Shown here one piece after another: positions 1-64,000 of a stretch of DNA of 64,000 bases (positions are counted from its first letter, which is position 1; each line of letters opens with the position of its first letter). Origin of the DNA: a virus (lineage: Duplodnaviria; Caudoviricetes). The position numbers and the translations under genes are program-made. Location of the stretch: positions 1 to 64,000 of IMG/VR virus record IMGVR_UViG_3300037991_005043; one strand, written 5' to 3'. The notes below the pieces were generated by a model that was not told the DNA's origin, searched no databases, and saw nothing but the letters and a program-made list of their open reading frames with translations.

Positions 1-1
1 A

Positions 2-697
2 GATATTTTGAAAAGAATTGAAGTCCTACCAGAAAATAAAGTAGAGGATATGGCTGAAAAGCAGGGATTAAAGTGGGAATCTTCTAAAGAAAAGGGCTAT
101 CCTGTTTCTAATCTAACAATGGTTGTAGATATAGATGATGAGGATGATTCACTTAAAGGATATACTTCTTTCAAAGATATGGGTAAATTTTACTTTGTAG
201 GAAATAGTTATTCTTATCAAAAGGGTTCATTTGGTAAAGTTCTCGCTCATAGAAATAATAAGGTAGTTCCTAAAAATATACCTAAAATTACTCTACTTAA
301 TCCGATAGAAGGTTCAACTAGAGAGGGTTTAATGAGAATGGTTGCTAGAGGTGGAGGAATAGAAGTAAAGGATTATTCTATGGTAGATGATATAATGTCT
401 GAAAAGGAATATGAAAGACTTATTGCTAATCCTAATATCACTATGGCTAGATATCCTCCACTTAAATTAATGAAGTGGGAAGAAACTCTAAAGGCATCTA
501 AGAAAAAGGCTAGAAGAAAGAAGAAAAAATCTAATGTAAATGCTGCGGGTAACTATACTAAACCTGCATTGAGAAGAAGATTATTCTATAGAATAAAAGC
601 AAGTAATAAAGGTGGTAGAGCAGGTCAATGGTCTGCTAGGAAAGCACAAAGGTTGGCTCTAGCATATGAGAAAGCAGGTGGGGGGTATCGTAATTAA
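2..697 (+). CDS. 5'-truncated basic protein; C-terminal half of the GQWSARKAQ (DUF5872-like) family domain
   Basis: Frame is open from the window edge (D-I-L-K-R-I-E-V). C-terminus GNYTKPALR...GGRAGQWSARKAQRLALAYEKAGGGY. Internal MKWEETLK at 470-493. Confidence 0.75.
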   Translation, partial: DILKRIEVLPENKVEDMAEKQGLKWESSKEKGYPVSNLTMVVDIDDEDDSLKGYTSFKDMGKFYFVGNSYSYQKGSFGKVLAHRNNKVVPKNIPKITLLNPIEGSTREGLMRMVARGGGIEVKDYSMVDDIMSEKEYERLIANPNITMARYPPLKLMKWEETLKASKKKARRKKKKSNVNAAGNYTKPALRRRLFYRIKASNKGGRAGQWSARKAQRLALAYEKAGGGYRN

Positions 698-962
698 TTG
701 GAAAGATATTCTCAAGGCTAAGGCTAAATCACAAAAAGATTTAGAAGAATGGACTGATGAAGAATGGGGTAGTCAAGAACAACATAGAGCCGAAGAAAAA
801 GGTGAGGAAGCACCTTCAAAAACAAAAGGAAGATATATGCCGAAAGAAACATATCAAAAAACTCCTAAAGCAAGATTAGATTATCAAGATGATAAGAAAC
901 GAGAAGGAACTAAAAAAGGAAAACAACATGTTCCAACAGGAAAGAAGTTTAGTCAAAAGTGA
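693..962 (+). CDS. Small basic protein, WxxILK-tagged; second half of DUF5872-like domain; probable ATT start
   Basis: SQKDLEEWTDEEW...GRYMPK...KKREG.KKGKQHVP. The G-rich RBS (677-686) sits 6 nt before ATT-AAT-TGG (x-N-W-K-D-I-L-K). The track start at 666 lacks an RBS. Confidence 0.65.
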   Translation: MNWKDILKAKAKSQKDLEEWTDEEWGSQEQHRAEEKGEEAPSKTKGRYMPKETYQKTPKARLDYQDDKKREGTKKGKQHVPTGKKFSQK

Positions 963-967
963 TTACT

Positions 968-1351
968 ATGGTTTGGGAAGATATTCTAAAAAATGAAAAG
1001 CGTAGAAAGAATATAAGGGAAAAGCGTAGAAAGGCTTTTGCACAAAGGCAAGGCTATCCAAATATATCTGATTGGAGGCAAGCGGCTGTTAAAGAGGCGT
1101 TTCTCCGTAACAAAGAAAAAAATAAGGGTAGATATATGCCTGAACCTCCTACTAGACCTACAATCTCAAAACCAAAAAAAGAACCTAAGCCTAAGAGAGA
1201 GATACCTAAAAGAAATTTAATTCAGAATTATTTTGAGATGTATCAAAATAAGGGGAAGGGAAAACCAACAATGGATGACATTGTAAGAGAAGAAGGAAGA
1301 CCTCTAACTGTAGATGAAATAAAAGAATATAATAAGTTAATGAGAGGCTGA
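968..1351 (+). CDS. Lys/Arg-rich hypothetical protein, WxxILK-tagged
   Basis: MVWEDILK start; EKRRK repeated (15-bp direct repeat at 995-1009 and 1019-1033). Confidence 0.7.
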   Translation: MVWEDILKNEKRRKNIREKRRKAFAQRQGYPNISDWRQAAVKEAFLRNKEKNKGRYMPEPPTRPTISKPKKEPKPKREIPKRNLIQNYFEMYQNKGKGKPTMDDIVREEGRPLTVDEIKEYNKLMRG

Positions 1352-1355
1352 TAAC

Positions 1356-1853
1356 ATGACATGGTATTCTATCCTTAAGGCTGATAAAGCACTTGTGGGT
1401 AGAAGAAAGGCTAAGAATCCTAATTTATTTTTACAAAGAAAAGGAACTAAGCAGAATCTAGGCAGACCTATGAAAGAAGAACCAGAAAAATTATCTTATA
1501 TTGCTATTGAAGTTCCAAAAGAAGAATTTACTAGATACTATAATTTCTTGGCTGAGTTTTATGGTAATCGTGGTTGGGAGCAGTATTCTATGGGTACTGC
1601 TCAACAGGGAATAAGAAATGATGTAGTAGAAAGAGTTCTAAGGGATTTTGAGAGAGGTAAATTAAAGGATTCTAAAAGAAAATATTCTGATGAGTTAGAT
1701 GATGCTGCTAAAAAAGCAATGGAAGTATTAATCAAAAAACTAAAAACAACTGGTGAACTATTACAAGTTGGTTCTCGTACTCATATTAGAGAAGGAAGAG
1801 ATATGGTTAGGTATGCGAAGAAGTTAGAAAGAAGTTATGATATAGGTAGATAA
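1356..1853 (+). CDS. Hypothetical protein, WxxILK-tagged
   Basis: MTWYSILK start; tightly packed in operon. Confidence 0.75.
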   Translation: MTWYSILKADKALVGRRKAKNPNLFLQRKGTKQNLGRPMKEEPEKLSYIAIEVPKEEFTRYYNFLAEFYGNRGWEQYSMGTAQQGIRNDVVERVLRDFERGKLKDSKRKYSDELDDAAKKAMEVLIKKLKTTGELLQVGSRTHIREGRDMVRYAKKLERSYDIGR

Positions 1854-1854
1854 T

Positions 1855-2361
1855 ATGTGGCAAGAAATCCTAAAGAAAGATATGTCCTACTGCGTTTGTA
1901 GTGGACCAAATAAAACTAAGGGTTTTACTTGTAAAGCACATTGTCGCAGTAAAGAAATAAAAAAAGTTAATTCAAAACTACAAGATATTATTCATAAGAA
2001 ATCAAAAGCCCGTAGAAAGGCTGGCTCTAAGGCATATAAGAAAAAGAATCCAAAAAAAGGCACAGGTAAAAAACCAAAGGGTTCAGCAAGGAGATTATAC
2101 ACAGATGAAAACCCAAAAGATACTGTTCCTGTTGAGTTCAGAACTGCTCAAGATGTAAGAGAAACTTTCTCAAGTTCTGCATTTAAGAGAAAACCTCACA
2201 AGAGGCAATCTCAAATAATTAATCTTGTTGAGCAAAGAGCAAGGGTAGCCGCAAGAGAGGCTAAAGACCCCAAAACAAAAAAGAGATTAAAGAGAGCGCA
2301 TTCAGTAGCAGACCAAAGAAAAAAAGCAAGTAAAAGAAAAACAGAGAGGATGAGAGCATGA
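1855..2361 (+). CDS. Basic hypothetical protein (LYTDENPKDTV family seen in marine viruses), WxxILK-tagged
   Basis: MWQEILK start; RRLYTDENPKDTV...EQRARV block recalled from marine phage hypotheticals. Confidence 0.7.
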   Translation: MWQEILKKDMSYCVCSGPNKTKGFTCKAHCRSKEIKKVNSKLQDIIHKKSKARRKAGSKAYKKKNPKKGTGKKPKGSARRLYTDENPKDTVPVEFRTAQDVRETFSSSAFKRKPHKRQSQIINLVEQRARVAAREAKDPKTKKRLKRAHSVADQRKKASKRKTERMRA

Positions 2362-2630
2362 GTTGGGAAAATATAGTTAAAAGAAGTTATGAAGAATCAG
2401 TAAAATTACAAAGAGAGTTAGATAATAAAAAATACAAAGACCTTTCTAAGAAATTTTTAGAAGAAATTAAAGCAGAAGGTGGGGCTTTAGGAAAAAAGCA
2501 TCTAATTGATAAGTTCAATATGAATATCAGTAATGTAGAAATAATTCTAACTAGGATGATTATGGAAGGATTAATATTCCGACATAAACATGGTGATTTA
2601 TATACACACGACCCTGCTAAAAAAAGGTGA
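2358..2630 (+). CDS. Small protein, possible winged-helix DNA binder, WxxIVK-tagged
   Basis: MSWENIVK start; helix-helix-helix then EGLIFRHKHGDLY wing-like pattern; ATGA overlap. Confidence 0.6.
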   Translation: MSWENIVKRSYEESVKLQRELDNKKYKDLSKKFLEEIKAEGGALGKKHLIDKFNMNISNVEIILTRMIMEGLIFRHKHGDLYTHDPAKKR

Positions 2631-2634
2631 TTAA

Positions 2635-3051
2635 ATGGATGACTGGAAAATAATTTTGAAAGAATTATCTTGTCCTAGAGCGACTAAGGATTTGAAATTT
2701 AATACTAAGAATAGGAATATGGCTATCAAAGATGAGGATATTAAATATGGTCCACTTAATTTAGAAGATGATAAGTATTGGGTTGATTTAGCAGACCATT
2801 GGAATACTACTCCCGATGTTGCTAAAAAATCAAAGTGCTCTAACTGTATGGCTTTTGATATTAGTCCTAGAATGAAAGAATGTATGCCTATTGAAGATGT
2901 AAAAGGTGGACTAGGTTATTGTTGGATGCACGATTTCAAATGTCATGAAGATAGAACTTGCTATACATGGGCTAAGGGTGGAGCAATTACATCTGATAAG
3001 AAGTCTAAGAAGAATCAAATGAAGAGAGAAGAAAAATCTAAGGAAGAATAA
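2635..3051 (+). CDS. Cys-rich hypothetical protein, WxxILK-tagged
   Basis: MDDWKIILK start; CP...YGPLN...CSNC..F...GYC..HDFKC...TC..W pattern. Confidence 0.75.
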   Translation: MDDWKIILKELSCPRATKDLKFNTKNRNMAIKDEDIKYGPLNLEDDKYWVDLADHWNTTPDVAKKSKCSNCMAFDISPRMKECMPIEDVKGGLGYCWMHDFKCHEDRTCYTWAKGGAITSDKKSKKNQMKREEKSKEE

Positions 3052-3053
3052 TT

Positions 3054-3569
3054 ATGAATTATTGGCGAGATATACTTAGAAAATACTCTAAGAAACAAAA
3101 GAAAATTATGGCTTTGACTCCTCCCGAAGATGAGTTTAATCCTGAAGATTTTGAAGAACTTAGAGAAGGTGATGTTGAGTTAATGAAAACAGAAATACAC
3201 TACACTATTTCTGAAGATGTAATTATGAAATCATGTTGTGATGACTGTATTCCTCACGACCAATTAATTAAGGCAGAAGTTAAGAGAACTAAGAAAGGAA
3301 AAATTGTATATCGAGGAGAAATATTCCCTGCTTTCAATAAGCCAAAAAGAGCACCTAAAGGTAGCCCTAAGAAATATAGAGTTCTTGCTAGAGTCTATGA
3401 AAAGGGTAAGTCTGTAATCAGAATAGTCAATTTTGGTTTTAGAGGTATGAAAGACTTCCTACAACATAAAGACCCTAAGAGAAGAAGAAACTTCAAGTCA
3501 AGAATGAATTGTAAAGATAAAAAGAATAAACTAACCGCAGGTTGGTGGGCTTGTAACTTCAATTGGTAA
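3054..3569 (+). CDS. Basic protein with DUF5754-like C-terminal domain, WxxIL(R)K-tagged
   Basis: MNYWRDILRK start; KKY.V...VNFG..GM.DF..HKD.KRR.NF..R..C...AGWW.C...W as in phage/NCLDV small basic proteins (family name from memory). Confidence 0.7.
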   Translation: MNYWRDILRKYSKKQKKIMALTPPEDEFNPEDFEELREGDVELMKTEIHYTISEDVIMKSCCDDCIPHDQLIKAEVKRTKKGKIVYRGEIFPAFNKPKRAPKGSPKKYRVLARVYEKGKSVIRIVNFGFRGMKDFLQHKDPKRRRNFKSRMNCKDKKNKLTAGWWACNFNW

Positions 3570-3620
3570 GAGAAGGTTCAATAATCAAAACTAATTACGG
3601 AACAAATAGGGGGTCTTGAT

Positions 3621-5273
3621 TTGGCGGAAGGAAGGAGAAGATTTTCAGTTGGAAATCTCTTTAGAAGAAGCACACCAAAACCTAACGATAGACAAATCTA
3701 TGCTATGGGAATACAGGAGCGTCAAAATAATTACATGATGACCGCCCCTATCATTTACTCAATAGTTCAACAGTCTGTAATTACAAGAACATGTATTACT
3801 CAACTCAAGCAGGAGATATTTAGAAGAGGCTACATTTGGGAGAAAGCCTATGAAGCAAGGTGTAATAATTGTGGAAAAGAACATCAAAGACCTGTATCTG
3901 TTTGCTCTAGATGTGGTTCGGAGGACTTGAAAAAACCTGACCCAAAACAACTACAGTTCGCTGAAAGGTTCTTAGAGCAGTATGTCAATAAGTCCGAGCA
4001 GTTGTTCATAGATGTTCTCAAGGAACTTGAGGATGATTTGAACATCATGGATGATGCTTACATTGTATTAGTTAAAGAATACTTCTTAGATGGAAATGGT
4101 TCTATTCGTATGCATAGAATAAAAGAATTGTATAGGGGCGACCCTGTTTCAATGTTTATCTATGCTGATGAAGATGGAACTAGAGGAACTAGAGGCTTTA
4201 CCTGTATTAATCATAGAAATCATCTAGTCAAAGAACCTCACATGAAATGTGAAGATTGTGGTTCTAATATGTTCCCTGTTCATTATGTAAATAGAGCACA
4301 TGGGGAGGACCAGTATTTTATTGAGGGAGAAGTATTGCACTTTAGTAAATATAATCCTACTAGATTGTATGGTGTTTCGCCTATATTGACTCTTTACAAT
4401 TATATTATGACTTTAATCGCTATGGAGAGTTACATTCAATCATCCTATACTAAGAGTAGAATGCCTAGAGGTTTGCTAACTGTTCAAACTAGAAATCTAG
4501 ATAGCATGAGAAGTTTTTGGAGAGCAACTAAAGAAAAGTTAGAGCAAGACCCACACTTTATTCCTATCATGGGTGTAGAAAGTGAAAGTGGTAAAGGTTC
4601 TGTAGAATGGATTAAGTTTATGGATAGTCTAAAGGAAATGGATTATGTTTCTGTTAAAGATGACTTAAGAGATAGAATATCTGCTTTCTATGGAGTAAGT
4701 AAAGTGTTTATGGCTGATAATACTACAAGTGGCGGATTAAATAATGAGGGTATGCAAATTCTTGTTACTAATAGAGCAGTTGAATCAGCGCAAAAAGTGT
4801 ATAACAACTATGTTTTCCCATTCTTAACAAAACAATTCGGTATAACAGACTGGAACTTAAAACTTCCACCTAGCGAAGAGGAAGATGAAATTGCAGGATT
4901 AAGAAAGAGAGAGATAGAAGTAAATATCGCTGCATCTATAAAGAATCTAGGATTTGAAGTAGATATGGATGAAGATGGTAATTTTACATATGAAAAACCT
5001 GAACCTCAAGAGCCTGAACCCACAACAGAAGAAAAGGGTATGGATATGGATATTGGAATGGAAACTCCTCTAGAAGAACCGATGACTCAAGAGCCTATAC
5101 AAGAAACATCTATGGAGCAAGATATAGAACAAGAACCTACTCCTCAAGAAAATCCTCCCGCCACAAGAAATAAAAGGAGAATGAGCGTAGGACCAGATAA
5201 GAGATTCACAGGATTACCCGAAGATGCAGGAAATCAAAATGTAGATACAAGAAGTGAGAGGAGAATACCATGA
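3621..5273 (+). CDS. Portal protein with two Zn-ribbon-like insertions
   Basis: HK97-type portal motifs (DDLNIMDDAY, EVLHF...LYGVSPI, RDRISAFYGV); CNNC/CSRC and CINH/CEDC; acidic Pro-rich C-tail; TTG start after GGGGG. Confidence 0.9.
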   Translation: MAEGRRRFSVGNLFRRSTPKPNDRQIYAMGIQERQNNYMMTAPIIYSIVQQSVITRTCITQLKQEIFRRGYIWEKAYEARCNNCGKEHQRPVSVCSRCGSEDLKKPDPKQLQFAERFLEQYVNKSEQLFIDVLKELEDDLNIMDDAYIVLVKEYFLDGNGSIRMHRIKELYRGDPVSMFIYADEDGTRGTRGFTCINHRNHLVKEPHMKCEDCGSNMFPVHYVNRAHGEDQYFIEGEVLHFSKYNPTRLYGVSPILTLYNYIMTLIAMESYIQSSYTKSRMPRGLLTVQTRNLDSMRSFWRATKEKLEQDPHFIPIMGVESESGKGSVEWIKFMDSLKEMDYVSVKDDLRDRISAFYGVSKVFMADNTTSGGLNNEGMQILVTNRAVESAQKVYNNYVFPFLTKQFGITDWNLKLPPSEEEDEIAGLRKREIEVNIAASIKNLGFEVDMDEDGNFTYEKPEPQEPEPTTEEKGMDMDIGMETPLEEPMTQEPIQETSMEQDIEQEPTPQENPPATRNKRRMSVGPDKRFTGLPEDAGNQNVDTRSERRIP

Positions 5274-5497
5274 CAGAAGATAGTAAGCAAAAAGAAATAA
5301 GATTGAGAAAGGAATTAGCACAACTTAGAAAGATTAATGCTAATGAGTCTAGGGTAATTGCTAAAAATAGGGATTTTACTTCTGGTAACACTCATGCAGA
5401 TACTTCTCATAAGCCTATTCCAACAACAAGAGATATTCCCGATGTTGTTTCTCTACCTGCTAATAAAAGAGGAAAGAAAGAAAATATTCCTTTTTGA
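5270..5497 (+). CDS. Hypothetical protein
   Basis: ATGA overlap with portal stop; 75 aa. Confidence 0.7.
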   Translation: MTEDSKQKEIRLRKELAQLRKINANESRVIAKNRDFTSGNTHADTSHKPIPTTRDIPDVVSLPANKRGKKENIPF

Positions 5498-5509
5498 GTA
5501 GGTGATTGA

Positions 5510-8494
5510 ATGCAATCTTGGGATTCTATTCTTAAAAAAGAAGAATTGCGACAAGAAGAACAAGATAAGTTAGAAGTTATCTCCGATGTTTTAACTGAAA
5601 AGTATGATAAGTTAATTTCTTTTGATGAAGAAATTCAAGACTTGAAGGATGCTGAGAGAGAAATTGCTGATAAAATAAAGAGTCAATCGGATAAGAAGTC
5701 TAGTGTATATAGATTACAAACTGAAATTTCTGATTTAACTGCTGACTTAAAAGATGCTAAGGAAACTATTAGAGAATATGATTCTAAGGTAAAAGAAAGT
5801 AAAAATAAATATAATGAAACAAAAGATATTAATCCTTCAAGAGCAAAAACAATTCTTGACGATGAAATGAAAACTATCAATGCAAATAAAAAAGATGCTG
5901 ATAAGATAGTTTTAGAAACCCCAAAAAATATAGAGAAGTTGAAAGAAGAACTTAAGAAAACTGGTGGTGTTGGGAAGAGATTAAATGCAAAAAAGAACAA
6001 ATTACTTGAGCAGATTAAGGAGAAAAAGCAAGAAAGATTGGACTATCTACAAGACAATCCTCAACAAGAAATATTCAGACAGTATAGAAAATTAGGATTA
6101 GCGGGATTGAAAAAAGAAATAAACAGAATTAACACTATTTTACAACGCTCACTTATTCTTGAAGATGACTATGAAGAAGAGAAGGAAATTGAAGAAGAAG
6201 TGGAAGAAATAGAAGAAGTCAATGAATATCATAAAGAATTATTACTTGAACTAACTACTCTTTACAATACAATATCAATTACTCTTTTACAAGAATATGT
6301 AAAAGGAACGCTTATCGCTAAGAAAGATGAAGATACTGGGGGAGTCTATAGAAATTCTGCTGGTAGATTAGAGATTGCAGATTATGAAAGTTTGATTGAT
6401 ATTCCTAAATCAACTCTAGTTGCTATTACAAATGCTCTATCTATTAGAGGAAATAATCAAAATAAACTAACTTCTCTAATTAATCTAAATAAATTCGATA
6501 GGGGATTAATGGATAATTTTGACAATAAGAATAATCTAGTTATTGATATTCCTGCTGGTGAAGCAGAAGAAATCATAGGAGATTTTCCTAAGTTAAAGTT
6601 TGAAGAAGATTCAGACAATGATAAAGTTATCATTCTAGATTTAAATGAATATTTAGAACCGCTAAAAGAAATAGATTCTACCGACATTCCTGTTGATGAT
6701 GACAATGTTCCAGTTCAAGAAATATTAGCGCAATACCTGTATATTGTTTCTGGTGGTAAATTAAATATCAATAAGAAGAGAGAAGATATTGATTATAGAG
6801 ATAATATGAAAGGGCTTTTAGAAAGTTTTACTGCTAGTCAAAAATCAATTACTAATGTAAATCTTAAGAAATTATTAGAAACTGCTTTCAAAGTCGAAAA
6901 GGATTCTACAAGGCTTAGTAATTCATTCAAGCAGGAAACTAGAGAACTACAAGAACTATTAGAATCAGAGAAAAACATTGAATTCTTTCAAGGCGATAAA
7001 TTTAGAAAATACGCACAGGTATTATTAGAAGAACTTAGTGAAGGGCTAAGAGATTACATGAACATAGAAAGTTCTACTAAAATTACTCAAGCGATTAATG
7101 CTTTTTTCAGAGTTGTTAAATTTAACTTTAATGTTGAGAATGAAAAAATATTAGATGAAGTTGATAAATTAAATACTGAATTTATCAAAAACAATAAGCA
7201 ATTAAAAGGTAATTTTAAGGGAGATAGAGATAAAATTGCTAGGCTCGCTAATGAAGTTAGTTCTTATCAAACTAAATTTATTAAAATTTTTAGAGCAGAG
7301 GAATTCAATGAATCAAATAAAATACTTGACAGAATTAAATTAGACCTTAAAGAACTTAAAAATAATAAAAATATGTTTGTATCAAGTGAATTCCCTACAT
7401 TATATGAAAGAATAAAAGAGTGGAGGAGAACCACTTTGTCTGCTATGAAAGAAATAGGTAGCAAGATGAAAAAAGATGGGGAAAATTATATTTACACAAA
7501 AGAGGATGAGGAATATGTTTTAACCCCTGAGATGATTAGCGAGGCAATGAAGAACTTAGGTGCAGTAAAATTCCCTAGTGAACTATTTGATAAGAAACAA
7601 AAAATGAATGCTAAAATACTAGAAACTAGAATAAAAATTAAACAAAAATTTAGACAAGAAATAATGAAAAATGTTGATTTTATTATTAAAGACATAGTTG
7701 ATAGCCTTAAAGAAACTGGTGAATCTAAAGAAGAATCATATTGGGATTTGATAACTAATGAGTTAGATGAAATATTAGTCGCTAGAGTTAGTGGAAAGGC
7801 AGTTCAAAATATTGGTCTTTATGGAACTGAAAGAGAGGGAGATAAGCAAACAGGTGGAATTCTAACTAATCTTCTAAAAGACCTCGTTGATGAAAATAAG
7901 AAGTTTAAGAGAGAACACCTTAACATAACACAAGAAACTAGAACTCAAGAAAAAGATGGTAAAACTATTACTGGTATTTACGATACTAAGAGTGCAGAAG
8001 ATGTGGCTAATGAAATGACAATTAGACCTGAGCAGTTCAAGAAAGGAGTAGAAATGTTTGCTCAAAGAGTAAAACTAATGACAGACTTTTATGCTAACTC
8101 TAGTGAAGTTATGACTACTACTACTTTAATTAGGCAAGAGTTAGAAGAAAGAAAAAATAGAATCTCTAGACAAATCAAACAAATAGAATCAGAAAAGGAT
8201 GATTCTTTAGAAGCAATGAAGGGTAGATTTGAAGAAAAATTAAAACTTTTAGAAAATATAGATGCAGACAAAGTTCTCTCCGATAGAGCATTAAAAGTAG
8301 AAGGAGAAGATGTTGTCAATAACTTTGCTCTTTTAAATCAAATTTTAGATAACGAAAAAGGTAGTTCTCTTTCCAACGCTATGAATAAATTAGATAGGGA
8401 ATTAGGCAAGTTAGAGGAAATCTATAAAAAACTAGGCGATAGTGGAGATTTATCAATTAAAAATATTAAGAATGCGATGCCCGCATTAACATGA
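5510..8494 (+). CDS. Large helical/coiled-coil protein, WxxILK-tagged; candidate internal or ejected virion protein
   Basis: 994 aa; MQSWDSILK; GGTGA RBS; long E/K heptad regions; located in head module. Confidence 0.7.
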   Translation: MQSWDSILKKEELRQEEQDKLEVISDVLTEKYDKLISFDEEIQDLKDAEREIADKIKSQSDKKSSVYRLQTEISDLTADLKDAKETIREYDSKVKESKNKYNETKDINPSRAKTILDDEMKTINANKKDADKIVLETPKNIEKLKEELKKTGGVGKRLNAKKNKLLEQIKEKKQERLDYLQDNPQQEIFRQYRKLGLAGLKKEINRINTILQRSLILEDDYEEEKEIEEEVEEIEEVNEYHKELLLELTTLYNTISITLLQEYVKGTLIAKKDEDTGGVYRNSAGRLEIADYESLIDIPKSTLVAITNALSIRGNNQNKLTSLINLNKFDRGLMDNFDNKNNLVIDIPAGEAEEIIGDFPKLKFEEDSDNDKVIILDLNEYLEPLKEIDSTDIPVDDDNVPVQEILAQYLYIVSGGKLNINKKREDIDYRDNMKGLLESFTASQKSITNVNLKKLLETAFKVEKDSTRLSNSFKQETRELQELLESEKNIEFFQGDKFRKYAQVLLEELSEGLRDYMNIESSTKITQAINAFFRVVKFNFNVENEKILDEVDKLNTEFIKNNKQLKGNFKGDRDKIARLANEVSSYQTKFIKIFRAEEFNESNKILDRIKLDLKELKNNKNMFVSSEFPTLYERIKEWRRTTLSAMKEIGSKMKKDGENYIYTKEDEEYVLTPEMISEAMKNLGAVKFPSELFDKKQKMNAKILETRIKIKQKFRQEIMKNVDFIIKDIVDSLKETGESKEESYWDLITNELDEILVARVSGKAVQNIGLYGTEREGDKQTGGILTNLLKDLVDENKKFKREHLNITQETRTQEKDGKTITGIYDTKSAEDVANEMTIRPEQFKKGVEMFAQRVKLMTDFYANSSEVMTTTTLIRQELEERKNRISRQIKQIESEKDDSLEAMKGRFEEKLKLLENIDADKVLSDRALKVEGEDVVNNFALLNQILDNEKGSSLSNAMNKLDRELGKLEEIYKKLGDSGDLSIKNIKNAMPALT

Positions 8495-8504
8495 GGCGAT
8501 AACG

Positions 8505-8900
8505 ATGACATGGGATTATTATAACACAGGAGAAGAAATTACCTTCAAGAAAGAAGAAAAGAAAGAAGAGGTAGATATGGAAGATATACTATCTTCTTTA
8601 TCCGATAAAGAAAGAAAGAGAGTTAAAAAAACTATTCAGTCTGCTGAACCTACTGAATATTTTGGGCAGGATTTCACTAAGTTAGGAGAACTATTAGATA
8701 TGATGAAAGACTTAAAATTAATCAAATCTGATAAAAAACTCACAAAGAAAGTTAAGTCTATGGATGAGAGAAACATTGATATTGTTGCTACCGCTACGAA
8801 ACTGCGTAAGGAGTATGAGTTGTTGTATAGACAGATTGAAAAAATGCTCTATCCTAGAAGAAAAGTAGATGGTGAGGAAGATTACTATGAGCGAGATTAA
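8505..8900 (+). CDS. Hypothetical head-module protein
   Basis: GAGG RBS; 131 aa; contains LIKS/VKS motifs. Confidence 0.75.
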   Translation: MTWDYYNTGEEITFKKEEKKEEVDMEDILSSLSDKERKRVKKTIQSAEPTEYFGQDFTKLGELLDMMKDLKLIKSDKKLTKKVKSMDERNIDIVATATKLRKEYELLYRQIEKMLYPRRKVDGEEDYYERD

Positions 8901-9126
8901 TGAAGATTTATTGAGAATAGTTAAGGCTCTATCTGCTAAAGTAGAGGAGTTGGAAAAGGCAGTTTATCATAAAGATAATTTGCTAATGAAATCTGGATTT
9001 GTTGTAGCAAATTCACCTACTCCATCTATGAAAGTTAATCCAGCAGAAAGTGGAGGCGTTCCTGATGTTTCATCTATGGAATGGTCGGATATTCATAAGA
9101 TGGTAAAAACAATGGGAGGAGAATGA
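8887..9126 (+). CDS. Small scaffold-like protein sharing its C-terminal motif with the protease-scaffold
   Basis: N-terminal coiled coil; C-terminal DVSSMEWSDIHKMV nearly identical to DISSMSWSDIHKMV of 11946-13151. Confidence 0.75.
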   Translation: MSEINEDLLRIVKALSAKVEELEKAVYHKDNLLMKSGFVVANSPTPSMKVNPAESGGVPDVSSMEWSDIHKMVKTMGGE

Positions 9127-9127
9127 A

Positions 9128-9385
9128 ATGCCCGAAAAAGTAACTAAAGAAGAGAGAATGATTAGTTTAGCAATTGAAAAGGCTAGAGAAGTTAAGGCAA
9201 AATTACATCGTAATAACATTGAACCTACTCAAGTTAATACCCTAGAAGCCGAAGAACATTTAGGTGAAGAAGTCAAGAGAAAAGAACCTAATCGAGAAAA
9301 TATGGCTAATAAGATTAAAATCGAAACTGGTGAGGGAACTCATTCAGGGTATGGTAAAGCAGGCGACTCTTACGATTATAGTTAA
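9128..9385 (+). CDS. Hypothetical head-module protein
   Basis: GGAGG RBS; 85 aa. Confidence 0.7.
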   Translation: MPEKVTKEERMISLAIEKAREVKAKLHRNNIEPTQVNTLEAEEHLGEEVKRKEPNRENMANKIKIETGEGTHSGYGKAGDSYDYS

Positions 9386-9390
9386 TCGGG

Positions 9391-11913
9391 GTGTTACTAT
9401 TGAAACTATCTTCTATTGAAAAGGATAAACAAGCAGAAGTAGAGTTAGTTCAATTATTTGAAAAAACTAGAGTAGCATTTTTATCTGCTAGAACAGACCC
9501 TAAAGAATATGGGTCTATGTGGAGAAAGGCAGTAGAAGAAATTAGAAGAGTTAGTGGTAAAACTAATGTCGCTTCTAAAGAAATTAAAAATTATATTCCT
9601 AAAGACCTTTTAGATAATGAAGATTCAGAAAACCCAACCTCTCAAATGGCAGAGGATATCTTTGAAGGAATAAAGATGTTGAGGTATAAATCGGATGCTA
9701 TTGATGACCCTCTAGTTACTAGATTTGGAGAAAAGAATGTAATTGAGGCATTATTAGATTCTCCCGAAGATATGGTAAAGTTTGTTCATTATGCTATTAG
9801 GGCAGATAATAAAACTCTACCAAAGAAGGTTTTTGAAATAAAAGATATGTCTGAGGATTTACTAACTAATGGATTAGAAGGCTTAGATTTAGAAGAAGAG
9901 GATATTGCACTTTATTTAATTGAGCATTATGGCGATGGTAAAGATACAAAAGGTGTTGAGCAAGCCGTAGAGAACGCTTTAGAGATGTTGAAAACATTAT
10001 TCTTTTCTAACTATGATGAAGAAGAATGGGATGAACTTGTTGATATTGAAAAGTCAAATAAATCAGATGAAGAAAAGTCAGTTTCACATTTTGTAATCCC
10101 TAACAAACCAATGTATAGAATTTTCACAATAAAAGATATTGAAGAACTCAAAGGCTTTACTGGTGATTGGATAGTCCAAGAAAAATATAATGGTGTAAGA
10201 GTCCAATTACATAAAATAGATAATAATATCAAAGTTTTCAAGCATGACGGAACTGAAATAACTGATAAGTGTCCTACTCAAGTAAAGGAATTGAAAGAGA
10301 AAAAGTATGGAGATTGTATTCTAGATGCAGAATTAATTCTATTCAAGGGCGAGGATTCTCTTAATAGGACTAAGACTTTAGAGTATTTAGAAAAGAAAGA
10401 TTCTTTTGATGATACTCATATTTTGAGGTGTCATGTTTTTGATATTATGCGACATGATAATATGAATATGATGGAGAGAGAAATGAGAGATAGAATATCT
10501 ACTCTTTTCAATAATTATAGTTCTCATTCTTCTACAGAAATAGCATTCCCGTCTAAGAAAGATACTAGAGAAGCCGATAATATGAAAGACTTAGAGGAAT
10601 ATTCTAAGTCAATATTTAATTTACCTACATCTGAAGGAGTAGTAATAAAAGATGCTACATCTACTTACTATCTAGGAACTAAAAAGAATCCTAAATGGAT
10701 TAAGATGAAGAGGTTTGTAGATTTAGATTTATTAATTACTTCAAAGAAAGGAAATAATTGTGAGTTATCTGTATTAACAAATAAATATTCTGAATATAAT
10801 AAAATGGAAAAAGATGGTAAGCATTACATGAAGGTAGCCAACTTTAGAGTCAAAGAAGATGTAAAAGAAGGCGATATAGTTAGAGTTAAACTAAAATCTA
10901 TTAAGAAAACTAAAGATGGATTTAATTTAGTTATTGATGAAGTAATAGAAATACCCGAAGCAGAAACCCCCGATAAAGATACTACTTTAGAAATATTAGA
11001 AGAATCAGAAGATGCTAAAATAAAATATGACCTAAAAGAATTAGAAAAAGGTATTAGGATTACAGACCACATACACGGAGAAGTAGATTTACTAATAAAG
11101 AGTTCAATGGATGGTTTTGTAATTTATCCTAGTGAACAGAATCTTATGTCTAAGAATGCTTTTGCTGATATTGACCTATGGAAAAAAGAAGCAGAACAGA
11201 TATTTGAAGATAAAAAGGGTAAATTATACACAGTAATATTTGACTTTATAAAAAGTAAAGATAAAGAAGTTACTAGTAAAGAGGTTCATAATTTCTTAAA
11301 GAAAAAGCATAATGATATTTACATGGATATCTTTGGAGGACAACAAAGAAAAATTGAGAATTATATGAGGATGGCTGATGGTATAAATCCTACAAAACCA
11401 AAAGGACAACCTAATCAGACCTTTGTTGATGACCCTTCTAAAATTATGAATATAAAAAAAGAATATAAGACTCCCGAAAAATACAGAGAGGGAAAATTTA
11501 AGATTTACAAAAGAAAAGATGAGAATCTAAATATTAGTATTCAAGTTGGTGATGAAAATTTAAACTGGCTTGTGGATATTGATGATGAAGAAGAAATGTT
11601 TGATTTATTTGGTAAAGGTAAAAAATTCCCTGCTGAGGTTGCTAAAAATATCCAAAGAGAAAAAGTAATTGATGAAGGAGATATTACTTTAGGAGTTCAA
11701 AGGCATGGCTATCATGAATATATTATGAGAGGAAATAAGTTCCAATCTAAATTGCATTTTAGAGTATTACCTGTAAAGGATGAAAAAATGTGGTTAGTGT
11801 GGACTGGATTTAAACAAAAACCATTAGACTCCGATGAAGATGATGGTGTTTGGAATATTTATGAAGATAAATCAGCAGGATTAAGAATTCCTTATGAAAG
11901 CCGTGATTATTAA
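9391..11913 (+). CDS. lig: ATP-dependent DNA ligase (adenylation + OB domains) with N-terminal extension and C-terminal LigD phosphoesterase-like domain
   Basis: Motif I QEKYNG, III ILDAEL, IIIa VFDIM, IV EGVVIK, V WIKMK are all intact. The C-terminal VIDEG...YIMRG.KF..KLHFR...W pattern resembles a degenerate LigD PE domain (inference). Confidence 0.85.
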   Translation: MLLLKLSSIEKDKQAEVELVQLFEKTRVAFLSARTDPKEYGSMWRKAVEEIRRVSGKTNVASKEIKNYIPKDLLDNEDSENPTSQMAEDIFEGIKMLRYKSDAIDDPLVTRFGEKNVIEALLDSPEDMVKFVHYAIRADNKTLPKKVFEIKDMSEDLLTNGLEGLDLEEEDIALYLIEHYGDGKDTKGVEQAVENALEMLKTLFFSNYDEEEWDELVDIEKSNKSDEEKSVSHFVIPNKPMYRIFTIKDIEELKGFTGDWIVQEKYNGVRVQLHKIDNNIKVFKHDGTEITDKCPTQVKELKEKKYGDCILDAELILFKGEDSLNRTKTLEYLEKKDSFDDTHILRCHVFDIMRHDNMNMMEREMRDRISTLFNNYSSHSSTEIAFPSKKDTREADNMKDLEEYSKSIFNLPTSEGVVIKDATSTYYLGTKKNPKWIKMKRFVDLDLLITSKKGNNCELSVLTNKYSEYNKMEKDGKHYMKVANFRVKEDVKEGDIVRVKLKSIKKTKDGFNLVIDEVIEIPEAETPDKDTTLEILEESEDAKIKYDLKELEKGIRITDHIHGEVDLLIKSSMDGFVIYPSEQNLMSKNAFADIDLWKKEAEQIFEDKKGKLYTVIFDFIKSKDKEVTSKEVHNFLKKKHNDIYMDIFGGQQRKIENYMRMADGINPTKPKGQPNQTFVDDPSKIMNIKKEYKTPEKYREGKFKIYKRKDENLNISIQVGDENLNWLVDIDDEEEMFDLFGKGKKFPAEVAKNIQREKVIDEGDITLGVQRHGYHEYIMRGNKFQSKLHFRVLPVKDEKMWLVWTGFKQKPLDSDEDDGVWNIYEDKSAGLRIPYESRDY

Positions 11914-11920
11914 ATAGTAG
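11905..11920 (+). promoter_or_regulatory. Candidate archaeal TATA box for a leaderless protease/capsid transcript
   Basis: TTATTAAATAG about 30-40 nt upstream of ATG 11946, which lacks an SD sequence. Confidence 0.35.
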
Positions 11921-11945
11921 AAGATAAAACGAGAGTTCCGTTAGC

Positions 11946-13151
11946 ATGACGACTATACTCAAATCATCCGATGGGAATTTCAATATTCTCAAGAGTAGAG
12001 ATGACTTGATGATAGGTGGATATGCTAGTATCGAAATTGTTGATAAGCAAAATGATTTAATCACCTTGAAGGCTTTAGAAGAAGCAGTTACTAAATTTAT
12101 GGATAAAGACCGCTTTAGAAATGTTATGACAAATCATTCTAATGTTCAAGTTGGAGAAGTTGTAAAATCATACAGGGATAAAACTGGTAAATTGTGGAAA
12201 ACAGGAGTAGATGATGTAGGATTCTTTGTTGTTATCAAACTTAGAGATGATATAGAAAAAGCAAAGGAAATTAATAGAGGCATTCGCAAGGGCAACCTTC
12301 GTTCATTTAGTATTGGTGGGCAGGCTTTACAGAAAGTAAAGAAGCGACATCAAGACTTAGGGGAGTATAATGAAATAAGTAAGTTAGAACTCCATGAAGT
12401 TACTATATGTGAAAAAGGTATAAATCCCGAAGCGAAGTTCGATATCTTAAAGCAAGATAAAGGAGAGAATAACATGAGCGACATTGAAAAGGCTATGGAA
12501 GAACTGAACGCACTGATGGATGAGGTAAATACTCTTATCCAAAAGGAAGAAACCGAGAAGATGCCCGAAGCAGAAAAGGGTTCATATATGGATAAAGAGG
12601 ACATGGAAGATACAGAAATGGCTGATACAGAAATGGCTGAGGACAAAGAAGATATGGAATATGCAGATGAAGAAGCAAAAGCATATGTACCAACTGTTGA
12701 TGGTGCTGGTGTAGAAATTGGAGAACCTGCTAACAGAGTAGTTATTAGTGGTGGAAAGCCAACTTCTAACGATATGCCTGTTGTAAAAGCATTCAACAAT
12801 GTAGAGATTTCATCTCTAGATTTAGATGCTTCCACAATTGAAAAAGCATATGAGCAATTTAGAACAGAGCAACTAGAAGCATTGGCTCTAGATAATCTAC
12901 AAAAGACTTTTGAGGCGAGATTTGCAGATGAAATCTCCACAAGAGAAACACAAATTGCAAAGCAAAACTATGATGCACAATCAGAAATTGCAGACTTGAA
13001 GAAGTCATTCAAGGAACTTGCAGATTCTCTAACTGCTAGAGATGATGCAATTATCAAGGCTCAAGAAGAAGCAAGAGCAGAAATTCCTAGTATTGAAGAT
13101 ATCAGTTCTATGTCATGGTCTGATATTCACAAAATGGTAGGGGGGTACTAA
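11946..13151 (+). CDS. HK97-type prohead protease fused to acidic scaffold
   Basis: IGGYAS..VD.QND, NH...VG, LRSFSIGG, L.EVTICE.GINPEA motifs; immediately upstream of MCP. Confidence 0.92.
   Translation: MTTILKSSDGNFNILKSRDDLMIGGYASIEIVDKQNDLITLKALEEAVTKFMDKDRFRNVMTNHSNVQVGEVVKSYRDKTGKLWKTGVDDVGFFVVIKLRDDIEKAKEINRGIRKGNLRSFSIGGQALQKVKKRHQDLGEYNEISKLELHEVTICEKGINPEAKFDILKQDKGENNMSDIEKAMEELNALMDEVNTLIQKEETEKMPEAEKGSYMDKEDMEDTEMADTEMAEDKEDMEYADEEAKAYVPTVDGAGVEIGEPANRVVISGGKPTSNDMPVVKAFNNVEISSLDLDASTIEKAYEQFRTEQLEALALDNLQKTFEARFADEISTRETQIAKQNYDAQSEIADLKKSFKELADSLTARDDAIIKAQEEARAEIPSIEDISSMSWSDIHKMVGGY
12474..13151 (+). CDS. Nested in-frame scaffold protein (internal start)
   Basis: AGGAGA RBS at 12461-12466, 7 nt before an in-frame ATG (MSDIEKAMEE) right after the protease domain; analogous to lambda C/Nu3. 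Confidence 0.6.
   Translation: MSDIEKAMEELNALMDEVNTLIQKEETEKMPEAEKGSYMDKEDMEDTEMADTEMAEDKEDMEYADEEAKAYVPTVDGAGVEIGEPANRVVISGGKPTSNDMPVVKAFNNVEISSLDLDASTIEKAYEQFRTEQLEALALDNLQKTFEARFADEISTRETQIAKQNYDAQSEIADLKKSFKELADSLTARDDAIIKAQEEARAEIPSIEDISSMSWSDIHKMVGGY
12609..12638 (+). repeat. Perfect 15-bp tandem duplication (DTEMA x2)
   Basis: GATACAGAAATGGCT twice. Confidence 0.9.
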
Positions 13152-13153
13152 AC

Positions 13154-14494
13154 ATGTCAGGATATATTAACACAATTGCAGACCTAGAAGCACAAACATA
13201 CGGAATTAATACAGTTGGTGGAAACGCACTTTTGAAACAATCGGGTGCTATCGCTGGACTTCACACAGGACACGATACATCTCTAGGTGTAGGTAGTGGA
13301 ACTACCGCAGCATCAGATTTGGGTTCACTATACAATGTTGTTTATGGGCAGAAAGTTTGGTCTATGCTAAACAGAGAATGTAATGCTCTATCTATGATTT
13401 CAAAAAGACCATACACATCTAGCGGTTGGAGAGTTCTAAAATCTAGACCTGCTGGTGGTAGCGGTAATACTTTTGGAGTTGCTACAAGTGGAACACTAAA
13501 TGCTGCATTGTTAGGTGCAGATGCTCCTAGAGCAGATGCTATTGGTGGAGTACCAGAAAATGCAGGGCTTTCTACTGCGGCTGATGGTCTAGGACCAATT
13601 GCTCCAACATATGCTCAACTTTTCCAATCACCTAAGATAGTTGCACATCAATTTGATTTCTCTGAATTGGCTATGGAAATGGCTCAAATTGACGATGGTA
13701 TCGGTGATATTAGAGCACAAATGAGAGAAGATATGGGTAAGCACCACTCAGAAACACAGAACAAAATGCTAGTAATGCCTCTAGAGCATTATGGTGAAAA
13801 TTCTGCTATGCCTCATATTGAAAGAAACTATACTTCTCTATTGAAGATAGTTTCTAGCAGAGCAGAATTGTTGGCTATTGATGGTGGAGTTATTGCTACA
13901 GATACAACAAGTGCATCTAACAATTTGGGTAAGATATTTGGTAGTGAGAGATTCAGTGCTGCTTCTTTCCTAGATGCAGAAGTTGATTTTGGTAGTGGAT
14001 ATGCAGCAGGTGATGTTAGAAGTCTAACTCTAACTATCCTAAATAATCTAATTAGAAACCTAAGAACTGCTGGTGGTTCACCAAAGGTTATCCTAACTGG
14101 ATATGATACACTACAAGCAATTTCTGATTTGCTACAATCTCAAGAAAGGTTCATGGATAGAAAAGAAATAGTTCCTACTGTAAATGGTGTAAGAGGAGTT
14201 AAAGGTCAAGAAGTTGGATTTAGAGTTTCTACTTACTACGACATCCCTATGATTCCTGTTAAGGATATGCCTTCTACAACAAGTGCTTCAACAAGCATTT
14301 CTGATATGCTATTCTTAGATACAGACCATATGTGGCTATCTGTTATGAAGCCAACTCAATACTTTGAAGATGGTATTAGCAACGGAAACCCATTCGGTGT
14401 TGGAACACTAGGCAACAGGGCTATGTATAGAACTATTGGTGAAATCGGTTGTTCCTTCTTTAAGGGTCAAGGCAAGATTACAAACCTACAATGA
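13154..14494 (+). CDS. Major capsid protein (HK97 fold)
   Basis: 446 aa after protease; YGQKVWSMLN.E.NAL....K.P...SGWR and LFLDTD...KPTQYFE, typical of halo-/magrovirus MCPs. Confidence 0.9.
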   Translation: MSGYINTIADLEAQTYGINTVGGNALLKQSGAIAGLHTGHDTSLGVGSGTTAASDLGSLYNVVYGQKVWSMLNRECNALSMISKRPYTSSGWRVLKSRPAGGSGNTFGVATSGTLNAALLGADAPRADAIGGVPENAGLSTAADGLGPIAPTYAQLFQSPKIVAHQFDFSELAMEMAQIDDGIGDIRAQMREDMGKHHSETQNKMLVMPLEHYGENSAMPHIERNYTSLLKIVSSRAELLAIDGGVIATDTTSASNNLGKIFGSERFSAASFLDAEVDFGSGYAAGDVRSLTLTILNNLIRNLRTAGGSPKVILTGYDTLQAISDLLQSQERFMDRKEIVPTVNGVRGVKGQEVGFRVSTYYDIPMIPVKDMPSTTSASTSISDMLFLDTDHMWLSVMKPTQYFEDGISNGNPFGVGTLGNRAMYRTIGEIGCSFFKGQGKITNLQ

Positions 14495-14504
14495 GGTGCT
14501 CTAG

Positions 14505-15056
14505 ATGACTTACTCAGTAACTCAACTAGCAGACCACAAAGGTTTCTCTTTGCCTAAAGTTTCTGGTGATGAATATGTTGTTAATGTAGAATTAGATATT
14601 ACATCTTTCGCTTCTACGGCAATTTCAGTAACAGGAGATTTTTTAGCACTACCTAATCAATTTACTGCTGATGCAGGAGAAGATATTAGTAGCCTAGAAG
14701 TCGGACAAGCAGTAACACTATCAAATTGTGTAGATTCAGGAAATAACGCAACAGTAACTATTGCTGCTATTAGCGGTCAAGTTCTTACTCTTTCAAATGT
14801 TGCGGCAGATGAGAATAGTGATACAATTACAATCACTAACACGCATGAAAAGATAACTGCTTCTTCTCTAGGACTATCTACTATTACCGCAGTAGAAGTT
14901 ATAGGTCAAGAAAGTCTTGCTAACGGTTTTCAAGTTATTAAATATCTATCAGATACTACCTTTGAACTAAAAGCATTTACTCTTTCAAATGGTGCAGTTT
15001 TGGCTACAACAACTGATGCTGGAACTGTGAGGCTAAGAGTTTATGGAAACCTTTGA
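14505..15056 (+). CDS. Putative capsid decoration/minor head protein with inserted beta module
   Basis: Follows MCP; beta-rich and Thr/Ser-rich; ends VRLRVYGNL. Confidence 0.6.
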   Translation: MTYSVTQLADHKGFSLPKVSGDEYVVNVELDITSFASTAISVTGDFLALPNQFTADAGEDISSLEVGQAVTLSNCVDSGNNATVTIAAISGQVLTLSNVAADENSDTITITNTHEKITASSLGLSTITAVEVIGQESLANGFQVIKYLSDTTFELKAFTLSNGAVLATTTDAGTVRLRVYGNL

Positions 15057-15415
15057 AGGTGATTCATTTGGTAACAGTAAAACTTACAGGAGATTCTAAA
15101 ATAGGTAGGTTAGTAGTTCCTAATTCTGAGGGAGCACCCACAGAAATTACTAGGAATGATTCTACTAGCGTTTCTTTGAAATGGGCTTTAGTAAGAGGTA
15201 AAGATAGAAACTTATTATTTACCTTTGAAGAATCCGATAGAGAAGAACTATTATCTATTGAAGGGAATATGCAAGCAACTGTTCTAAGGGAATTTGGAGT
15301 AGAAACATTAGAAATGCTAGAATCTAGAATTCTGCCTGCTAAAAAAGTAGCATCTAAAGGCAGACCAAAGGGTTCTACAACTAAGAAAACTACCTCTAAA
15401 ACCAAAAAGGATTAA
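15053..15415 (+). CDS. Hypothetical protein with basic AT-hook-like tail
   Basis: C-terminal SKGRPKGSTTKKT; true start probably the TTG a few codons in, after GGTGA. Confidence 0.65.
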   Translation: MKVIHLVTVKLTGDSKIGRLVVPNSEGAPTEITRNDSTSVSLKWALVRGKDRNLLFTFEESDREELLSIEGNMQATVLREFGVETLEMLESRILPAKKVASKGRPKGSTTKKTTSKTKKD

Positions 15416-15455
15416 GTAGAAAGCATTTTCTAAGCGAATATAACGAGGAATCAGC

Positions 15456-15734
15456 ATGGGTACAGTATGTAGAAGTAGTGGCGTTTTAACGAGTAGCGGA
15501 ATAGTGTCTAACTCTAGAGCACTACTAACTTCTATCCATGCTACAGAGGTGGGTGGTTCGGCAGCGACTATAAAAATCTTTGACGGAACTTCAAATTCTG
15601 GTAAAGAAGTCGCCCGAATCACCCTCACCGCAAATCAAACAATAGAGTTTGATATGCATAATGTTATCTGCACAGATGGAATATTCTTTGAAGAAGTTTC
15701 TGGTGCAGTAGCGGTTTCCGTTGAATTCGCTTGA
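15456..15734 (+). CDS. Small beta-rich putative structural protein
   Basis: 92 aa; GAGG RBS; jelly-roll-like alternating pattern. Confidence 0.6.
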   Translation: MGTVCRSSGVLTSSGIVSNSRALLTSIHATEVGGSAATIKIFDGTSNSGKEVARITLTANQTIEFDMHNVICTDGIFFEEVSGAVAVSVEFA

Positions 15735-15743
15735 GGTAATATA

Positions 15744-16160
15744 ATGGCTGCACTTGATAATGCGACTAGACTAGTAATGACTATACTTTTTGTGGGAACA
15801 GTTAGCGGTGCTAATGTTTTCTTTTACGCTAAGTATGGTTCTAATTTTCCATACACACCTATGGCTCATGCCGTATTATTTGGATTAATGACAGTAGGTA
15901 GTATCATGGTAGTAAAAGCCATGTTCGATTTATTCTTAAATGATAAAATTGAATTGTGGCTATTAGATAGAAAGATAGATGCTTTTTGGAGTAGAAAGAA
16001 AAGAGATTCGGAACAATATTCTAAAATGCAAGAAAGTGCAAAAACTATCGGGATGCCCTTTAATCAATCTCTTCCTATTCAAAATAACTCTAAAACACCC
16101 GTACCCATTAATTCTGGTGAGGCAGAAATTAGTAATGAATTCTTAATCGGACTACAGTAG
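15744..16160 (+). CDS. Membrane protein, two predicted TM helices
   Basis: LVMTILFVGTVSGANVFFY and AVLFGLMTVGSIMVVKAMF hydrophobic segments; GAGGT RBS. Confidence 0.8.
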   Translation: MAALDNATRLVMTILFVGTVSGANVFFYAKYGSNFPYTPMAHAVLFGLMTVGSIMVVKAMFDLFLNDKIELWLLDRKIDAFWSRKKRDSEQYSKMQESAKTIGMPFNQSLPIQNNSKTPVPINSGEAEISNEFLIGLQ

Positions 16161-16169
16161 GTGGTTTAG

Positions 16170-16385
16170 ATGTTAAGCGACATTATGGGTATGTCGGATA
16201 GCGACTATATGTATAATCAAAGTAGGGCGCATTCAGCAGACCTACTATTTCTTAAGATGAGAGCATGGTTTTGGGGAACCACTTCTACACTTATAGCCCT
16301 ACTTTTAGGTAACATTGGTGGAGTCTTTGATATTAATATCATGGGCTGGATAATAGACACTATTACGGGGCTATGGGGTCATTGA
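16170..16385 (+). CDS. Small membrane protein
   Basis: AWFWGTTSTLIALLLGNIGGVF...IMGWII hydrophobic stretch; GGTGG RBS. Confidence 0.75.
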   Translation: MLSDIMGMSDSDYMYNQSRAHSADLLFLKMRAWFWGTTSTLIALLLGNIGGVFDINIMGWIIDTITGLWGH

Positions 16386-16386
16386 T

Positions 16387-17046
16387 ATGTCATTAATGAC
16401 TGGTTTTGCTATTCTTGTAGGTGAAGCAGTATTAGGAATATACAAAAAACTACACGCAATTAATTTTGGAATATATGGGGCTACTATGGTAGGTAAAACT
16501 ACTTTAAATCATCAACTTAGAACTAGGGGAGAAGTTCATCAGATTAATGAAAGAACTGTAGGATTACATAGACCATCTAGAAAAAATGTAAAAATAGATG
16601 GAGAAACTAATACTATTAGATGCTCGGATGTTGGAGGGGAAGCGATTTACTGGAAAGAATGGGCTAAAGATATGCAACTTAGAAAAGTTAAGTATGTCAT
16701 ATTTATGATAGACCATAGACATTTAGATAATACTTCTAATTTAGACCATCAGTTAGCATGGAAGTTTCTAGTAGATACTATTGTATCTGATACTTTACCT
16801 ACTGGTAGAAAAAAGAAAGACAAGGATTATCCTATGGCGGTAGGTATTTGGGCTAACAAATATGATATTTGGGGAGAAAAATATCCAACCGATGACATAG
16901 AAAAACATGAAATATTTGAACCTTTTAAGTATGGAATGAGGAAGTTAAACGAGAAGGGAATACCTTGCTTCAAATATATTGTATCGGCAAAATCTGACCC
17001 CGAAATGGTATATCGTGGAGTAATGACTATGATTAAGGATTACTGA
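16387..17046 (+). CDS. Arf/Sar-like small GTPase (Ras superfamily) with N-terminal hydrophobic helix
   Basis: G1 GATMVGKT, G2 RTVG, G3 DVGGE, switch-II W, VIFMID, G4 ANKYD, G5 SAK. Confidence 0.88.
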   Translation: MSLMTGFAILVGEAVLGIYKKLHAINFGIYGATMVGKTTLNHQLRTRGEVHQINERTVGLHRPSRKNVKIDGETNTIRCSDVGGEAIYWKEWAKDMQLRKVKYVIFMIDHRHLDNTSNLDHQLAWKFLVDTIVSDTLPTGRKKKDKDYPMAVGIWANKYDIWGEKYPTDDIEKHEIFEPFKYGMRKLNEKGIPCFKYIVSAKSDPEMVYRGVMTMIKDY

Positions 17047-17051
17047 TTATT

Positions 17052-17300
17052 ATGTGGGAAAATGTTCTAAAAGGTAAAGTTCCTAAAAAACTTAGGGCAG
17101 AAATAGAAAATAAATTACCTCAAATAGAAATAGTTTCATTTCAGCAGACTAAGGGAGGACATAAGTTATTAGAATTATTTAATACTGAAACCAATGAACG
17201 GGGAAAAATTTCAGTTTCTTCTAGTCCTAAATCTAAAGGAAAATATCACTTAGTTATTCAAGACATAAAAAAGAAATTTAAAATCGGGAGAGAAATATAA
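17052..17300 (+). CDS. HicA-like (dsRBD-fold) small protein carrying a WxxVLK tag
   Basis: MWENVLK start; TKGGH...ISVSSSP......IQDI pattern of phage HicA-like proteins. Confidence 0.55.
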   Translation: MWENVLKGKVPKKLRAEIENKLPQIEIVSFQQTKGGHKLLELFNTETNERGKISVSSSPKSKGKYHLVIQDIKKKFKIGREI

Positions 17301-17995
17301 TGTATCAACAACCAAACCTAATAGGAACACAACCAATACAACCAACCTTTAACCAACTACCTTCTGCTTTCTTACCCCCATTAGAAAGGGCTAGGTCAGC
17401 AGGTCAAGTAGAAGAATATCGCTATCAATCAATTAAACCAAAGAAGCAACTTAAAGAACTTAGAAAAGTTCTATTACCTGAGAAAAAGAAATTTTTAATA
17501 TTCAAATATGGTAAGAAGTTTGACATAAAAGATAGGTGTATTATTTGTGGAACTCAGCATGTTTGGGATGCTGGTGATGCACTAAGACCACCTATTCCTC
17601 TTACAGAAGTTACTAAAGGCAGACCAATGAGAGGAACTTATTGTCCTAGACACGCATCGCATTTTAAACAACATGAGATGTTAGAAGAAAAAATAATGGC
17701 TGAAAAACATGGTTTAGAGTTCAATGCTTACAAACCTAGAATACCTAAAGTTTTAAAATCAGCACCTTTAAAAAATCTAAGTAAAGCAGATGTTACTTCA
17801 TTAATGGCTTTAGGTTGGTATATTGTTCCCCCTGCTCAAGAGAAAGAAACTCCTAATGATGAAGCATATAGATTAATTACTGAAATTAATTTAGCAACAG
17901 AAAGATTAAATTATTTAGTGGGCAACACAGGAGTATCAGTAGCAGACCCTAATGCTACCACGCAAGAAAAAAAGGTGATTAAAAATGCCGAGTAA
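17300..17995 (+). CDS. Hypothetical protein with putative Zn finger
   Basis: CIICG...YCPRH; Gln/Pro-rich N-terminus. Confidence 0.75.
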   Translation: MYQQPNLIGTQPIQPTFNQLPSAFLPPLERARSAGQVEEYRYQSIKPKKQLKELRKVLLPEKKKFLIFKYGKKFDIKDRCIICGTQHVWDAGDALRPPIPLTEVTKGRPMRGTYCPRHASHFKQHEMLEEKIMAEKHGLEFNAYKPRIPKVLKSAPLKNLSKADVTSLMALGWYIVPPAQEKETPNDEAYRLITEINLATERLNYLVGNTGVSVADPNATTQEKKVIKNAE

Positions 17996-18623
17996 TAGAA
18001 CAATAGTAAATACAATTACCGCACAACAGGATGCTAATTTTAAGACTGTAAATAATCTACTTTCTCTACAAGATAACCATGTAGAAGAGTTTTTCCAATA
18101 TCACGGTGAAGATTTTTTAAGTGCTATTGAAAAACTAATGGAGGATGTAACTAAAAGAACAGTTTCTCAAATGCTTTCTAAATTACAACTTTCGGGTGAT
18201 GGAACTACTTTCAAAGTTAATCCTGACTCTCTTAGAGAATATGAAAGAATAACACAAGAGAATATTGAGTTAGATATTAAAGAAGTTTTATCTTCTGCTC
18301 TTAATCAAGAAGTTATTAATCAAAGAAAGTTGGCTAAACAACAATATCTTGAATCACAAGGATTCGGTAATCCTATGGGAAGTCAAGGAGTACAACAAGC
18401 GCAAGGTGGATATGGGCAAGCACAACAAATGTATGGGCAGGGATATAATGCAATACAGAATGGTAGTGGCTATCCTGTTCCTCCTGCTGGTAATGATGGT
18501 TATGGTCGCCCATATTGGATAGACCCAAATAACGGACAAATGAGTTATGAACCACCAACAGGCGGATTACATCTTGCTGAAAAAGCACAGAAAATAGCGG
18601 CTTGGGGCAAATGGTTAATGTGA
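17985..18623 (+). CDS. Helical protein with Gly/Gln-rich linker, WW-like motif and C-terminal amphipathic helix
   Basis: GRPYWIDPNNGQMSYEPP; ends KIAAWGKWLM; GGTGA RBS. Confidence 0.75.
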   Translation: MPSNRTIVNTITAQQDANFKTVNNLLSLQDNHVEEFFQYHGEDFLSAIEKLMEDVTKRTVSQMLSKLQLSGDGTTFKVNPDSLREYERITQENIELDIKEVLSSALNQEVINQRKLAKQQYLESQGFGNPMGSQGVQQAQGGYGQAQQMYGQGYNAIQNGSGYPVPPAGNDGYGRPYWIDPNNGQMSYEPPTGGLHLAEKAQKIAAWGKWLM

Positions 18624-18633
18624 AGGTGATTTT

Positions 18634-21189
18634 TTGGTAGCCTTTACTCTCCCTAAAGTTGATGGTTCTAATAGAGTAATAGATGAAAATACTCTAAAAG
18701 ATTCAGGTGAGATGAATAATATATTAAAACAAGAGTTTCTAAATTTATTGAAAGATAAAACAGTAGGGATTTCTAAAGGAAAAGAATTTGTAAATAATCT
18801 GTTTAATAACTATATGGAATGGGGAGAATCTGTAGGGAGCGATTCAGACAGAAAACAACTAAGGAAAGATATTAGTAAAGCATATTTTGATGCTTTAGAA
18901 GATACTACATACAATGACCTTATTGAAAAACAAGTCTTCAAAGGTGGCTTACAGGTAGTTTCTGAATTAGTTAAGGGTAAAAAAGCAGAATCTTATTTTA
19001 AAGACGGCTTAGATAGCCTACTTATGGATGAATATAAGAAGAAATTAAATGATGTTATTGATGCTTATTCTAGAGCAGGAGAAACATTGTTGGAGAATGC
19101 TAAGTGGAGAGCAAAGGCTAGTAAAGAATTCATAGAAGAAACTAAGAATTTTTTAGATGAAAAATCATATGATGTTATTGCGATTAAAAATGACAATAGA
19201 AAAAGCCCCTTACAGAATAAAATAGACCCAGTTCTTGTTGTTAAATTTAAAGAGGATGATACCATAGGTAGGTTATCCTTTAAATCAAAAGGTGATTTAG
19301 AAAAGGATTTGAAACCCCTATTTAATAACTCAGATATGAAAAAACTAGCAAAAACAAAAAATGACATTTTTGATGATAAATCAGAATATTATGAACATGA
19401 AGTTGTTACTGTTGATAGTCCTAAATCTTTCAATTTAGGCTCTAAACTTCAATACGGTATTGACATAGACTTTGAGCAAATAAAAGGATATTCTTTTTCT
19501 GAGTTTAAAAAGGATTTACTAAAGTTAAGAGAAGAAAAATACGGAGGTAGGAATGTAATAGAAATACCTATTTTCGCACATCGCTATCTTTTGGGAGATA
19601 ACAATATTGAAAAGTTACAACAAAATATCTCAAAATTAATTAAAAAGACATATAACACTCTTACTGCTGATGTTACATCCAATACTAATGATGTTCATAA
19701 TTTATTATTTGAGATTCAACTAGGTGGTAGTTTTTCTGAAAAGAAAAAAGGTGTTCTAAGTGGTATAGGCTCTAGTAAAGAATTTGATAGAATCTTAGAA
19801 GGAATAAAACCAGAAGAAGGAGAAGAAGATACTAGACAAATTGCTCTAAGAGAAAAGAGAAAGGCTAGTAAAGAAGGAAAAGAGAAATTAAAAACGGTAG
19901 AAAAAGATGCTAAAGAAATTATTAAGAAAATAGATAAGGCTTTGAAAGACTTAAATGATGATGGTTTATTTAGGCTACAACAAGTTAATTTGATTAAAGA
20001 TAAATTGAATAGAATGGTTAGAAGGGCTAATACTTCTTCTAAACAACAAGAACCTTTAGATGAAAATGATTTACTACCTTTGTTTGTTTTAGAAGAGGCT
20101 AGATTAGTTATTGATGGAATAAAACTAGTTGAGAAAGAGATTAAGAATATACTTAAGAAAGAACAAGTTAAAAATTTAAATTCTATAATTTTGACTACTC
20201 CTACCGATGAAAAGGATGAAAAGAAAGAAGAAATATCTACTGCACTAGATAATGCTTTTAAGAAAATATTAAACTATGATGTTAAGAGAAAAGGCTATCT
20301 TGACAAATATATTACTGATGGATTAACTCCGACTGAAGCCAGTATTAAATTAGAGAATTCTAAAAAGATAGCAGAAAAAATATACGGTAAGGATATCTTT
20401 GAAGATGCTAATAAAATAAAGTCTAAAATTAAGAGAGAAACTACCAGCAATAATGCTAGAAAGTTTATAATCAGTTCATCTAAAAAAGGAATACAACCCA
20501 AAGAATTGACTATTATTGTTGATTCTAGCACAGGAAAAAAAGCACCTAATTCCGCTAAGAAAGTAGGTGATGGTGTATTTATAGTGCCTAAGAAGAAAAT
20601 AACTCAAGAGGTTGCTCGTTTATTATCAAAAAGATTATTCGGTAATAGTGATGATTTAAAGGAAGATTATTCTAGAGGTGCTACTGTAATATTTTCTGAA
20701 GAGGGAGCATTACCTATAGATTTAGTTAAAGATGAATTGAATTTGGATTCTTACAAAGGAGCATTTAAGACACCTTCTAAATCATTAGATAATAGAAGTA
20801 TTCAGATTCCTAAAGATATGTCTAGAACAGACTTTGAAAAATCTCTTGAGGGAAAAAAAGAATTACAAAGTAGTCTGCCTGTTTTTGAAGAAGATTCAGA
20901 TGAAAAGGTATTCAATATCAGTATTCAAATTTTACCTAAGAAGAAGGCAGAATATACAATTGAGCCTAAAAAAGCAACTGCTGGAACAGAAGCGGAAGAA
21001 ACCGAATTTACATATTTAGATGAGAAGGGTAAGATGTCAGATAAGAAAAGAAAAAGAACTGGTAGTAAAACTAGAGTCTTGACTACTCTAAACGCTTCCG
21101 CTAGACAGAAAGCGAGTTCTCAAATAGATTTATCTATAGATTTCATTACTCTACTTTTGAACAAGTTTAGAATTATAAGGAGAGGATAA
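18634..21189 (+). CDS. Large charged hypothetical protein
   Basis: 851 aa open frame; TTG after GGTGA; no motif recognised. Confidence 0.75.
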   Translation: MVAFTLPKVDGSNRVIDENTLKDSGEMNNILKQEFLNLLKDKTVGISKGKEFVNNLFNNYMEWGESVGSDSDRKQLRKDISKAYFDALEDTTYNDLIEKQVFKGGLQVVSELVKGKKAESYFKDGLDSLLMDEYKKKLNDVIDAYSRAGETLLENAKWRAKASKEFIEETKNFLDEKSYDVIAIKNDNRKSPLQNKIDPVLVVKFKEDDTIGRLSFKSKGDLEKDLKPLFNNSDMKKLAKTKNDIFDDKSEYYEHEVVTVDSPKSFNLGSKLQYGIDIDFEQIKGYSFSEFKKDLLKLREEKYGGRNVIEIPIFAHRYLLGDNNIEKLQQNISKLIKKTYNTLTADVTSNTNDVHNLLFEIQLGGSFSEKKKGVLSGIGSSKEFDRILEGIKPEEGEEDTRQIALREKRKASKEGKEKLKTVEKDAKEIIKKIDKALKDLNDDGLFRLQQVNLIKDKLNRMVRRANTSSKQQEPLDENDLLPLFVLEEARLVIDGIKLVEKEIKNILKKEQVKNLNSIILTTPTDEKDEKKEEISTALDNAFKKILNYDVKRKGYLDKYITDGLTPTEASIKLENSKKIAEKIYGKDIFEDANKIKSKIKRETTSNNARKFIISSSKKGIQPKELTIIVDSSTGKKAPNSAKKVGDGVFIVPKKKITQEVARLLSKRLFGNSDDLKEDYSRGATVIFSEEGALPIDLVKDELNLDSYKGAFKTPSKSLDNRSIQIPKDMSRTDFEKSLEGKKELQSSLPVFEEDSDEKVFNISIQILPKKKAEYTIEPKKATAGTEAEETEFTYLDEKGKMSDKKRKRTGSKTRVLTTLNASARQKASSQIDLSIDFITLLLNKFRIIRRG

Positions 21190-21191
21190 AT

Positions 21192-22496
21192 ATGCCAGTA
21201 GCAAGGTCGCCAAGTGATTACAATACTATTGATGCAGATTATTCTCAAGGAAAGGGCTTCTATACTGATGCTGATGTTGTAGCAGACTTATTACAGATAC
21301 CACAATTTACAGGTTCAACTAATCCTACTTTATCGCAGGTTGGTTCTATCATAAAAAGAGTAGAAGGTATTATGGATGAAAAAATGAAGAGAACTTACAG
21401 ACCTATTATCTTTAAGAATGAAGTTCATAATTTTCAATTCATTAAACATCCAATGCAATCTTATTATGGAGGATATATTGGTTTTATTCAATTAGATGTT
21501 CTTAGACTTAGAAAAGTTGTTTCTTTGAGAGTTTGGCAGGGAAATTCCTACAAAGAATTAGCATCTGCTCAATCTAGTATTACTTTACTAGATAATTTTA
21601 GAGATATTTATTCTATTACTTTACAGTTGCCTAATAGCGGAACTGAGTTTGAAATGTTTGCAGATGCTAATGGAGTAGTTGCTAATGATGAGTTTGATAT
21701 TGCATTTGGAGTTAAAACTACCGCTAAAGATATTACATACTTAGTAAATGGGCAATACCCATCTAACAATGCTCAATTTACTGGTGCTAGTGCTCCTAAA
21801 TCTTTAACTGTAAGTGGAAAAGAAATTGAAGATTTCTTCTATGCCTTTACAGATAGTGAAGATTCTACTAAAATAAATATATCTTCTTTGTTAAGTGGAG
21901 AAGATGGTTCTGATTGTGATGTTAAGATTAAATTGCGTCAATCTTGCACTACTGTAAATACTGATGCTACTTTAACTGTTGCTGATTCATCTAAGTTAGC
22001 AGTAGGTATGGTAGTAAGTGGAACAGGAATTACAGGAACAGTAACTATTGCTTCTATTACAAATGCTACAACTGTAGAGTTAAGTGCTGCGGCTACTGGT
22101 AGCGGAACAAATACTCTTACATTTACTGCTACTAATTCAACTGTTCCTACTGTTGCTATTGTAGAAAGATTTACAGATAAACAGGATATGAAAAGATTAG
22201 GTTCTTTTTGGACTATCGGAGAAGAAAGTAAAATATTCTTTTTAAGAGATTATCCTTACCATACAAATCATTCCATTGTAGTTTCATATATTGCAGGAGA
22301 TGGTAGGGTAAATGCAGAAGTTCATGACATAGCAACTAAATTAACTGCGGCTGAAATACTAAGACATGACGACCAAACTATACTTATTGCTGAAACAGGA
22401 GGAAATATTTCAGTAAAAGAAAAATATGATATTCTTAGAAAAGAGGCTATGGAAGCACTTAAAGGCAAAGGCGACTTGGTGCATTTCATTGAGTAG
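21192..22496 (+). CDS. Head-tail adaptor with inserted beta domains
   Basis: N-terminal YTD...VADLL...I.RVE..MD and C-terminal IATKLTAAEIL adaptor-like helices flanking beta-rich insertions; position before tail genes. Confidence 0.7.
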   Translation: MPVARSPSDYNTIDADYSQGKGFYTDADVVADLLQIPQFTGSTNPTLSQVGSIIKRVEGIMDEKMKRTYRPIIFKNEVHNFQFIKHPMQSYYGGYIGFIQLDVLRLRKVVSLRVWQGNSYKELASAQSSITLLDNFRDIYSITLQLPNSGTEFEMFADANGVVANDEFDIAFGVKTTAKDITYLVNGQYPSNNAQFTGASAPKSLTVSGKEIEDFFYAFTDSEDSTKINISSLLSGEDGSDCDVKIKLRQSCTTVNTDATLTVADSSKLAVGMVVSGTGITGTVTIASITNATTVELSAAATGSGTNTLTFTATNSTVPTVAIVERFTDKQDMKRLGSFWTIGEESKIFFLRDYPYHTNHSIVVSYIAGDGRVNAEVHDIATKLTAAEILRHDDQTILIAETGGNISVKEKYDILRKEAMEALKGKGDLVHFIE

Positions 22497-22504
22497 GTGT
22501 TTTT

Positions 22505-23323
22505 ATGACTGAATTTGATAATGCGGTAGAGGCATATAAGAATCATTTAATGGAAACTGATGTTGCTAGAAAAAATACATTTTTACAACTTGCTAGGAAT
22601 ATTGCTAATGTTAGTAAAGATGATGATATAACAATAGAAAATGTTAAGGAAGAGGCTACTAAACAGGTGAAGCAAGAACTAGAACAGAAAGAACAACAGA
22701 AAAAAACTCAACAATCTGCCTCTAAACCTAAAAAACAAGGATTTATTTCTCCTAATTCCTTAACTGGAAAAGTTAAACAAATGCTTAGTCGTAAGAAAAA
22801 AAACAATTTACCTGCTCCACAAACTAATAATCAACAAATGAATACAGATGAACAAAGAGCAAATGCTGAGATAATGGCAATAATGATGAGGGAGTTAAAT
22901 AAAAATAAAGATAAAAAACAACCACAGGAACAAACACAGGCACAAACTCAAAGGGTAAATCCTGATGACCTTGTATCTCAAGCATTAGCACAAGCAAAAA
23001 AAGTACAGGGAGGCAAAACTAGCCTACAACAAAGAGCGAAGGAAATTCAAAGAGGTAAAACTAACACACAATCAAATAGGGTAAGACAATACACATCTCC
23101 TCCAAGACAGTCTATACCGTTGCCTAAAGATAAAAAGATGGATAACATAATGGAAAAAGTAAAGGCAATAAAAGACCCTAACATATTAGCAAGAATTAAA
23201 CAAATTATAGATGATGAAGAAAAAGTCGGTAAATCATTGAGAATAATTAGAGATGATTTACCTTCAAGCGATTTAATCAATAAAATGAAAATAAATCAAA
23301 TACTAAAAATGATTGAGGAGTAA
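22505..23323 (+). CDS. Gln/Lys-rich hypothetical protein
   Basis: 272 aa; low complexity. Confidence 0.7.
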   Translation: MTEFDNAVEAYKNHLMETDVARKNTFLQLARNIANVSKDDDITIENVKEEATKQVKQELEQKEQQKKTQQSASKPKKQGFISPNSLTGKVKQMLSRKKKNNLPAPQTNNQQMNTDEQRANAEIMAIMMRELNKNKDKKQPQEQTQAQTQRVNPDDLVSQALAQAKKVQGGKTSLQQRAKEIQRGKTNTQSNRVRQYTSPPRQSIPLPKDKKMDNIMEKVKAIKDPNILARIKQIIDDEEKVGKSLRIIRDDLPSSDLINKMKINQILKMIEE

Positions 23324-23325
23324 TT

Positions 23326-23547
23326 ATGGGAACACTCTCTGATATTATTCTAGAAGTAGATAATATTAGGAAGGAAATAGAAAGAGTTACTTTAGAAAGA
23401 GAAGATATTCTTAGGGAATTAGGAGTTTCTATTGATGATAAAGATGAAATTGAGAGAATGATTACAAAAGAACTTAGAATCAAAGTAAATAAATTAGCAA
23501 AGGAAAAAATAGATGAGGCTATGAGGGAGGCTCTTACTTATGGATGA
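23326..23547 (+). CDS. Small helical hypothetical protein
   Basis: GAGGAG RBS; 73 aa. Confidence 0.7.
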   Translation: MGTLSDIILEVDNIRKEIERVTLEREDILRELGVSIDDKDEIERMITKELRIKVNKLAKEKIDEAMREALTYG

Positions 23548-24049
23548 AGTTTCTCTTTTGATTGATTTAGTTTCATCTAATTGGTCTAGTTCGGCTACTA
23601 CTTTAGTTAGTGAAGGAAAAATTACTGCCGACCATGTAACTACCCCTAATTTTGTAGATGTTAGAACTCTAGAAAGGGGTAGAGGTGTTAGATATGACCT
23701 CTCTCTAAAAGACATAATTATATTTTTTGAGGATTCTCAGTCTATCGAATATCCTACTATACATCTTGATGTTAGTAATGAAAATCATACCTTTACTATG
23801 CACATTAGAACTATACATGATGAAAGAGCAGGAACAGATGCTAACTACGGTAAAGATAGGATAAGGGCTTTATACTTGATTGCTCGTCATGCACTTGAGC
23901 GAGGGAGGCGTGGCTATACTGCTAGTGATGGTTCTAGATTTAATCAAGTATTTTTAAAATCTAGAAGTGAATCCAATGACAGAAGCAAAAGATTGTTTGG
24001 ATATAAATTATCTGTAGAAACAAAAAGATTTGCTCGCTCAGTTCCGTAA
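23540..24049 (+). CDS. Putative tail terminator/completion protein
   Basis: 169 aa directly before tail tube; alpha/beta pattern typical of gpU/gp17-like proteins. Confidence 0.6.
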   Translation: MDEVSLLIDLVSSNWSSSATTLVSEGKITADHVTTPNFVDVRTLERGRGVRYDLSLKDIIIFFEDSQSIEYPTIHLDVSNENHTFTMHIRTIHDERAGTDANYGKDRIRALYLIARHALERGRRGYTASDGSRFNQVFLKSRSESNDRSKRLFGYKLSVETKRFARSVP

Positions 24050-24071
24050 GTAAGTTTGTAGGTGGAATATA

Positions 24072-25607
24072 ATGGCAAATAATGAAGTATTTTTAGGTAG
24101 CGGTGCAACGATGACTCTAGTTCCAGAACTAGATTTCCATATTGAACCCGAAACAACTCCTGCATCAGCACAAACTACTGTTCAGTTAGATACTGCAAAT
24201 CAAGCCCATTTTAGACTAGTTACAAATATGTATGTAGGATGCACTTTGGAATTATACAACTCTTCGGATGAATTACAATCTACTCACACAGTTACTTCTA
24301 ACACTAATGACACATTTACATTTACACCTGCTTTGGGAGGAGCAGGAGCATACTTTACACTAAAGGCATATGGCGCACCATGTCCTGCACCAAAAACAGG
24401 TTCTATTGCTAGACTAAATGCTGACAATTGGTTAGGATTAGTAGAGTCTGCAACTTTCCCTAATTTAGAAGTTGAAATGAAGCAGATGAATCTACAAATT
24501 GGTGGAACTAGAAACTATACATACCAATACAAGGGTATTGAAACTGCTAGTGGTGGAAATATTTCTCTAGTTTCAAATCATGTTGGTTGGTTATATTATT
24601 TCTTAGGTAGATGCACTACTCTAAATCCTTCTGCTGATGTGGATGCTAATCCTGACCCATCTAATGTTCACACTATGGCTAGTGGTGCTGATGATGGTAA
24701 ATTCTTATTAGATACAACTCATATTGAAACTGGTCCATTTGTTTATAGAATTTTAGATACTGGAAAAATAGTTCCACCTCTTGCACCTGCTGATGATACT
24801 TTAACAAATATTAACAAATTTACAGTTCCTACTTCTTCTGAAAAGATTGACTATGTATTTCAAGAGGCTAACAATGCAAGCCTGCCTTCTTTCTCTTTAG
24901 AATATACATTATCTAAATTATCTTCTACAAACACCTATCAAACTGAAACAGGTTCAGCAAGTGAATCTGAAAACTTTGTTAGAATTGCTAGAGGAAATAG
25001 AATAAATACTCTAACATTAACTGCTAATGAAAATGAAGAAGTTAAAATGACTCTTGACTTAAACACATCAGCAGTTACAGAACTTCCTCAAGGAGAAGCA
25101 TATGAGGCTAGAAGAGGAGTTACGGATGATGCAAATTTCATGAACAGAAAATCTGTTGATGCTTCCCATCTAGAACCATTCTTTTTCTATGACGGAACAG
25201 TTAAACTATATGGTAATGAGTTCCTAAAAATTACTAATCTAACTCTAACTATGAACAATAATATACAAGATAAGAGATTCATTGGTGTTGCTGATAGAGG
25301 AATTAAAGAGGGTATTCCTTCACAAAGAACATATGAATTATCTTTTACTGCTCTAGTAACTGACGACCAATTATATGAGGAACTTCTAAGTTCTACAGAA
25401 AGCACCGCTAGCGCAGATATTTCATTGACCTTCACAAAGGGAAGCAACAGTAATGAAACATTTACCCTAACTTTTGAGGACTATTTCACCTCTACTAACA
25501 CATGGACTGTTCCTGACGACAAGGGAGTAGTTACGGCAGAAGCAACTCTTACACCTAGAACTTTGAACGCTTGTTCAGCATCAAGTCACTGGATTCTACA
25601 GGGGTGA
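24072..25607 (+). CDS. Major tail tube protein (siphovirus-type) with insertions
   Basis: INTLTLTANE.EEVKMTL, ITNLTLTMNNNI, RTYELSF..LVTD tube-protein strands; no sheath gene. Confidence 0.8.
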   Translation: MANNEVFLGSGATMTLVPELDFHIEPETTPASAQTTVQLDTANQAHFRLVTNMYVGCTLELYNSSDELQSTHTVTSNTNDTFTFTPALGGAGAYFTLKAYGAPCPAPKTGSIARLNADNWLGLVESATFPNLEVEMKQMNLQIGGTRNYTYQYKGIETASGGNISLVSNHVGWLYYFLGRCTTLNPSADVDANPDPSNVHTMASGADDGKFLLDTTHIETGPFVYRILDTGKIVPPLAPADDTLTNINKFTVPTSSEKIDYVFQEANNASLPSFSLEYTLSKLSSTNTYQTETGSASESENFVRIARGNRINTLTLTANENEEVKMTLDLNTSAVTELPQGEAYEARRGVTDDANFMNRKSVDASHLEPFFFYDGTVKLYGNEFLKITNLTLTMNNNIQDKRFIGVADRGIKEGIPSQRTYELSFTALVTDDQLYEELLSSTESTASADISLTFTKGSNSNETFTLTFEDYFTSTNTWTVPDDKGVVTAEATLTPRTLNACSASSHWILQG

Positions 25608-25612
25608 ATAAT

Positions 25613-25741
25613 ATGGGTCAAGGACTACCATTAAGAGAAAAAATTGCACTCAAGCATTCTAAGAAGCAGGAAAAACCTGCTACAAAAAAGAGAGGCAGAC
25701 CACCTAAAGTAAAGGAGGAAACTGTTGTAGAAGATGAGTAA
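25613..25741 (+). CDS. 42-aa AT-hook microprotein (not in ORF track)
   Basis: GGGGTG RBS; MGQGLPLREKIALKHSKKQEKPATKKRGRPPKVKEETVVEDE; canonical K-R-G-R-P-x-K. Confidence 0.65.
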   Translation: MGQGLPLREKIALKHSKKQEKPATKKRGRPPKVKEETVVEDE

Positions 25742-25750
25742 TTATATTCC

Positions 25751-25781
25751 ACCAACACCGTTTGTTTGTTTGTTGGTTTTT
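25751..25781 (+). terminator. Candidate intrinsic terminator/attenuator after tail tube
   Basis: ACCAACA/TGTTGGT 7-bp stem followed by a T run. Confidence 0.45.
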
Positions 25782-25793
25782 GAGGTGGATAAT

Positions 25794-26162
25794 ATGAAAG
25801 AAGATAAAATAATTGTAACAGAAAAGAATAGTTTGTTCGCACAAACTGAAAGCACAAAACACTACATTAGAGTAAAACCCGATGTAGAAGAATACCTAGT
25901 TGTATGGGTAAAAGAACCTACATGGCTTCAAGCAGAAAAAGCAATGAATGAAGTTATGAAAATAGATTCACGCTCACAATCTCTAGATTTAGATTTGAAT
26001 GCTATGTATAAATACATGGTTGAAAACTTTATTGAAAAGACAGAGCCTTCACTTTCCAAAATAGATATGCTAAGATTGAGTCCTTATGTTGGGAATCAAC
26101 TAAAAGAAATACTACCTAATCCTATGAATATGATGGAGGTAGATGAGGAAAAAAACGAATAA
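25794..26162 (+). CDS. Tail assembly chaperone (gpG-like)
   Basis: Between tube and TMP; GAGGTGG RBS before ATG 25794; ends on a slippery site. Confidence 0.8.
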   Translation: MKEDKIIVTEKNSLFAQTESTKHYIRVKPDVEEYLVVWVKEPTWLQAEKAMNEVMKIDSRSQSLDLDLNAMYKYMVENFIEKTEPSLSKIDMLRLSPYVGNQLKEILPNPMNMMEVDEEKNE

Positions 26163-26389
26163 TTAGGGGAGCACTCAAAGGAAAAGAGAGCGACCCTAAG
26201 ACAGTTTCATTAATCATGGTATATACATTAGCAAAGGCACTTGCTATATCTCCGTTAGAGATATATAAAATGCCTGTTTCCCTAGTTAAAGACCTACTAC
26301 AAGTTCATCTAACATTTGAGGAGTTGCAAGCAGAAGAAATGGAAAAAAGTAGGAAAAAACTAGAGAGGAATAGTAATGTCAGACGATGA
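26150..26389 (+). other. Programmed -1 frameshift (A AAA AAC) giving a gpGT-like extension
   Basis: Heptamer at 26150-26156; -1 frame open for 79 codons (…YTLAKALAISPLEIYKMP…DLLQV…) and overlapping the TMP start. Confidence 0.85.
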
Positions 26390-28244
26390 TAGCACAATAA
26401 AAATTACTTCCGATTTAGCAAAACTAGAACATTTTGTAGATAGTAATTCTTTCAAATTTAAAGGATTGAGTAAAAAAATTATTGAAACTGCTGATGCTAC
26501 TAGTCAAGCGGGTAAAGCATGGACTACATTTAGTAGGCTATCATCTGGAACTCCTATATGGGCTGCCCAAAATAAAATAAGGGCATACTTAGAGATTCTA
26601 GGTGGGTTTGAAAAGCGTTCAGTTGAAAACACTGAGGCTTTAGCAAAACAAAGAGAAGAAATAATGAGTCAAGTTAGAGTCTATAATGACCTAACTGCGA
26701 ATGTTGAGGAGTTTCAACATGTAATAAATAATACTACGCCTGTTGGTATGGATTTAGAACAATTTACAGAAATGAAAGAGAGAATTGAGGCAACTATAGA
26801 AAGCACAGATACATATCAAAAAATGTTATTGATGACTGGCGATGCTGAATTTGCTAGAAGTAAGGCTATAGATAAAATGAAGGCATCTCAAGAAGAAGCA
26901 CTTAAGGCTAAACAAAAATTTACTAAAGAATTACAGAATGAATATGCCTTTGATACTAAGAGAATAAAACAGGCTAGAGAGTTAGCAGAAGCAAAAGCAA
27001 AAGAACAGGGTCTTAGTAAAAAGGAAATTAAAAGAGCAGGAGATACTGCTACAAAAAAGGCTAGAGCAACAATTAGAAGCCAACAACAATCGGCAATTGG
27101 CAGTACATTAGAAATGGGTGGAGAACTTAGAACTAAACTTACTGATATTGCTAAACCTTTAGCCATTCTAAAGGGTATTGCTACCCCAATAGAAACAACT
27201 TCTAATCTTTTATTTAAGATAGAGTCAGCAGGAAGAAAATTCCAAAAACGCTCTATGGAATTTACTAATAGATTACAACCTATTGTAAGTATGGCTTTCA
27301 AATACTTTATTGCCGCTATTCTAGTTATAGGTGCTATTTTCTTATTAGTTGCATATGCTAAAGAATTTGCTTCTCAATTTGAGCAGTTTGGTATCTTAGA
27401 TGACCTGAAAAAATATGGAGAAGATTTACTTATATTCGGTCAAAGTGTAATAGATACTGTAATGGCGTTTGTTAATGGAGGTTTTGATGAAGGTTTGGCT
27501 AAATTAGGACCACTATTAGACCAAGCCCTAGATTTGATGTTAGACGGTATGGAAATACTGATTAAAGTTGGATGGGTTGCTATTCTAGCAGGATTACAAT
27601 TGTTAGTTGATTTTGTAGGAAGAATGTTTAATGAGCCTGAATTTAGAGAAACAGTGTTTAATATTTTACTAAAAGTTGGTAAAATAATTTTAATAGCCTT
27701 CTTTGTTAAGTATCTAATATCTCAAGTATTGTTATTGATAGGAATATATGCATTACCTATTATGATTGGGGTAATTATTATTGCTGGAATGTATGCAGTT
27801 GCTAAATATCTAGCAGAAGAATATGCAGAGCAATTTGAAAAAGTAGTATATTACTTAGAAACCCCGTTTAGATTTTGGTCGGGAGTTTTCAAAGGAATAA
27901 GAGATTATGCTGAATGGGTAGTTGATACACTAAGAAATTTTGTGACTAGAGATGGTAGTATGCGTAGTGCGATTATGGGTCGTGCAAGTGGTGGAATGGT
28001 AAATAATTCTAATCCTACATTAGTTGGAGAAAATGGACCAGAATTAGTTAAACTACCTCAAGGTTCTAGAGTATTTAATCATCAAGTTACTAAGAATATG
28101 ACAGGTGGAACTACTATCAATAACTACTTTACAATAAACGCTAAGGACACATCCGATAGCGAAATGAGAAGAATTGCTGATAAACTATCTGGAATGATTA
28201 ATCAAAAGATAAATAGAAGCACTAACAGTAGGATGTATGGGTGA
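26376..28244 (+). CDS. Tape measure protein
   Basis: 622 aa helical; several TM segments; C-terminal ASGG.V.....LVGENGPEL motif. Confidence 0.88.
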   Translation: MSDDDSTIKITSDLAKLEHFVDSNSFKFKGLSKKIIETADATSQAGKAWTTFSRLSSGTPIWAAQNKIRAYLEILGGFEKRSVENTEALAKQREEIMSQVRVYNDLTANVEEFQHVINNTTPVGMDLEQFTEMKERIEATIESTDTYQKMLLMTGDAEFARSKAIDKMKASQEEALKAKQKFTKELQNEYAFDTKRIKQARELAEAKAKEQGLSKKEIKRAGDTATKKARATIRSQQQSAIGSTLEMGGELRTKLTDIAKPLAILKGIATPIETTSNLLFKIESAGRKFQKRSMEFTNRLQPIVSMAFKYFIAAILVIGAIFLLVAYAKEFASQFEQFGILDDLKKYGEDLLIFGQSVIDTVMAFVNGGFDEGLAKLGPLLDQALDLMLDGMEILIKVGWVAILAGLQLLVDFVGRMFNEPEFRETVFNILLKVGKIILIAFFVKYLISQVLLLIGIYALPIMIGVIIIAGMYAVAKYLAEEYAEQFEKVVYYLETPFRFWSGVFKGIRDYAEWVVDTLRNFVTRDGSMRSAIMGRASGGMVNNSNPTLVGENGPELVKLPQGSRVFNHQVTKNMTGGTTINNYFTINAKDTSDSEMRRIADKLSGMINQKINRSTNSRMYG

Positions 28245-28248
28245 TTGA

Positions 28249-28866
28249 ATGGGTCTGCAAACACATAAAGTTTTTTTGAAAACTAATTTTCATACTAATG
28301 CATCCTCTGAGGATTACACTACAGATGTAATTCCTCTAAATGTAACTAGTATCTCCATCTCTACTAGTAAGACAATACCTTCTTTTCCTATTCCTTTGTC
28401 TGGTATAGTAACGGGAGAATCAGTAACCGCAGCATTAGATTTAGGAATGGCTAGTAAAACAGTATCTCTAAACGGATTTATTACTGATGCTAGTCTAAAA
28501 AAGAACTTTAATGATAGTGCTTTAGAATTTACTGCTTTTGAGTTTGCTCAAATTTTACATTCTTCTGTAGATTCTACTGCTATTGCTAGAAATCAAAGTG
28601 TGTCTGAATTAATTATTTTAATGCCTTCTAAAGTGGATGAGAATTATACTCAAGTAACTGAAAGAGATATTCCTTTTACTTATCGCTCTAGAGGTGGTGC
28701 TCTTGCTAAAGATAATCATTTAGTTCCATTCCCAAATGATTTCCCTACTAGTAATGTATCTAAAGGACTAGAAGGATTCATTAGAAGTTTTAGTTGTAAT
28801 ATAGAGGCTGAAACTACAGACATTTCATTCAGTCTAGAATTTGAAGTTGCAGAAGTTGTTCCTTGA
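28249..28866 (+). CDS. Putative distal tail (Dit-like) protein
   Basis: Directly after TMP; 205 aa beta-rich; ends FSLEFEVAEV. Confidence 0.55.
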   Translation: MGLQTHKVFLKTNFHTNASSEDYTTDVIPLNVTSISISTSKTIPSFPIPLSGIVTGESVTAALDLGMASKTVSLNGFITDASLKKNFNDSALEFTAFEFAQILHSSVDSTAIARNQSVSELIILMPSKVDENYTQVTERDIPFTYRSRGGALAKDNHLVPFPNDFPTSNVSKGLEGFIRSFSCNIEAETTDISFSLEFEVAEVVP

Positions 28867-28875
28867 GGTGATATT

Positions 28876-30042
28876 TTGTACGAAACTTTAGTAGGAAAAC
28901 AAAGAGCATTAGTCTTTCCAATTATGTGTAATGCTTTTGCTACAATAGACTACTCCGATAATGTTCCCGATACTGGGAGCAATTCCGACACATCAGATGA
29001 TGTAGGGTATGGTATTTGGGCGCATGATGACTCTTTTACATTTGAGGCAATAGTTACTCCTTATGATATTAATGGGTATGGAACTTATGCTACTGGTAAA
29101 ACGAAAAGAAGCATTACTGCTTCTAAAAAGATAATGCCTGCATTAAGTCAATCTGTATATACTGCTGGAAATGAAGGTAATTTTCAAAGTGAAAAGTATA
29201 TGACTAGAACACAAAGAAAAACACATGAAATGAGAATTTTTGATGCTCCTAATTTTAAAGTTAGTCTAGTGCAAACTGCTACTCATAATGAAAATAATCC
29301 TGCCCGATATAAAATATCTGTAGAACTTACTGTTAATTCTGTAACAGAAACAGTAGCAAGCGACACTATAATATTACCTTCATATACTGAGCAGTATGTC
29401 TATTCTAGTTTAGAAGGAATAGATACTTTTGATGAAAATGGTGATAGAAGATATTTGCATCTAAGAAGAGGCAGTTCTAAAGAACAGGTTCTTTCTCATA
29501 GTGCTGGAAGCACAACTATAGAAATAACTGATTCTAGTGCTTACTTTGTAGGACAAACGATATATTTTAAAAAATCAAATAGTTTTGATTTTGAAAAATT
29601 TACTGTTAATAGCATCTCAAGTGGTGCAAGTGAAACTATTGTTGTTGATACTGCGCCATCTTCTCAACTATCAGTTTTACAACAAGTGTATGTTGATAAT
29701 GATGCTGAACCTACATATCTACAAAAAGGACATCACATAGCAGTTACTTTTAATTTGGGTAAGGGAACAGTATCAATTTATTATGAAGGTAGATTAATTA
29801 AAGAATCTAATCATAGTCAAACTACTAATTTTTCATTTGGTAATTCTGATTATTATATTGGTGCAAACGGTCAAGGAACTATGGGGGCTGGTTCTGCTAC
29901 TACTAATAAACAGTTCATGGGTGAAATGCATGAACTTGCTATAATGGAGGGTATCAAAAAATCATTCCCCTCTAGAAATAATCTATTGCCTACTTTTGAT
30001 AGAACTTTATTATACCTAAGATTTGAAGAGGTTGATGCTTAA
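28876..30042 (+). CDS. Tail protein with split LamG/concanavalin-like domain
   Basis: HHIAVTF...VSIYYEG...YYIGANG...FMGEMHELAI. Confidence 0.7.
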   Translation: MYETLVGKQRALVFPIMCNAFATIDYSDNVPDTGSNSDTSDDVGYGIWAHDDSFTFEAIVTPYDINGYGTYATGKTKRSITASKKIMPALSQSVYTAGNEGNFQSEKYMTRTQRKTHEMRIFDAPNFKVSLVQTATHNENNPARYKISVELTVNSVTETVASDTIILPSYTEQYVYSSLEGIDTFDENGDRRYLHLRRGSSKEQVLSHSAGSTTIEITDSSAYFVGQTIYFKKSNSFDFEKFTVNSISSGASETIVVDTAPSSQLSVLQQVYVDNDAEPTYLQKGHHIAVTFNLGKGTVSIYYEGRLIKESNHSQTTNFSFGNSDYYIGANGQGTMGAGSATTNKQFMGEMHELAIMEGIKKSFPSRNNLLPTFDRTLLYLRFEEVDA

Positions 30043-33000
30043 TGACATTAAAAGTGTATAAAAAAGGTGTAGCGCATGACTACATAACTGAATTTAACTT
30101 TGATGTTCCTACTAATCCTAGAATTACTACATCTTCTGATTCTCCTAGTTCTACTATTAGTGCTACAGATGGTAGATTGTTTGGAGCAGTATATAAGGAT
30201 GGTTCGGAGGTAGGAACTTATGATGAAATCAAAAGTTCTGCTGGTTTTGTGGAATATAATAATTTAACAAATACTGAGGGCTACAGGATAAAATGTTTTG
30301 ATTATGCTTCAAATACTGGTATTCAACTTGATACGGTATTGGATTTGGAAGCAAGATATTATTTTGTATTAGTGCATTCAGATGATGAAAACTTGCATCA
30401 TTTTGCTAAAATCACTAGCATAAATAAAGAAGATGTGGATGGTGCTTCATTTGATTTTACACCAAAACTAGGTAATTCTATACCTAAAGATACTAAGTTT
30501 ATGTTATTTAAGGGTCCACCTATTACAAGAACAGTAGAACAACTATGCACTACAACAAATACGGATGCTACCTTGACTCATGCAGATACTTCTAAATTGA
30601 CCGTTGGTATGACAATAACAGGAGAGGGAATACCTGCTAATACTACTATATCTAGTATTACTGATTCTATTAGTCTTGAAATGAGCAATGCTGCTACTGC
30701 AAGTACGATTAATAATAGCATTACATTTTCTGGTAATACTAATGCAGTTGCTTTTACTGCTGGAATAAAAAAAGAACTTCAAACAACAATGTATTGTTCT
30801 AAACCTCTATTTTATTTCATTGATGATGAATTAGATAAGAAGAATGAATTAAATCACAATACTAAGTATATGTTTAGGTTTAGGGGTGCGGCAGTAACTT
30901 CCTCTACTTCTTCTGTAACCCTAGATTCTCACACTACTACATTTGCTACTTGTTCGGATTTTGGAAGTACATTAATAGATTATAGTAAGTTTGAAACTAA
31001 GATAAAAATTACTGATAAATTAAGAGAAGCCGATTATGTTCCAGCATCTACATCTATTAGATTTAATGAAACTAGTGGCACAACTAACAATAGTTTTGCA
31101 GGAACTTATAGTTCTTCTTTTCCTAATGCTAGAGTTATAGACGATGATGACTATACTAGTTTCAACACTTTAGGGCATAGAAGATATTTACATTATGATT
31201 ATTCTAAAACTATTTCTAATCTAATACCTAATGTCTATCAAGGTGAAATTATACAGTCTAATCAAAATAGAGGAGGTATTGCTGAAAGTAAAATAGTTGA
31301 TTCTTTTAGGATAATGCCTAAAAAAGTAGTAGAAAATGATTTGTTTAGAGTAAGACAGACTGTTCATACTGGAAGTTTAAATGAATGGATAAATACTGGA
31401 TTAACTTTAGGAACTTATGATAGTTCAAATAATAGGTATGATTTCCCATATGGTATATCGCAATCTTTACTACCTACTAACACACAAGTAAAAATTGGAA
31501 ATAGAATTTGTATAATTGCTACAATAGGTACAGGTTATGTAACAATAGATAAAAGCAGACTAGAAACAGAAAGCACCTTTACGACTTCATTATCTCTTGC
31601 ACAATATCAATCTATAGAAAATCAAAAGTTATATGTTAGAAGTTTTGATGCTGAAAATTCCATACTCTATTCTACATTTAAACCAATAGAAGGAAGAACT
31701 GATGAACTTTATGTAAAACTATCAACTAATAATGTAGGTATAAGGTATCTTAAGGTAACAAGTATTGACACTAAAGATATATTTGCTAACGCTGATGACT
31801 TAATACAATTATCTGCTCTTACAGTATCGCCAGTAAATACTGATGCTTATGATTCTAAACCATTTAAGTATGCACTAGGTCAATATGAAATTAGCATAGA
31901 GAGATTTTATGGTAATATAGAAAATATACATTCTACTAAAGAGCAAGGTCAAACAATCATGACTATTACTGGTAGAGATAGATTTGCTAAATTGCTCAAT
32001 CCTATAATAAATAAAAATACTTTATTTAGCACTGATATAATCTATAGTAGTTATAGCCCTATGAGTGATTTTGAGAATGTATCTGCTAATATGACTCATG
32101 CAAATTACGGTAGTGAAACTATAACCTTCGCTTCGGCAGTAACTCTAAAAAAAGGAGATTTGCTATTTGTTGCTAACACTGATGCGTTTATAGGGGAGGT
32201 GCTTGCAGATTATACTAGCACTACTAGCATAGGTCTTAAAGCAAAATCTAGATATGGAAATATCGTTGGTGGTAGTATTACAGTCAAAAAACTATCTAAA
32301 AGACAGTATATTTTAAACAAGGCACTTTCTAGTAATAGATTATTAGAGTCATCTACTGCTTTGGATGGTGCAGTTGATAAAGTATTATCATTTACTAGCG
32401 GTGTTAAATTAGAAGCAGATGGAACTGAAAAACTATTAGATAGTGGAAATGCTAATTCTACATTGGAAGTTCTTTCTAGTAATTCAGCAGTAGAAGATAG
32501 TAGTCCTGAATCTAACGCGTACTATATTACTGAACCCAAATCTATAGGTTTGGACTCTTTACATAGTCTATCTTTGACTGAAACAGAAGATAGAACTAGT
32601 GAGAAAGAGGATTTCATAACAGTAAATACTCTAATGGATTTCACAGTGTTAGATTATTCTAAATCAGATAACGGTGATAATATTGTTACTATAGCACCTT
32701 ATAATCCTTTAACGCTTGGTAGAGTGGACTATAACTTTCATAATACTAATGACTCTACTTTTCACGCTGATATATTAGGAACAGGCACTTATGCTATAAA
32801 TACTAATTACATTAGTTTAGACTCTAATTTTTCTACTCTTTTGAGTTATTTGTCAGTTAATAGAGCACAACATGGCGCACCTGTATATTCTAATGATGGT
32901 GACTTTTTAGGACATATATTATACATAGAGCAATCATATAACCCTAATTATGTTTTTGTTGCTTTAGATAGAAAAGCGAAAAAATCATACGCTAATGTAG

Positions 33001-36000
33001 ATTTTAAATTTATTAGTTTAAACTCTTCACATACCAAAACAAAATTACAACATGAACTTAATTTCATTAACGGTTCTCATTTACATGGCGGTAAATATGT
33101 AGGGCTATTGAATCCATTCCAAGACCAAGATTCTGATGCTTTTTCGGCAAGTGCATTCTTTGATTTCCGCTATTCTTATGATAGTGCTTCATCTGATATT
33201 GAATATAAAAGAAGATTTAAACTACCATTGTACCGCTTACTAAATATTGAAAATGGTAACTATGCTATATCAAATAATAATGACTCTCATGATGAGATTA
33301 AAAAATATACTAATTACTATCATAATGTTAAAACTAAGATAAATTATTATGCAGAGGCATATAGAGGTAGTAATAAAAGCCCGTTTGGATTCTACGCATC
33401 TAAATTAGTGGAAAGTAGTGGACTTGATTCAGTTTATGGTTCTAAATTTCATGAAAGACCATATAACGGTAGTGGAGAAAGTCATCCTCTAGTATTTTTT
33501 GATGAGAATGCCTATGCTTATCAAACTGATGAATCAAGTGCTATTAGACAACAAGCGATTATGACTCAATTTGACCCTAAAGTTTCTAGAATGTTTCTTT
33601 TTATAAATTCTGATATTCTTCCTTATTCTAATACTAGAAAGGATTCTCTTCTGCAATCAAATAAAGATTTAAGAAATTACAATATTATGGGTATTACTGA
33701 GCCTGAATCTAGCGATTTATCTATAGATAAATCCTCTGCTCTATCAGAAGGAACTAGTGTGAACTACAAAGATACTAATTATGTTACTGCTATACCTACT
33801 GAAACTAAGGATATAACTACAAATAAACAGTTCTCATTAATGAGATTAACTGAAGTTGTTTATGATTGGGCTTATAATCAAATAGACCCTGAAAATCTAC
33901 CTAAGTTAAGCGAAACTTATCCTAGAATTCCTTACAAACCTGTAGAAATACATGCTAATTTAAATGGCTCTAGTGCTTTTTCCACTACTGCCGTTGGTAA
34001 TTATAGCGGAGCAACTATTTCTTTATCCGCCAATCCACATTCGGGAGGAACAGATAATTTAGTGGCGGGAGATTATATTATAGATAGCAATGGTAGATAT
34101 ATAGGGGAAGTTTCATCTTCTAGTAGTGGAAATACTATTACTCTAGTTAGGGATGCAATAAAAACAAGTGCTGGTGATTACTATGTCGGACAACTGTATA
34201 AAGCAAATGTAGCAAGTTCTAACTCCCATATTCACGGACATGGAGAAGTAGATAGTTTCAATAGATTTTTTTGGGCTATACATCCACTAAAAGGAACTGT
34301 GGTTAGAGGTGTTGATTCGGGAGAATACGGTCATGGTTCATCCTCTGCATTTGATGAAAAATACGGCTCTAATTTAGCATCTAATAGCGCAGGACATAGT
34401 TTAGATACAGCAAGAATGCCTCAAATATTTTTACCAATCCAAAATAATGATGCTAATTTTATGAGTGAAAGTGATGCAAATGAAGTTTTTTCTTCTAGAG
34501 TTCTTACTGATATGAATAAAATGAAAAATGTCTTTCATACTGGTGGGGGTGCTGGAACAACTGTAACAATTGAAGATGACTTGTATGCTGGTTGTAATTT
34601 AGTTTTCTTTAAGGGGTATAACATAGAAGATGGTGGTGGAACTAGAGTTGGAGAAGGCATGACTACCCCTAAACTTGAAAATACATTTAAACTGTATAAT
34701 GATAATTCTTCGGGTAGTGAGTTAGGTTTTATAACTATAAGACCTAATAATCATATCTTTGCATCCTTTGAGGATTTTCATAAACAAAAGGCTAGAACAT
34801 ATGATAATGATGCTTCAGGTGTTATTATGGGATTCAAACCCCATCTAACACTTAGGAATTCTACCCATGCAACTGAAATAAATCAAGATAACATAAACGG
34901 TAATCACACTCACACTTATACCGTAGATTCTCAATCAACCATTAGTAATGGTAGATTTTTAGATTATGTTGATTTAACTGGATGCTATCTAGTTGATATT
35001 AACGGTAAATACTATGATGAAGATGGTAGTGAAGCAACTTCATCTAATGTTCCCAACTATAATCCCGATAACATATTCTATGTTCTATCACATGACATAG
35101 ATACTACTGCTACTGGAACTAAGCATATGCTTACTTTAGATGGACTATTACCTACTAGTAGTAGTTATACCTTTAGAATTATGCAACCCAATCATACTTG
35201 CTTCTATCCTAAATCCCCTAACTCGATAAATTTGAATGAGGTATCTCCTAAATACACTAAGAAGGCATATTCGGATGAAATGTATGATAATATATTTGAT
35301 TATTCTATAAGAGAAAAGCAGGCAAATGTTACTGATTATTCGGGTCAAGGAGTTATGTCTATGTATGTTGCTATTGATATAAATAAACATACGGACTCCA
35401 ATTTTGTAGTTATTCGAGATGCTGATAAAATATCTCAAATGTTAGATACTGAAACTGAATATAAGATGTGTGTTAGCGATGGAGAAAATAGTTACAAAGT
35501 AGGCATGAAGTATGTTGATTCGGGAGATAATATAGGGCATAATCTATATTTTTCTGAGATGAAGGAAATTAACGGAGTTGCGTCTATTAGTGAATACTTC
35601 AACTTATCTCATAATGGCGATTTATCTGATTGTAAAAGATTGATGATAGGTTCTACATTAGATATAGCATATGAGGCAGAAGCCTTAGTAAATGACTTAA
35701 TTGAGAGCGAAGGAATAGTTGTAAATAATTCTACAACAAATAACTATCCTTATCTATTAGCACCTAATTACAAGGGAGTAAATCTTTTTACTGCTATTAA
35801 TATACTTCTATTGAAGAAAAACAAGAGAATAAATCTAAAAGAAGAAACTTTTGAAATTGTAGAATCAGAAAGTAACGATGTTTATTCTAACATTATTCTA
35901 AGTGATTTTGGTGATAATCAAATATATGAATATGAAAAAGAAAAGACAGTATTTGATTTCTATAATGAAGTCATAGTATATGGAAGAATTCACAAAAGAG

Positions 36001-36563
36001 TTAGCAAAAATTTGAGTAGCATACAAAAAGTTGGTCGAAAAACATTAGAAGTTTATGATAGAAAATTAGAAACACAGTCGGAGGTAAATCAAAGGGCTAG
36101 AGATTTATTAAAACTACATTCTGAGAGCAATGAAAAAATTAATTTGACTGTTAGACAAAAAAATATTTCTCAACTCAGACCTAGCGACATTGTTAATGTT
36201 GAGATTAGAAGGGAGAATATACCTCTAGACCAGTATCAAGTCCTACAGATAACTCACACCTTAGACGGTATGATGAAGTTACAATTAGGTAAATACAGTA
36301 AAGGTCTAGAAGAGAGATTTGCTGAATTACAATTATCCAATGCTGAAACTAATGCTTCGATAAGAACAGAAGAACAAGACACCAATGTAAATTCATATGA
36401 CTTTTTGGAGAACATTAATATTAAACCGCTTAGAGTCCTTGTTAGGAAGAGAGAGAATAGCAGTTCAGAGGTTTTAGGTTTTGCTAATGTTTTAGGGTTC
36501 GTTACTAGATTAGGTCCAACAGGAAATATTACATTAACAAATTTAAGGGAGATAGATTTATGA
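30042..36563 (+). CDS. Very large tail tip/baseplate hub protein
   Basis: 2173 aa; C-terminal hub motifs (YNEVIVYG, RARDLL, LRPSDIVNV, YQVLQITH); many beta modules. Confidence 0.75.
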   Translation: MTLKVYKKGVAHDYITEFNFDVPTNPRITTSSDSPSSTISATDGRLFGAVYKDGSEVGTYDEIKSSAGFVEYNNLTNTEGYRIKCFDYASNTGIQLDTVLDLEARYYFVLVHSDDENLHHFAKITSINKEDVDGASFDFTPKLGNSIPKDTKFMLFKGPPITRTVEQLCTTTNTDATLTHADTSKLTVGMTITGEGIPANTTISSITDSISLEMSNAATASTINNSITFSGNTNAVAFTAGIKKELQTTMYCSKPLFYFIDDELDKKNELNHNTKYMFRFRGAAVTSSTSSVTLDSHTTTFATCSDFGSTLIDYSKFETKIKITDKLREADYVPASTSIRFNETSGTTNNSFAGTYSSSFPNARVIDDDDYTSFNTLGHRRYLHYDYSKTISNLIPNVYQGEIIQSNQNRGGIAESKIVDSFRIMPKKVVENDLFRVRQTVHTGSLNEWINTGLTLGTYDSSNNRYDFPYGISQSLLPTNTQVKIGNRICIIATIGTGYVTIDKSRLETESTFTTSLSLAQYQSIENQKLYVRSFDAENSILYSTFKPIEGRTDELYVKLSTNNVGIRYLKVTSIDTKDIFANADDLIQLSALTVSPVNTDAYDSKPFKYALGQYEISIERFYGNIENIHSTKEQGQTIMTITGRDRFAKLLNPIINKNTLFSTDIIYSSYSPMSDFENVSANMTHANYGSETITFASAVTLKKGDLLFVANTDAFIGEVLADYTSTTSIGLKAKSRYGNIVGGSITVKKLSKRQYILNKALSSNRLLESSTALDGAVDKVLSFTSGVKLEADGTEKLLDSGNANSTLEVLSSNSAVEDSSPESNAYYITEPKSIGLDSLHSLSLTETEDRTSEKEDFITVNTLMDFTVLDYSKSDNGDNIVTIAPYNPLTLGRVDYNFHNTNDSTFHADILGTGTYAINTNYISLDSNFSTLLSYLSVNRAQHGAPVYSNDGDFLGHILYIEQSYNPNYVFVALDRKAKKSYANVDFKFISLNSSHTKTKLQHELNFINGSHLHGGKYVGLLNPFQDQDSDAFSASAFFDFRYSYDSASSDIEYKRRFKLPLYRLLNIENGNYAISNNNDSHDEIKKYTNYYHNVKTKINYYAEAYRGSNKSPFGFYASKLVESSGLDSVYGSKFHERPYNGSGESHPLVFFDENAYAYQTDESSAIRQQAIMTQFDPKVSRMFLFINSDILPYSNTRKDSLLQSNKDLRNYNIMGITEPESSDLSIDKSSALSEGTSVNYKDTNYVTAIPTETKDITTNKQFSLMRLTEVVYDWAYNQIDPENLPKLSETYPRIPYKPVEIHANLNGSSAFSTTAVGNYSGATISLSANPHSGGTDNLVAGDYIIDSNGRYIGEVSSSSSGNTITLVRDAIKTSAGDYYVGQLYKANVASSNSHIHGHGEVDSFNRFFWAIHPLKGTVVRGVDSGEYGHGSSSAFDEKYGSNLASNSAGHSLDTARMPQIFLPIQNNDANFMSESDANEVFSSRVLTDMNKMKNVFHTGGGAGTTVTIEDDLYAGCNLVFFKGYNIEDGGGTRVGEGMTTPKLENTFKLYNDNSSGSELGFITIRPNNHIFASFEDFHKQKARTYDNDASGVIMGFKPHLTLRNSTHATEINQDNINGNHTHTYTVDSQSTISNGRFLDYVDLTGCYLVDINGKYYDEDGSEATSSNVPNYNPDNIFYVLSHDIDTTATGTKHMLTLDGLLPTSSSYTFRIMQPNHTCFYPKSPNSINLNEVSPKYTKKAYSDEMYDNIFDYSIREKQANVTDYSGQGVMSMYVAIDINKHTDSNFVVIRDADKISQMLDTETEYKMCVSDGENSYKVGMKYVDSGDNIGHNLYFSEMKEINGVASISEYFNLSHNGDLSDCKRLMIGSTLDIAYEAEALVNDLIESEGIVVNNSTTNNYPYLLAPNYKGVNLFTAINILLLKKNKRINLKEETFEIVESESNDVYSNIILSDFGDNQIYEYEKEKTVFDFYNEVIVYGRIHKRVSKNLSSIQKVGRKTLEVYDRKLETQSEVNQRARDLLKLHSESNEKINLTVRQKNISQLRPSDIVNVEIRRENIPLDQYQVLQITHTLDGMMKLQLGKYSKGLEERFAELQLSNAETNASIRTEEQDTNVNSYDFLENINIKPLRVLVRKRENSSSEVLGFANVLGFVTRLGPTGNITLTNLREIDL

Positions 36564-36898
36564 TAACTGATAATATGAAAAGTAAGATTGCTACTCATGT
36601 AGTTTCTCTAATAAGTAGTGGAAAGGTGGGTATTGGTGGTAATGCTACTAGCCCTAGTGCTACTGGTTTAGATGTAGATTCGGGTTCTAGCCCTACTGTT
36701 ACTGTTATTAAAAGCGATGCTAATGTAGTAGAGGCTAAAGTTAGTATTGCTGGTTCAGCAATAACTGGAAAGGTAATTAGAGAGGTTGGTCTTTTAGATT
36801 CTAGTAATAATTTACTTTCTAGATTTAATTTTGATGGAGTTGGTCCATTTTCAAGTAGTGAAACTTTAGAAATTTTTGTATTATTGGAGGTAGAATAA
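36560..36898 (+). CDS. Tail-collar/fibre attachment protein (P2 gpH N-terminus-like)
   Basis: GIGG.AT.P..TGL...IREVGLLD...LLSR pattern. Confidence 0.6.
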   Translation: MITDNMKSKIATHVVSLISSGKVGIGGNATSPSATGLDVDSGSSPTVTVIKSDANVVEAKVSIAGSAITGKVIREVGLLDSSNNLLSRFNFDGVGPFSSSETLEIFVLLEVE

Positions 36899-36899
36899 G

Positions 36900-38423
36900 A
36901 TGGTAAGTAATCCACACTTTTACGGGCAGAGCACAACATTAACACCGAATCAAATTGAAGATGGAGTAGATTTCCCACATACGGGAATAATAAAGGCACT
37001 CGCTGATGGGCTAGGACAGAACTATGCAATTAGCGGATTCGACATTACGATTGATAGTGCTACACAAATAGATGTTGGGGCAGGGGTAATATTTAGAGAT
37101 GGTAAAAGAGAATCAATTAGTGCAGTTAATAATTTAACTTTAGGTAGGACTACTGCTAGTGAAAATTCTTATCACTTAGTTGTCGTTGATAAAGATAAGG
37201 CTATTGCAATTAGAAGCCCTAGTGCTAAGGATAAAGTCGCTGACTATACAGTAAGAACACTTACTTCTGGTTCTTCTACTGCTCATATTCAAGGAGATAC
37301 AATTATTGCCGTAGTAACACATAATGGAAGTAATCCAATGCCTATTCAATACCTAACCGTTGATAAGGCAGAAAATTCTCTTTCTATCGGTTATAGTAAT
37401 AACGGAACATATACCGAAGTTAGTAGTATTACTGGAACTTCTGCTGGTTTATTTATTAGTAATATTGGAACTGCTACGGTTGATGGTTCTGATAAAGTCT
37501 TAATTCAAGATGCAGGTAGTTCCGATGTAATTAAAACTGTAACTGCTTCCTCTATTGCTGCATTAGGTATTTCTGATATTGTTGATGATACAAGTCCACA
37601 ATTAGGCGGTGATTTAGATGTTAATGGTAATAAAATTACAGGAACAATTGTTCTTGATGGAAATACTTCGGTTGATTCTGGGCATACATTAACAATTGAT
37701 AGTGATTTAGAATTATCTGTTTCTTCTAATGATGCAGTTATCAAGAATACAAATCAAGATAATGATATAATTTTTAAGGTAAATGACGGTGGTTCAGATA
37801 CCGAATCTATGAGAATAGATGGGGATATTAATCAAGTTAAGATAAAATCTTTGGGTGTAGGTAGTGCTGCTGAACTAACTATTACTGAATCTTCAGATGA
37901 TATTACTTTCAAAAATACTGTTCAGGATAAAGATATTATATTCAACATTAATGATGGTGGAAGCGATACGGAAGTAATGAGAATAGACGGTTCTCAAAGT
38001 AATGTTGCAGTAGGGGCGACTTTCGCTGAATATAAATTAGATGTGAATGGTTCTATAAGAAGAAAGGGTAATGTTCAAGCAATAACGGAGGCAACGGGTA
38101 ATGCAATAGGTCCACCTCCTGTAGTATTGTATAATATATTATCAACAGATGATGTTATTTTGGCTTCTGCTCCTACAGGAACTCCACCAAATAATTTAAC
38201 TCTACATTTACCCGATGCTTCGGGAACAGATATTGGTAGAACATATAGAATAATAGCGATAGATGCAACTAACGCTTTAACTTTGGATAGAACAGGTTCA
38301 ACAGATGCAATTCATGGACCCGATGATGCAGTTTTATCTTTACCAATTTCACTTTCTACTGGTAAAATATATGATGTTATTTGTGTTGCTGATAACAAAT
38401 GGATGTTATTAACTCTAAACTGA
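36900..38423 (+). CDS. Tail fibre / receptor-binding protein
   Basis: DTSPQLGGDLDVNG fibre motif; internal repeats; last large gene of the late arm. Confidence 0.75.
   Translation: MVSNPHFYGQSTTLTPNQIEDGVDFPHTGIIKALADGLGQNYAISGFDITIDSATQIDVGAGVIFRDGKRESISAVNNLTLGRTTASENSYHLVVVDKDKAIAIRSPSAKDKVADYTVRTLTSGSSTAHIQGDTIIAVVTHNGSNPMPIQYLTVDKAENSLSIGYSNNGTYTEVSSITGTSAGLFISNIGTATVDGSDKVLIQDAGSSDVIKTVTASSIAALGISDIVDDTSPQLGGDLDVNGNKITGTIVLDGNTSVDSGHTLTIDSDLELSVSSNDAVIKNTNQDNDIIFKVNDGGSDTESMRIDGDINQVKIKSLGVGSAAELTITESSDDITFKNTVQDKDIIFNINDGGSDTEVMRIDGSQSNVAVGATFAEYKLDVNGSIRRKGNVQAITEATGNAIGPPPVVLYNILSTDDVILASAPTGTPPNNLTLHLPDASGTDIGRTYRIIAIDATNALTLDRTGSTDAIHGPDDAVLSLPISLSTGKIYDVICVADNKWMLLTLN
37705..37991 (+). 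repeat. Two ~40-aa internal repeats in the tail fibre
   Basis: IKNTNQDNDIIFKVNDGGSDTESMRIDG vs FKNTVQDKDIIFNINDGGSDTEVMRIDG; boundaries approximate. Confidence 0.85.
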
Positions 38424-38435
38424 TTGTGTGATATT

Positions 38436-38555
38436 ATGTCTTTTAGACATATACAACAAGTTGGAATACTGCTTGCTATATTAATAGTTACTATTCCGAT
38501 TATAGTTTTTGATAAAATACAAGAAATATGCATTTCTTTATTTTTTACAAAATAA
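38436..38555 (+). CDS. 39-aa single-TM peptide (not in track)
   Basis: MSFRHIQQVGILLAILIVTIPIIVFDKIQEICISLFFTK; weak GTGTGA RBS. Confidence 0.4.
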   Translation: MSFRHIQQVGILLAILIVTIPIIVFDKIQEICISLFFTK

Positions 38556-38583
38556 CTTTTTTTAAAAAACCAAAAAAAAGTGC

Positions 38584-38617
38584 GGGGAGAACCCGCCAAT
38601 TAAGACAGGTTCTCCCC
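38584..38617. terminator. Probable bidirectional terminator at the convergence of the two arms
   Basis: Perfect 10-bp stem GGGGAGAACC/GGTTCTCCCC, A-runs upstream and TTT downstream. Confidence 0.7.
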
Positions 38618-38758
38618 TTTAGTATGATTAGACCATGCTATCATACAACTTCTACATTCCCAAAGATATACTTTGGTTTCACTACCTACATAGAAACCTC
38701 TTATTCTTCTAGCAAGAGTTTTCTCCCCACAATGAGGGCAAGTTTGTTTTAATGTCAT
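38600..38758 (-). CDS. 52-aa Zn-ribbon microprotein (not in track)
   Basis: CPHC...CRSC; ATGA coupling to upstream gene; stop codon lies in the hairpin loop. Confidence 0.7.
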   Translation of the reverse strand: MTLKQTCPHCGEKTLARRIRGFYVGSETKVYLWECRSCMIAWSNHTKGENLS

Positions 38759-38907
38759 TTAATCTCATTATTCCTTTCATTAACGAGTCTTTTCATATAC
38801 TCTTCTACGCTTTCATCAGTAATATTACTACCACCAAATGCCGCAAAAAAGAGCAACAAAAGAATTGCAATGAAAAGAATAAGACTAAACCATTCCCATG
38901 TGCTCAT
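38755..38907 (-). CDS. 50-aa single-TM microprotein (not in track)
   Basis: MSTWEWFSLILFIAILLLLFFAAFGG...; TAATG coupling. Confidence 0.7.
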   Translation of the reverse strand: MSTWEWFSLILFIAILLLLFFAAFGGSNITDESVEEYMKRLVNERNNEIK

Positions 38908-39503
38908 TACCAATCAACCTCCAAATCTACAAATTCTTCTTTTTCTATGGAAAATGCTTTTACATAATTATTTTCTTTTCCATATTGATATAAATCATAG
39001 ACAAGTTTTGTATCTTTTAGACAATAATCTACCACTTCGTCATATTTACCTGCTTTCCACAACTTAGGAGCATCTTCGCTATCCATTAGTTTGAAATCAT
39101 TCATGGTGCATTTTACTAGATTCTTTAATCTGAATCTCTCACCATGACCTTTAAGTAAATCTTTAGAAGTGTCAATGTATCTTTTTTCACTTAGATATTT
39201 GTGAATACAATAAATGTCTAGGGAATCCCTTAGAATAGGTAAATCAAAAGAAACTATATTATGCCCTAGAAGAACTCCACCCTTTTCAAAATGGTCGTCT
39301 AGGTCATACTTTAAATCTCTAAGCGACTTAGTAACATATCCAGTTTTACTAATAGAATCTATTATTGGATTTTCTACATATACTGTAGCAGTATGCCCAT
39401 CCCATGTAGATACTGTAGATACTTGAAACATGTGAGTATTACCAAAGCCCCCAATGTCATAAGACATATTCTTAGTTTCTAAATCAAGGGCTAGAACAGA
39501 CAT
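38907..39503 (-). CDS. RNase H-fold DEDD 3'-5' exonuclease (YprB/RNase_H_2-like)
   Basis: ALDLET, GHNIVSFDLPIL, YCLKD motifs. Confidence 0.85.
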   Translation of the reverse strand: MSVLALDLETKNMSYDIGGFGNTHMFQVSTVSTWDGHTATVYVENPIIDSISKTGYVTKSLRDLKYDLDDHFEKGGVLLGHNIVSFDLPILRDSLDIYCIHKYLSEKRYIDTSKDLLKGHGERFRLKNLVKCTMNDFKLMDSEDAPKLWKAGKYDEVVDYCLKDTKLVYDLYQYGKENNYVKAFSIEKEEFVDLEVDW

Positions 39504-39507
39504 ATTA

Positions 39508-39750
39508 TCACTTCTTATTACCATTAGCGGTAGTAGCCCACAACTTAGAAATCTTCTGTTCTTGCTCATCAACAATAACTTCTTCTTCTAAGTCAGTTCT
39601 TCTCTTTAAGAAAACAACTATGTTAGTTCCTGCTACATTGAGCATAGAACAACATTCCCAACCATCTTCACCATAGGTATCTAGGCTTTCAATTATTACT
39701 TTTGGTCCTTTTGTTACATCAAATACTAATACTGTATTTTCCCACTTCAT
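39508..39750 (-). CDS. DUF4177-like small protein
   Basis: MKWE......L...G.DGWE pattern. Confidence 0.55.
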   Translation of the reverse strand: MKWENTVLVFDVTKGPKVIIESLDTYGEDGWECCSMLNVAGTNIVVFLKRRTDLEEEVIVDEQEQKISKLWATTANGNKK

Positions 39751-41372
39751 TAGAATTTCGCCCCCGTATAATTAATTCCCTTTCTATATATTGCGCCTAA
39801 TTCGATTGCTTTTCTTTTTGCTAGTGTTCCATCACCGTCTTTTTTAGTCAAAAACTTCTCATCTAATACCCTAGAATCAAACTCCTTTGCCTTTTTAATC
39901 ATATTATTTGCTTTCAGCATGGTCTTAGCCGCACCAGTCGCTACTAACGCCTCTTTCAGCGTTTCCATATAAAAGTAGCCTTGATTATCTCTCCTAAGAG
40001 CATTTGTTCTAAAACAGTTTAGAATTGCACTTAGAGAAGTTCCATTAGATAAGTTTTCTTGACCCATTTCTTTTTCAAACCAATCTACTAGTGATATGAA
40101 ACATTGTCTGATAATAGATGCACCCTGCTTTACATTTCTAGGTTGAACAATAAATCTTCTATCTTCATCTGTAATAAATGGTGCTTCAGCCAAACAGGAT
40201 AGATGAGATAACTTTTGTAGAATAATCATCCACCTAGAAGTAAAGTTATTTACTAACTTAGCAACTTTAGGATTTCTATTTCTAAGATATCTAATCAATA
40301 AAGTATATTCGTGCTTGATTGCATCTGAATACTGAGGGTGGTATTGCATTACTTGTTTCTTATCTCCACCTACCTCTACATATCTCTTGAAAAGCATATC
40401 GTAAATAGCAGTAAATTGATTTGCATATTCATCAATCGGTGCATTGTAATCTAATGCTTGACCTGCATATTCATATTGCTTATATCTCATTTTATCTTGA
40501 ACTGCTAGAGGAACATCTCTAACATAAACAATCATTCTTTGTAGAACACCAGTATTAGCAATTAGATGGTTGAACTTTTCAGGGATATATGTAGTTGCCC
40601 AAACAGACCTTTGACAAAAACAATCCATTTCCATGTTATCAGATTCGGATAATGCTTTGGTAATTATCCACCCATTACCCCATCTACTGTTCATTAATTT
40701 ATTTAGATATACAATTAATCTAGAAGAGTGTTGGGTTTGAGTAGATTTGAAAACACCTGAATATTCAAACTCATCCCAGTGTGCAGTTCCACTACCTTCT
40801 AAACTACCCTTTACTCTAGCATATTCTATACCTCTTTCTCCTGTTTCATCATCTACTACTTCTTCTCTCTTGTATTTACCAATGAGAGCAGAATCAGTAT
40901 AATCAGTTAATGCAAATATATTGTATGGTATAGGCATTAGTTCTTCTTTGTGAATAAACTTAGGGTGTTGGCTATTACTATTCATGTGAGTATATACCTT
41001 CTCTAGAATGGGTCGCATAAAGTTCCAAATTTCAGACTTACCAGTTCCGCTAGTTTGAACCCAACAAAAATGTATTCTAGAATCTTCTCTAGCAAACTTA
41101 CTAGGGATGTGTATAAAATCCTTAGCAATTTGTCCTAAAATAGAATAAGCACCAATAGTAGCAGGAACTTCATTCAAGTATGAAAACTCACCTGCGGTCA
41201 TAGAGTATTCTCTAATTAGTTTAGGTAGTCCTGCTCTAAACTCATTTTGGTTTTTTATCATTTCATCTAAATACAATTGTTCTTCTTCGGACAATTCTAT
41301 TTCTTCTTGAGGTATGTCTAACCCATCATCCTCATATATATCTTCTTCAATTACTTCAAAATCATCTGTCAT
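39750..41372 (-). CDS. AAA+ ATPase, candidate MCM-related replicative helicase
   Basis: Walker A QTSGTGKS, Walker B WDEFE, sensor VWATT, Arg finger LQRM; located in replication arm. Confidence 0.6.
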   Translation of the reverse strand: MTDDFEVIEEDIYEDDGLDIPQEEIELSEEEQLYLDEMIKNQNEFRAGLPKLIREYSMTAGEFSYLNEVPATIGAYSILGQIAKDFIHIPSKFAREDSRIHFCWVQTSGTGKSEIWNFMRPILEKVYTHMNSNSQHPKFIHKEELMPIPYNIFALTDYTDSALIGKYKREEVVDDETGERGIEYARVKGSLEGSGTAHWDEFEYSGVFKSTQTQHSSRLIVYLNKLMNSRWGNGWIITKALSESDNMEMDCFCQRSVWATTYIPEKFNHLIANTGVLQRMIVYVRDVPLAVQDKMRYKQYEYAGQALDYNAPIDEYANQFTAIYDMLFKRYVEVGGDKKQVMQYHPQYSDAIKHEYTLLIRYLRNRNPKVAKLVNNFTSRWMIILQKLSHLSCLAEAPFITDEDRRFIVQPRNVKQGASIIRQCFISLVDWFEKEMGQENLSNGTSLSAILNCFRTNALRRDNQGYFYMETLKEALVATGAAKTMLKANNMIKKAKEFDSRVLDEKFLTKKDGDGTLAKRKAIELGAIYRKGINYTGAKF

Positions 41373-42064
41373 ATTTTCACCTTTTCTTCATTATTTAATG
41401 TGGTAATAATTCTGTCGGCAAGGGTCTTACCAATCCCTTCAATCTCCTGTAGTTCACTACTACTACATTCCCCAACTTCCATAATAGAACCAAACTGGTC
41501 TATAAGTTTTTTACTTTTTTCACTAGATAATCCTTTGATAGTAGAAAGCACATCTACTCTCATATCATCAGTAGATATTCTTTTCAAAAGTTTAGGTTGG
41601 ATTACCTTTCTTTCCTTTGAAGCCATCTTACAAATAACCGCTATTAGTGTTGATGCTAAGTGTTCATTCTTAACATAGAACGGCTTTGCATCTGTATCTA
41701 AAGTTATTCGACCTATTGCACCATAAAACATATTTCTTAATGTTATTCTTCTAGATGCATAAGAGGCTTTACTCTTACTATTTTCTATAACTGTATCTAT
41801 AGCGTCATCTAAATCTCCGTAAATCATAACTATATTTACATCGAATGCTCTATCCATATTATCTAGTTGATTCCATATTCTTTTACTCATTACAGAACCA
41901 ATAAAATCTACTGCTGATTTAGCCTCAAAACAAATATCTCCATAAGTATAATCTCCTATCTCTAGCCATTTTTGTTCTACAGGTATTGCATATTTTTGCG
42001 CCTTAGTCCTAACTAGATTTACTAATTTAGAACCGCTTCTTTCTCTACTATCAATCATTAACAT
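41369..42064 (-). CDS. ERCC4/XPF(Hef)-family nuclease with tandem HhH
   Basis: IDSRE, GDY, EAKS..D, C-terminal IKGLS/IEGIG HhH motifs. Confidence 0.88.
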   Translation of the reverse strand: MLMIDSRERSGSKLVNLVRTKAQKYAIPVEQKWLEIGDYTYGDICFEAKSAVDFIGSVMSKRIWNQLDNMDRAFDVNIVMIYGDLDDAIDTVIENSKSKASYASRRITLRNMFYGAIGRITLDTDAKPFYVKNEHLASTLIAVICKMASKERKVIQPKLLKRISTDDMRVDVLSTIKGLSSEKSKKLIDQFGSIMEVGECSSSELQEIEGIGKTLADRIITTLNNEEKVKI

Positions 42065-43076
42065 TATGATACCTCCAACATCTTCCTACACAATACCCAT
42101 CTGAAATTAATTTTTGACAAGAAGGTGTAGAATAATTACCGAATACTGTAAATTTAGCATGTTTAGTAGTTGTTGCTTTATCCCAATCTAACCACATTTC
42201 ATCATTACTAGCAAAGGTAACTTCTATTTCTTCTACTACCCTACGCAAAATTTCATTCTTAGTTCCCATATCTAATACCTTTCTACAGGAACTAAGTAAA
42301 TCACGATACCATGCTACTAAATATGCTCTAGAAATATGTGCTGGATTTTCAGTCGCATTTGCACTATACAAGCAAGGTAATACTGGAAGGCTACCACTAT
42401 GCTTAGGAACTGAAACCTCTTCTAGAACTTCTTCTATTGGGGGAAGAATAGGGAATGTAGTGAGAACATTACCGCTTTTCCTAAAGGGAATAAATCTAGG
42501 TTGCTTAGATAGTTCTAGAATATCCCCTAAATCTGACATAAAATCCTCTTCTACTAACGGAATACAGTAAAGAGAAGCAGAAAGATTGAGTGTATTCGGA
42601 ACTCTTCTTAATCTACTCACTTGCCCTACTCTATCATCTAGTGTAATATCTTCTCCAACTTTACTAATTAGAAACTCTTTCAGTTCTTTGAAATATGCCT
42701 GTATATTTCTAATATCATAAGTAGGTTCACCTTCAATAAAAAGGTGAAACCCCCTACCAGAAAAGAATACAGTATGCACTAATTCTTCTTCTAATACCTT
42801 AGACATTATTACTTTCAAATCACGGAATGCTTTTTCTAAACTCTCTCCATCATGTGCATCAAAGTCTAGAAATATCCTATCTAATATAACTGATGATTCT
42901 ATTTTTGCACTATCTGTAAATCTCTCAAAGTCATAAACTGTGGTATATACATTAGTGTGATTATTCTGCGCTTTTACAAAATCAATGTATTCATTCTTCG
43001 TTCTCATTATCTTTCTTTTCATCTGAGGAGCGTTCTTTATGTGGCTCCCCGCCCAAACTTCTCTCGGATATTTCAT
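42051..43076 (-). CDS. priS: Archaeo-eukaryotic primase, PriS fused to a PriL-like Cys domain
   Basis: FLDFD, SGRGFH, D......RLRRVPNT; C-terminal LPCL...H..R...PSC..L...GYC...C. Confidence 0.88.
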   Translation of the reverse strand: MKYPREVWAGSHIKNAPQMKRKIMRTKNEYIDFVKAQNNHTNVYTTVYDFERFTDSAKIESSVILDRIFLDFDAHDGESLEKAFRDLKVIMSKVLEEELVHTVFFSGRGFHLFIEGEPTYDIRNIQAYFKELKEFLISKVGEDITLDDRVGQVSRLRRVPNTLNLSASLYCIPLVEEDFMSDLGDILELSKQPRFIPFRKSGNVLTTFPILPPIEEVLEEVSVPKHSGSLPVLPCLYSANATENPAHISRAYLVAWYRDLLSSCRKVLDMGTKNEILRRVVEEIEVTFASNDEMWLDWDKATTTKHAKFTVFGNYSTPSCQKLISDGYCVGRCWRYHNVND

Positions 43077-43377
43077 CTATTTCACCACCTAAATTAAAAT
43101 CTACTTTTGCTCTACTTAGTAGAGAATTTATTACTGTTGCTACTTTACTTTTCAAAACAGTAGTTACTACCATCTTAATAGCCTCATCAAAATACATACC
43201 AACATAATCTTCCTTTACTCTATATTCTCTTAGTAAAGAAAACTTCTGTGATATGCTAAGAACTGAATATACTTCTTCACTTATTACCATTACGGCTTTT
43301 TTAATATCAGTTAATTCTACAACAGTCCATTCTTTATTTAATACTGATGTTTTAATCATATCTTCTATATTACTCAT
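42991..43377 (-). CDS. Hypothetical protein
   Basis: 128 aa; 3' end overlaps primase start. Confidence 0.6.
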   Translation of the reverse strand: MSNIEDMIKTSVLNKEWTVVELTDIKKAVMVISEEVYSVLSISQKFSLLREYRVKEDYVGMYFDEAIKMVVTTVLKSKVATVINSLLSRAKVDFNLGGEIDEISERSLGGEPHKERSSDEKKDNENEE

Positions 43378-43553
43378 AATTTATCACTCAACCATTTTAT
43401 TTTTCTTCTTAAATCACTTATTTTTTCATGTACTCTAGTCAATTCACTTTGACAACTCTTCAAACGGTCATATATAGCAAGACCAAATAGAGAACAAAAA
43501 ATAATAGTGAAAAAAAGAACTATTAAGACTACCCCATCCAATAACCTTAACAT
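43374..43553 (-). CDS. Small membrane-anchored protein
   Basis: N-terminal TM followed by coiled coil; start trimmed from the track. Confidence 0.55.
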   Translation of the reverse strand: MLRLLDGVVLIVLFFTIIFCSLFGLAIYDRLKSCQSELTRVHEKISDLRRKIKWLSDKL

Positions 43554-43557
43554 AAAA

Positions 43558-44457
43558 TCAAAACCCAAATCCGTTCTCCGCAGAACACTTACCATAGAAA
43601 GAGCAATACTTTGAACAAGTTGGTGCGTAAAATTTTGGTTCAAAATTCTTTTCCTCGTAAGCCTTAATCAATTTAGCAATAGAATTCTTTAAAGAAGTCA
43701 TGCTAGTTTTAATAATAGGCTCAACATAAAAATGGTCTGCCGCAGGATAATACCAACCCCAATGACTTACTTCCATTTTAGAGTTAAGTCCATATTTTTC
43801 TAAAACTTCTACTGGGCAACTCTCTAACATTAGTTGATAGAAAGCCATTTCTTTTCTCATACCAGAAACTTTACTATCAGACCAATTACCAGTCTTTAAT
43901 TCAAAAGGTATTAGATTACCATTCTCGATAAATATTCTATCAATGATACCTTGTAATCTAACAGTATAATTCTTCTTTAGAGGATATTTCTTACTGAAAT
44001 TTTTAGGTATAATTATTTCAGCATCAAACAGTCCTTCATTCACAATAGGTAGGTATTCATGAGTTTTACCTTCACCTCTTGCCTCTAGGAATCTTTGTGC
44101 TTCAAAGGATGCTATTGTCATATACATTTCAGCATACTCATCTACAGGAAATAGACTAGAACAATAATCTATCAGTTCTTCTGCTTCCATAGTTTCTGCC
44201 TTCTTAATATCAAACTCATTAAAGAATTCTTCTCTAGCATTGTGAACTATAGTTCCTTTTCTCATTGCTTCTGTTTGGTCTTGTGGTAATCTTTCTATGT
44301 AAGAAAACTCATACTTCTTAGGACACCATTCGTATGACATCAAAGAAGATTTAGTAATCTTCAAGATAGGTTCTCCATCTTCTCCATAGGTATCAACATT
44401 CCACTGATAGCCCATTTCTTTCATTTCATCTATTATTTCTTCATATGTTTTATTCAT
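43558..44457 (-). CDS. Cas4-like PD-(D/E)XK exonuclease with four-Cys Fe-S pattern
   Basis: WCP, G..VH, GIIDRI, ELKTG, Q...Y, C...C.F...C. Confidence 0.85.
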   Translation of the reverse strand: MNKTYEEIIDEMKEMGYQWNVDTYGEDGEPILKITKSSLMSYEWCPKKYEFSYIERLPQDQTEAMRKGTIVHNAREEFFNEFDIKKAETMEAEELIDYCSSLFPVDEYAEMYMTIASFEAQRFLEARGEGKTHEYLPIVNEGLFDAEIIIPKNFSKKYPLKKNYTVRLQGIIDRIFIENGNLIPFELKTGNWSDSKVSGMRKEMAFYQLMLESCPVEVLEKYGLNSKMEVSHWGWYYPAADHFYVEPIIKTSMTSLKNSIAKLIKAYEEKNFEPKFYAPTCSKYCSFYGKCSAENGFGF

Positions 44458-44695
44458 TTTTTTCATCTCCTTGTGATTTGTGGCTCCTACAATATTTACT
44501 ACCATTATTGTAGTCATTCCAAGCGTTACATTTTTTCCCTGCGTGGGTTATGCCTTGACATCTAAAACCTTCGGGTCTTATATCTGAGTTGTAGCACTTA
44601 TGGCAGAATGCTATGTAGTTATCTCCTTTTTCCTTCCATCTACTATATCTAACGGTAACATAGTTTGGGCAATTGTAGCACTTAACTCTAGGCAT
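44450..44695 (-). CDS. Multi-Cys Zn-finger protein
   Basis: CYNC, CHKC, C.G.T..G..C....YC..H. Confidence 0.7.
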   Translation of the reverse strand: MPRVKCYNCPNYVTVRYSRWKEKGDNYIAFCHKCYNSDIRPEGFRCQGITHAGKKCNAWNDYNNGSKYCRSHKSQGDEKNE

Positions 44696-45651
44696 TAGAA
44701 CCACTCATCCAATCCCGTTTGTATTGTTCCTAATTTTATATTTTTAGAATCCCATCCCATAGCATCAAATACAGGTTGAGCCTTCTTAATTACCGATTCA
44801 GCATAATGTTCCCAATCAGGTTCTACATCTTCAAAATAGTTTAATGATGGTGCTGAATAGTATTTAGCATATCTAGTTTCTTTAGTAACAGGATGAATAT
44901 ATTTAGTATTCTTGTTCCTAGTTCTAACAAAGAAATATGAATCAACCCCTTGCTTTGTAAAATCAAACTCACCGCTTTGTTGCCCTGCTATAATTCCTTC
45001 AATACCTTGACCTATTGAGATAGATTTATACTCTCCATCTTTTCTTTTTCCAGATGAAAAGTTCTTTACAGGATTCATACAGGGTTTAGAAATATATCCT
45101 CCAATTGATATATCTTTATCCTTAAAGGTTCCATCACAAACTTCTGGTAAATTATGTAAGGAGTATTTCTTCTTGCACTTTGGGCAACTAATTTTGAATC
45201 TCTCCTCTTTCAATCTACTTCTTTTTATGACATCTCTCTTATCTGTTTTACCCGATAAAACTTCAACATATTTGTTGTGTAATTCTTTTACAATGTAATT
45301 TTGGCTTTTACCTTCTACCCACATATTCAAAACATCTATTTGAACACCTTTTGATAAAGTAGTTTCACTAACTCTTTTTGCCGTGAAACCTGTCATGGTA
45401 AATTTGGGCTTATCTAACCATACTCCATCATCCCAAGATACTAATCCTGCGTTTCTGTTTTTAGTAGCACCGACACCCAATGCTGAATAATATTTCTCAA
45501 ACTCCAACACAACGGGATGTTGTTCAAGTCCGAGAACATTCGGGAACTTCTTTCTAACTTCATTTTCTATCTCCTTGATTACCTTTTGTGCTTTTTCTAC
45601 ACTACCTATTTGAACATAAATAGAATCAGTATGCCCATAAACTACTTTCAT
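44695..45651 (-). CDS. polB: Family B DNA polymerase, C-terminal subunit (motif C, thumb, PIP box)
   Basis: YGHTDS, LEFEK, K.RY-like KNRNAG, Zn-ribbon insert CPKC, terminal PIP box QTGLDEWF. Confidence 0.9.
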   Translation of the reverse strand: MKVVYGHTDSIYVQIGSVEKAQKVIKEIENEVRKKFPNVLGLEQHPVVLEFEKYYSALGVGATKNRNAGLVSWDDGVWLDKPKFTMTGFTAKRVSETTLSKGVQIDVLNMWVEGKSQNYIVKELHNKYVEVLSGKTDKRDVIKRSRLKEERFKISCPKCKKKYSLHNLPEVCDGTFKDKDISIGGYISKPCMNPVKNFSSGKRKDGEYKSISIGQGIEGIIAGQQSGEFDFTKQGVDSYFFVRTRNKNTKYIHPVTKETRYAKYYSAPSLNYFEDVEPDWEHYAESVIKKAQPVFDAMGWDSKNIKLGTIQTGLDEWF

Positions 45652-45782
45652 TTTATTTCCTCCAATAAAATAGAATCTATCATTTTTCTATTCAAATCAA
45701 TATCGTGTTTCATCGAAACTAATCTGATTAGAATATAAGTGAAATACCCTACTATTGTAAATTTCCATATAGTATCTATCAT
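45648..45782 (-). CDS. 44-aa TM microprotein (not in track)
   Basis: GGGGGG RBS; ATGA coupling into polB-C. Confidence 0.6.
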   Translation of the reverse strand: MIDTIWKFTIVGYFTYILIRLVSMKHDIDLNRKMIDSILLEEIK

Positions 45783-45794
45783 CTTAACCCCCCC

Positions 45795-46118
45795 TCAATG
45801 GTGGAAGTTGCTATGAAAGTTAGGCGTAGTGTTATCATTGCTATCGAACTTTCTCTTATCATTTTCAAATTCAGTATCAGCCATTAACTTAGTGAACTGT
45901 ATTTGTTCTACAATCTTTTCAGGTTCTACAATATAGGCTTCATTAATTTCTGTTAAGAAATCAATTCTTCTAACTGCTGAGTTTCTAATACCTGTGCAAT
46001 TACCCATGTCGTCTTTTACTATAGTAAATTCAGAAAGTGGACCAATTGTAGCAACTACTTCTCCTTTTACAGTAAGAATCTCTTCCCCTAGTTCATAGTG
46101 TATAACTGCCTTAAACAT
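45795..46118 (-). CDS. Hypothetical protein
   Basis: GGTGA RBS; 107 aa. Confidence 0.7.
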   Translation of the reverse strand: MFKAVIHYELGEEILTVKGEVVATIGPLSEFTIVKDDMGNCTGIRNSAVRRIDFLTEINEAYIVEPEKIVEQIQFTKLMADTEFENDKRKFDSNDNTTPNFHSNFHH

Positions 46119-46352
46119 TCAAATCACCCTTGTAAATAGAAAGTTAAGAGGCTCATTTCTATCTTTAGCCATCTGTTCTTGTATTTCTCTAACTACCTTA
46201 ATTAAATCTCTATTAGTATTTTCATGTAAATAATCTACATCATTGCTTAGTGCATTTAATCTAGTAGTTAAAACACCAATAGTTTTCTGCATGTCTGCAA
46301 TAGTTTCTGTCTGAGTTTCTAGCATCTTTATCAATTCTTCAATTTTATTCAT
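46119..46352 (-). CDS. Small coiled-coil protein
   Basis: GGAGG RBS; heptad pattern. Confidence 0.7.
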   Translation of the reverse strand: MNKIEELIKMLETQTETIADMQKTIGVLTTRLNALSNDVDYLHENTNRDLIKVVREIQEQMAKDRNEPLNFLFTRVI

Positions 46353-46364
46353 TTTATTTCCTCC

Positions 46365-46520
46365 TTAGAGCACCACTAAAAGTAGAGTTAATATTGTGGC
46401 TATATTAACTATATTTACCATCATTAGAATCTTATTACTTCTCTTAACATTATCTAATAAATCTTTCATAGTATCGTGGGTCATACTTTGTACTTCTATT
46501 AATTCGCTTAAATCAATCAT
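46365..46520 (-). CDS. Small C-terminally anchored membrane protein
   Basis: ILMMVNIVNIATILTLLLVVL terminus. Confidence 0.6.
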   Translation of the reverse strand: MIDLSELIEVQSMTHDTMKDLLDNVKRSNKILMMVNIVNIATILTLLLVVL

Positions 46521-46713
46521 TTTTCTTTCTCCAAATTCCTTTTCCATTTTTACCTGCTATTAATTTCAACATAAAGCCAATAGAGCGAGTGCTACCTACA
46601 TAAGTGCTATGTCCTGCTTCTTTTAGTTTCTGCACTACAGTATCGGCAGTAAATTCTCTATCACCCATATCATTGACTATCTTTTTGACCGCTTCAAATA
46701 TTCTTTCATTCAT
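46513..46713 (-). CDS. Small winged-helix-like protein
   Basis: FTADTVVQKL...STRSIGFMLK...GKGIW. Confidence 0.55.
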   Translation of the reverse strand: MNERIFEAVKKIVNDMGDREFTADTVVQKLKEAGHSTYVGSTRSIGFMLKLIAGKNGKGIWRKKND

Positions 46714-46870
46714 CTAAATTCCTCGCCCTGCGATTTGGTTTCATTTTATTTATTAACATGATAAGCCCATATTCTACACAATTTCTGCATACCGACCATT
46801 CTTCATCTCCCAAAACAAATGTTCTAAGATATTCATTTTCACCGCATATCATACAATCACTACTTCCCAT
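46706..46870 (-). CDS. 54-aa Zn-finger microprotein (not in track)
   Basis: CMIC...CRNC; TAATG coupling to the polB-N stop. Confidence 0.7.
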   Translation of the reverse strand: MGSSDCMICGENEYLRTFVLGDEEWSVCRNCVEYGLIMLINKMKPNRRARNLDE

Positions 46871-48567
46871 TATTCTATCCCCCTTGCTACAAATGCCGCT
46901 TCTCTAATTGCTTCTCTAGCACTAGCAGTAATACTAGCGGCTAAGTCCACATCAGCCCATCCAAACCCTTGATATGCTACGATACCATAGAAAGAAGCCA
47001 TAAGTCTTTTTACCGCCATTTGATTATTATACCACTTTTGATATTCACCAGTATTGTTTTCTCTAGCGTGTTTCATTTTGGCTTTATAGTCATTTCTTAA
47101 TTCTTTTAATTCTAGAACTGCTTTTGGTAAAAGACCTAATTCATCTGTCTTATAGTATAACATATGAGATTGATGATTATCGCTTAACGGTTTTAAATTT
47201 CTAGGGATTAAAATATCTACACCGAATTCTGTAGGTTTTACTGATTTAGTTTCCCATGAGATATTTCTTGCTATCATCATACTAGGATATAGTCCAGCAT
47301 AATCAAATGCCGCTACTCCTAAATGTAATCCGTTAGTTCCTTCATCTAGGGGATTGTAAATCATAGCACCTTCATAATCTTCTCTATCTATATTCTTATT
47401 TCCAGTAGGGGCTTTCCAATAAGCGTTTCTCATAAAGTAGATACTGCCCATATGGGAAGCATAAAAACAAGCATCAAAAGGAGCAATCAGTAATCTTTGT
47501 AATGCTACAATAGCCTCGCTAGTAAAATTCTTTTCATCTAATTCTACTAATAACTTTACATCCACATAAGCATATTCTAGGTATAATTCTGTTTCTTCTA
47601 ACCACGCTCTCTTATAGAACTCATCCATATTATCGAACTTTTGAGTTACTAGTTTTTTATGTCCTAGAACAAGTTCTGAAACATAATCTAAACTCAGAGA
47701 AGGTAGCGTTCCTCTTTGTGAATCATTCCATTGTCTTTCAAATGCTAAATCTAAATTCAAAGTAATTCTACCACTAATAGGTTGAGAGATAGGTGTATAT
47801 CCTCCTTCTTTATACAAATCTTTGGGATTCTTTTTCCTATCAGTCATCCATTGCCCTTCAGATGTAACCCCTCTAACTTTACCCAAAGGAGATAAATCAT
47901 TGGGGTTCAAATCATTGACTATTAATCTTTGAATCAGTTTAGGTAAATCGAACTTCAACCCAAACCACGCAATTAGCATATCGGGATTATCTCTTTGTAA
48001 AACCTTTACAAAATTTCTAAGCATCGCTCTTTCTGTTCCAAAGATATATTGATTTGCTGAATAATCGAATGAAGATAATATTTCTTTGGCTTTATCTTTG
48101 GTAGGAAACCAAACCCACTGATAGTATTCTTTACTGTAATTATCATAGGCTACAATAGTAGTGATAACTTCTTCGCCATCATAAAATTGCCATTCCATAT
48201 CCCAATACCATTTACGCATATCATATTCTACTAACTCAGATAGTGCATCTACACAGTATCTATGATGAAATGTTACATCAGCCTCATATGTTTTAGGAAA
48301 GAACTTAGCATCCTTGATAGATTTTAGGTGTTTTGAGTTTTGATAAAATACTCTAATTAAATCTTCACCTTCTAGATTTTTACTTAGTGTGCTATCATCA
48401 TATTCAAAATCATAGGTTGTCTTGTAATGACTATAAGATTGAGGTCTATTTTCTGAATCTTTCTTAATATAGAAATAAGGTTTGAAAGGCACTATCTCTT
48501 CCTTTCTTTCTCCATTCTCTCTCCATGATTTGTAAATTGATTCTCCGTCATTATCACAGATAATCAT
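46870..48567 (-). CDS. polB: Family B DNA polymerase, N-terminal subunit (exonuclease, motifs A and B)
   Basis: ExoI WDME, ExoII FDL, ExoIII YAYVD, motif A DYAGLYPS, motif B KRLMASFYG. Confidence 0.92.
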   Translation of the reverse strand: MIICDNDGESIYKSWRENGERKEEIVPFKPYFYIKKDSENRPQSYSHYKTTYDFEYDDSTLSKNLEGEDLIRVFYQNSKHLKSIKDAKFFPKTYEADVTFHHRYCVDALSELVEYDMRKWYWDMEWQFYDGEEVITTIVAYDNYSKEYYQWVWFPTKDKAKEILSSFDYSANQYIFGTERAMLRNFVKVLQRDNPDMLIAWFGLKFDLPKLIQRLIVNDLNPNDLSPLGKVRGVTSEGQWMTDRKKNPKDLYKEGGYTPISQPISGRITLNLDLAFERQWNDSQRGTLPSLSLDYVSELVLGHKKLVTQKFDNMDEFYKRAWLEETELYLEYAYVDVKLLVELDEKNFTSEAIVALQRLLIAPFDACFYASHMGSIYFMRNAYWKAPTGNKNIDREDYEGAMIYNPLDEGTNGLHLGVAAFDYAGLYPSMMIARNISWETKSVKPTEFGVDILIPRNLKPLSDNHQSHMLYYKTDELGLLPKAVLELKELRNDYKAKMKHARENNTGEYQKWYNNQMAVKRLMASFYGIVAYQGFGWADVDLAASITASAREAIREAAFVARGIE

Positions 48568-48572
48568 TTTAT

Positions 48573-49325
48573 CTACTCCATTCTAGGTGCTTTCATAATT
48601 ATAGCATCAGCAGAAACTAGAACTAATGGAGAATCATCTTTCAAGAAAATATTGATTGTAGATGATTTATCAAAAGCCACATGTAAGGGTGCAGAAAATG
48701 AAACAGTAGCGGGTTCTCCAATACAAATACTAGGAATAGTTTCTTTGTATTTACCGCCATTATTAATTGCACCGCTACTAACAGTTAGAGATAATTTAGT
48801 TTGTTCTTCTAATTCCTCTGATTCTACATCGAATGTGTAAATGCCAGTTTTTATTATATCACAAGTAGAGATTGCTTCTTCTAATTTAGATGCGTGTAGT
48901 TTTGCTCCAAATTCAAAAGTCCATGAATCGCCTCTCCAACTAGGGAGTGTTTCTAAATCTTGCTGAAATGTAATTCCATTAATCAAAACTTCTGCTTGTT
49001 TGTAAGTTACTTCCTCTATAATAATAGGCATAGTAGCAACTTTCTTTCCACATGTCAAAGATATGCCTCCATCTATTCTTTCAATAGTAACTTCACCTTT
49101 GAATTTTCTAGCAAAGGCTAGAAGTTTCTTTATGCTAACAATAACTGAACCTTCTTGTTCAGCATTAGCATCTATGAATAATTTAACTACACATGTGCTA
49201 TCTCCATTATAGAAATATACTGATTCTGTAGCAACTTCAATTAATAGGTTATCGCCTAAGTTTTTCTTTAGGCTTGCTCTTTCTAAATACGATTTTAAGT
49301 CATCTGCGTCAATTTTAAATCTCAT
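48573..49325 (-). CDS. DNA sliding clamp (PCNA-like)
   Basis: 250 aa; two-domain alpha/beta pattern; adjacent to polB; PIP boxes on partners. Confidence 0.75.
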   Translation of the reverse strand: MRFKIDADDLKSYLERASLKKNLGDNLLIEVATESVYFYNGDSTCVVKLFIDANAEQEGSVIVSIKKLLAFARKFKGEVTIERIDGGISLTCGKKVATMPIIIEEVTYKQAEVLINGITFQQDLETLPSWRGDSWTFEFGAKLHASKLEEAISTCDIIKTGIYTFDVESEELEEQTKLSLTVSSGAINNGGKYKETIPSICIGEPATVSFSAPLHVAFDKSSTINIFLKDDSPLVLVSADAIIMKAPRME

Positions 49326-49334
49326 TTTTATCCC

Positions 49335-50150
49335 TCACAATGTTCCATCTTTTAATTGTGTTAAGCCCTTCCATTGAACTTCTCCGTTCTTAGGAATACT
49401 CAAGAAAGTGAATCTCTTACCAACTAATTCAGTGGAATAATTTGCACTCTTAATGTATGCTGAATATTCTGCACCTTTCATAGTATTGATTAGACTTGTT
49501 CCTACTATAGTATCTAATTTATAATCAAATTTATTCCATACTGGCTGAGGAGGCTCATCTCTAAATGGAGGCTTAACATGCGTAATGTAAATTTGGTCGC
49601 AATCTAATCTCCATGCTTCATCTAATACGGTTCTAAAAGGTTGATTTCTTTGATACCATTCTTGCTGCATAGAAGGCTTAAACGCTCTTATTCTAGCATT
49701 TTCCATTCCTGTCATATATAGTGTGCAAGTATTCAACCATGCATCTACTCCATCCCAAACGAATCTAATATCTTCACCGTTAGAAATTGCTTCTTGTGCT
49801 AGAGCAATAAATGAACGGATATTTCCTTGTGTTGTATATGCATCTTCATTACCGCTTTCATCAAAGGCTACAGGGTTAAACATAACTATTCTATCAGACG
49901 CTTCATAATTTACTTTCCATGTAGGAACTGCTCTACCATCACAATCTAAATAATAAATTGTTTTATCGCAATCCATAGCAAGCCCTGTTTTTCCTGTCTT
50001 TGCTTCCCCTTCAATACCTACTCTCAATCTTTTAGTAGATTGCTTGAATTGAGAATTTTGCTTAGATACCAAATCTCTAATTCTAACTAAATCTACTTCT
50101 GCTTTCTTTTCTTTATTTACTACATTTGTTTTCATATTTTTTAAACTCAT
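49335..50150 (-). CDS. RecA-fold ATPase (RadA/RadB or Sak4-like recombinase)
   Basis: GEAKTGKT, YLDCD, VWDGVD. Confidence 0.75.
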   Translation of the reverse strand: MSLKNMKTNVVNKEKKAEVDLVRIRDLVSKQNSQFKQSTKRLRVGIEGEAKTGKTGLAMDCDKTIYYLDCDGRAVPTWKVNYEASDRIVMFNPVAFDESGNEDAYTTQGNIRSFIALAQEAISNGEDIRFVWDGVDAWLNTCTLYMTGMENARIRAFKPSMQQEWYQRNQPFRTVLDEAWRLDCDQIYITHVKPPFRDEPPQPVWNKFDYKLDTIVGTSLINTMKGAEYSAYIKSANYSTELVGKRFTFLSIPKNGEVQWKGLTQLKDGTL

Positions 50151-50155
50151 TTTAT

Positions 50156-50467
50156 TCACCAATCCTGTTCTGATAGGAAAAATTTACCCTTTCTTTGTTT
50201 TTCTTCATTTAAAGAACCTACACTTTTTTTATTGATTTCTACTTTTTCTCCTTTGAAATCAGTCCAAAGTTTTAGTAATTCCTCTAAACTAGCATAATCC
50301 ATTTTCTCTTGGAATTTGCTTTCTTTTACATGCACAGTAACGAAGTATTTATTCTTATCAAATCTATCGTCAATCCATGTAATAGTATTAATATCACTGA
50401 GGTTAAATATAGCCCCCATGTCATTTCCTTTCTTCTCTCGAAGAACTAATCCTTTTGTAATCTGCAA
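50156..50467 (-). CDS. Hypothetical protein
   Basis: GGTGA RBS before TTG. Confidence 0.6.
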   Translation of the reverse strand: MQITKGLVLREKKGNDMGAIFNLSDINTITWIDDRFDKNKYFVTVHVKESKFQEKMDYASLEELLKLWTDFKGEKVEINKKSVGSLNEEKQRKGKFFLSEQDW

Positions 50468-50609
50468 TTTATCACCTTTATCTGTATAGGGCTTTGCACC
50501 CTTCCGAATGTCTATTTTCTCCTATAGTTCACATCTATACTATTATGGCGCAAAGACTACCACAGTGGATGTGTTGGTAAAGTGGTAGTTGGAGTATGAT
50601 GATTAGTTA

Positions 50610-51842
50610 TCAAAACCAATCAAAATTATCCTCGCTAACTTCTGTTTGTGGAGCAACAGGAGAACCTAGTCTTTCATTTACAAAAAGACCACTTACATTT
50701 ATAGTAACGGGTTCATCGCCATCTTCACTACTTCTCTTAGAAGTTCTTCCAACAACTGTAACAGTAGAACCAATACCAAAGTCTAGATTCATACTAGGAG
50801 GAATCCAGCATGTAGTAGTTAGTTCTTGACCGCTTTCATAATCAATCTCAACATCTAAATCTGTTAGAGTTAGGATTCTATTACCGTTAGCAGTAGGAGT
50901 CATAACCATTTGAGAAACTGTTCCATCAGTAATGATATATCTTTCACTAGATGGTTGAGCCAATCTTTGTATGTGTTCAGTATCTAGAGCACCTAGACTT
51001 ACAATCTTATCACTAAAGAAAGTAGCAGTTAAAGCAAATGGGTCTAGTTCTGTAGTATCTCTATATGCTTCATTACCTTCTAGTTCTGAATTAATTCTTA
51101 GAGAACCTAGAGTCTTTTCAGTCATACCAAACAATCTTTCATTATCTTCATTTCTAATACAAACGAAGTGAACCCAATCAAATGTTTGAGGATTAAATTC
51201 TACACAGAACTTTCTCTTGTAAGAAAATGCATAAGGCTTCATTTGTTCACCATTAATGCTACCAAAGAATACACCACTTCTTCTTAGTTCTTCTTTAGGC
51301 ATAGGTTTTCCAAAATTAGCATTCTTAGCCCCATTCATATATGTAGCATTATCATACAAAGGAATAATTGTCCTACCATCTTCTAGAGTTTCTGCACCTT
51401 CTGGTAGTGAATCTCTAACGATAGTATTTGTTGTTTCACCATCAATACATCTTGTAATAGACCACATTCCATCTTCTTTTTCTACTGCTTCTGCAACTTT
51501 AGTATTCATAACTGCACTAAGAGCATCATTTAGATATGCTTCTTTTGCTTGCTTTCTAGACCAGTTCAAAACATCTCTAGGTTCTTCTAATGATATGAAG
51601 AAACCAAATGCTTGCGATACTAGGTTGTTGCTTCTTTGTTGTGTAGTATTACCGCTTTTCTTAGAACGGACTACTTGCATAACATAACTTCTCCACAGTG
51701 ACAAAGTAATCTTAGAGTAAAGTTCTGCGCCATTATCCGCACAGATTTCACTATACTTTTGTTCTGCTTCTTCTACGCTAATTCCTAATACGGAAGAAGC
51801 GTTTTTTACTTCATTTTCAATTTGTTCTTGCATTTTTTTCAT
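50610..51842 (-). CDS. OB-fold single-stranded DNA-binding protein (RPA/SSB-like)
   Basis: C-terminal OB fold (GTV..M....G.RI.L.D...GS.V.VVGR); acidic/aromatic tail SEDNFDWF. Confidence 0.7.
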   Translation of the reverse strand: MKKMQEQIENEVKNASSVLGISVEEAEQKYSEICADNGAELYSKITLSLWRSYVMQVVRSKKSGNTTQQRSNNLVSQAFGFFISLEEPRDVLNWSRKQAKEAYLNDALSAVMNTKVAEAVEKEDGMWSITRCIDGETTNTIVRDSLPEGAETLEDGRTIIPLYDNATYMNGAKNANFGKPMPKEELRRSGVFFGSINGEQMKPYAFSYKRKFCVEFNPQTFDWVHFVCIRNEDNERLFGMTEKTLGSLRINSELEGNEAYRDTTELDPFALTATFFSDKIVSLGALDTEHIQRLAQPSSERYIITDGTVSQMVMTPTANGNRILTLTDLDVEIDYESGQELTTTCWIPPSMNLDFGIGSTVTVVGRTSKRSSEDGDEPVTINVSGLFVNERLGSPVAPQTEVSEDNFDWF

Positions 51843-51861
51843 CTCCTATTGTTTTATTTTT

Positions 51862-52776
51862 TTATGTTAGATTTCCTACCATCCACGAAAGTATTACCTT
51901 TGGTGTCATAGTATTGGAACGCCATTCTGTTTCTCCGATAACCTTTAGAAATTTGAATTTCAAGGCGTTATCCATTCCTTGAGAATTCACAACTACATCA
52001 TGTAGCCCTAGACATATCTCTTTTACAGTAAATCCTTTATAGACCATATTATGAATATAGTCTAAAACCTCACCATCCTTCTCTAATAGCATATTTACCG
52101 CCTTTGCATAGTCGTCTAAGTTTGTTTCAATTTGTTTCACCAACGAGTTGCCACTTGACTTAGTGGCTTGCAATTCCGTTATGGCTCTACGAATATCACC
52201 ATTTATTGAGTATATAAACCTGCGAAGGTCATCCAAATCAATTTTGCTCACTAGCCCCTCTTTTTCAATAATTTCAAGCATCATGTCGAGGATAACTTTG
52301 TCCTGCAAAAGATTGAACCTATAATTAGCACATCTACTTTGTAATGGATGAATTATCTTATGTTTATCATTACAGGTAATTATGAATCTAATATTATTAG
52401 AATATCTCTCCATAATTCTTTTCAAAGCATTTTGGGCATCTTTAGTCATACCATCCATTTCATCTAAAAGCATTATCTTAAATGGTACATCTCCCATAGT
52501 TACTGTTCTAGCAATCTCTTTGATTTTATCTCTAACAGTTTCCAATTTTCTGTCATCACTAGCATTTACTTCAAAGAAATTATCCTTGAAGAATTTCTTT
52601 AGAATATCTCTTGCTAATGCAATACTGGCAGTAGTCTTACCTGTTCCTGCTACTCCGCTAATTAGAACATTAGGCATATTCATTTCTGCTACCCATGTCT
52701 GAGCATCTAATACAAAATGCTCTTGTCCTACAATTTCACTTAGAGTAGTTGGTCTATATTTTTCAGTCCATAACAT
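51862..52776 (-). CDS. rfcS: Replication factor C small subunit
   Basis: WTEKYRP, G..GTGKT, NASDDR, LDEMD, AQNAL.R.ME, SRC. Confidence 0.95.
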   Translation of the reverse strand: MLWTEKYRPTTLSEIVGQEHFVLDAQTWVAEMNMPNVLISGVAGTGKTTASIALARDILKKFFKDNFFEVNASDDRKLETVRDKIKEIARTVTMGDVPFKIMLLDEMDGMTKDAQNALKRIMERYSNNIRFIITCNDKHKIIHPLQSRCANYRFNLLQDKVILDMMLEIIEKEGLVSKIDLDDLRRFIYSINGDIRRAITELQATKSSGNSLVKQIETNLDDYAKAVNMLLEKDGEVLDYIHNMVYKGFTVKEICLGLHDVVVNSQGMDNALKFKFLKVIGETEWRSNTMTPKVILSWMVGNLT

Positions 52777-53000
52777 TATAGCACCCCCAATTTTTTTCTT
52801 AGTGCTTCTTTTAAGTCATGGATAACTTGACTTAGCCAACCATGAGGTTCACTAATATTGAATCTGCCTATCTCATCTAATAATTCTTGAATATAGAAGT
52901 CTGCCTTTTCTGCTTTTTCTATTAACGCTTCTAAATTTCCTGCTTGTTCTGCTTTTTCTGCGAGTTCTTCACTTTTTTGTTTTATATTTCTACTTTTCAT
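52776..53000 (-). CDS. Hypothetical protein
   Basis: GGAGG RBS; 74 aa. Confidence 0.65.
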   Translation of the reverse strand: MKSRNIKQKSEELAEKAEQAGNLEALIEKAEKADFYIQELLDEIGRFNISEPHGWLSQVIHDLKEALRKKLGVL

Positions 53001-53118
53001 TTTTATTCCTCCAAATCAATCTTTAAATTAATTAACTCGTTAAATGCCGTTGATGGTGATTTCTTTACTTCATAAAGGTAGATTATATGAGTAAGTCTTG
53101 CTATTATCTCTTTTTTCT

Positions 53119-53493
53119 TCATTTTTCTGCCTCCATTTTTTTTCTATATCTTTCACAGGCATTTTCTCTTTGTGTGTGTCTTTCGACTGTTTGTTTGTTT
53201 GAAGAATTATACCCACAGTTATTACAAAACCAAGAACCATGATAGAAGGACATGGTTTTATCTTCTTCTTCTAAAATAACATTATCTTTTATTTTCCATT
53301 CTGTTTTTTTGACAGTAACATTAACCTTTTCAAAAGTCTTTGAAAATCTACCCCTTAGCATCTGAGCAAGCGAATTAATGCTTCTAGGATGTCTTTTGTA
53401 ATTATCATTTTTTAGTCTTTCAAAAATAGCACTGGCTGGTAATGAACCTTCTTTCTTTAGTATTCTAATTATTCTTTTTTCATATTGTGTCAT
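53119..53493 (-). CDS. Winged-helix plus C2H2-like Zn-finger protein
   Basis: IIRILKKEGSL.A..IF.RL...INSLAQML; CNNC...H....C. Confidence 0.65.
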   Translation of the reverse strand: MTQYEKRIIRILKKEGSLPASAIFERLKNDNYKRHPRSINSLAQMLRGRFSKTFEKVNVTVKKTEWKIKDNVILEEEDKTMSFYHGSWFCNNCGYNSSNKQTVERHTQRENACERYRKKMEAEK

Positions 53494-53502
53494 TGTATCA
53501 TC

Positions 53503-54363
53503 TCACATAAAATCATTTAGTGTTGTTTTCTTCATTTCTTTTTTCTTCTTTATTTTAATTTTCTTTTTCTTCTTCTCAATACCCAATAATCTACAATGAG
53601 TATTGTTAAGTTTCTTTCTAGCATAATCATGAAACTCCTCATCTTTCAAGAATTGACTAAGTATCTTCTCGTTAGGCAATCCTAGTTTTCTTAGAATGTA
53701 GGGCATCTCGCTTTTCTTTTTCCATTTAGGCATATTCATTCTACCGAAATATTTTCCATCATGTGCATATGCTAACATCTCATAGAAGTATTTCTTATCC
53801 CATCTTCTCTTAACATAAGCATCCACAAATATCAATTTATTTACATGAATATTTTCAACTAGATAGTTTAGGAATGTAACTTCATTGGGTTGGTTTATCT
53901 CAAGTGCCTCTCTAACTTTATCTCTATTAGATGTCTTTAGGTAATGAGATACCAACTCAAAATTTGACATATGGATAGAATGCGGTTCTTCACATCTAGG
54001 TGCTATTGCTTTAATAGAATCCTGTAAGTGTTTTTTACTACCTGCAAGTTTAACTTTACACATAGGAACAATACCATTAGGGATTGATTTTTTATCATTA
54101 GAAGTAAGAACTACTTTTCCTTTGTAGTTCCTAATGATATTCAAAACTTTATCTTTATCTGCCTTGTAATGTAATTCTTCTATTAGTATGCCCCTATCTC
54201 TAGGCACAGAATAAATATCTAAACTACTAGGTATTTCATCTGCATAATAAATGATGGGATTATCCATCATCCCTAAAGCCATTGTTGTTTTTCCTGTTCC
54301 TGCTTTACCCACTAATAATGTGGCTCTCTCTTTGTTGATTGATGTCAATCCCATTTTTATCAT
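53503..54363 (-). CDS. rfcL: Replication factor C large subunit-like (divergent)
   Basis: GKAGTGKT, LIEE, LTSN; basic tail ending in PIP-like KTTLNDF. Confidence 0.7.
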   Translation of the reverse strand: MIKMGLTSINKERATLLVGKAGTGKTTMALGMMDNPIIYYADEIPSSLDIYSVPRDRGILIEELHYKADKDKVLNIIRNYKGKVVLTSNDKKSIPNGIVPMCKVKLAGSKKHLQDSIKAIAPRCEEPHSIHMSNFELVSHYLKTSNRDKVREALEINQPNEVTFLNYLVENIHVNKLIFVDAYVKRRWDKKYFYEMLAYAHDGKYFGRMNMPKWKKKSEMPYILRKLGLPNEKILSQFLKDEEFHDYARKKLNNTHCRLLGIEKKKKKIKIKKKKEMKKTTLNDFM

Positions 54364-54748
54364 CTCTTGTCATTTTGTCTTTTATTTTTGTAATTTCTTC
54401 AAACCCTTCTAGAGTTAAATGTCGTTTCTGTTTAATTATGTTCATAGCATCTAGAAATAGGCAAAGCCTTCTATCTGCTTCAACTAAGTAATCGGGTATC
54501 ATCTTAAATATAGATTTAAGAGAATCTCTATGTTGAATCCTTAAGTATTCACAACCATTCAAAGTCCAAATAGTTGCCTTAAGATTTTGTTGTTCTATGA
54601 AATCTAGAAGAAAGCCTGTCCTACTTTTACATGGTATTAGATAGAATGCTTCCACTTGATACCCGATTGATATTTTATCTCTCCTTGTAATAGATAAGTG
54701 AGGCGTTCCACCTAATGCTAAACCTACAAATATTTTCTTGTCAATCAT
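54305..54748 (-). CDS. Degenerate single-domain LAGLIDADG-fold protein
   Basis: GYQV..F, and C-terminal K.HLT.EG.EEI..IK.KM typical of LAGLIDADG_1; catalytic motif not intact. Confidence 0.65.
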   Translation of the reverse strand: MIDKKIFVGLALGGTPHLSITRRDKISIGYQVEAFYLIPCKSRTGFLLDFIEQQNLKATIWTLNGCEYLRIQHRDSLKSIFKMIPDYLVEADRRLCLFLDAMNIIKQKRHLTLEGFEEITKIKDKMTRDDKNGIDINQQRESHIISG

Positions 54749-55148
54749 CTAACTCACCATAGTATTCCAAATCGTGAATCTTATAATTCACATCCAAAGC
54801 ATCAAAAAAGATTTTTACCGTTTCCATTATTGTGTGCATATATTCTGCACTACAGTTTTTTGATTTAATAGCCATTGTAGTTATCCCATTAAAATATTGA
54901 TTTGTCTTGTCTTTACCCACTAAGGCAACTACAGACTCCCTATCCACTCTTGAGATAATTGCTTGTAGTGTAGAGTCCTTCGGCATAAACATATTATGAA
55001 ACTCATCAATAACAGATTGTAGGGCATTCAGTTCACTTCTTTTTAATTTAGAGTAAATCTCTAACTTGATAACAAAGAAGTTGCTATCGGCAAAAAAGGT
55101 GCATTCTTCATCCATTAATAGTCCTCCATTTCTTTGAGCGTAGTGCAT
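54741..55148 (-). CDS. Hypothetical protein
   Basis: 135 aa in operon. Confidence 0.65.
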   Translation of the reverse strand: MHYAQRNGGLLMDEECTFFADSNFFVIKLEIYSKLKRSELNALQSVIDEFHNMFMPKDSTLQAIISRVDRESVVALVGKDKTNQYFNGITTMAIKSKNCSAEYMHTIMETVKIFFDALDVNYKIHDLEYYGELDD

Positions 55149-56485
55149 TCGCTTACATACATATCATTCATTATACTAATAAATCTTACATCCCTTAGCG
55201 ATGCTTTGTTATTCTTGTATGCTAAACCGCTAGTTCTTATCTTTACCACAACTCTAGGACTAAAGTAGTATTTGTTATCCTTGAAATCTATGACCTGTTT
55301 TCTAAGAGCATTCTCTAGCGTTAAACGGGCTTCCTTTGACGGCACATCTACAAAGTTCCCTAATCTCTCAAAAGAGCCGTCATTGGGCAAGGAAACATCA
55401 AAGGATTTGAAAGAATTGAACTTTCCAACATTAGAAGAAGTGATTACTGCGAACACTTCTAGGTTGCTAGGGTTATATCTCAAATAATTAGGACTTTTTG
55501 AATTTACCAGATATTTTTCATCAGGAGAACAAAGATAAATTCCCTCATAACCCGAACCAATTGATAAATTATATTCAGATATAAAATCAGATGAATTATA
55601 ATATTCAGCAACATTATCAAACTGTTCTAAATATTGTATTCTTTCAGAAAGAGATTTATTTATTAAAACTTCATTATTTAGATAAAGAATATCATATATA
55701 ACAAAGTTATCTTCTATTTTATTTACCTCGAATATAGCATTCTGAACAAAGGGTTCTGGTAAATTAGAAGATGTAGGATATAACTCAACATCTCCCTTTT
55801 TATTGAACAATGTTATCTTGCTATCCTTTATGTGCATCTGTAAGTAAGGTAAGCCATAGTTTATTCTACAGTAATATCCATCATAATTATCTAACTTCTT
55901 AGACATAGAATATGTCATTGGGGAAACAAAAGAGCCTACGGTAATAGTGCTAGTCGGAATCATTCCCTTATGATAATATTCTATTACATTATTCAAAGAA
56001 GAATAATTACAATGATTCAAAACCTCTTCTCTTTCTTTGTCAAAGCACTTTGCTATTACACTAATCAATAAATCTCTTCTAGGAATATGAGAAGAGTTAC
56101 AACATAGTCTAACTAACCATTTCCTTTCAAGGGCTGACATCTCAAGTAAATATGGTTTGAGGTCTGCTTTCTTCTCAAGAATATTATAGATAGTTGATAG
56201 AGGAAAATCAGTTTCTCCTTCGGCACTCACATCAAGATAATAGATTACATTTCCATAGTCTAGATAATTAGAATATGATTTATCAACTTCTTCTTCAAAA
56301 ATATTGAAGGTATTGGGTATTAGTTTTCTAATATATGCCTCTCTATTATGCCCTCTTCTATTTAATATCTTTAGAAGATAGGGGTCTTTAGAATCCAAAT
56401 AAGTTCGCTTTAGGAGAGTCTTTGTCTTTTGTGGACTTAACTTCTCTATCGCTTCTAAGGCTCGACACATCTTTTTGAACATCAT
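55115..56485 (-). CDS. ATP-dependent DNA ligase homologue with degenerate active site
   Basis: DBD-adenylation-OB layout (SPM.., Q.H..., IYDILY, EG, SLR.VRF); motif I Lys replaced (INYGLPYLQMH); motif IV and V Lys absent. Confidence 0.75.
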   Translation of the reverse strand: MMFKKMCRALEAIEKLSPQKTKTLLKRTYLDSKDPYLLKILNRRGHNREAYIRKLIPNTFNIFEEEVDKSYSNYLDYGNVIYYLDVSAEGETDFPLSTIYNILEKKADLKPYLLEMSALERKWLVRLCCNSSHIPRRDLLISVIAKCFDKEREEVLNHCNYSSLNNVIEYYHKGMIPTSTITVGSFVSPMTYSMSKKLDNYDGYYCRINYGLPYLQMHIKDSKITLFNKKGDVELYPTSSNLPEPFVQNAIFEVNKIEDNFVIYDILYLNNEVLINKSLSERIQYLEQFDNVAEYYNSSDFISEYNLSIGSGYEGIYLCSPDEKYLVNSKSPNYLRYNPSNLEVFAVITSSNVGKFNSFKSFDVSLPNDGSFERLGNFVDVPSKEARLTLENALRKQVIDFKDNKYYFSPRVVVKIRTSGLAYKNNKASLRDVRFISIMNDMYVSECTTLKEMEDY

Positions 56486-56636
56486 CTAATAACAACTCCT
56501 CAAACTTTTTATCTTTATTCAACTTAGTAATTAATTCAAGAATCAATACGGATAATTTATCATGAGAAGGTAGAGATTCTGCTAAATTGTATAATTTTCC
56601 CGCTAAATAGTAGTAATCATTCCTCTTCATCATCAT
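56388..56636 (-). CDS. Hypothetical protein
   Basis: 82 aa; overlaps ligase-like start. Confidence 0.55.
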   Translation of the reverse strand: MMMKRNDYYYLAGKLYNLAESLPSHDKLSVLILELITKLNKDKKFEELLLDDVQKDVSSLRSDREVKSTKDKDSPKANLFGF

Positions 56637-56961
56637 CTAACTCCTTAATTAGTCTAAGGTAATTAACAGTCATTTGATTAATTATTTCAACTTCCTCTGT
56701 CTTACCTCGCTCTAGGAATCTATGCATCATGTGTATGAATGTTGCTTGAGTAATGGCTGGTGCAAACCTAGCCATAGAATTGTCAAAGTGTATATGCCAG
56801 TATGCTACAAAAGAAGCCCTAGCAAAATAATTACCATATCTAACCTCGTTAGCATTATAGACAAAGGTATTCTTTGCATCTCCTTTCAATTTATTGCTAG
56901 TTTCATTTACCCACTTAGCGAATCTCTTATCGTTGTTTGCTATCAAATATGCTTTTTTCAT
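56617..56961 (-). CDS. Hypothetical protein
   Basis: GGAGA RBS; 114 aa. Confidence 0.7.
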   Translation of the reverse strand: MKKAYLIANNDKRFAKWVNETSNKLKGDAKNTFVYNANEVRYGNYFARASFVAYWHIHFDNSMARFAPAITQATFIHMMHRFLERGKTEEVEIINQMTVNYLRLIKELDDDEEE

Positions 56962-56962
56962 T

Positions 56963-57118
56963 TTAATCTCTCCAATATTTTTCTCTTAGTTCATCACCTT
57001 TAATGTAGCATTCTTTACTACAGAATATCATTTTGTCTGCGAAGTTATGCGGTGATACTCCTAACTTCGTATGACAGGTTATGCAAAAAAGAATGTGTAG
57101 GTTTTTCTTCCTACTCAT
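56963..57118 (-). CDS. 51-aa TRASH/YHS-like Zn-binding microprotein (not in track)
   Basis: CITC...FCSKEC; ATGA coupling. Confidence 0.7.
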   Translation of the reverse strand: MSRKKNLHILFCITCHTKLGVSPHNFADKMIFCSKECYIKGDELREKYWRD

Positions 57119-57324
57119 TCAAATTCTCTCCTAAGAATTTCTAATAACTCCTTTGCTTCTTCCCTGTTTAATCTAATACCCTTTCTTGTGGGTTTTTCAC
57201 TTCGATACCATCTGAAATCAACTACATCTATCTTGTAATAATTACCTTTGGTAATAAGTAACTCTTGTTCTTCATCTCTAACTATCTGACCTATTTTCTC
57301 AAAATCTTTATTCATGTCATCCAC
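57115..57324 (-). CDS. PC4/p15-like ssDNA-binding protein
   Basis: Y....VDFRWY....PTRKGI.L motif. Confidence 0.85.
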   Translation of the reverse strand: MDDMNKDFEKIGQIVRDEEQELLITKGNYYKIDVVDFRWYRSEKPTRKGIRLNREEAKELLEILRREFE

Positions 57325-57707
57325 CCTTGTTTAAATTTATCAAGTTCTTGTCTAGAAGTAAAATATCTAGGGGTATCTAATTCATCTAATCTATTAACTA
57401 CCCAACATACTCCACCTAGACTAGAGATTTGCACTATCTCAAACTGCGCTGAATTAATCTCTATAACCTCTAGTGTGTTAATCTCAGGAACTAATCCATA
57501 TCTCTTAGTTATATCATTAGCGACTTCTCTAATATTCTCTACCACATATTTGATAATGTGCGCCCTTTGAATAGGTATTTTAGGGGCAACTTCAAATTTG
57601 ATTTTACCTTTCATATTACAGACTTTACATTTGTTGCCTTCACAAATAGGGCAATTAACTTCTGCATCATGAGGAGCAGGTAATATTACAGTAATCGCCT
57701 TTTTCAT
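57312..57707 (-). CDS. Hypothetical protein with DnaJ-like Zn motif
   Basis: CPICEG..C.VC..KG. Confidence 0.7.
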   Translation of the reverse strand: MKKAITVILPAPHDAEVNCPICEGNKCKVCNMKGKIKFEVAPKIPIQRAHIIKYVVENIREVANDITKRYGLVPEINTLEVIEINSAQFEIVQISSLGGVCWVVNRLDELDTPRYFTSRQELDKFKQGWMT

Positions 57708-57832
57708 TCTTTATACTCTCCTATCCATATTATCATACATCGGGCGCAATGGTATCTCGGAGGCATATATTTTGCTCTAGGTAAATTTTCTGCTACTCCA
57801 TTACACTTTACGCACCGATGATGAAATTTCAT
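57704..57832 (-). CDS. 42-aa Zn-ribbon microprotein (not in track)
   Basis: CVKC...CARC; ATGA overlaps at both ends. Confidence 0.65.
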   Translation of the reverse strand: MKFHHRCVKCNGVAENLPRAKYMPPRYHCARCMIIWIGEYKE

Positions 57833-57966
57833 TGTTCATCAATCCTAGATTCTTCAAAGGCTTGAATTACTGCATCTAAATCTTCATCATGTTTTTCATC
57901 ATGAATCTTTTCTTTCTTAATTGATTTAAATAGACTCAACATGAAATGGTGTAAATTAAATGCCAT
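57829..57966 (-). CDS. 45-aa microprotein (not in track)
   Basis: GGAGG RBS; ATGA overlap. Confidence 0.6.
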   Translation of the reverse strand: MAFNLHHFMLSLFKSIKKEKIHDEKHDEDLDAVIQAFEESRIDEQ

Positions 57967-57968
57967 AA

Positions 57969-58073
57969 TTATTCCTCCATCTTCGATTCGCATTTGCATT
58001 GTTCAACACGCCTTCCTATTTTGAATAGATTACATTTGTCACATTTAATTGAGTTATTTGTTAAATACTCCAT
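57969..58073 (-). CDS. 34-aa Cys-rich microprotein (not in track)
   Basis: CDKC...CKC; GGAGG RBS. Confidence 0.55.
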   Translation of the reverse strand: MEYLTNNSIKCDKCNLFKIGRRVEQCKCESKMEE

Positions 58074-58075
58074 AT

Positions 58076-58213
58076 TTATTCCTCCTTAGTTTCTCCACAT
58101 TTTTCACAAGTATATTCGTCTATCCATTCTTCAAAATATACCGCATCATCGGCATATCCATCCCATCCATCATACACATGCCCGCCAGTTTTTTTCCATT
58201 TATGATTGCACAT
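58076..58213 (-). CDS. 45-aa Zn-binding microprotein (not in track)
   Basis: C.H.W...CEKCG; GGAGG RBS. Confidence 0.65.
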   Translation of the reverse strand: MCNHKWKKTGGHVYDGWDGYADDAVYFEEWIDEYTCEKCGETKEE

Positions 58214-58215
58214 AT

Positions 58216-59715
58216 TTATTCCTCCAACAGAACTGCTACATCGGTAGTCAAGAAAAGACTAGCGATAGACATAGATGCTACAAAACTATTCTTAGTTACT
58301 AGAACAGGGTCATAGACATTATATTGGTCTAGAGGTTTATATACACAATCTATAGCATCAAACGCTCCTAGTTGAACAGTGAGTTTATTCTCATCGTATT
58401 CTCCGCCACTATTATCTACTAAAGTTTTGATTGGTGCTGATAGTGCTTTAGCAACTATTTTTTCCCCTAAACTATTACCTAACGCATATCTAGATTGTAA
58501 TAAAGAAAAACCTCCACCAGTAACAATACCTTCACTCAATGCACATTTAGTAGCGTTAAGAGCATCATCTAATCTTTCTTTCTTTTCCCTCATTTCTAAT
58601 TGAGAACCTGCGCCAATTCTAATAGTAGCAACACCACCAGTTAGTTTAGCAATTCTAGATTTAATTCTAGCCTTATCATAACCAGTCATATCATCTGCTA
58701 ATTTTCTTAGCGTGGATATTTTATCTGAAACATCACCAGTTCCACCGATGATAGTAGAGTATTCCTTACCGATAATTACTCTATCACATGTTCCAAATTC
58801 ATCTATAGAAACCAACTTAGGGTCATCTTTAGATTCATCAGTATATACAACTCCACCTAAAAGTGAACTAATATCTGATAGTTCATCTAATTGAGCATCA
58901 CCAAAGTTAGGTGCTAAAATAGCACAGACTTGAACGGTTTTCTGTAGTATGTTCATAACTAAATTATCTAAAGCATTACCTTCTATTCCTTTACATAGAA
59001 TTAGAAGTGGTCTGTTTTGTGCCGAACTTATCTCTAACATAGGTAGCAAGTCTTGAAATTTCCTAAAAGAAATATTAGACATGAAAACTAGCGGGTCATT
59101 AAAGGTGCATTTTCCATCTTCGCCATTAGCCATAAGGTGAGAAAGATACCCTTCATCTATTCTAAATCCATCTCTAGTGACTAATTCAGTTTTATGATTC
59201 TTCGATTCTTCGACAGTAATAACTCCATCTCTACCTACTTTGTTAATTGCTTCTTGGATAAGTTCGCCTAAGTATTCATCATTATTTGCCGCTATTGTAG
59301 CGACCCTTAGAATATCATTATCTTGAATCTCAACGGCATTATCATCTAAGTATTCTAATATCTTTCTTTGAGCCAACTCTAACTCTAGCCTCAACTGGTG
59401 TATATTAAAATCATCAAGATTAGATATTTCTTCGCATAACGCTCTAGCAATTACACAAGCAGTAGTAGTTCCATCACCACTAGAATCTTGTGCTTTACTT
59501 GCTAAGTTCTGCACCATTTGAATACCCATTTGAACATAAGGGTCATCACTTCTAACATACTTAGTAATAGTAACACCGTCATTAATTATTACAGGGGGTT
59601 CTCCCTGTAAAATAACTGTTCTTGCTTGTGGTCCTAAAGTTGGACTTACCGTATCTGCTACTAAATTAATTCCTTCCAGTAATTTTTGTTTTACTTCTTT
59701 CCCATGTAATATCAT
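58216..59715 (-). CDS. groEL: Group I chaperonin (GroEL-like)
   Basis: TLGP, INDGVT, GDGTTT, apical LL....G.E..AL..L, ER.DDAL.AT..A, GG; no GGM tail. Confidence 0.95.
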   Translation of the reverse strand: MILHGKEVKQKLLEGINLVADTVSPTLGPQARTVILQGEPPVIINDGVTITKYVRSDDPYVQMGIQMVQNLASKAQDSSGDGTTTACVIARALCEEISNLDDFNIHQLRLELELAQRKILEYLDDNAVEIQDNDILRVATIAANNDEYLGELIQEAINKVGRDGVITVEESKNHKTELVTRDGFRIDEGYLSHLMANGEDGKCTFNDPLVFMSNISFRKFQDLLPMLEISSAQNRPLLILCKGIEGNALDNLVMNILQKTVQVCAILAPNFGDAQLDELSDISSLLGGVVYTDESKDDPKLVSIDEFGTCDRVIIGKEYSTIIGGTGDVSDKISTLRKLADDMTGYDKARIKSRIAKLTGGVATIRIGAGSQLEMREKKERLDDALNATKCALSEGIVTGGGFSLLQSRYALGNSLGEKIVAKALSAPIKTLVDNSGGEYDENKLTVQLGAFDAIDCVYKPLDQYNVYDPVLVTKNSFVASMSIASLFLTTDVAVLLEE

Positions 59716-59828
59716 TTTACTTCTCTCCTTTCTACATTCATTGTTCCATCTTTATTCTTAGTCAATATTGTAAGGCTACCATCTTCATAAACGATAGTCA
59801 TTCTTGTTATTGTCTTATCTTCAAACAT
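59712..59828 (-). CDS. 38-aa microprotein (not in track)
   Basis: ATGA coupling to groEL. Confidence 0.55.
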   Translation of the reverse strand: MFEDKTITRMTIVYEDGSLTILTKNKDGTMNVERREVK

Positions 59829-60017
59829 TTATTCACTCCCTTCTAGTATTCTCAAAGTCTTACTCAACTGCAAAGTAGCGAAATATAATTGTTCTTCATT
59901 AAAAGGGTCGTTGTAAGGAAGCATTTCTTGAGCCGAGAGAGCCGTCTTTGCTACTTCTATCGCCTTAGAAATTTTCTCTTTCAATTTTTTAATTTCTTCG
60001 TCTTTATCAATCATCAC
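59829..60017 (-). CDS. Hypothetical protein
   Basis: 62 aa in operon. Confidence 0.6.
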   Translation of the reverse strand: MMIDKDEEIKKLKEKISKAIEVAKTALSAQEMLPYNDPFNEEQLYFATLQLSKTLRILEGSE

Positions 60018-60118
60018 ATCATCTCCATATCTTCATCCAAAAAACCATGACAGTTAGGGCATTCAATTAGATTCGCATTAACAAAGTTATGGCAATGAGG
60101 ACACAATATTTCCTTCAT
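60014..60118 (-). CDS. 34-aa double-CxxC microprotein (not in track)
   Basis: CPHC...CPNC. Confidence 0.65.
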   Translation of the reverse strand: MKEILCPHCHNFVNANLIECPNCHGFLDEDMEMM

Positions 60119-60288
60119 TCCTCATCCTCCACAACATGAGATTCATAATATCCTCTAATATCATCTATGTTTATTCCTAGATATTCTGCATAGCATCTAT
60201 CACTACAAAAGTATCTTGTTCCAACAGGAGTTGTGACGGTCATCACTTGTTTTCTATCATTACCGCAATTAGTACAACTTCTAAACAT
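60115..60288 (-). CDS. 57-aa TRASH/YHS-like microprotein (not in track)
   Basis: CTNC...FCSDRC; ATGA overlap at its stop and TGATG overlap at its start. Confidence 0.7.
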   Translation of the reverse strand: MFRSCTNCGNDRKQVMTVTTPVGTRYFCSDRCYAEYLGINIDDIRGYYESHVVEDEE

Positions 60289-60503
60289 CAGCCTTCCACC
60301 AACCTAGTTTGAAATCCTTTATACAAATCGTATGCCTGTTTCTTATCAGGAATAGTATCTAATAGATTTTTAATAATCATAATTAAAAATTCTAATTCAC
60401 CGATTAATAATCTATCATCCATTTCTTCTCTAAACAAATCACCGTTTTCTGTAAGGTCTAACATTCCTTTCAATATGTATTCGTATAATTCAATATCATT
60501 CAT
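60288..60503 (-). CDS. Hypothetical protein
   Basis: 71 aa in operon. Confidence 0.65.
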   Translation of the reverse strand: MNDIELYEYILKGMLDLTENGDLFREEMDDRLLIGELEFLIMIIKNLLDTIPDKKQAYDLYKGFQTRLVEG

Positions 60504-60634
60504 TCTTCTTCACCATTAGTTAAATTAATTAAATGAGAACAAAGTGGGCAACATAATTTATTATTATGTTGTGTCATAAATCTCATAGTGTATTTAGCAC
60601 CACAAATTTCACACTTTGTTCCCTTAGCAATCAT
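60500..60634 (-). CDS. 44-aa Zn-finger microprotein (not in track)
   Basis: CEIC...CCPLC; ATGA overlaps at both ends. Confidence 0.65.
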   Translation of the reverse strand: MIAKGTKCEICGAKYTMRFMTQHNNKLCCPLCSHLINLTNGEEE

Positions 60635-60861
60635 TCCTTATCCACCACACATAGTATCATATTGTATGGAACAAAGATATAATCACTATAAGTCTGATAT
60701 TCAGGTCTGCTACTAAACATAATAGTTTTACCTTCTAGTGATTTATCTTTTTCACAAGAGATAACTTTACCACTATGTTGTAATCTAGTAAAAATACCGC
60801 TATCCTTTCTAACCTTTCTTAGTTCTACAACTGCGTGTTCTCCTACTGCCTTCAATTTCAT
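60631..60861 (-). CDS. groES: Co-chaperonin (GroES-like)
   Basis: LKAVG..AVV......SGI......G.VI....G..I.F....IL.V; 0.9 kb from groEL. Confidence 0.75.
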   Translation of the reverse strand: MKLKAVGEHAVVELRKVRKDSGIFTRLQHSGKVISCEKDKSLEGKTIMFSSRPEYQTYSDYIFVPYNMILCVVDKE

Positions 60862-60865
60862 ACTA

Positions 60866-61432
60866 TCATTCCTCTTCTCTTTCTAATTGATTAATATTTA
60901 AACCTGCTATGGATAATGCATTACCCCATAATTGAGTTCTAACTACTTCTAGGTTATTCCAAATCTCTAATTTATCAGGTTCATCTTTACACCAAAATCC
61001 GTAGTGTTCTTCTCCGCCTAAAACATAAGCGCATTCTAAAACAGATTTCCACTTCGCAACAGTATTAATATCAGTTCCGCTAAAATATGCACTACCAAAA
61101 GGATGAGTATGAACCCAACACTTTAGAGGTAATTTCATTCCACCATCTAACTGCTCAAATCTTTTGAAATCTACAAAGCCACCTGTTCCAGTAGAAACAA
61201 ATATATTATTGTTGGAATCAATAGCATATTGCATTTCTAGGTGTGGTAGTATTTCTGTAGAAGCATACCATAATGCCTTCATAATCTCCATGTTATGTTC
61301 CAAATATTCTACATCTTCTATCTTAGTAGCAAGTGAATTTCTAAAAGCATCCTCTAATAGATTAGCCCATGTGTTCTCTACATGGAAAATCGCTTCTTCT
61401 CTCAATAATTGCATTTCTTTTGTTTTACTCAT
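60866..61432 (-). CDS. JAB/MPN metallo-isopeptidase
   Basis: E...HTHP......S..D (WVHTHPFGSAYFSGTD). Confidence 0.88.
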   Translation of the reverse strand: MSKTKEMQLLREEAIFHVENTWANLLEDAFRNSLATKIEDVEYLEHNMEIMKALWYASTEILPHLEMQYAIDSNNNIFVSTGTGGFVDFKRFEQLDGGMKLPLKCWVHTHPFGSAYFSGTDINTVAKWKSVLECAYVLGGEEHYGFWCKDEPDKLEIWNNLEVVRTQLWGNALSIAGLNINQLEREEE

Positions 61433-61718
61433 CTTCTTTCATCTCCTTTATCCTTTCTTCATCTATTTCTTTTTGCGCTCTTTTTAGGGAATGCGCCATC
61501 TTTAACATTAAACCTATCTTTTCAAAAAGATAAGATGATGTTTTTTCATATCCTACGATATGTTGTATTGAATTTACTAATGGAGTAAGTGTTATTCTTG
61601 TAGCAGAAACATAACTATCACAAGTATTACAAACCCTAGAAAATTTAAAGGGTGTAGGGCTACAACCTACTCCATCCATTTCTTTTTCACATATACAGCA
61701 GACATTTTTATCACTCAT
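61425..61718 (-). CDS. Zn-finger hypothetical protein
   Basis: CCIC...G.G..P.P....C..C pattern common in phage hypotheticals. Confidence 0.7.
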   Translation of the reverse strand: MSDKNVCCICEKEMDGVGCSPTPFKFSRVCNTCDSYVSATRITLTPLVNSIQHIVGYEKTSSYLFEKIGLMLKMAHSLKRAQKEIDEERIKEMKEDE

Positions 61719-62284
61719 AGGCTCACCATCTTAAAATCTTCAACTTCATTTTCTCCAAAATATCTTTGAATCCATTGTGCGCCCAAACCTGCTACTACTG
61801 CTTGCATAAATTGGACTCCTTCTTTATCTCCAACCCATGAATCTCCTTGACAACTAAATGTTCTAGTGTCATCTCCAATTAACATTTCTTCTAATTCTAC
61901 ACCTGTAACTTTAGAAGATAATAACATGCAGTTTCTACCTTGTGCTCTCAAATCAAGCCAATCTACGCCTGTTCTGTAAAGCATTTTTCTTAGTTGTAAA
62001 TTATCTACGCAGGCAACAACCAAATCATATCCTAACACTTGTTGTTCTGTTAAGATAGCATAAGGACTAGAAGTAACAACACTATTGTATTTCTCTCCCA
62101 TTGTCTTAGCCTTATTATTACCTACATCAATTACATCATAATTTTGATAGAGTAAATTCTTAGTTTCTATAATATCGGGGTCTGCTACCGTAATATCATA
62201 CAATTCAACTCTATCAATAAGTGGAATTAGATAACTACCAATTCCACCTGCTCCTATTACTAATACTGTTTTTCTTCCTGTCAT
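61715..62284 (-). CDS. ThiF/E1-like adenylating enzyme
   Basis: VIGAGGIGS, DPD.IE.KNL..Q, KA, CVDN...R; C-terminal Cys in FSCQ. Confidence 0.9.
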   Translation of the reverse strand: MTGRKTVLVIGAGGIGSYLIPLIDRVELYDITVADPDIIETKNLLYQNYDVIDVGNNKAKTMGEKYNSVVTSSPYAILTEQQVLGYDLVVACVDNLQLRKMLYRTGVDWLDLRAQGRNCMLLSSKVTGVELEEMLIGDDTRTFSCQGDSWVGDKEGVQFMQAVVAGLGAQWIQRYFGENEVEDFKMVSL

Positions 62285-62352
62285 TCTTTTGCCTCCTTAT
62301 CTATTTCTTCAACCTTAAACTGGCTTACTACATTTATTGCATATTCTCTCAT
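62281..62352 (-). CDS. 23-aa bridging ORF (not in track)
   Basis: ATGA overlaps with both tfb stop and thiF start. Confidence 0.35.
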   Translation of the reverse strand: MREYAINVVSQFKVEEIDKEAKE

Positions 62353-63152
62353 TTTAATTCACCAACTGTTTTATTTATTATATCCGACTTTTGAATTCCT
62401 AGTGTATCGAGAATCTTATTCATCTCGGCTCTAATAGCGTTAGTCGAAAAACCGCTACTCTTTGCTATTTTATTTGCGCTGATGTCAATATTATACATTA
62501 GACACGCAACTCTAATAACGGCAGGAACATAGCACCTACCTCTATTGAAATGTGTGCTACTCAATCTATTAGTAAGCATCACATTTACTTGTTTAATATT
62601 ATTTAGAATATCTCTACTAGAAGTTAAACCATTACAAGTTCTTTCTATTAAATAGTCATCACTAGGAATACATTTTAGAATTTTCATACCATAGTGATTT
62701 TTTATTTTTCTAAGCAATTTGTTTGTCTGTTTCAAGTTAATGAAGAATTCATTACAAATTACCTTAGTAGTTACTGGGGTTCTATTTTCAAACAGAACAT
62801 AAGCCACTACTGCTACAGATTTAACTTCTATACTTTCTTTAGTCATTATTCTTTTTTGAAAGAGTTCGTGATAAACCTCACTAACACGCTCATTCAGCGA
62901 GGGAAATCCGAACTTGCCTAAATATACCCCACACATCCTTAGACCCTTTAGAATCGCTTTATTCGACTCTTTTAGGTCAGTGCTAGTAGTCTTGTTAGAA
63001 TATACCCTATTGTTTGAATCTAAAGTAAAATTCGTTCTAGTTTCAAACGGTTCAACTACTAGCACCAACCCACAATCGGAACAGACTAATTCACCTAATC
63101 TTTCATCAAAATAATTTGAATGACTCAAACACTCAAAACACTTCGTCTGCAT
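62349..63152 (-). CDS. tfb: Transcription factor B (TFIIB)-like protein
   Basis: Zn ribbon C..C......D...GELVC..CGLV followed by two cyclin-like repeats. Confidence 0.85.
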   Translation of the reverse strand: MQTKCFECLSHSNYFDERLGELVCSDCGLVLVVEPFETRTNFTLDSNNRVYSNKTTSTDLKESNKAILKGLRMCGVYLGKFGFPSLNERVSEVYHELFQKRIMTKESIEVKSVAVVAYVLFENRTPVTTKVICNEFFINLKQTNKLLRKIKNHYGMKILKCIPSDDYLIERTCNGLTSSRDILNNIKQVNVMLTNRLSSTHFNRGRCYVPAVIRVACLMYNIDISANKIAKSSGFSTNAIRAEMNKILDTLGIQKSDIINKTVGELK

Positions 63153-63174
63153 GGCACTATCTAGCCATACTTGC

Positions 63175-63192
63175 TATAATATATTTATGGTA
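63175..63192 (-). promoter_or_regulatory. Candidate TATA box for a leaderless tfb transcript
   Basis: Minus strand CATAAATATATTATAG about 25-40 nt upstream of the tfb ATG; no SD present. Confidence 0.4.
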
Positions 63193-63195
63193 ATA

Positions 63196-63999
63196 CTATT
63201 CCTCTTCTCCAATAGTAGAGGCAATTAGGTCATCTATTTTTGAATCTCTTTTACCCTTATTAGCATCATAAGTATTTACAACAGTATGCACCCTTGAAAC
63301 CATATACTCATCATTCATAGTAGCCAATATTCTAGTCGCTATTTGGTCGCCCATTGGTGAATTGTTATTTGTATTATCTATACAGATAGCATCGGAATAT
63401 CTACCATTGCCTCTATAGATTCTAGTTTGAACTGCTTGCCTTCCTGCATCCACCGCACTTCTAATTTTATGATTAGGGGTTAATTTCCAGTCAGCCCCAA
63501 TACCTCTAACCTTAATATGATGAATGTGGCTAAATCTATCATCGGGAGTGTTGTTATTATATTCTACAAATACCTTATCACTATGTTTTTCTATTATGTC
63601 CTGTAGCATCTTAGATGCCCTAGATGACACAATATCAGAAGTTCTATTCTGCATTAAATAGTGAATCATTAGTTTTTGTTCGGCACTACTAGGCATCCTT
63701 TTCATAGTTAAGAAGAATAATTTTCTAGGTGAAATCTCAGAATAACTATTCGTTTTACCATGTCTAAATGCATTGATAAATAATTGAAGTGCTTCAAAAG
63801 ACATACTACCCCAAACACCATCAGATAATTCTATGGCACATTCTCTATCGCCTATTCTTTTTAGATTAAGCAACACTTCCCTTTCAGTAATGTCGTTTTT
63901 ATTACTATCAATATAAAAGAAACTATATGGAGTTCTATTAGTTAAAGCATATTTAATATCTACTGGTATGTCAATAGCACTTCTAATATCCTTTCTCCA
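63196..63999 (-). CDS. 5'-truncated protein with a possible E2-like (UBC) C-terminal domain
   Basis: Frame stays open from the GTG at 63876 to the window edge; ICIDNTNNNSP followed by a helix resembles E2 ICLDIL...WSP (inference only). Confidence 0.6.
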   Translation of the reverse strand, partial: WRKDIRSAIDIPVDIKYALTNRTPYSFFYIDSNKNDITEREVLLNLKRIGDRECAIELSDGVWGSMSFEALQLFINAFRHGKTNSYSEISPRKLFFLTMKRMPSSAEQKLMIHYLMQNRTSDIVSSRASKMLQDIIEKHSDKVFVEYNNNTPDDRFSHIHHIKVRGIGADWKLTPNHKIRSAVDAGRQAVQTRIYRGNGRYSDAICIDNTNNNSPMGDQIATRILATMNDEYMVSRVHTVVNTYDANKGKRDSKIDDLIASTIGEEE

Positions 64000-64000
64000 A

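What the first reader, a model, noticed from the sequence alone, without database searches (positions are those of the whole stretch)
2..17075. Candidate capsid-targeting tag: about ten unrelated proteins begin with W-x-x-I-L-K, mirrored by the scaffold C-terminus WSDIHK
Seen directly: NWKDILK (696), MVWEDILK (968), MTWYSILK (1356), MWQEILK (1855), MSWENIVK (2358), MDDWKIILK (2635), MNYWRDILRK (3054), MQSWDSILK (5510), MWENVLK (17052), xDILK at the window edge, and an internal MKWEETLK (470). The bodies behind the tag are unrelated (DUF5872-like, DUF5754-like, Cys-rich, wHTH-like, HicA-like, a 994-aa coiled coil). None of the genes on the replication arm carries it. The protease-scaffold ends in SSMSWSDIHKMV, the same W-x-x-I-x-K spacing. 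Established: T4 loads internal proteins through an N-terminal capsid-targeting sequence cleaved by the prohead protease, and scaffold C-termini bind coat protein in P22 and herpesviruses. Inference: this virus has a modular peptide address that mimics the scaffold's capsid-binding helix. It would load any tagged cargo into the procapsid, with cleavage after the Lys. That would be a virion cargo system and possibly an engineering tag.
Basis: partly seen in the sequence, partly recalled or inferred. Interest (0 to 1): 0.92.

Follow-up and report, generated by a model that had tools for sequence, protein, structure and literature searches.

The report
Shared leader peptide on magrovirus proteins
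Sixteen otherwise unrelated genes on the capsid-building arm of this ocean archaeal virus (a magrovirus) start with the same eight-residue peptide, which resembles the virus's scaffold tail and its likely head-protease cutting sites. It is probably a removable label that loads a fast-changing set of small proteins into the capsid, but neither packaging nor cutting has been shown.

Summary
The window is bases 1-64000 of an 88,348-bp virus record. Sixteen ORFs begin M-x(0-3)-W-x-x-[IV]-[LIV]-[KR]. All lie on the + (morphogenetic) arm: 16 of 52 genes there, 0 of about 66 on the replication arm. Codons vary synonymously, so selection acts on the peptide.

Relatives show the same pattern. Two magrovirus lineages carry 7-16 canonical tags per record, all on one strand. 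These sit on 144 mostly small, basic, soluble and fast-turning-over protein families.

A profile built from relatives' tags ranks the two scaffold tails (MSWSDIHK, MEWSDIHK) as the best non-tag 8-mers in the whole proteome.

New here:
- [FW]-x(1-2)-[IL]-L-K also marks conserved sites flanking the S78 protease domain (K169 invariant, K16 in at least 90%), and L-L-K with invariant K28 marks the capsid protein N-terminus.
- A third lineage strings shuffled modules into one polyprotein-like gene, separated by EPM-x-x-A-W-S-E-L-L-K.
- The type S78 enzyme, HK97 gp4, cuts after a Lys.

Best reading (about 0.5): a leader like the phage T4 capsid targeting sequence (CTS) that is both a procapsid address and a protease site. 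No packaging, binding or cleavage is shown.

This scan found the same tag at least eight times before on other magrovirus genomes. I found no published description.

The parts
2..697 (+). ORF1, cut by the window edge (true start at genome 88201, MSWEDILK). It has two modules. The second is preceded by an internal tag MKWEETLK at 470-493.
   Evidence: In relatives the second module is a stand-alone 69-aa tagged gene.
678..962 (+). Tagged ORF (..INWKDILK, W at 699). Start uncertain: ATG 666, GTG 678 or ATT 693. Overlaps the ORF1 stop codon.
   Evidence: Orthologues begin MSW.
968..1351 (+). Tagged ORF MVWEDILK, 127 aa, pI 10.2
1356..1853 (+). Tagged ORF MTWYSILK, 165 aa, DUF6943
1855..2361 (+). 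Tagged ORF MWQEILK, 168 aa, Cys motif, pI 10.7
2358..2630 (+). Tagged ORF MSWENIVK, 90 aa
2635..3051 (+). Tagged ORF MDDWKIILK, 138 aa, Cys-rich
3054..3569 (+). Tagged ORF MNYWRDILRK, 171 aa, DUF5754
3621..5273 (+). Portal protein (context)
   Evidence: Pfam Phage_portal
5510..8494 (+). Tagged ORF MQSWDSILK, 994 aa, no family hit, no detectable homologue in relatives
8505..8900 (+). 131-aa ORF with a degenerate tag (MTWDYY). Orthologues in other lineages carry full tags (MSWQSILK, MDWKDTLK, MTWEYILK).
8887..9126 (+). Small scaffold-like protein. It shares only a 21-residue C-terminal tail with the protease-scaffold (MEWSDIHK at 9076-9099).
   Evidence: The same small protein with this tail occurs in L083, L086 and L089.
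11946..13151 (+). S78 prohead protease fused to a scaffold. FNILK ends at K16 (11979-11993), FDILK ends at K169 (12438-12452), and the tail MSWSDIHK is at 13110-13133.
   Evidence: Pfam; alignment A1; AlphaFold2; PSSM
13154..14494 (+). Major capsid protein. It has a conserved L-L-K28 (13229-13237) after a variable linker.
   Evidence: Pfam SU10_MCP
17052..17300 (+). Tagged ORF MWENVLK, 82 aa, pI 10.0. It is the only tagged gene far downstream of the head genes.

Best explanation
W-x-x-[IV]-L-K, usually as the N-terminal M-S-W-x-[DE]-I-L-K, is a short leader with two roles.

First role (inferred): the M-S-W-x-[DE]-I half copies the conserved C-terminal helix of the virus's two scaffold proteins. 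By analogy with scaffold and protease tails in other tailed viruses, it brings the protein into the assembling procapsid.

Second role (inferred): the [IL]-L-K end is a site for the S78 prohead protease. That enzyme is itself carried in by its scaffold fusion. It cuts after the Lys and frees the cargo.

The cargo is a large, fast-changing set of mostly small, basic, soluble proteins that would travel with the DNA into the next host cell. A sister lineage delivers the same kind of modules as one polyprotein-like gene, with the motif as separator.

Shown by computation: the motif, its confinement to one arm, peptide-level selection, its similarity to the tails, and the conserved Lys sites.

Inferred only: binding, packaging, cleavage and injection.
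For: 1. Position and statistics. There are 16 tags on 52 + arm genes and 0 on about 66 - arm genes. All tagged genes are contiguous with terminase, portal, protease and capsid genes, with almost no intergenic gaps.

2. Synonymous codon variation shows peptide-level selection.

3. The tag is conserved in two lineages. Whole records carry 7-16 canonical tags on one strand, and the reversed-pattern control gives 0.

4. A PSSM (position-specific scoring matrix, here a profile of relatives' tags) was run over all 27,539 8-mers of the proteome. The two scaffold tails score highest among non-tag 8-mers, and the protease-scaffold junction EAKFDILK falls in the top 0.1%.

5. Conserved Lys sites. F-D-I-L-K169 is invariant in 57 protease-scaffolds down to 31% identity. 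It sits at the end of the last strand of the domain, before a low-confidence linker. F-N-I-L-K16 lies in the disordered N-terminus and is at least 90% conserved. Capsid protein L-L-K28 is invariant across three lineages, after a variable linker.

6. HK97 gp5 reads AKTFNK|SLGSDAD at residues 103/104. The position of the cut is from my own knowledge of mature gp5; PMC9024508 says only that a 104-residue N-terminal polypeptide is removed by gp4.

7. Lineage 3 has a polyprotein-like gene with 1-3 copies of EPM-x-x-A-W-S-E-L-L-K, or EPM-x-I-A-F-Q-L-L-K, between shuffled modules. Its capsid protein carries S-E-L-L-K.

8. Cargo properties. The 595 tagged ORFs fall into 144 families, 88 of them singletons. 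Sixty percent are basic and 3 of 144 have a membrane segment. In this genome the median pI is 9.5 for tagged proteins against 5.4 for untagged ones.

9. Precedent. In T4 a 10-residue CTS is shared by diverse basic internal proteins and removed by the prohead protease (PMC9026906, PMC3012670, PMC7411985).
Against: - There are no virion proteomics, binding data or cleavage data.
- 'Late' timing is assumed from gene order. Many tagged genes sit at the very start of the arm, next to the divergent intergenic region, which could be early.
- Several cargo bodies look like Zn-ribbon or other small nucleic-acid-binding proteins, which could equally be regulators.
- Tag and tail do not co-vary in their last positions. 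The tag keeps L-K while tails read H-K, H-N, N-A or H-Q.
- [ILV]-L-K is a common tripeptide in this Lys-rich proteome. F-x-I-L is also part of the last strand of stand-alone S78 proteases, so some of the conservation is structural.
- AlphaFold2 gave no usable capsid protein model.
- One protein carries the motif two residues from its C-terminus, where cutting would achieve nothing.
Confidence: 0.5

Rival explanations
1. The motif is only a processing site. It marks where a protease (the S78 enzyme or another one) releases modules or trims precursors. It plays no part in targeting, and the proteins need not be packaged.
For: The motif works internally as a separator in the lineage-3 polyprotein-like gene and in ORF1. 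There are conserved Lys sites in the protease and the capsid protein. The Lys of the tag is near-invariant, 255 K to 6 R.
Against: This does not explain why the upstream half (M-S-W-x-[DE]-I) is conserved and matches the scaffold tails. Removing eight residues from a free-standing small protein has no obvious purpose unless the peptide did something first. Prohead proteases are generally active only inside the procapsid (established for T4 and HK97; my knowledge).
Confidence: 0.17
2. The tag is a docking peptide for a different shared partner. Candidates are the virus's own ubiquitin-like conjugation enzymes (with the invariant Lys as the acceptor), its chaperonin, or a host factor. The tagged proteins would then be intracellular effectors or regulators.
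For: The Lys is 98% conserved, more than charge alone would require. The E1/ThiF gene is present in tag-bearing records G001 and G002 and absent from G008, G010 and G011. Many bodies look like small Zn-ribbon or basic proteins. Some tags fit a hydrophobic-K-x-[DE] pattern, with D/E at that place in 26%.
Against: Lineage-3 records G008, G010 and G011 carry the motif, in W or F form, inside their polyprotein gene but have no E1. The E1 contrast is one phylogenetic split, not independent events. The tag genes sit among head genes on the opposite arm from the Ubl genes. This reading gives no explanation for the similarity to the scaffold tail.
Confidence: 0.13
3. The conserved gene start acts mainly at the nucleic-acid level. 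It would be a homology patch for cassette exchange, or a translation-initiation context. The peptide itself would be incidental.
For: In lineage 3, upstream and downstream modules are reshuffled exactly at the motif (L219 against L220, L204 against L241). The tagged repertoire turns over quickly.
Against: Third codon positions and Leu/Ile/Lys codon choices vary freely while the residues stay fixed. W is invariant. The same residues recur at C-termini of the scaffolds. Recombination at the patch is better seen as a side effect of peptide conservation.
Confidence: 0.05

Closest known systems
Capsid targeting sequence (CTS) of phage T4 internal proteins IPI-IPIII and Alt
   Same: Both are short N-terminal peptides (about 10 aa) shared by otherwise unrelated, mostly basic and rapidly diversifying proteins. 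In T4 the N-terminal part targets and the last residues direct removal by the prohead protease (PMC9026906, PMC3012670, PMC7411985).
   Different: The T4 protease is gp21, a different family with an L/I-x-E site, and its CTS binds the scaffolding core. Here the protease is S78, the putative P1 residue is Lys, and the tag resembles the scaffold's own tail. The scale also differs: 16 genes per genome and at least 144 families here, against a handful in T4. The host is an archaeon. Nothing has been tested experimentally.
C-terminal targeting tails of prohead proteases and scaffolds (HK97 gp4, SPN3US gp245, P22 scaffold)
   Same: A short terminal segment carries the protease or scaffold into the procapsid. 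SPN3US is covered in PMC7411985. HK97 is covered by Duda et al. 2013, cited in PMC9024508 and not read here. Here the tail M-[SD]-W-x-[DE]-[IV]-[HN] is conserved on protease-scaffolds down to about 31% identity, and W391 is invariant.
   Different: In those systems the tail serves the assembly proteins only. Here a look-alike peptide is placed at the N-terminus of many accessory proteins.
Phage P1 DarB N-terminal capsid targeting signal
   Same: An N-terminal signal (the first 30 residues) is sufficient to load a heterologous protein into the capsid (PMC9024508).
   Different: It is a signal on a single protein, with no shared consensus across many cargo proteins and no known link to a protease site.
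Propeptide-bearing ejection and inner-body proteins of giant phages (SPN3US, phiKZ)
   Same: Many head-internal proteins share a prohead-protease cleavage motif and lose N-terminal propeptides (PMC7411985, PMC5694885).
   Different: Those propeptides are long (over 100 aa), and only the 3-residue cleavage motif is shared.
Encapsulin cargo-loading peptides
   Same: Short terminal peptides address unrelated cargo to the interior of an HK97-fold shell (my knowledge; not checked here).
   Different: They are usually C-terminal, are not cleaved, and work in a cellular nanocompartment without DNA.

Membership tests
T4-type capsid targeting sequence system | Short N-terminal peptide shared by unrelated proteins | tested here: met
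   There are 16 ORFs in this genome and 144 families in relatives, with unrelated bodies.
T4-type capsid targeting sequence system | Tagged proteins are present inside virions | not testable with these tools
   No proteomic data are available. There is only synteny with head genes.
T4-type capsid targeting sequence system | The peptide is removed by the prohead protease at a consensus site | tested here: inconclusive
   The tag ends in [IL]-L-K. The same ending is conserved at K16 and K169 of the protease and at K28 of the capsid protein. The HK97 site reads ...NK|S with Lys at P1 (cut position from my own knowledge). No cleavage has been observed.
T4-type capsid targeting sequence system | The peptide binds a scaffold or core component | not testable with these tools
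   No complex prediction was available. The evidence is only similarity to the scaffold tails.
Homology to the T4 system itself (gp21 protease, gp22 core, IP genes) | The protease belongs to the T4 gp21 family | tested here: not met
   The protease matches Pfam Peptidase_S78 (HK97 type), not the T4 family. The resemblance is therefore analogy, not membership.
S78 (HK97-type) prohead protease fused to a scaffold | Pfam S78 domain with conserved Ser/His, encoded upstream of the capsid gene | tested here: met
   PF04586 matches at E = 9e-10. S122 is invariant and H150 is conserved in at least 90% of sequences. The gene lies directly before the capsid gene.

The most novel reading that the evidence does not exclude
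Magroviruses run a genome-wide peptide 'zip code'. One hexapeptide, [WF]-x(1-2)-[IL]-L-K, is at once the scaffold-like address and the S78 protease cut site. It lets any gene or polyprotein module that acquires it become capsid cargo injected into Poseidoniales cells. This would have produced hundreds of interchangeable effector families, far beyond anything known for bacterial phages. It would also be a minimal 8-residue loading tag for HK97-fold shells.
Probability: 0.35. Interest if true: 0.85.

Novelty: new variant of a known kind. Interest (0 to 1): 0.66.

Why it matters
Magroviruses are among the most abundant viruses of the surface ocean. Their hosts are uncultured, and most of their genes have no known function. 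If the leader is a capsid address, about one gene in seven gains a provisional role as protein delivered with the DNA. That set could then be listed from sequence alone in any metagenome.

It would also be the first cargo-loading code described for an archaeal tailed virus. It works on a much larger scale than the T4 CTS and has a polyprotein variant. The tag is very short, so it may be usable for loading HK97-fold capsids.

The conserved Lys sites also give a concrete, testable specificity for an S78 prohead protease.

Tried and rejected
- Nucleotide-level explanation (repeat, promoter, downstream box): rejected, because codons vary synonymously.
- Signal peptide or membrane anchor: rejected. 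The tag has no hydrophobic core, and 3 of 144 families have a membrane segment.
- Co-variation between the tag and the scaffold tail across lineages: looked for and not found. The tag keeps I-L-K while tails vary after W-x-[DE]-[IV].
- Phylogenetic profiling for a partner gene. E1/ThiF tracks N-terminal tag presence, but lineage 3 keeps the motif without E1, and the contrast is a single split.
- The 903-aa protein matches tag-bearing relatives only over its last ~100 residues and is not detected in lineage-3 records. The 564-aa protein is present in all five records. The 421-aa protein has no homologue even in close relatives. None of these was informative.
- AlphaFold2 of the capsid protein: mean pLDDT 51, unusable.
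- AlphaFold2 of the protease-scaffold: gave domain limits only, and the output could not show whether the tail docks on the domain.
- PDB sequence searches with the capsid protein and the protease: no hits.
- Pfam and PHROGs on cargo proteins: only DUFs and one PAP2-like hit.
- HCTV-1, the closest cultured relative found: no tag in the 13 genes examined around its head module, from the gene before the terminase to shortly past the capsid gene.
- Literature: no mention of the motif in the magrovirus papers searched. Duda et al. 2013 is not held.
- Not attempted: a complex prediction of tag with capsid protein (only single natural chains can be folded), and a scan of host genomes (too many chance hits, and virus contigs are mis-binned into host genomes).


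Full report
**What the window is.** The window is bases 1-64000 of an 88,348-bp virus record. The record's ends overlap by 137 nt with one mismatch, so the assembly is circular or terminally redundant.

Pfam identifies:
- a T4-type large terminase at genome 85068-86507;
- a portal at 3621-5273;
- an ATP-dependent DNA ligase at 9391-11913;
- an S78 (HK97-type) prohead protease fused to a long helical and acidic scaffold region at 11946-13151;
- an SU10-type major capsid protein at 13154-14494.

Genes from 76.2 kb, through the record ends, to 38.4 kb are on the + strand and packed almost without gaps. Genes from 38.7 to 75.8 kb are on the - strand and encode replication functions. The closest named relatives of the capsid protein are haloarchaeal tailed viruses. 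Thousands of metagenomic homologues and the gene content fit a magrovirus (PMC5434244).

The ORF cut by the window edge begins at genome 88201 as MSWEDILK. Six further tagged ORFs lie at 76563-79833, one of them 840 aa long.

In total, 16 of 52 + arm genes begin M-x(0-3)-W-x-x-[IV]-[LIV]-[KR]. None of about 66 - arm genes does (Fisher p = 4e-7).

Three related copies add to the picture:
- MSWENEIK is the probable true start of the first gene of the arm.
- MTWDYY at 8505 is a decayed tag. Its orthologues elsewhere read MSWQSILK, MDWKDTLK or MTWEYILK.
- WREILKGL is the C-terminus of a 421-aa protein.

Ile, Leu and Lys codons differ from gene to gene, so the conservation is in the peptide and not in the DNA.

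**Relatives.** Eighty loci with portals 74-79% identical (lineage 1) hold 304 matches within the first nine residues. The per-residue rate in a tag-free lineage would predict about 1.8. The consensus is M-[STN]-W-[KEQ]-[DEN]-[IV]-[LI]-K, with K 255 times and R 6 times.

A sister lineage (lineage 2, portal about 62% identical) has the same tag. Whole IMG/VR records of both lineages carry 7-16 canonical copies, always on one strand, and the reversed-pattern control gives none.

Most of those hits lie in loci that carry 2-19 one-strand tags.

Within 10 kb of the portal in these loci there are 595 tagged ORFs, which fall into 144 families, 88 of them singletons. The median length is about 112 aa. 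Sixty percent are basic, and only three families have a membrane-like segment. In the present genome, tagged proteins have a median pI of 9.5 against 5.4 for untagged proteins on the same arm.

Function searches returned only DUF5754, DUF6943, DUF6321, a PAP2-like domain and weak Zn-ribbon hits. The second module of ORF1, which follows the internal MKWEETLK, is a stand-alone 69-aa tagged gene in relatives. ORF1 is therefore a fusion of two tagged units.

**Likeness to the scaffold tail.** The protease-scaffold ends ...SSMSWSDIHKMVGGY. A separate 79-85-aa helical protein (8887-9126) shares only this 21-residue tail (E = 2e-7). The tail M-[SD]-W-x-[DE]-[IV]-[HN]-x-[LM] recurs on protease-scaffolds down to about 31% identity, and its W is invariant.

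I built a position-specific scoring matrix (PSSM) from relatives' tags and scored all 27,539 8-mers of this proteome. After the true tags, the best hits are:
- MSWSDIHK, 14.4 bits, which falls inside the range of real tags;
- MEWSDIHK, 10.4 bits;
- the C-terminal KQWREILK, 9.3 bits.

The next unrelated peptide scores 5.8 bits. So the 'mirror' is statistically real.

It is not a copy, however. Tags keep L-K. Tails have H or N at that position, and the tail's K is not conserved between lineages. I saw no co-variation between tags and tails.

**Evidence for a Lys-specific processing site.** In an alignment of 57 protease-scaffolds:
- K169 in A-x-F-D-I-L-K|Q-D-K is invariant;
- K16 in F-N-I-L-K|S is at least 90% conserved.

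AlphaFold2 (mean pLDDT 69) places residues 1-17 as disordered and the protease domain at 22-169, with F-D-I-L-K as the end of its last strand. A low-confidence linker follows at 171-178, and the tail forms a short helix at 391-400. The two F-x-I-L-K sites therefore bracket the protease domain.

In the capsid protein, a conserved N-terminal helix is followed by a variable Gly-rich linker and then L-L-K28. K28 is invariant in 25 sequences from three lineages at 41-89% identity.

The type S78 enzyme, HK97 gp4, removes the N-terminal domain of gp5. The record reads AKTFNK|SLGSDAD at residues 103/104. The site itself is from my own knowledge; PMC9024508 says only that a 104-residue N-terminal polypeptide is removed by gp4.

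None of this shows cleavage here. F-x-I-L also belongs to the fold of stand-alone S78 proteases, so part of the signal is structural.

**A polyprotein-like version in a third lineage.** Lineage 3 has a protease 39% identical, and its records are 95-115 kb and at least 90% complete. It has no N-terminal tags.

Instead, one gene of 385-748 aa, located 6-8 kb upstream of the portal, holds one to three internal copies of [SG]-E-P-M-x-x-A-W-S-E-L-L-K. In G010 and G011 the copies read E-P-M-x-I-A-F-Q-L-L-K.

Modules on either side of the motif are reshuffled between genomes. L219 and L220 share the downstream module but not the upstream one. A phage Zn-finger domain lies upstream of the motif in one genome and downstream of it in another. 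The conservation is again at the peptide level, and the Met is once replaced by Ile, so these are not hidden start codons.

The capsid protein of this lineage reads S-E-L-L-K at the conserved site, matching its own W-S-E-L-L-K separator.

This arrangement is what one would expect if the motif delimits units that are released by proteolysis. It also shows that the motif does not need a free N-terminus.

**Most likely mechanism.** I read the leader as working like the capsid targeting sequence (CTS) of phage T4.
- The tail-like half brings the protein into the procapsid.
- The [IL]-L-K end is cut by the encapsidated S78 protease.
- The released cargo, mostly small basic proteins, stays with the DNA.

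In T4, a 10-residue CTS is shared by diverse basic internal proteins. Its N-terminal part targets and its last residues direct removal by the prohead protease. The cargo set differs between related phages (PMC9026906, PMC3012670, PMC7411985). P1 DarB and the SPN3US protease provide further precedents for terminal targeting peptides (PMC9024508, PMC7411985).

The system here is an analogue, not a member of the T4 family. The protease family, the cut site and the likely binding partner all differ.

I put this reading at about 0.5.

**Rivals.**
- The motif is a processing site with no targeting role (0.17).
- The tag docks on another hub, such as the virus's ubiquitin-like conjugation enzymes with the invariant Lys as acceptor (0.13). 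E1 is present in tag-bearing G001 and G002 and absent from lineage 3. However, lineage-3 genomes keep the motif without E1, and the contrast is a single phylogenetic split.
- The motif is a DNA-level or translation-level signal (0.05), which the synonymous variation contradicts.

The conserved coding patch may, as a side effect, promote cassette exchange.

**Weak points.**
- 'Late' expression is assumed from gene order.
- Many tagged genes sit at the very start of the arm.
- Several bodies could be regulators.
- There is no structural or proteomic evidence.
- The capsid protein model failed.
- The closest cultured relative examined, HCTV-1, has no tag in the genes examined around its head module, so its virion data do not help.

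**Novelty.** I found no description of this motif in the magrovirus and archaeal tailed-virus papers I searched, nor any paper linking archaeal viruses with capsid targeting.

Earlier notes of this scan report the same tag on at least eight other magrovirus genomes, and on the other window of this genome, with the same tentative reading.

- the proteome-wide PSSM ranking;
- the invariant K169, K16 and K28 sites;
- the lineage-3 polyprotein with W and F variants;
- the absence of N-terminal tags in complete lineage-3 genomes;
- the E1 co-occurrence check.

Noticed in passing
window 9391-11913: An 840-aa ATP-dependent DNA ligase (Pfam DNA_ligase_A_M, E = 4e-25) sits between the scaffold-like genes and the prohead protease. 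The same placement is seen in lineages 1 and 2 (L083, L084, L088, L089). In lineage 3 (L087) a 1849-aa protein with no Pfam hit lies in that place.
   Followed up: partly
L189:43-2289, L219:1110-3008, L182:216-2084 (lineage-3 loci); G010:C1:41801-43621: A polyprotein-like gene whose modules are separated by EPM-x-x-A-W-S-E-L-L-K, or by EPM-x-I-A-F-Q-L-L-K. Modules are shuffled between genomes, and some carry a phage Zn-finger domain (PF24623).
   Followed up: yes
genome 76784-78049 (L002:2784-4046): A 421-aa basic protein with no homologue in five related genomes ends in ...KKQWREILKGL. This is a C-terminal copy of the tag. The next ORF is in the same frame, 3 nt after the stop codon.
   Followed up: partly
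window 666-716: The tagged ORF reading ..INWKDILK has no ATG next to the W. Possible starts are ATG 666, GTG 678 or ATT 693. The stop codon of ORF1 (695-697) overlaps ATT-AAT, which suggests termination-reinitiation.
   Followed up: no
L053:8673-9248: A tagged 191-aa protein (MNWFSILK...) matches the PAP2 phosphatase superfamily (E = 1.5e-12). It is the only enzyme-like hit among the tagged proteins searched against Pfam or PHROGs; most of the 144 families were not searched.
   Followed up: no
window 61715-62284 (- strand) and relatives G001, G002: The ThiF/E1-like gene of the virus's ubiquitin-like module is conserved in lineages 1 and 2 (50-58% identity). It was not detected in three near-complete lineage-3 genomes.
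   Followed up: partly
P0164, P0165 and other hits: S78 protease domains occur inside proteins of more than 1000 aa. One of them (P0165) ends with the same kind of tail (KMSWSEVEALAAK).
   Followed up: no
L266 (HCTV-1 record 64830-76948): In the haloarchaeal relative HCTV-1, the stretch between the portal and capsid genes holds very large proteins (1046, 675, 1210 and 665 aa), one annotated with a zeta toxin domain. It has no W-x-x-I-L-K tags.
   Followed up: no
window 16387-17046: A 219-aa small GTPase-like protein (weak Arf/Roc/MMR_HSR1 hits, all below the curated cut-offs) lies directly upstream of the isolated tagged gene at 17052. A gene in the same position in lineage-2 locus L084 has a weak Ras hit.
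   Followed up: no

Follow-up and report, generated by a model that had tools for sequence, protein, structure and literature searches.

A tailed virus of the abundant marine group II archaea (a magrovirus) carries a conserved Arf/Sar-like small GTPase with a hydrophobic N-terminal helix, encoded in a cassette together with two small membrane proteins, a Cys/His protein and a Gln/Gly-rich protein, a gene order that recurs in about 150 loci. None of the papers searched describes this cassette, which is a testable candidate for how such viruses act on, and perhaps leave through, the host membrane.

Organization of the cassette

The window analyzed comprises 64,000 nucleotides (positions 1 to 64,000 of IMG/VR record IMGVR_UViG_3300037991_005043) of an 88-kb magrovirus genome, and the cassette occupies positions 15744-18623 on the plus strand, between the capsid and tail-tube genes. 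The observation made in the first-pass annotation, a tightly coupled run of a 2-TM protein, a 1-TM protein, a 219-aa GTPase, a Zn-finger protein and a GQ-rich protein, was confirmed, with the ORFs placed at 15744-16160 (A138), 16170-16385 (B71), 16387-17046 (GTPase), 17300-17995 (E231) and 17985-18623 (F212). A sixth ORF of 82 aa (D82, 17052-17300), left out of that annotation, lies between the GTPase and E231. The gene junctions are tight: the B71 stop and the GTPase ATG are 1 nt apart, D82 and E231 overlap by 1 nt, and E231 and F212 overlap by 11 nt. The five genes of the core cassette are all under purifying selection (dN/dS 0.09-0.29), which together with the recurrent gene order indicates more than a chance arrangement.

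The GTPase

The five G motifs of the Ras superfamily appear in order in the 219-aa protein. The P-loop (G1 motif) GATMVGKT is found at residues 31-38 (16477-16500), with Gly31, Gly36, Lys37, Thr38 and Thr39 nearly invariant in the family alignment, so that the GKTT signature of the Arf family is present. The G2 threonine (residue 57) lies within RTVG (residues 56-59). The G3/switch II region (16627-16662) contains DVGGE (residues 81-85), in which Asp81 and Gly84 are invariant, and Trp92 seven residues after the catalytic position. IFMID is found at residues 105-109, the G4 motif NKYD at residues 157-160 (16855-16866; Asn157, Lys158 and Asp160 nearly invariant) and the G5 motif SAK at residues 200-202. 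The AlphaFold2 model is confident (pLDDT 89) and shows the canonical order of strands and helices. A profile comparison against the PDB gave an E value of 6e-9, and Foldseek returned a probability of 1.00 to Rab, Ras and Arf. The protein is therefore a genuine small GTPase, whose nearest known kin are Arf6, SR-beta, Sar1 and the Asgard ArfR.

The assignment to the Arf family is, however, not decisive. The DxGG motif and the tryptophan at +7 are those of Arf proteins, and the tryptophan is present in 151 of 151 loci of the two magrovirus lineages compared (lineage G1, to which the window belongs, and lineage G2; see below). On the other hand, Rab, Ras and G-alpha structures score within 1-2 Z units. 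The window protein reaches 17.7 bits against the Pfam Arf model (PF00025), below its cut-off of 22.3 bits, and MMR_HSR1 scores slightly better. Distant family members do pass this cut-off (P0168 with 57.2 bits and Arf as the best family, and P0173 with 27.2 bits), but the model is not very specific in six-frame searches, as it also gave matches above cut-off in 13 of 14 control genomes that are not expected to hold true Arfs. In NCBIfam only the generic small_GTP domain was matched, below cut-off. The catalytic Gln of Arf (His in Sar1) is replaced by Glu in 81 of 81 G1 loci, while G2 has Gln in 47, Glu in 16, Asp in 6 and His in 1. The Glu, fixed in lineage G1, suggests a changed hydrolysis chemistry.

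The N-terminal segment (residues 1-22, 16387-16452) is followed by two lysines and was modeled as a helix over residues 3-22 at low confidence. Its hydropathy is TM-grade (Kyte-Doolittle 1.66 over residues 1-19) and its hydrophobic moment is low (0.20-0.28), so in this lineage it looks more like an anchor than a classic amphipathic helix. An N-terminal amphipathic helix that binds membrane in the GTP state is described as the defining feature of the Arf family (bioRxiv 10.1101/2024.02.28.582541). A helix of about 20 residues is conserved in both lineages, although that of G2 is only moderately hydrophobic, with a moment of 0.31. The protein also contains two inserts, one of which, between helix 3 and strand 5, carries the polybasic loop RKKKDK (residues 141-146, 16807-16824). 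This loop is basic in every family member aligned, and the net charge of the insert is +1 to +4 in G1 and +5 to +9 in G2.

The neighboring proteins

A138 has two TM-grade segments (residues 10-28 and 43-61; Kyte-Doolittle 1.75 and 1.98) and a charged helical C-terminal tail (dN/dS 0.24). B71 has a single one (residues 41-59; 1.67) and is highly conserved (dN/dS 0.09). An ORF of matching length class is found at these positions in 78 of 80 and 80 of 80 G1 loci, respectively. On the late strand of the whole 88-kb genome, the only other hydrophobic ORFs are the tape measure and a 43-aa ORF.

E231 consists of a basic N-terminal region followed by a Cys/His motif (Cys80, Cys83, Cys115 and His118), a plausible CCCH zinc site, with the conserved signature GRxMRGTYCPxH; its fold could not be modeled well (pLDDT 60). 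F212 shows a conserved helical N-terminal half, a low-complexity middle rich in Gln, Gly and Tyr, and a conserved C-terminal helix ending in AAWxKWLM. A WW-like motif in F212 matched Pfam WW only at an E value of 0.14, far below cut-off. ORFs of matching length class are present at the positions of both E231 and F212 in 57 of 57 G1 and 70 of 70 G2 loci. D82, in contrast, fills a variable insertion slot and is not part of the core cassette: only 15 of 57 G1 loci have any insert (254-576 nt) between the GTPase and E, and the inserted ORFs differ in size. No Pfam, PHROGs or PADLOC hit was obtained for D82, and a HicA-like identity found no support in Pfam, NCBIfam or PADLOC at E values up to 1.

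None of A, B, E or F matches a known holin, coat, GAP, GEF or lysis family. The PADLOC defense models gave no hit for any cassette protein except a chance-level match of 12 bits for F212. The absence of a recognizable holin or endolysin, pointed out in the first-pass annotation, agrees with Pfam and PHROGs scans of the plus-strand proteins tested, which did not cover the minus strand and some small ORFs. A complex prediction for the GTPase with E231, both supplied as alignments and run without controls, gave a score of 0.00, which is neither for nor against binding.

Conservation of the cassette

The cassette is collinear in two deeply diverged magrovirus lineages, G1 and G2, whose GTPases are about 36% identical. 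The order A-B-GTPase-E-F holds in 57 of 57 to 80 of 80 G1 loci (with the exception given above for A138) and in 65 of 65 to 70 of 70 G2 loci, even though G2 places the cassette about 20 kb upstream of the capsid gene rather than 1.25 kb downstream. Conservation of the neighbors with the GTPase had been set beforehand as a condition that the membrane-module reading should fulfil, and it does so across these lineages and at different genome positions. Profile-profile comparison of G1 against G2 (hhalign) gave 99.9% for the GTPase, 94.4% for E (E value 9e-8) and 61.9% for F (8e-5), against under 2% for mismatched pairs, showing that these three are homologous. A and B are not detectably homologous between the lineages (3-4%; 4% for A) and match by position and topology only. 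The same six genes occur, collinear but in a different context, on a 59-kb archaeal element. In the 35 kb of this element that were read, PHROGs recognized no capsid, portal or terminase among ten larger ORFs, and no Caudoviricetes hallmark was recognized among them or in the precomputed Pfam labels.

Possible role of the cassette

The interpretation given in the first-pass annotation, an undescribed lysis, budding or membrane-remodeling system, is only partly supported. The kinship of the GTPase to Arf, Sar and SR-beta, the conservation of its neighbors and the lack of recognized lysis genes among the plus-strand proteins scanned agree with it. The best explanation, held tentatively, is a self-contained late-gene cassette built around a membrane-attached small GTPase of the Arf/Sar/SR-beta kind. 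In this view, A and B would insert into the host cytoplasmic membrane and the GTPase would sit on the same membrane through its N-terminal helix and polybasic loop. In its GTP state it would recruit or release two soluble partners, E, a Cys/His protein, and F, a Gln/Gly-rich protein with a C-terminal amphipathic helix, and together they would deform or breach the membrane late in infection, so that the cassette would control virion release, either as a GTP-gated functional counterpart of a holin system or as an Arf/Sar-type coat-recruiting switch. What the analysis demonstrates is the genes themselves, the predicted G-domain fold, the Arf-like motifs, the hydrophobic segments, the purifying selection and the gene order kept in distant lineages; membrane attachment and its dependence on nucleotide, binding between the proteins, late timing, remodeling or egress activity, and Arf-family membership in the strict sense, with its interswitch toggle, are inferences made without functional data of any kind.

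The placement of the cassette inside the morphogenesis block fits an assembly role equally well. A membrane-anchored organizer that tethers or times capsid or tail assembly, or DNA packaging, as a checkpoint or platform, is an unlikely but possible alternative: the cassette lies on the morphogenesis strand in both lineages (between capsid and tail tube in G1, and upstream of an HNH-like gene, unknown large proteins and the large terminase in G2), and F is Gln/Gly/Tyr-rich, as scaffold-like or condensate-forming proteins are. However, no tailed virus is known to need a GTPase for assembly, PHROGs holds no related family, the cassette moves as a unit relative to the structural genes, which argues against coupling to one particular assembly step, and the 59-kb element carries it without a recognized hallmark within the scope given above. 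Somewhat less likely is a manipulation of the host membrane unrelated to release, such as superinfection exclusion, blocking of a host membrane process, or the making of decoy or transport vesicles in the way the host ArvABC system makes vesicles. A Cys/His protein following the GTPase is in line with the latter, but no ArvB or ArvC homolog was found (see below), no PADLOC defense family was matched, and late-strand placement is unusual for exclusion genes.

A role as an SR-beta-like targeting receptor, with the GTPase as a docking site that helps to insert or localize viral proteins, A and B among them, is improbable. The N-terminal anchor is plausible in G1, but the G2 helix is too weakly hydrophobic for a TM anchor, no SRX or longin-like partner was recognized (with E and F not resolved by modeling), the SRPRB hits are below cut-off, and SR-beta is not known from archaea. 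A chance neighborhood of a stand-alone accessory GTPase gene and unrelated ORFs could be suggested by the lack of detectable homology of A and B between lineages and by the insertion slot that interrupts the run. It is very unlikely and already largely refuted by the synteny in about 150 loci, at different genome positions and in a third kind of element, by the abutting or overlapping genes, and by the co-variation of E and F with the GTPase across lineages.

A bolder reading, unlikely on present evidence but not excluded by it, is that magroviruses, among the most abundant viruses in the surface ocean, carry their own Arf/Sar-type membrane switch, in which the GTP-loaded, membrane-anchored GTPase recruits a Cys/His adaptor and a Gln/Gly-rich, coat-like or condensate-forming protein onto patches marked by the two viral membrane proteins, and this opens or buds the host membrane. 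If true, this would be the missing egress machinery of tailed archaeal viruses, and a GTPase-plus-coat logic outside eukaryotes and Asgard archaea, carried on mobile elements able to move such modules between archaeal lineages.

How head-tailed archaeal viruses leave their cells is an acknowledged blank, the main players of this egress system being called "still completely uncharacterized" in a 2024 review (PMC10791045), and magroviruses are reported to be the third most abundant marine virus group (PMC5434244). The conserved, compact cassette gives a concrete set of five virus-owned genes to express and assay, even though the host is uncultured. It also widens the known range of Arf-like GTPases to viruses of non-Asgard archaea, which bears on how such membrane switches spread before or alongside eukaryogenesis. 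Should the role be assembly or exclusion instead, it would still be the first small-GTPase-based module described in a prokaryotic tailed virus, as far as the literature searched shows: the word GTPase does not occur in the magrovirus and archaeal-virus papers examined, and a combined search on Poseidoniales, GTPases and viruses returned only papers that, judging by title and abstract, concern Asgard archaea and eukaryogenesis rather than magroviruses.

Comparison with known systems

With respect to the Arf family GTPases (eukaryotic Arf1, Arf6, Arl and Sar1, and Asgard ArfR such as GerdArfR1, PDB 8OUN), the window protein is about 15-20% identical and differs, besides the Glu and the Pfam score described above, in its longer, TM-grade N-terminal helix without a Gly2 myristoylation site and in its two inserts. 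It is encoded by a virus of Thermoplasmatota-type archaea, whereas ArfR is reported almost only in Asgard archaea (bioRxiv 10.1101/2024.02.28.582541). With respect to the SRP receptor beta subunit, no SRX-domain partner and no SRP context could be seen, and the Pfam SRPRB hits are weak and only to distant family members.

In Haloferax, the small Arf-like GTPase ArvA drives extracellular vesicle formation and works with a Zn-ribbon protein, ArvC, encoded downstream (PMC10927574). ArvA (OapA) shares with the window GTPase an N-terminal hydrophobic or amphipathic helix and, like it, scores on both Pfam MMR_HSR1 and Arf. Of this system, named as a precedent in the first-pass annotation, no link to ArvB or ArvC was found. 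Neither OapB (ArvB, PF09846) nor OapC (ArvC, PF09845) matched anywhere in the 88-kb genome at E values up to 10, while both were detected in the Haloferax control, and D82 and E231 gave no such Pfam hit (for E231, no OapC hit at E values up to 1). The cassette has its own membrane proteins and a Gln/Gly-rich protein, which the arv operon lacks.

A138 and B71 have a holin-like build, being small membrane proteins with one or two TM segments in a compact cassette that would act at the end of infection, and the two TM segments and charged tail of A138 fit a holin architecture. There is no adjacent endolysin and no match to any holin family, although holins are too diverse to be excluded by a sequence test. 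No phage lysis cassette is known to contain a GTPase, a Cys/His protein or a Gln/Gly-rich protein.

Relatives in other collections

Searches with tblastn of the G1 and G2 GTPases against GenBank phages at E values up to 1, and of the G1 GTPase against PLSDB plasmids, gave no match, although near-identical records may have been absent from the sets searched. P0131 has no relative in IMG/VR. A scan of genome contigs returned no host homolog and a single hit, a 12.2-kb contig binned into a Maricaulis MAG, which is almost certainly a mis-binned viral fragment. P0168, the family member that best bridges to Pfam Arf, is a singleton on a 1.5-kb contig of unknown origin.

Genomic context of the cassette

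The window corresponds to the left 64 kb of an 88-kb virus record that is about 95% complete. Its GTPase is 78% identical to gp088, a "hypothetical protein" of Poseidoniales virus YSH_150918, the exemplar of the Aoguangviridae, order Magrovirales (PMC10768690). The plus strand up to about 38.4 kb is the morphogenesis block, which comprises the portal (3621-5273), an ATP-dependent DNA ligase (9391-11913), the prohead protease (11946-13151), the HK97-type capsid protein (13154-14494), the tail tube (24072-25607) and the tape measure (26376-28244). The cassette is placed 1.25 kb downstream of the capsid gene. Its ORFs were found as described in the first-pass annotation, whose observation holds: A138, B71, a GTPase of 219 aa, E231 and F212. 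An additional ORF of 82 aa that had not been listed (D82, 17052-17300) lies between the GTPase and E231. It begins with MWENVLK, the W-x-x-[IV]-L-K start reported on about ten head-region proteins. The junctions are tight, with B71 and the GTPase separated by 1 nt, D82 and E231 overlapping by 1 nt, and E231 and F212 overlapping by 11 nt.

Kinship of the GTPase

All five G motifs are present, and their key residues are nearly invariant in an alignment of 22 sequences spanning 26-84% identity. Pfam searches gave only sub-threshold hits for the window protein, namely MMR_HSR1 (18.8 bits), Arf (17.7 bits) and Roc (17.9 bits), whereas a profile of the family hits solved small GTPases at E values from 6e-9 to 1e-6, these being Rab33B, 8OUN, KRas, EngA and Arl3. 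We take 8OUN to be the Asgard Arf-related protein GerdArfR1, since the accession occurs twice in the preprint on the GerdArfR1 structure (bioRxiv 10.1101/2024.02.28.582541). The best PDB hit with the single sequence is Sar1b, in an alignment that begins inside the N-terminal helix. The AF2 model is confident (pLDDT 89, pTM 0.85) and shows a canonical six-stranded G domain preceded by a helix at residues 3-22. Foldseek could not separate Rab, Ras and Arf, although ARF6 gives the best TM-score (0.81). The nearest non-viral ESM Atlas clusters, both by language-model features and by shape, are of the Arf family (bacterial "Arf-like", ARFRP1, ARL5B and ARL13A). In addition, two distant members of the viral family pass the Pfam threshold for Arf: P0168, at 57 bits and with Arf clearly as the best family, and P0173, at 27 bits.

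The sequence hallmarks of the Arf/Sar/SR-beta/G-alpha group are present, that is, GKTT, DxGG and a Trp located seven residues after the catalytic position, the latter found in 151 of 151 loci. We therefore call the protein Arf/Sar/SR-beta-like, on the basis of its sequence and predicted fold and not of the defining interswitch toggle, but we do not assign it to the Arf family. The window protein fails the Pfam threshold, and the catalytic Gln is replaced by Glu in all 81 loci of its lineage, while the sister lineage has Gln in 47, Glu in 16, Asp in 6 and His in 1. Moreover, in six-frame genome searches the Pfam Arf model (PF00025) scores above its cut-off in 13 of 14 control prokaryote genomes, so that a bare pass of this model is weak evidence for Arf membership.

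Hydrophobic segments and basic regions

A138 contains two TM-grade segments and a charged tail, and B71 contains one TM-grade segment. Residues 1-19 of the GTPase reach a Kyte-Doolittle value of 1.66 with a low hydrophobic moment, and the helix is thus closer to an anchor than to a classic amphipathic helix. In the sister lineage the equivalent helix is rich in Gly, Ala, Ser and Leu, only moderately hydrophobic, and followed by KPRR. An insert placed before G4 is basic in every member, with a net charge from +1 to +9.

Across the whole 88-kb genome, the only other hydrophobic ORFs on the late strand are the tape measure and an ORF of 43 aa (38424-38555, plus strand). The latter has two strongly hydrophobic stretches and starts directly after the last large gene of this strand, where it is the only other small hydrophobic ORF, and it could be a holin-like peptide. 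No holin, endolysin or other lysis family was recognised among the plus-strand proteins scanned.

Conservation of the cassette as a module

IMG/VR holds 290 close relatives of the GTPase (lineage G1, at least 78% identical) and 127 of a second type (lineage G2, about 36% identical to the window protein). ORFs were called in 151 loci and assigned by position and length class. In G1 the order is a 2-TM protein of about 130 aa (A), a 1-TM protein of 71-72 aa (B), the GTPase, E (about 220 aa) and F (about 215 aa), with A present in 78 of 80 loci, B in 80 of 80, and E and F in 57 of 57. In G2 the order is a TM protein of 170-220 aa, a TM protein of 78-100 aa, the GTPase, E (about 300-345 aa), F (about 195-230 aa) and a 2-TM protein of about 80-90 aa, with A and B present in 65 of 65 loci, E and F in 70 of 70, and the trailing TM gene in 65 of 70. 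Profile-profile comparison between the two lineages gave 99.9% for the GTPase, 94.4% for E (E value 9e-8, 115 columns) and 61.9% for F (E value 8e-5), while mismatched pairs stayed under 2% in most cases (one reached 11%). A and B are not detectably homologous between the lineages. All five G1 genes are under purifying selection (dN/dS 0.09-0.29), although dS is near saturation and these values are rough.

The G2 records are complete genomes of 103-118 kb with the same magrovirus-type capsid protein, and in them the cassette lies about 20 kb upstream of the capsid gene and about 8 kb upstream of the large terminase, so it has moved as a unit. Many proteins upstream of the G2 cassette (in loci L162, 121-8533; L149, 3817-6997; and L118, 5-9109) begin with N-P-F-[ND]-Q-A-W-x-L-L-K or a close variant, which parallels the W-x-x-I-L-K N-terminal tag seen in the window; the tag is therefore conserved across magrovirus lineages.

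An ENA contig of 59.4 kb (k141_745542; loci L082, L169 and L170) carries the full six-gene cassette gene for gene (hhalign 93-99.8% to the G2 families), with an extra poly-Asp acidic protein inserted. On this archaeal element the cassette sits next to two glycosyltransferases, a TFIIB-like gene and a resolvase (serine recombinase), and several small TM proteins are also encoded. Within the 35 kb read, a PHROGs scan of ten of the larger ORFs, together with the precomputed Pfam labels, showed no capsid, portal or terminase, and the element may be a different kind of virus or a plasmid. A further contig of 12.2 kb (L168, NZMJ01000024.1), binned into a bacterial Maricaulis MAG, encodes a GTPase 82% identical to that of the window and is almost certainly a mis-binned magrovirus fragment.

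D82 does not belong to the core of the cassette. Only 15 of 57 G1 loci have anything between the GTPase and E (254-576 nt), with extra ORFs of 82, 99, 154, 175 or 189 aa, and this marks the gap as an insertion hotspot. Variation is also seen downstream of F, where the Lys/Glu-rich protein that follows it (18634-21189 in the window) ranges from 377 to 826 aa between close relatives in G1 loci, while the next gene stays at 430-444 aa. This looks like a length-variable protein, perhaps ruler- or scaffold-like.

Partner proteins

F has a conserved helical N-terminal half, a low-complexity stretch rich in Gln, Gly and Tyr, and a strongly conserved C-terminal helix ending in AAWxKWLM. Neither of the two partner proteins matches any Pfam, PHROGs, NCBIfam or PADLOC family.

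Proposed mode of action

In our view the anatomy is that of a nucleotide switch with a membrane-seeking helix and a basic patch, co-translated with small membrane proteins and followed by two soluble partners on the late strand. This arrangement fits best a GTP-gated device that would act on the host cytoplasmic membrane at the end of infection, either as a regulated breach, with A and B being holin-like, or through Arf/Sar-style recruitment of E and F to bend the membrane. We hold this reading only tentatively, since the analysis establishes the sequence anatomy and its conservation, and everything beyond them, including the action on the membrane, the recruitment of E and F and the timing, is inference. 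The interpretation in the first-pass annotation is supported in part, namely for a small GTPase whose nearest kin are Arf, Sar and SR-beta and for the conservation of its neighbours, whereas the lysis, budding or membrane-remodelling role that it proposes is inferred only.

Among the alternatives, a membrane-tethered organiser of assembly appears unlikely but is the strongest of them, and a manipulation of the host membrane unrelated to release, including ArvA-like vesicle production or exclusion, is somewhat less likely still. An SR-beta-like docking role seems improbable, and a chance adjacency of the genes is very improbable, being largely refuted by the synteny.

Comparison with described systems

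The closest described system in function is ArvA/ArvB/ArvC of Haloferax, which contains a small GTPase with an N-terminal helix that Pfam labels MMR_HSR1 but that HHsearch links to Arf, and which drives vesicle formation together with a DUF2073 protein and a Zn-ribbon protein encoded downstream (PMC10927574). The parallel, which rests on the same dual Pfam signal and on a Cys-rich gene downstream and not on the ArvA sequence itself, is suggestive. However, OapB and OapC are absent from the virus.

None of the magrovirus or archaeal-virus papers examined mentions a GTPase, and a combined literature search on Poseidoniales, GTPases and viruses returned papers that, judging by title and abstract, concern Asgard archaea and eukaryogenesis rather than magroviruses. 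The only precedent found for Arf-like genes on archaeal mobile elements is in Asgard archaea (PMC11529989). Some relatives of the GTPase are already called "GTPase SAR1 family protein" in the automatic annotation of JGI.
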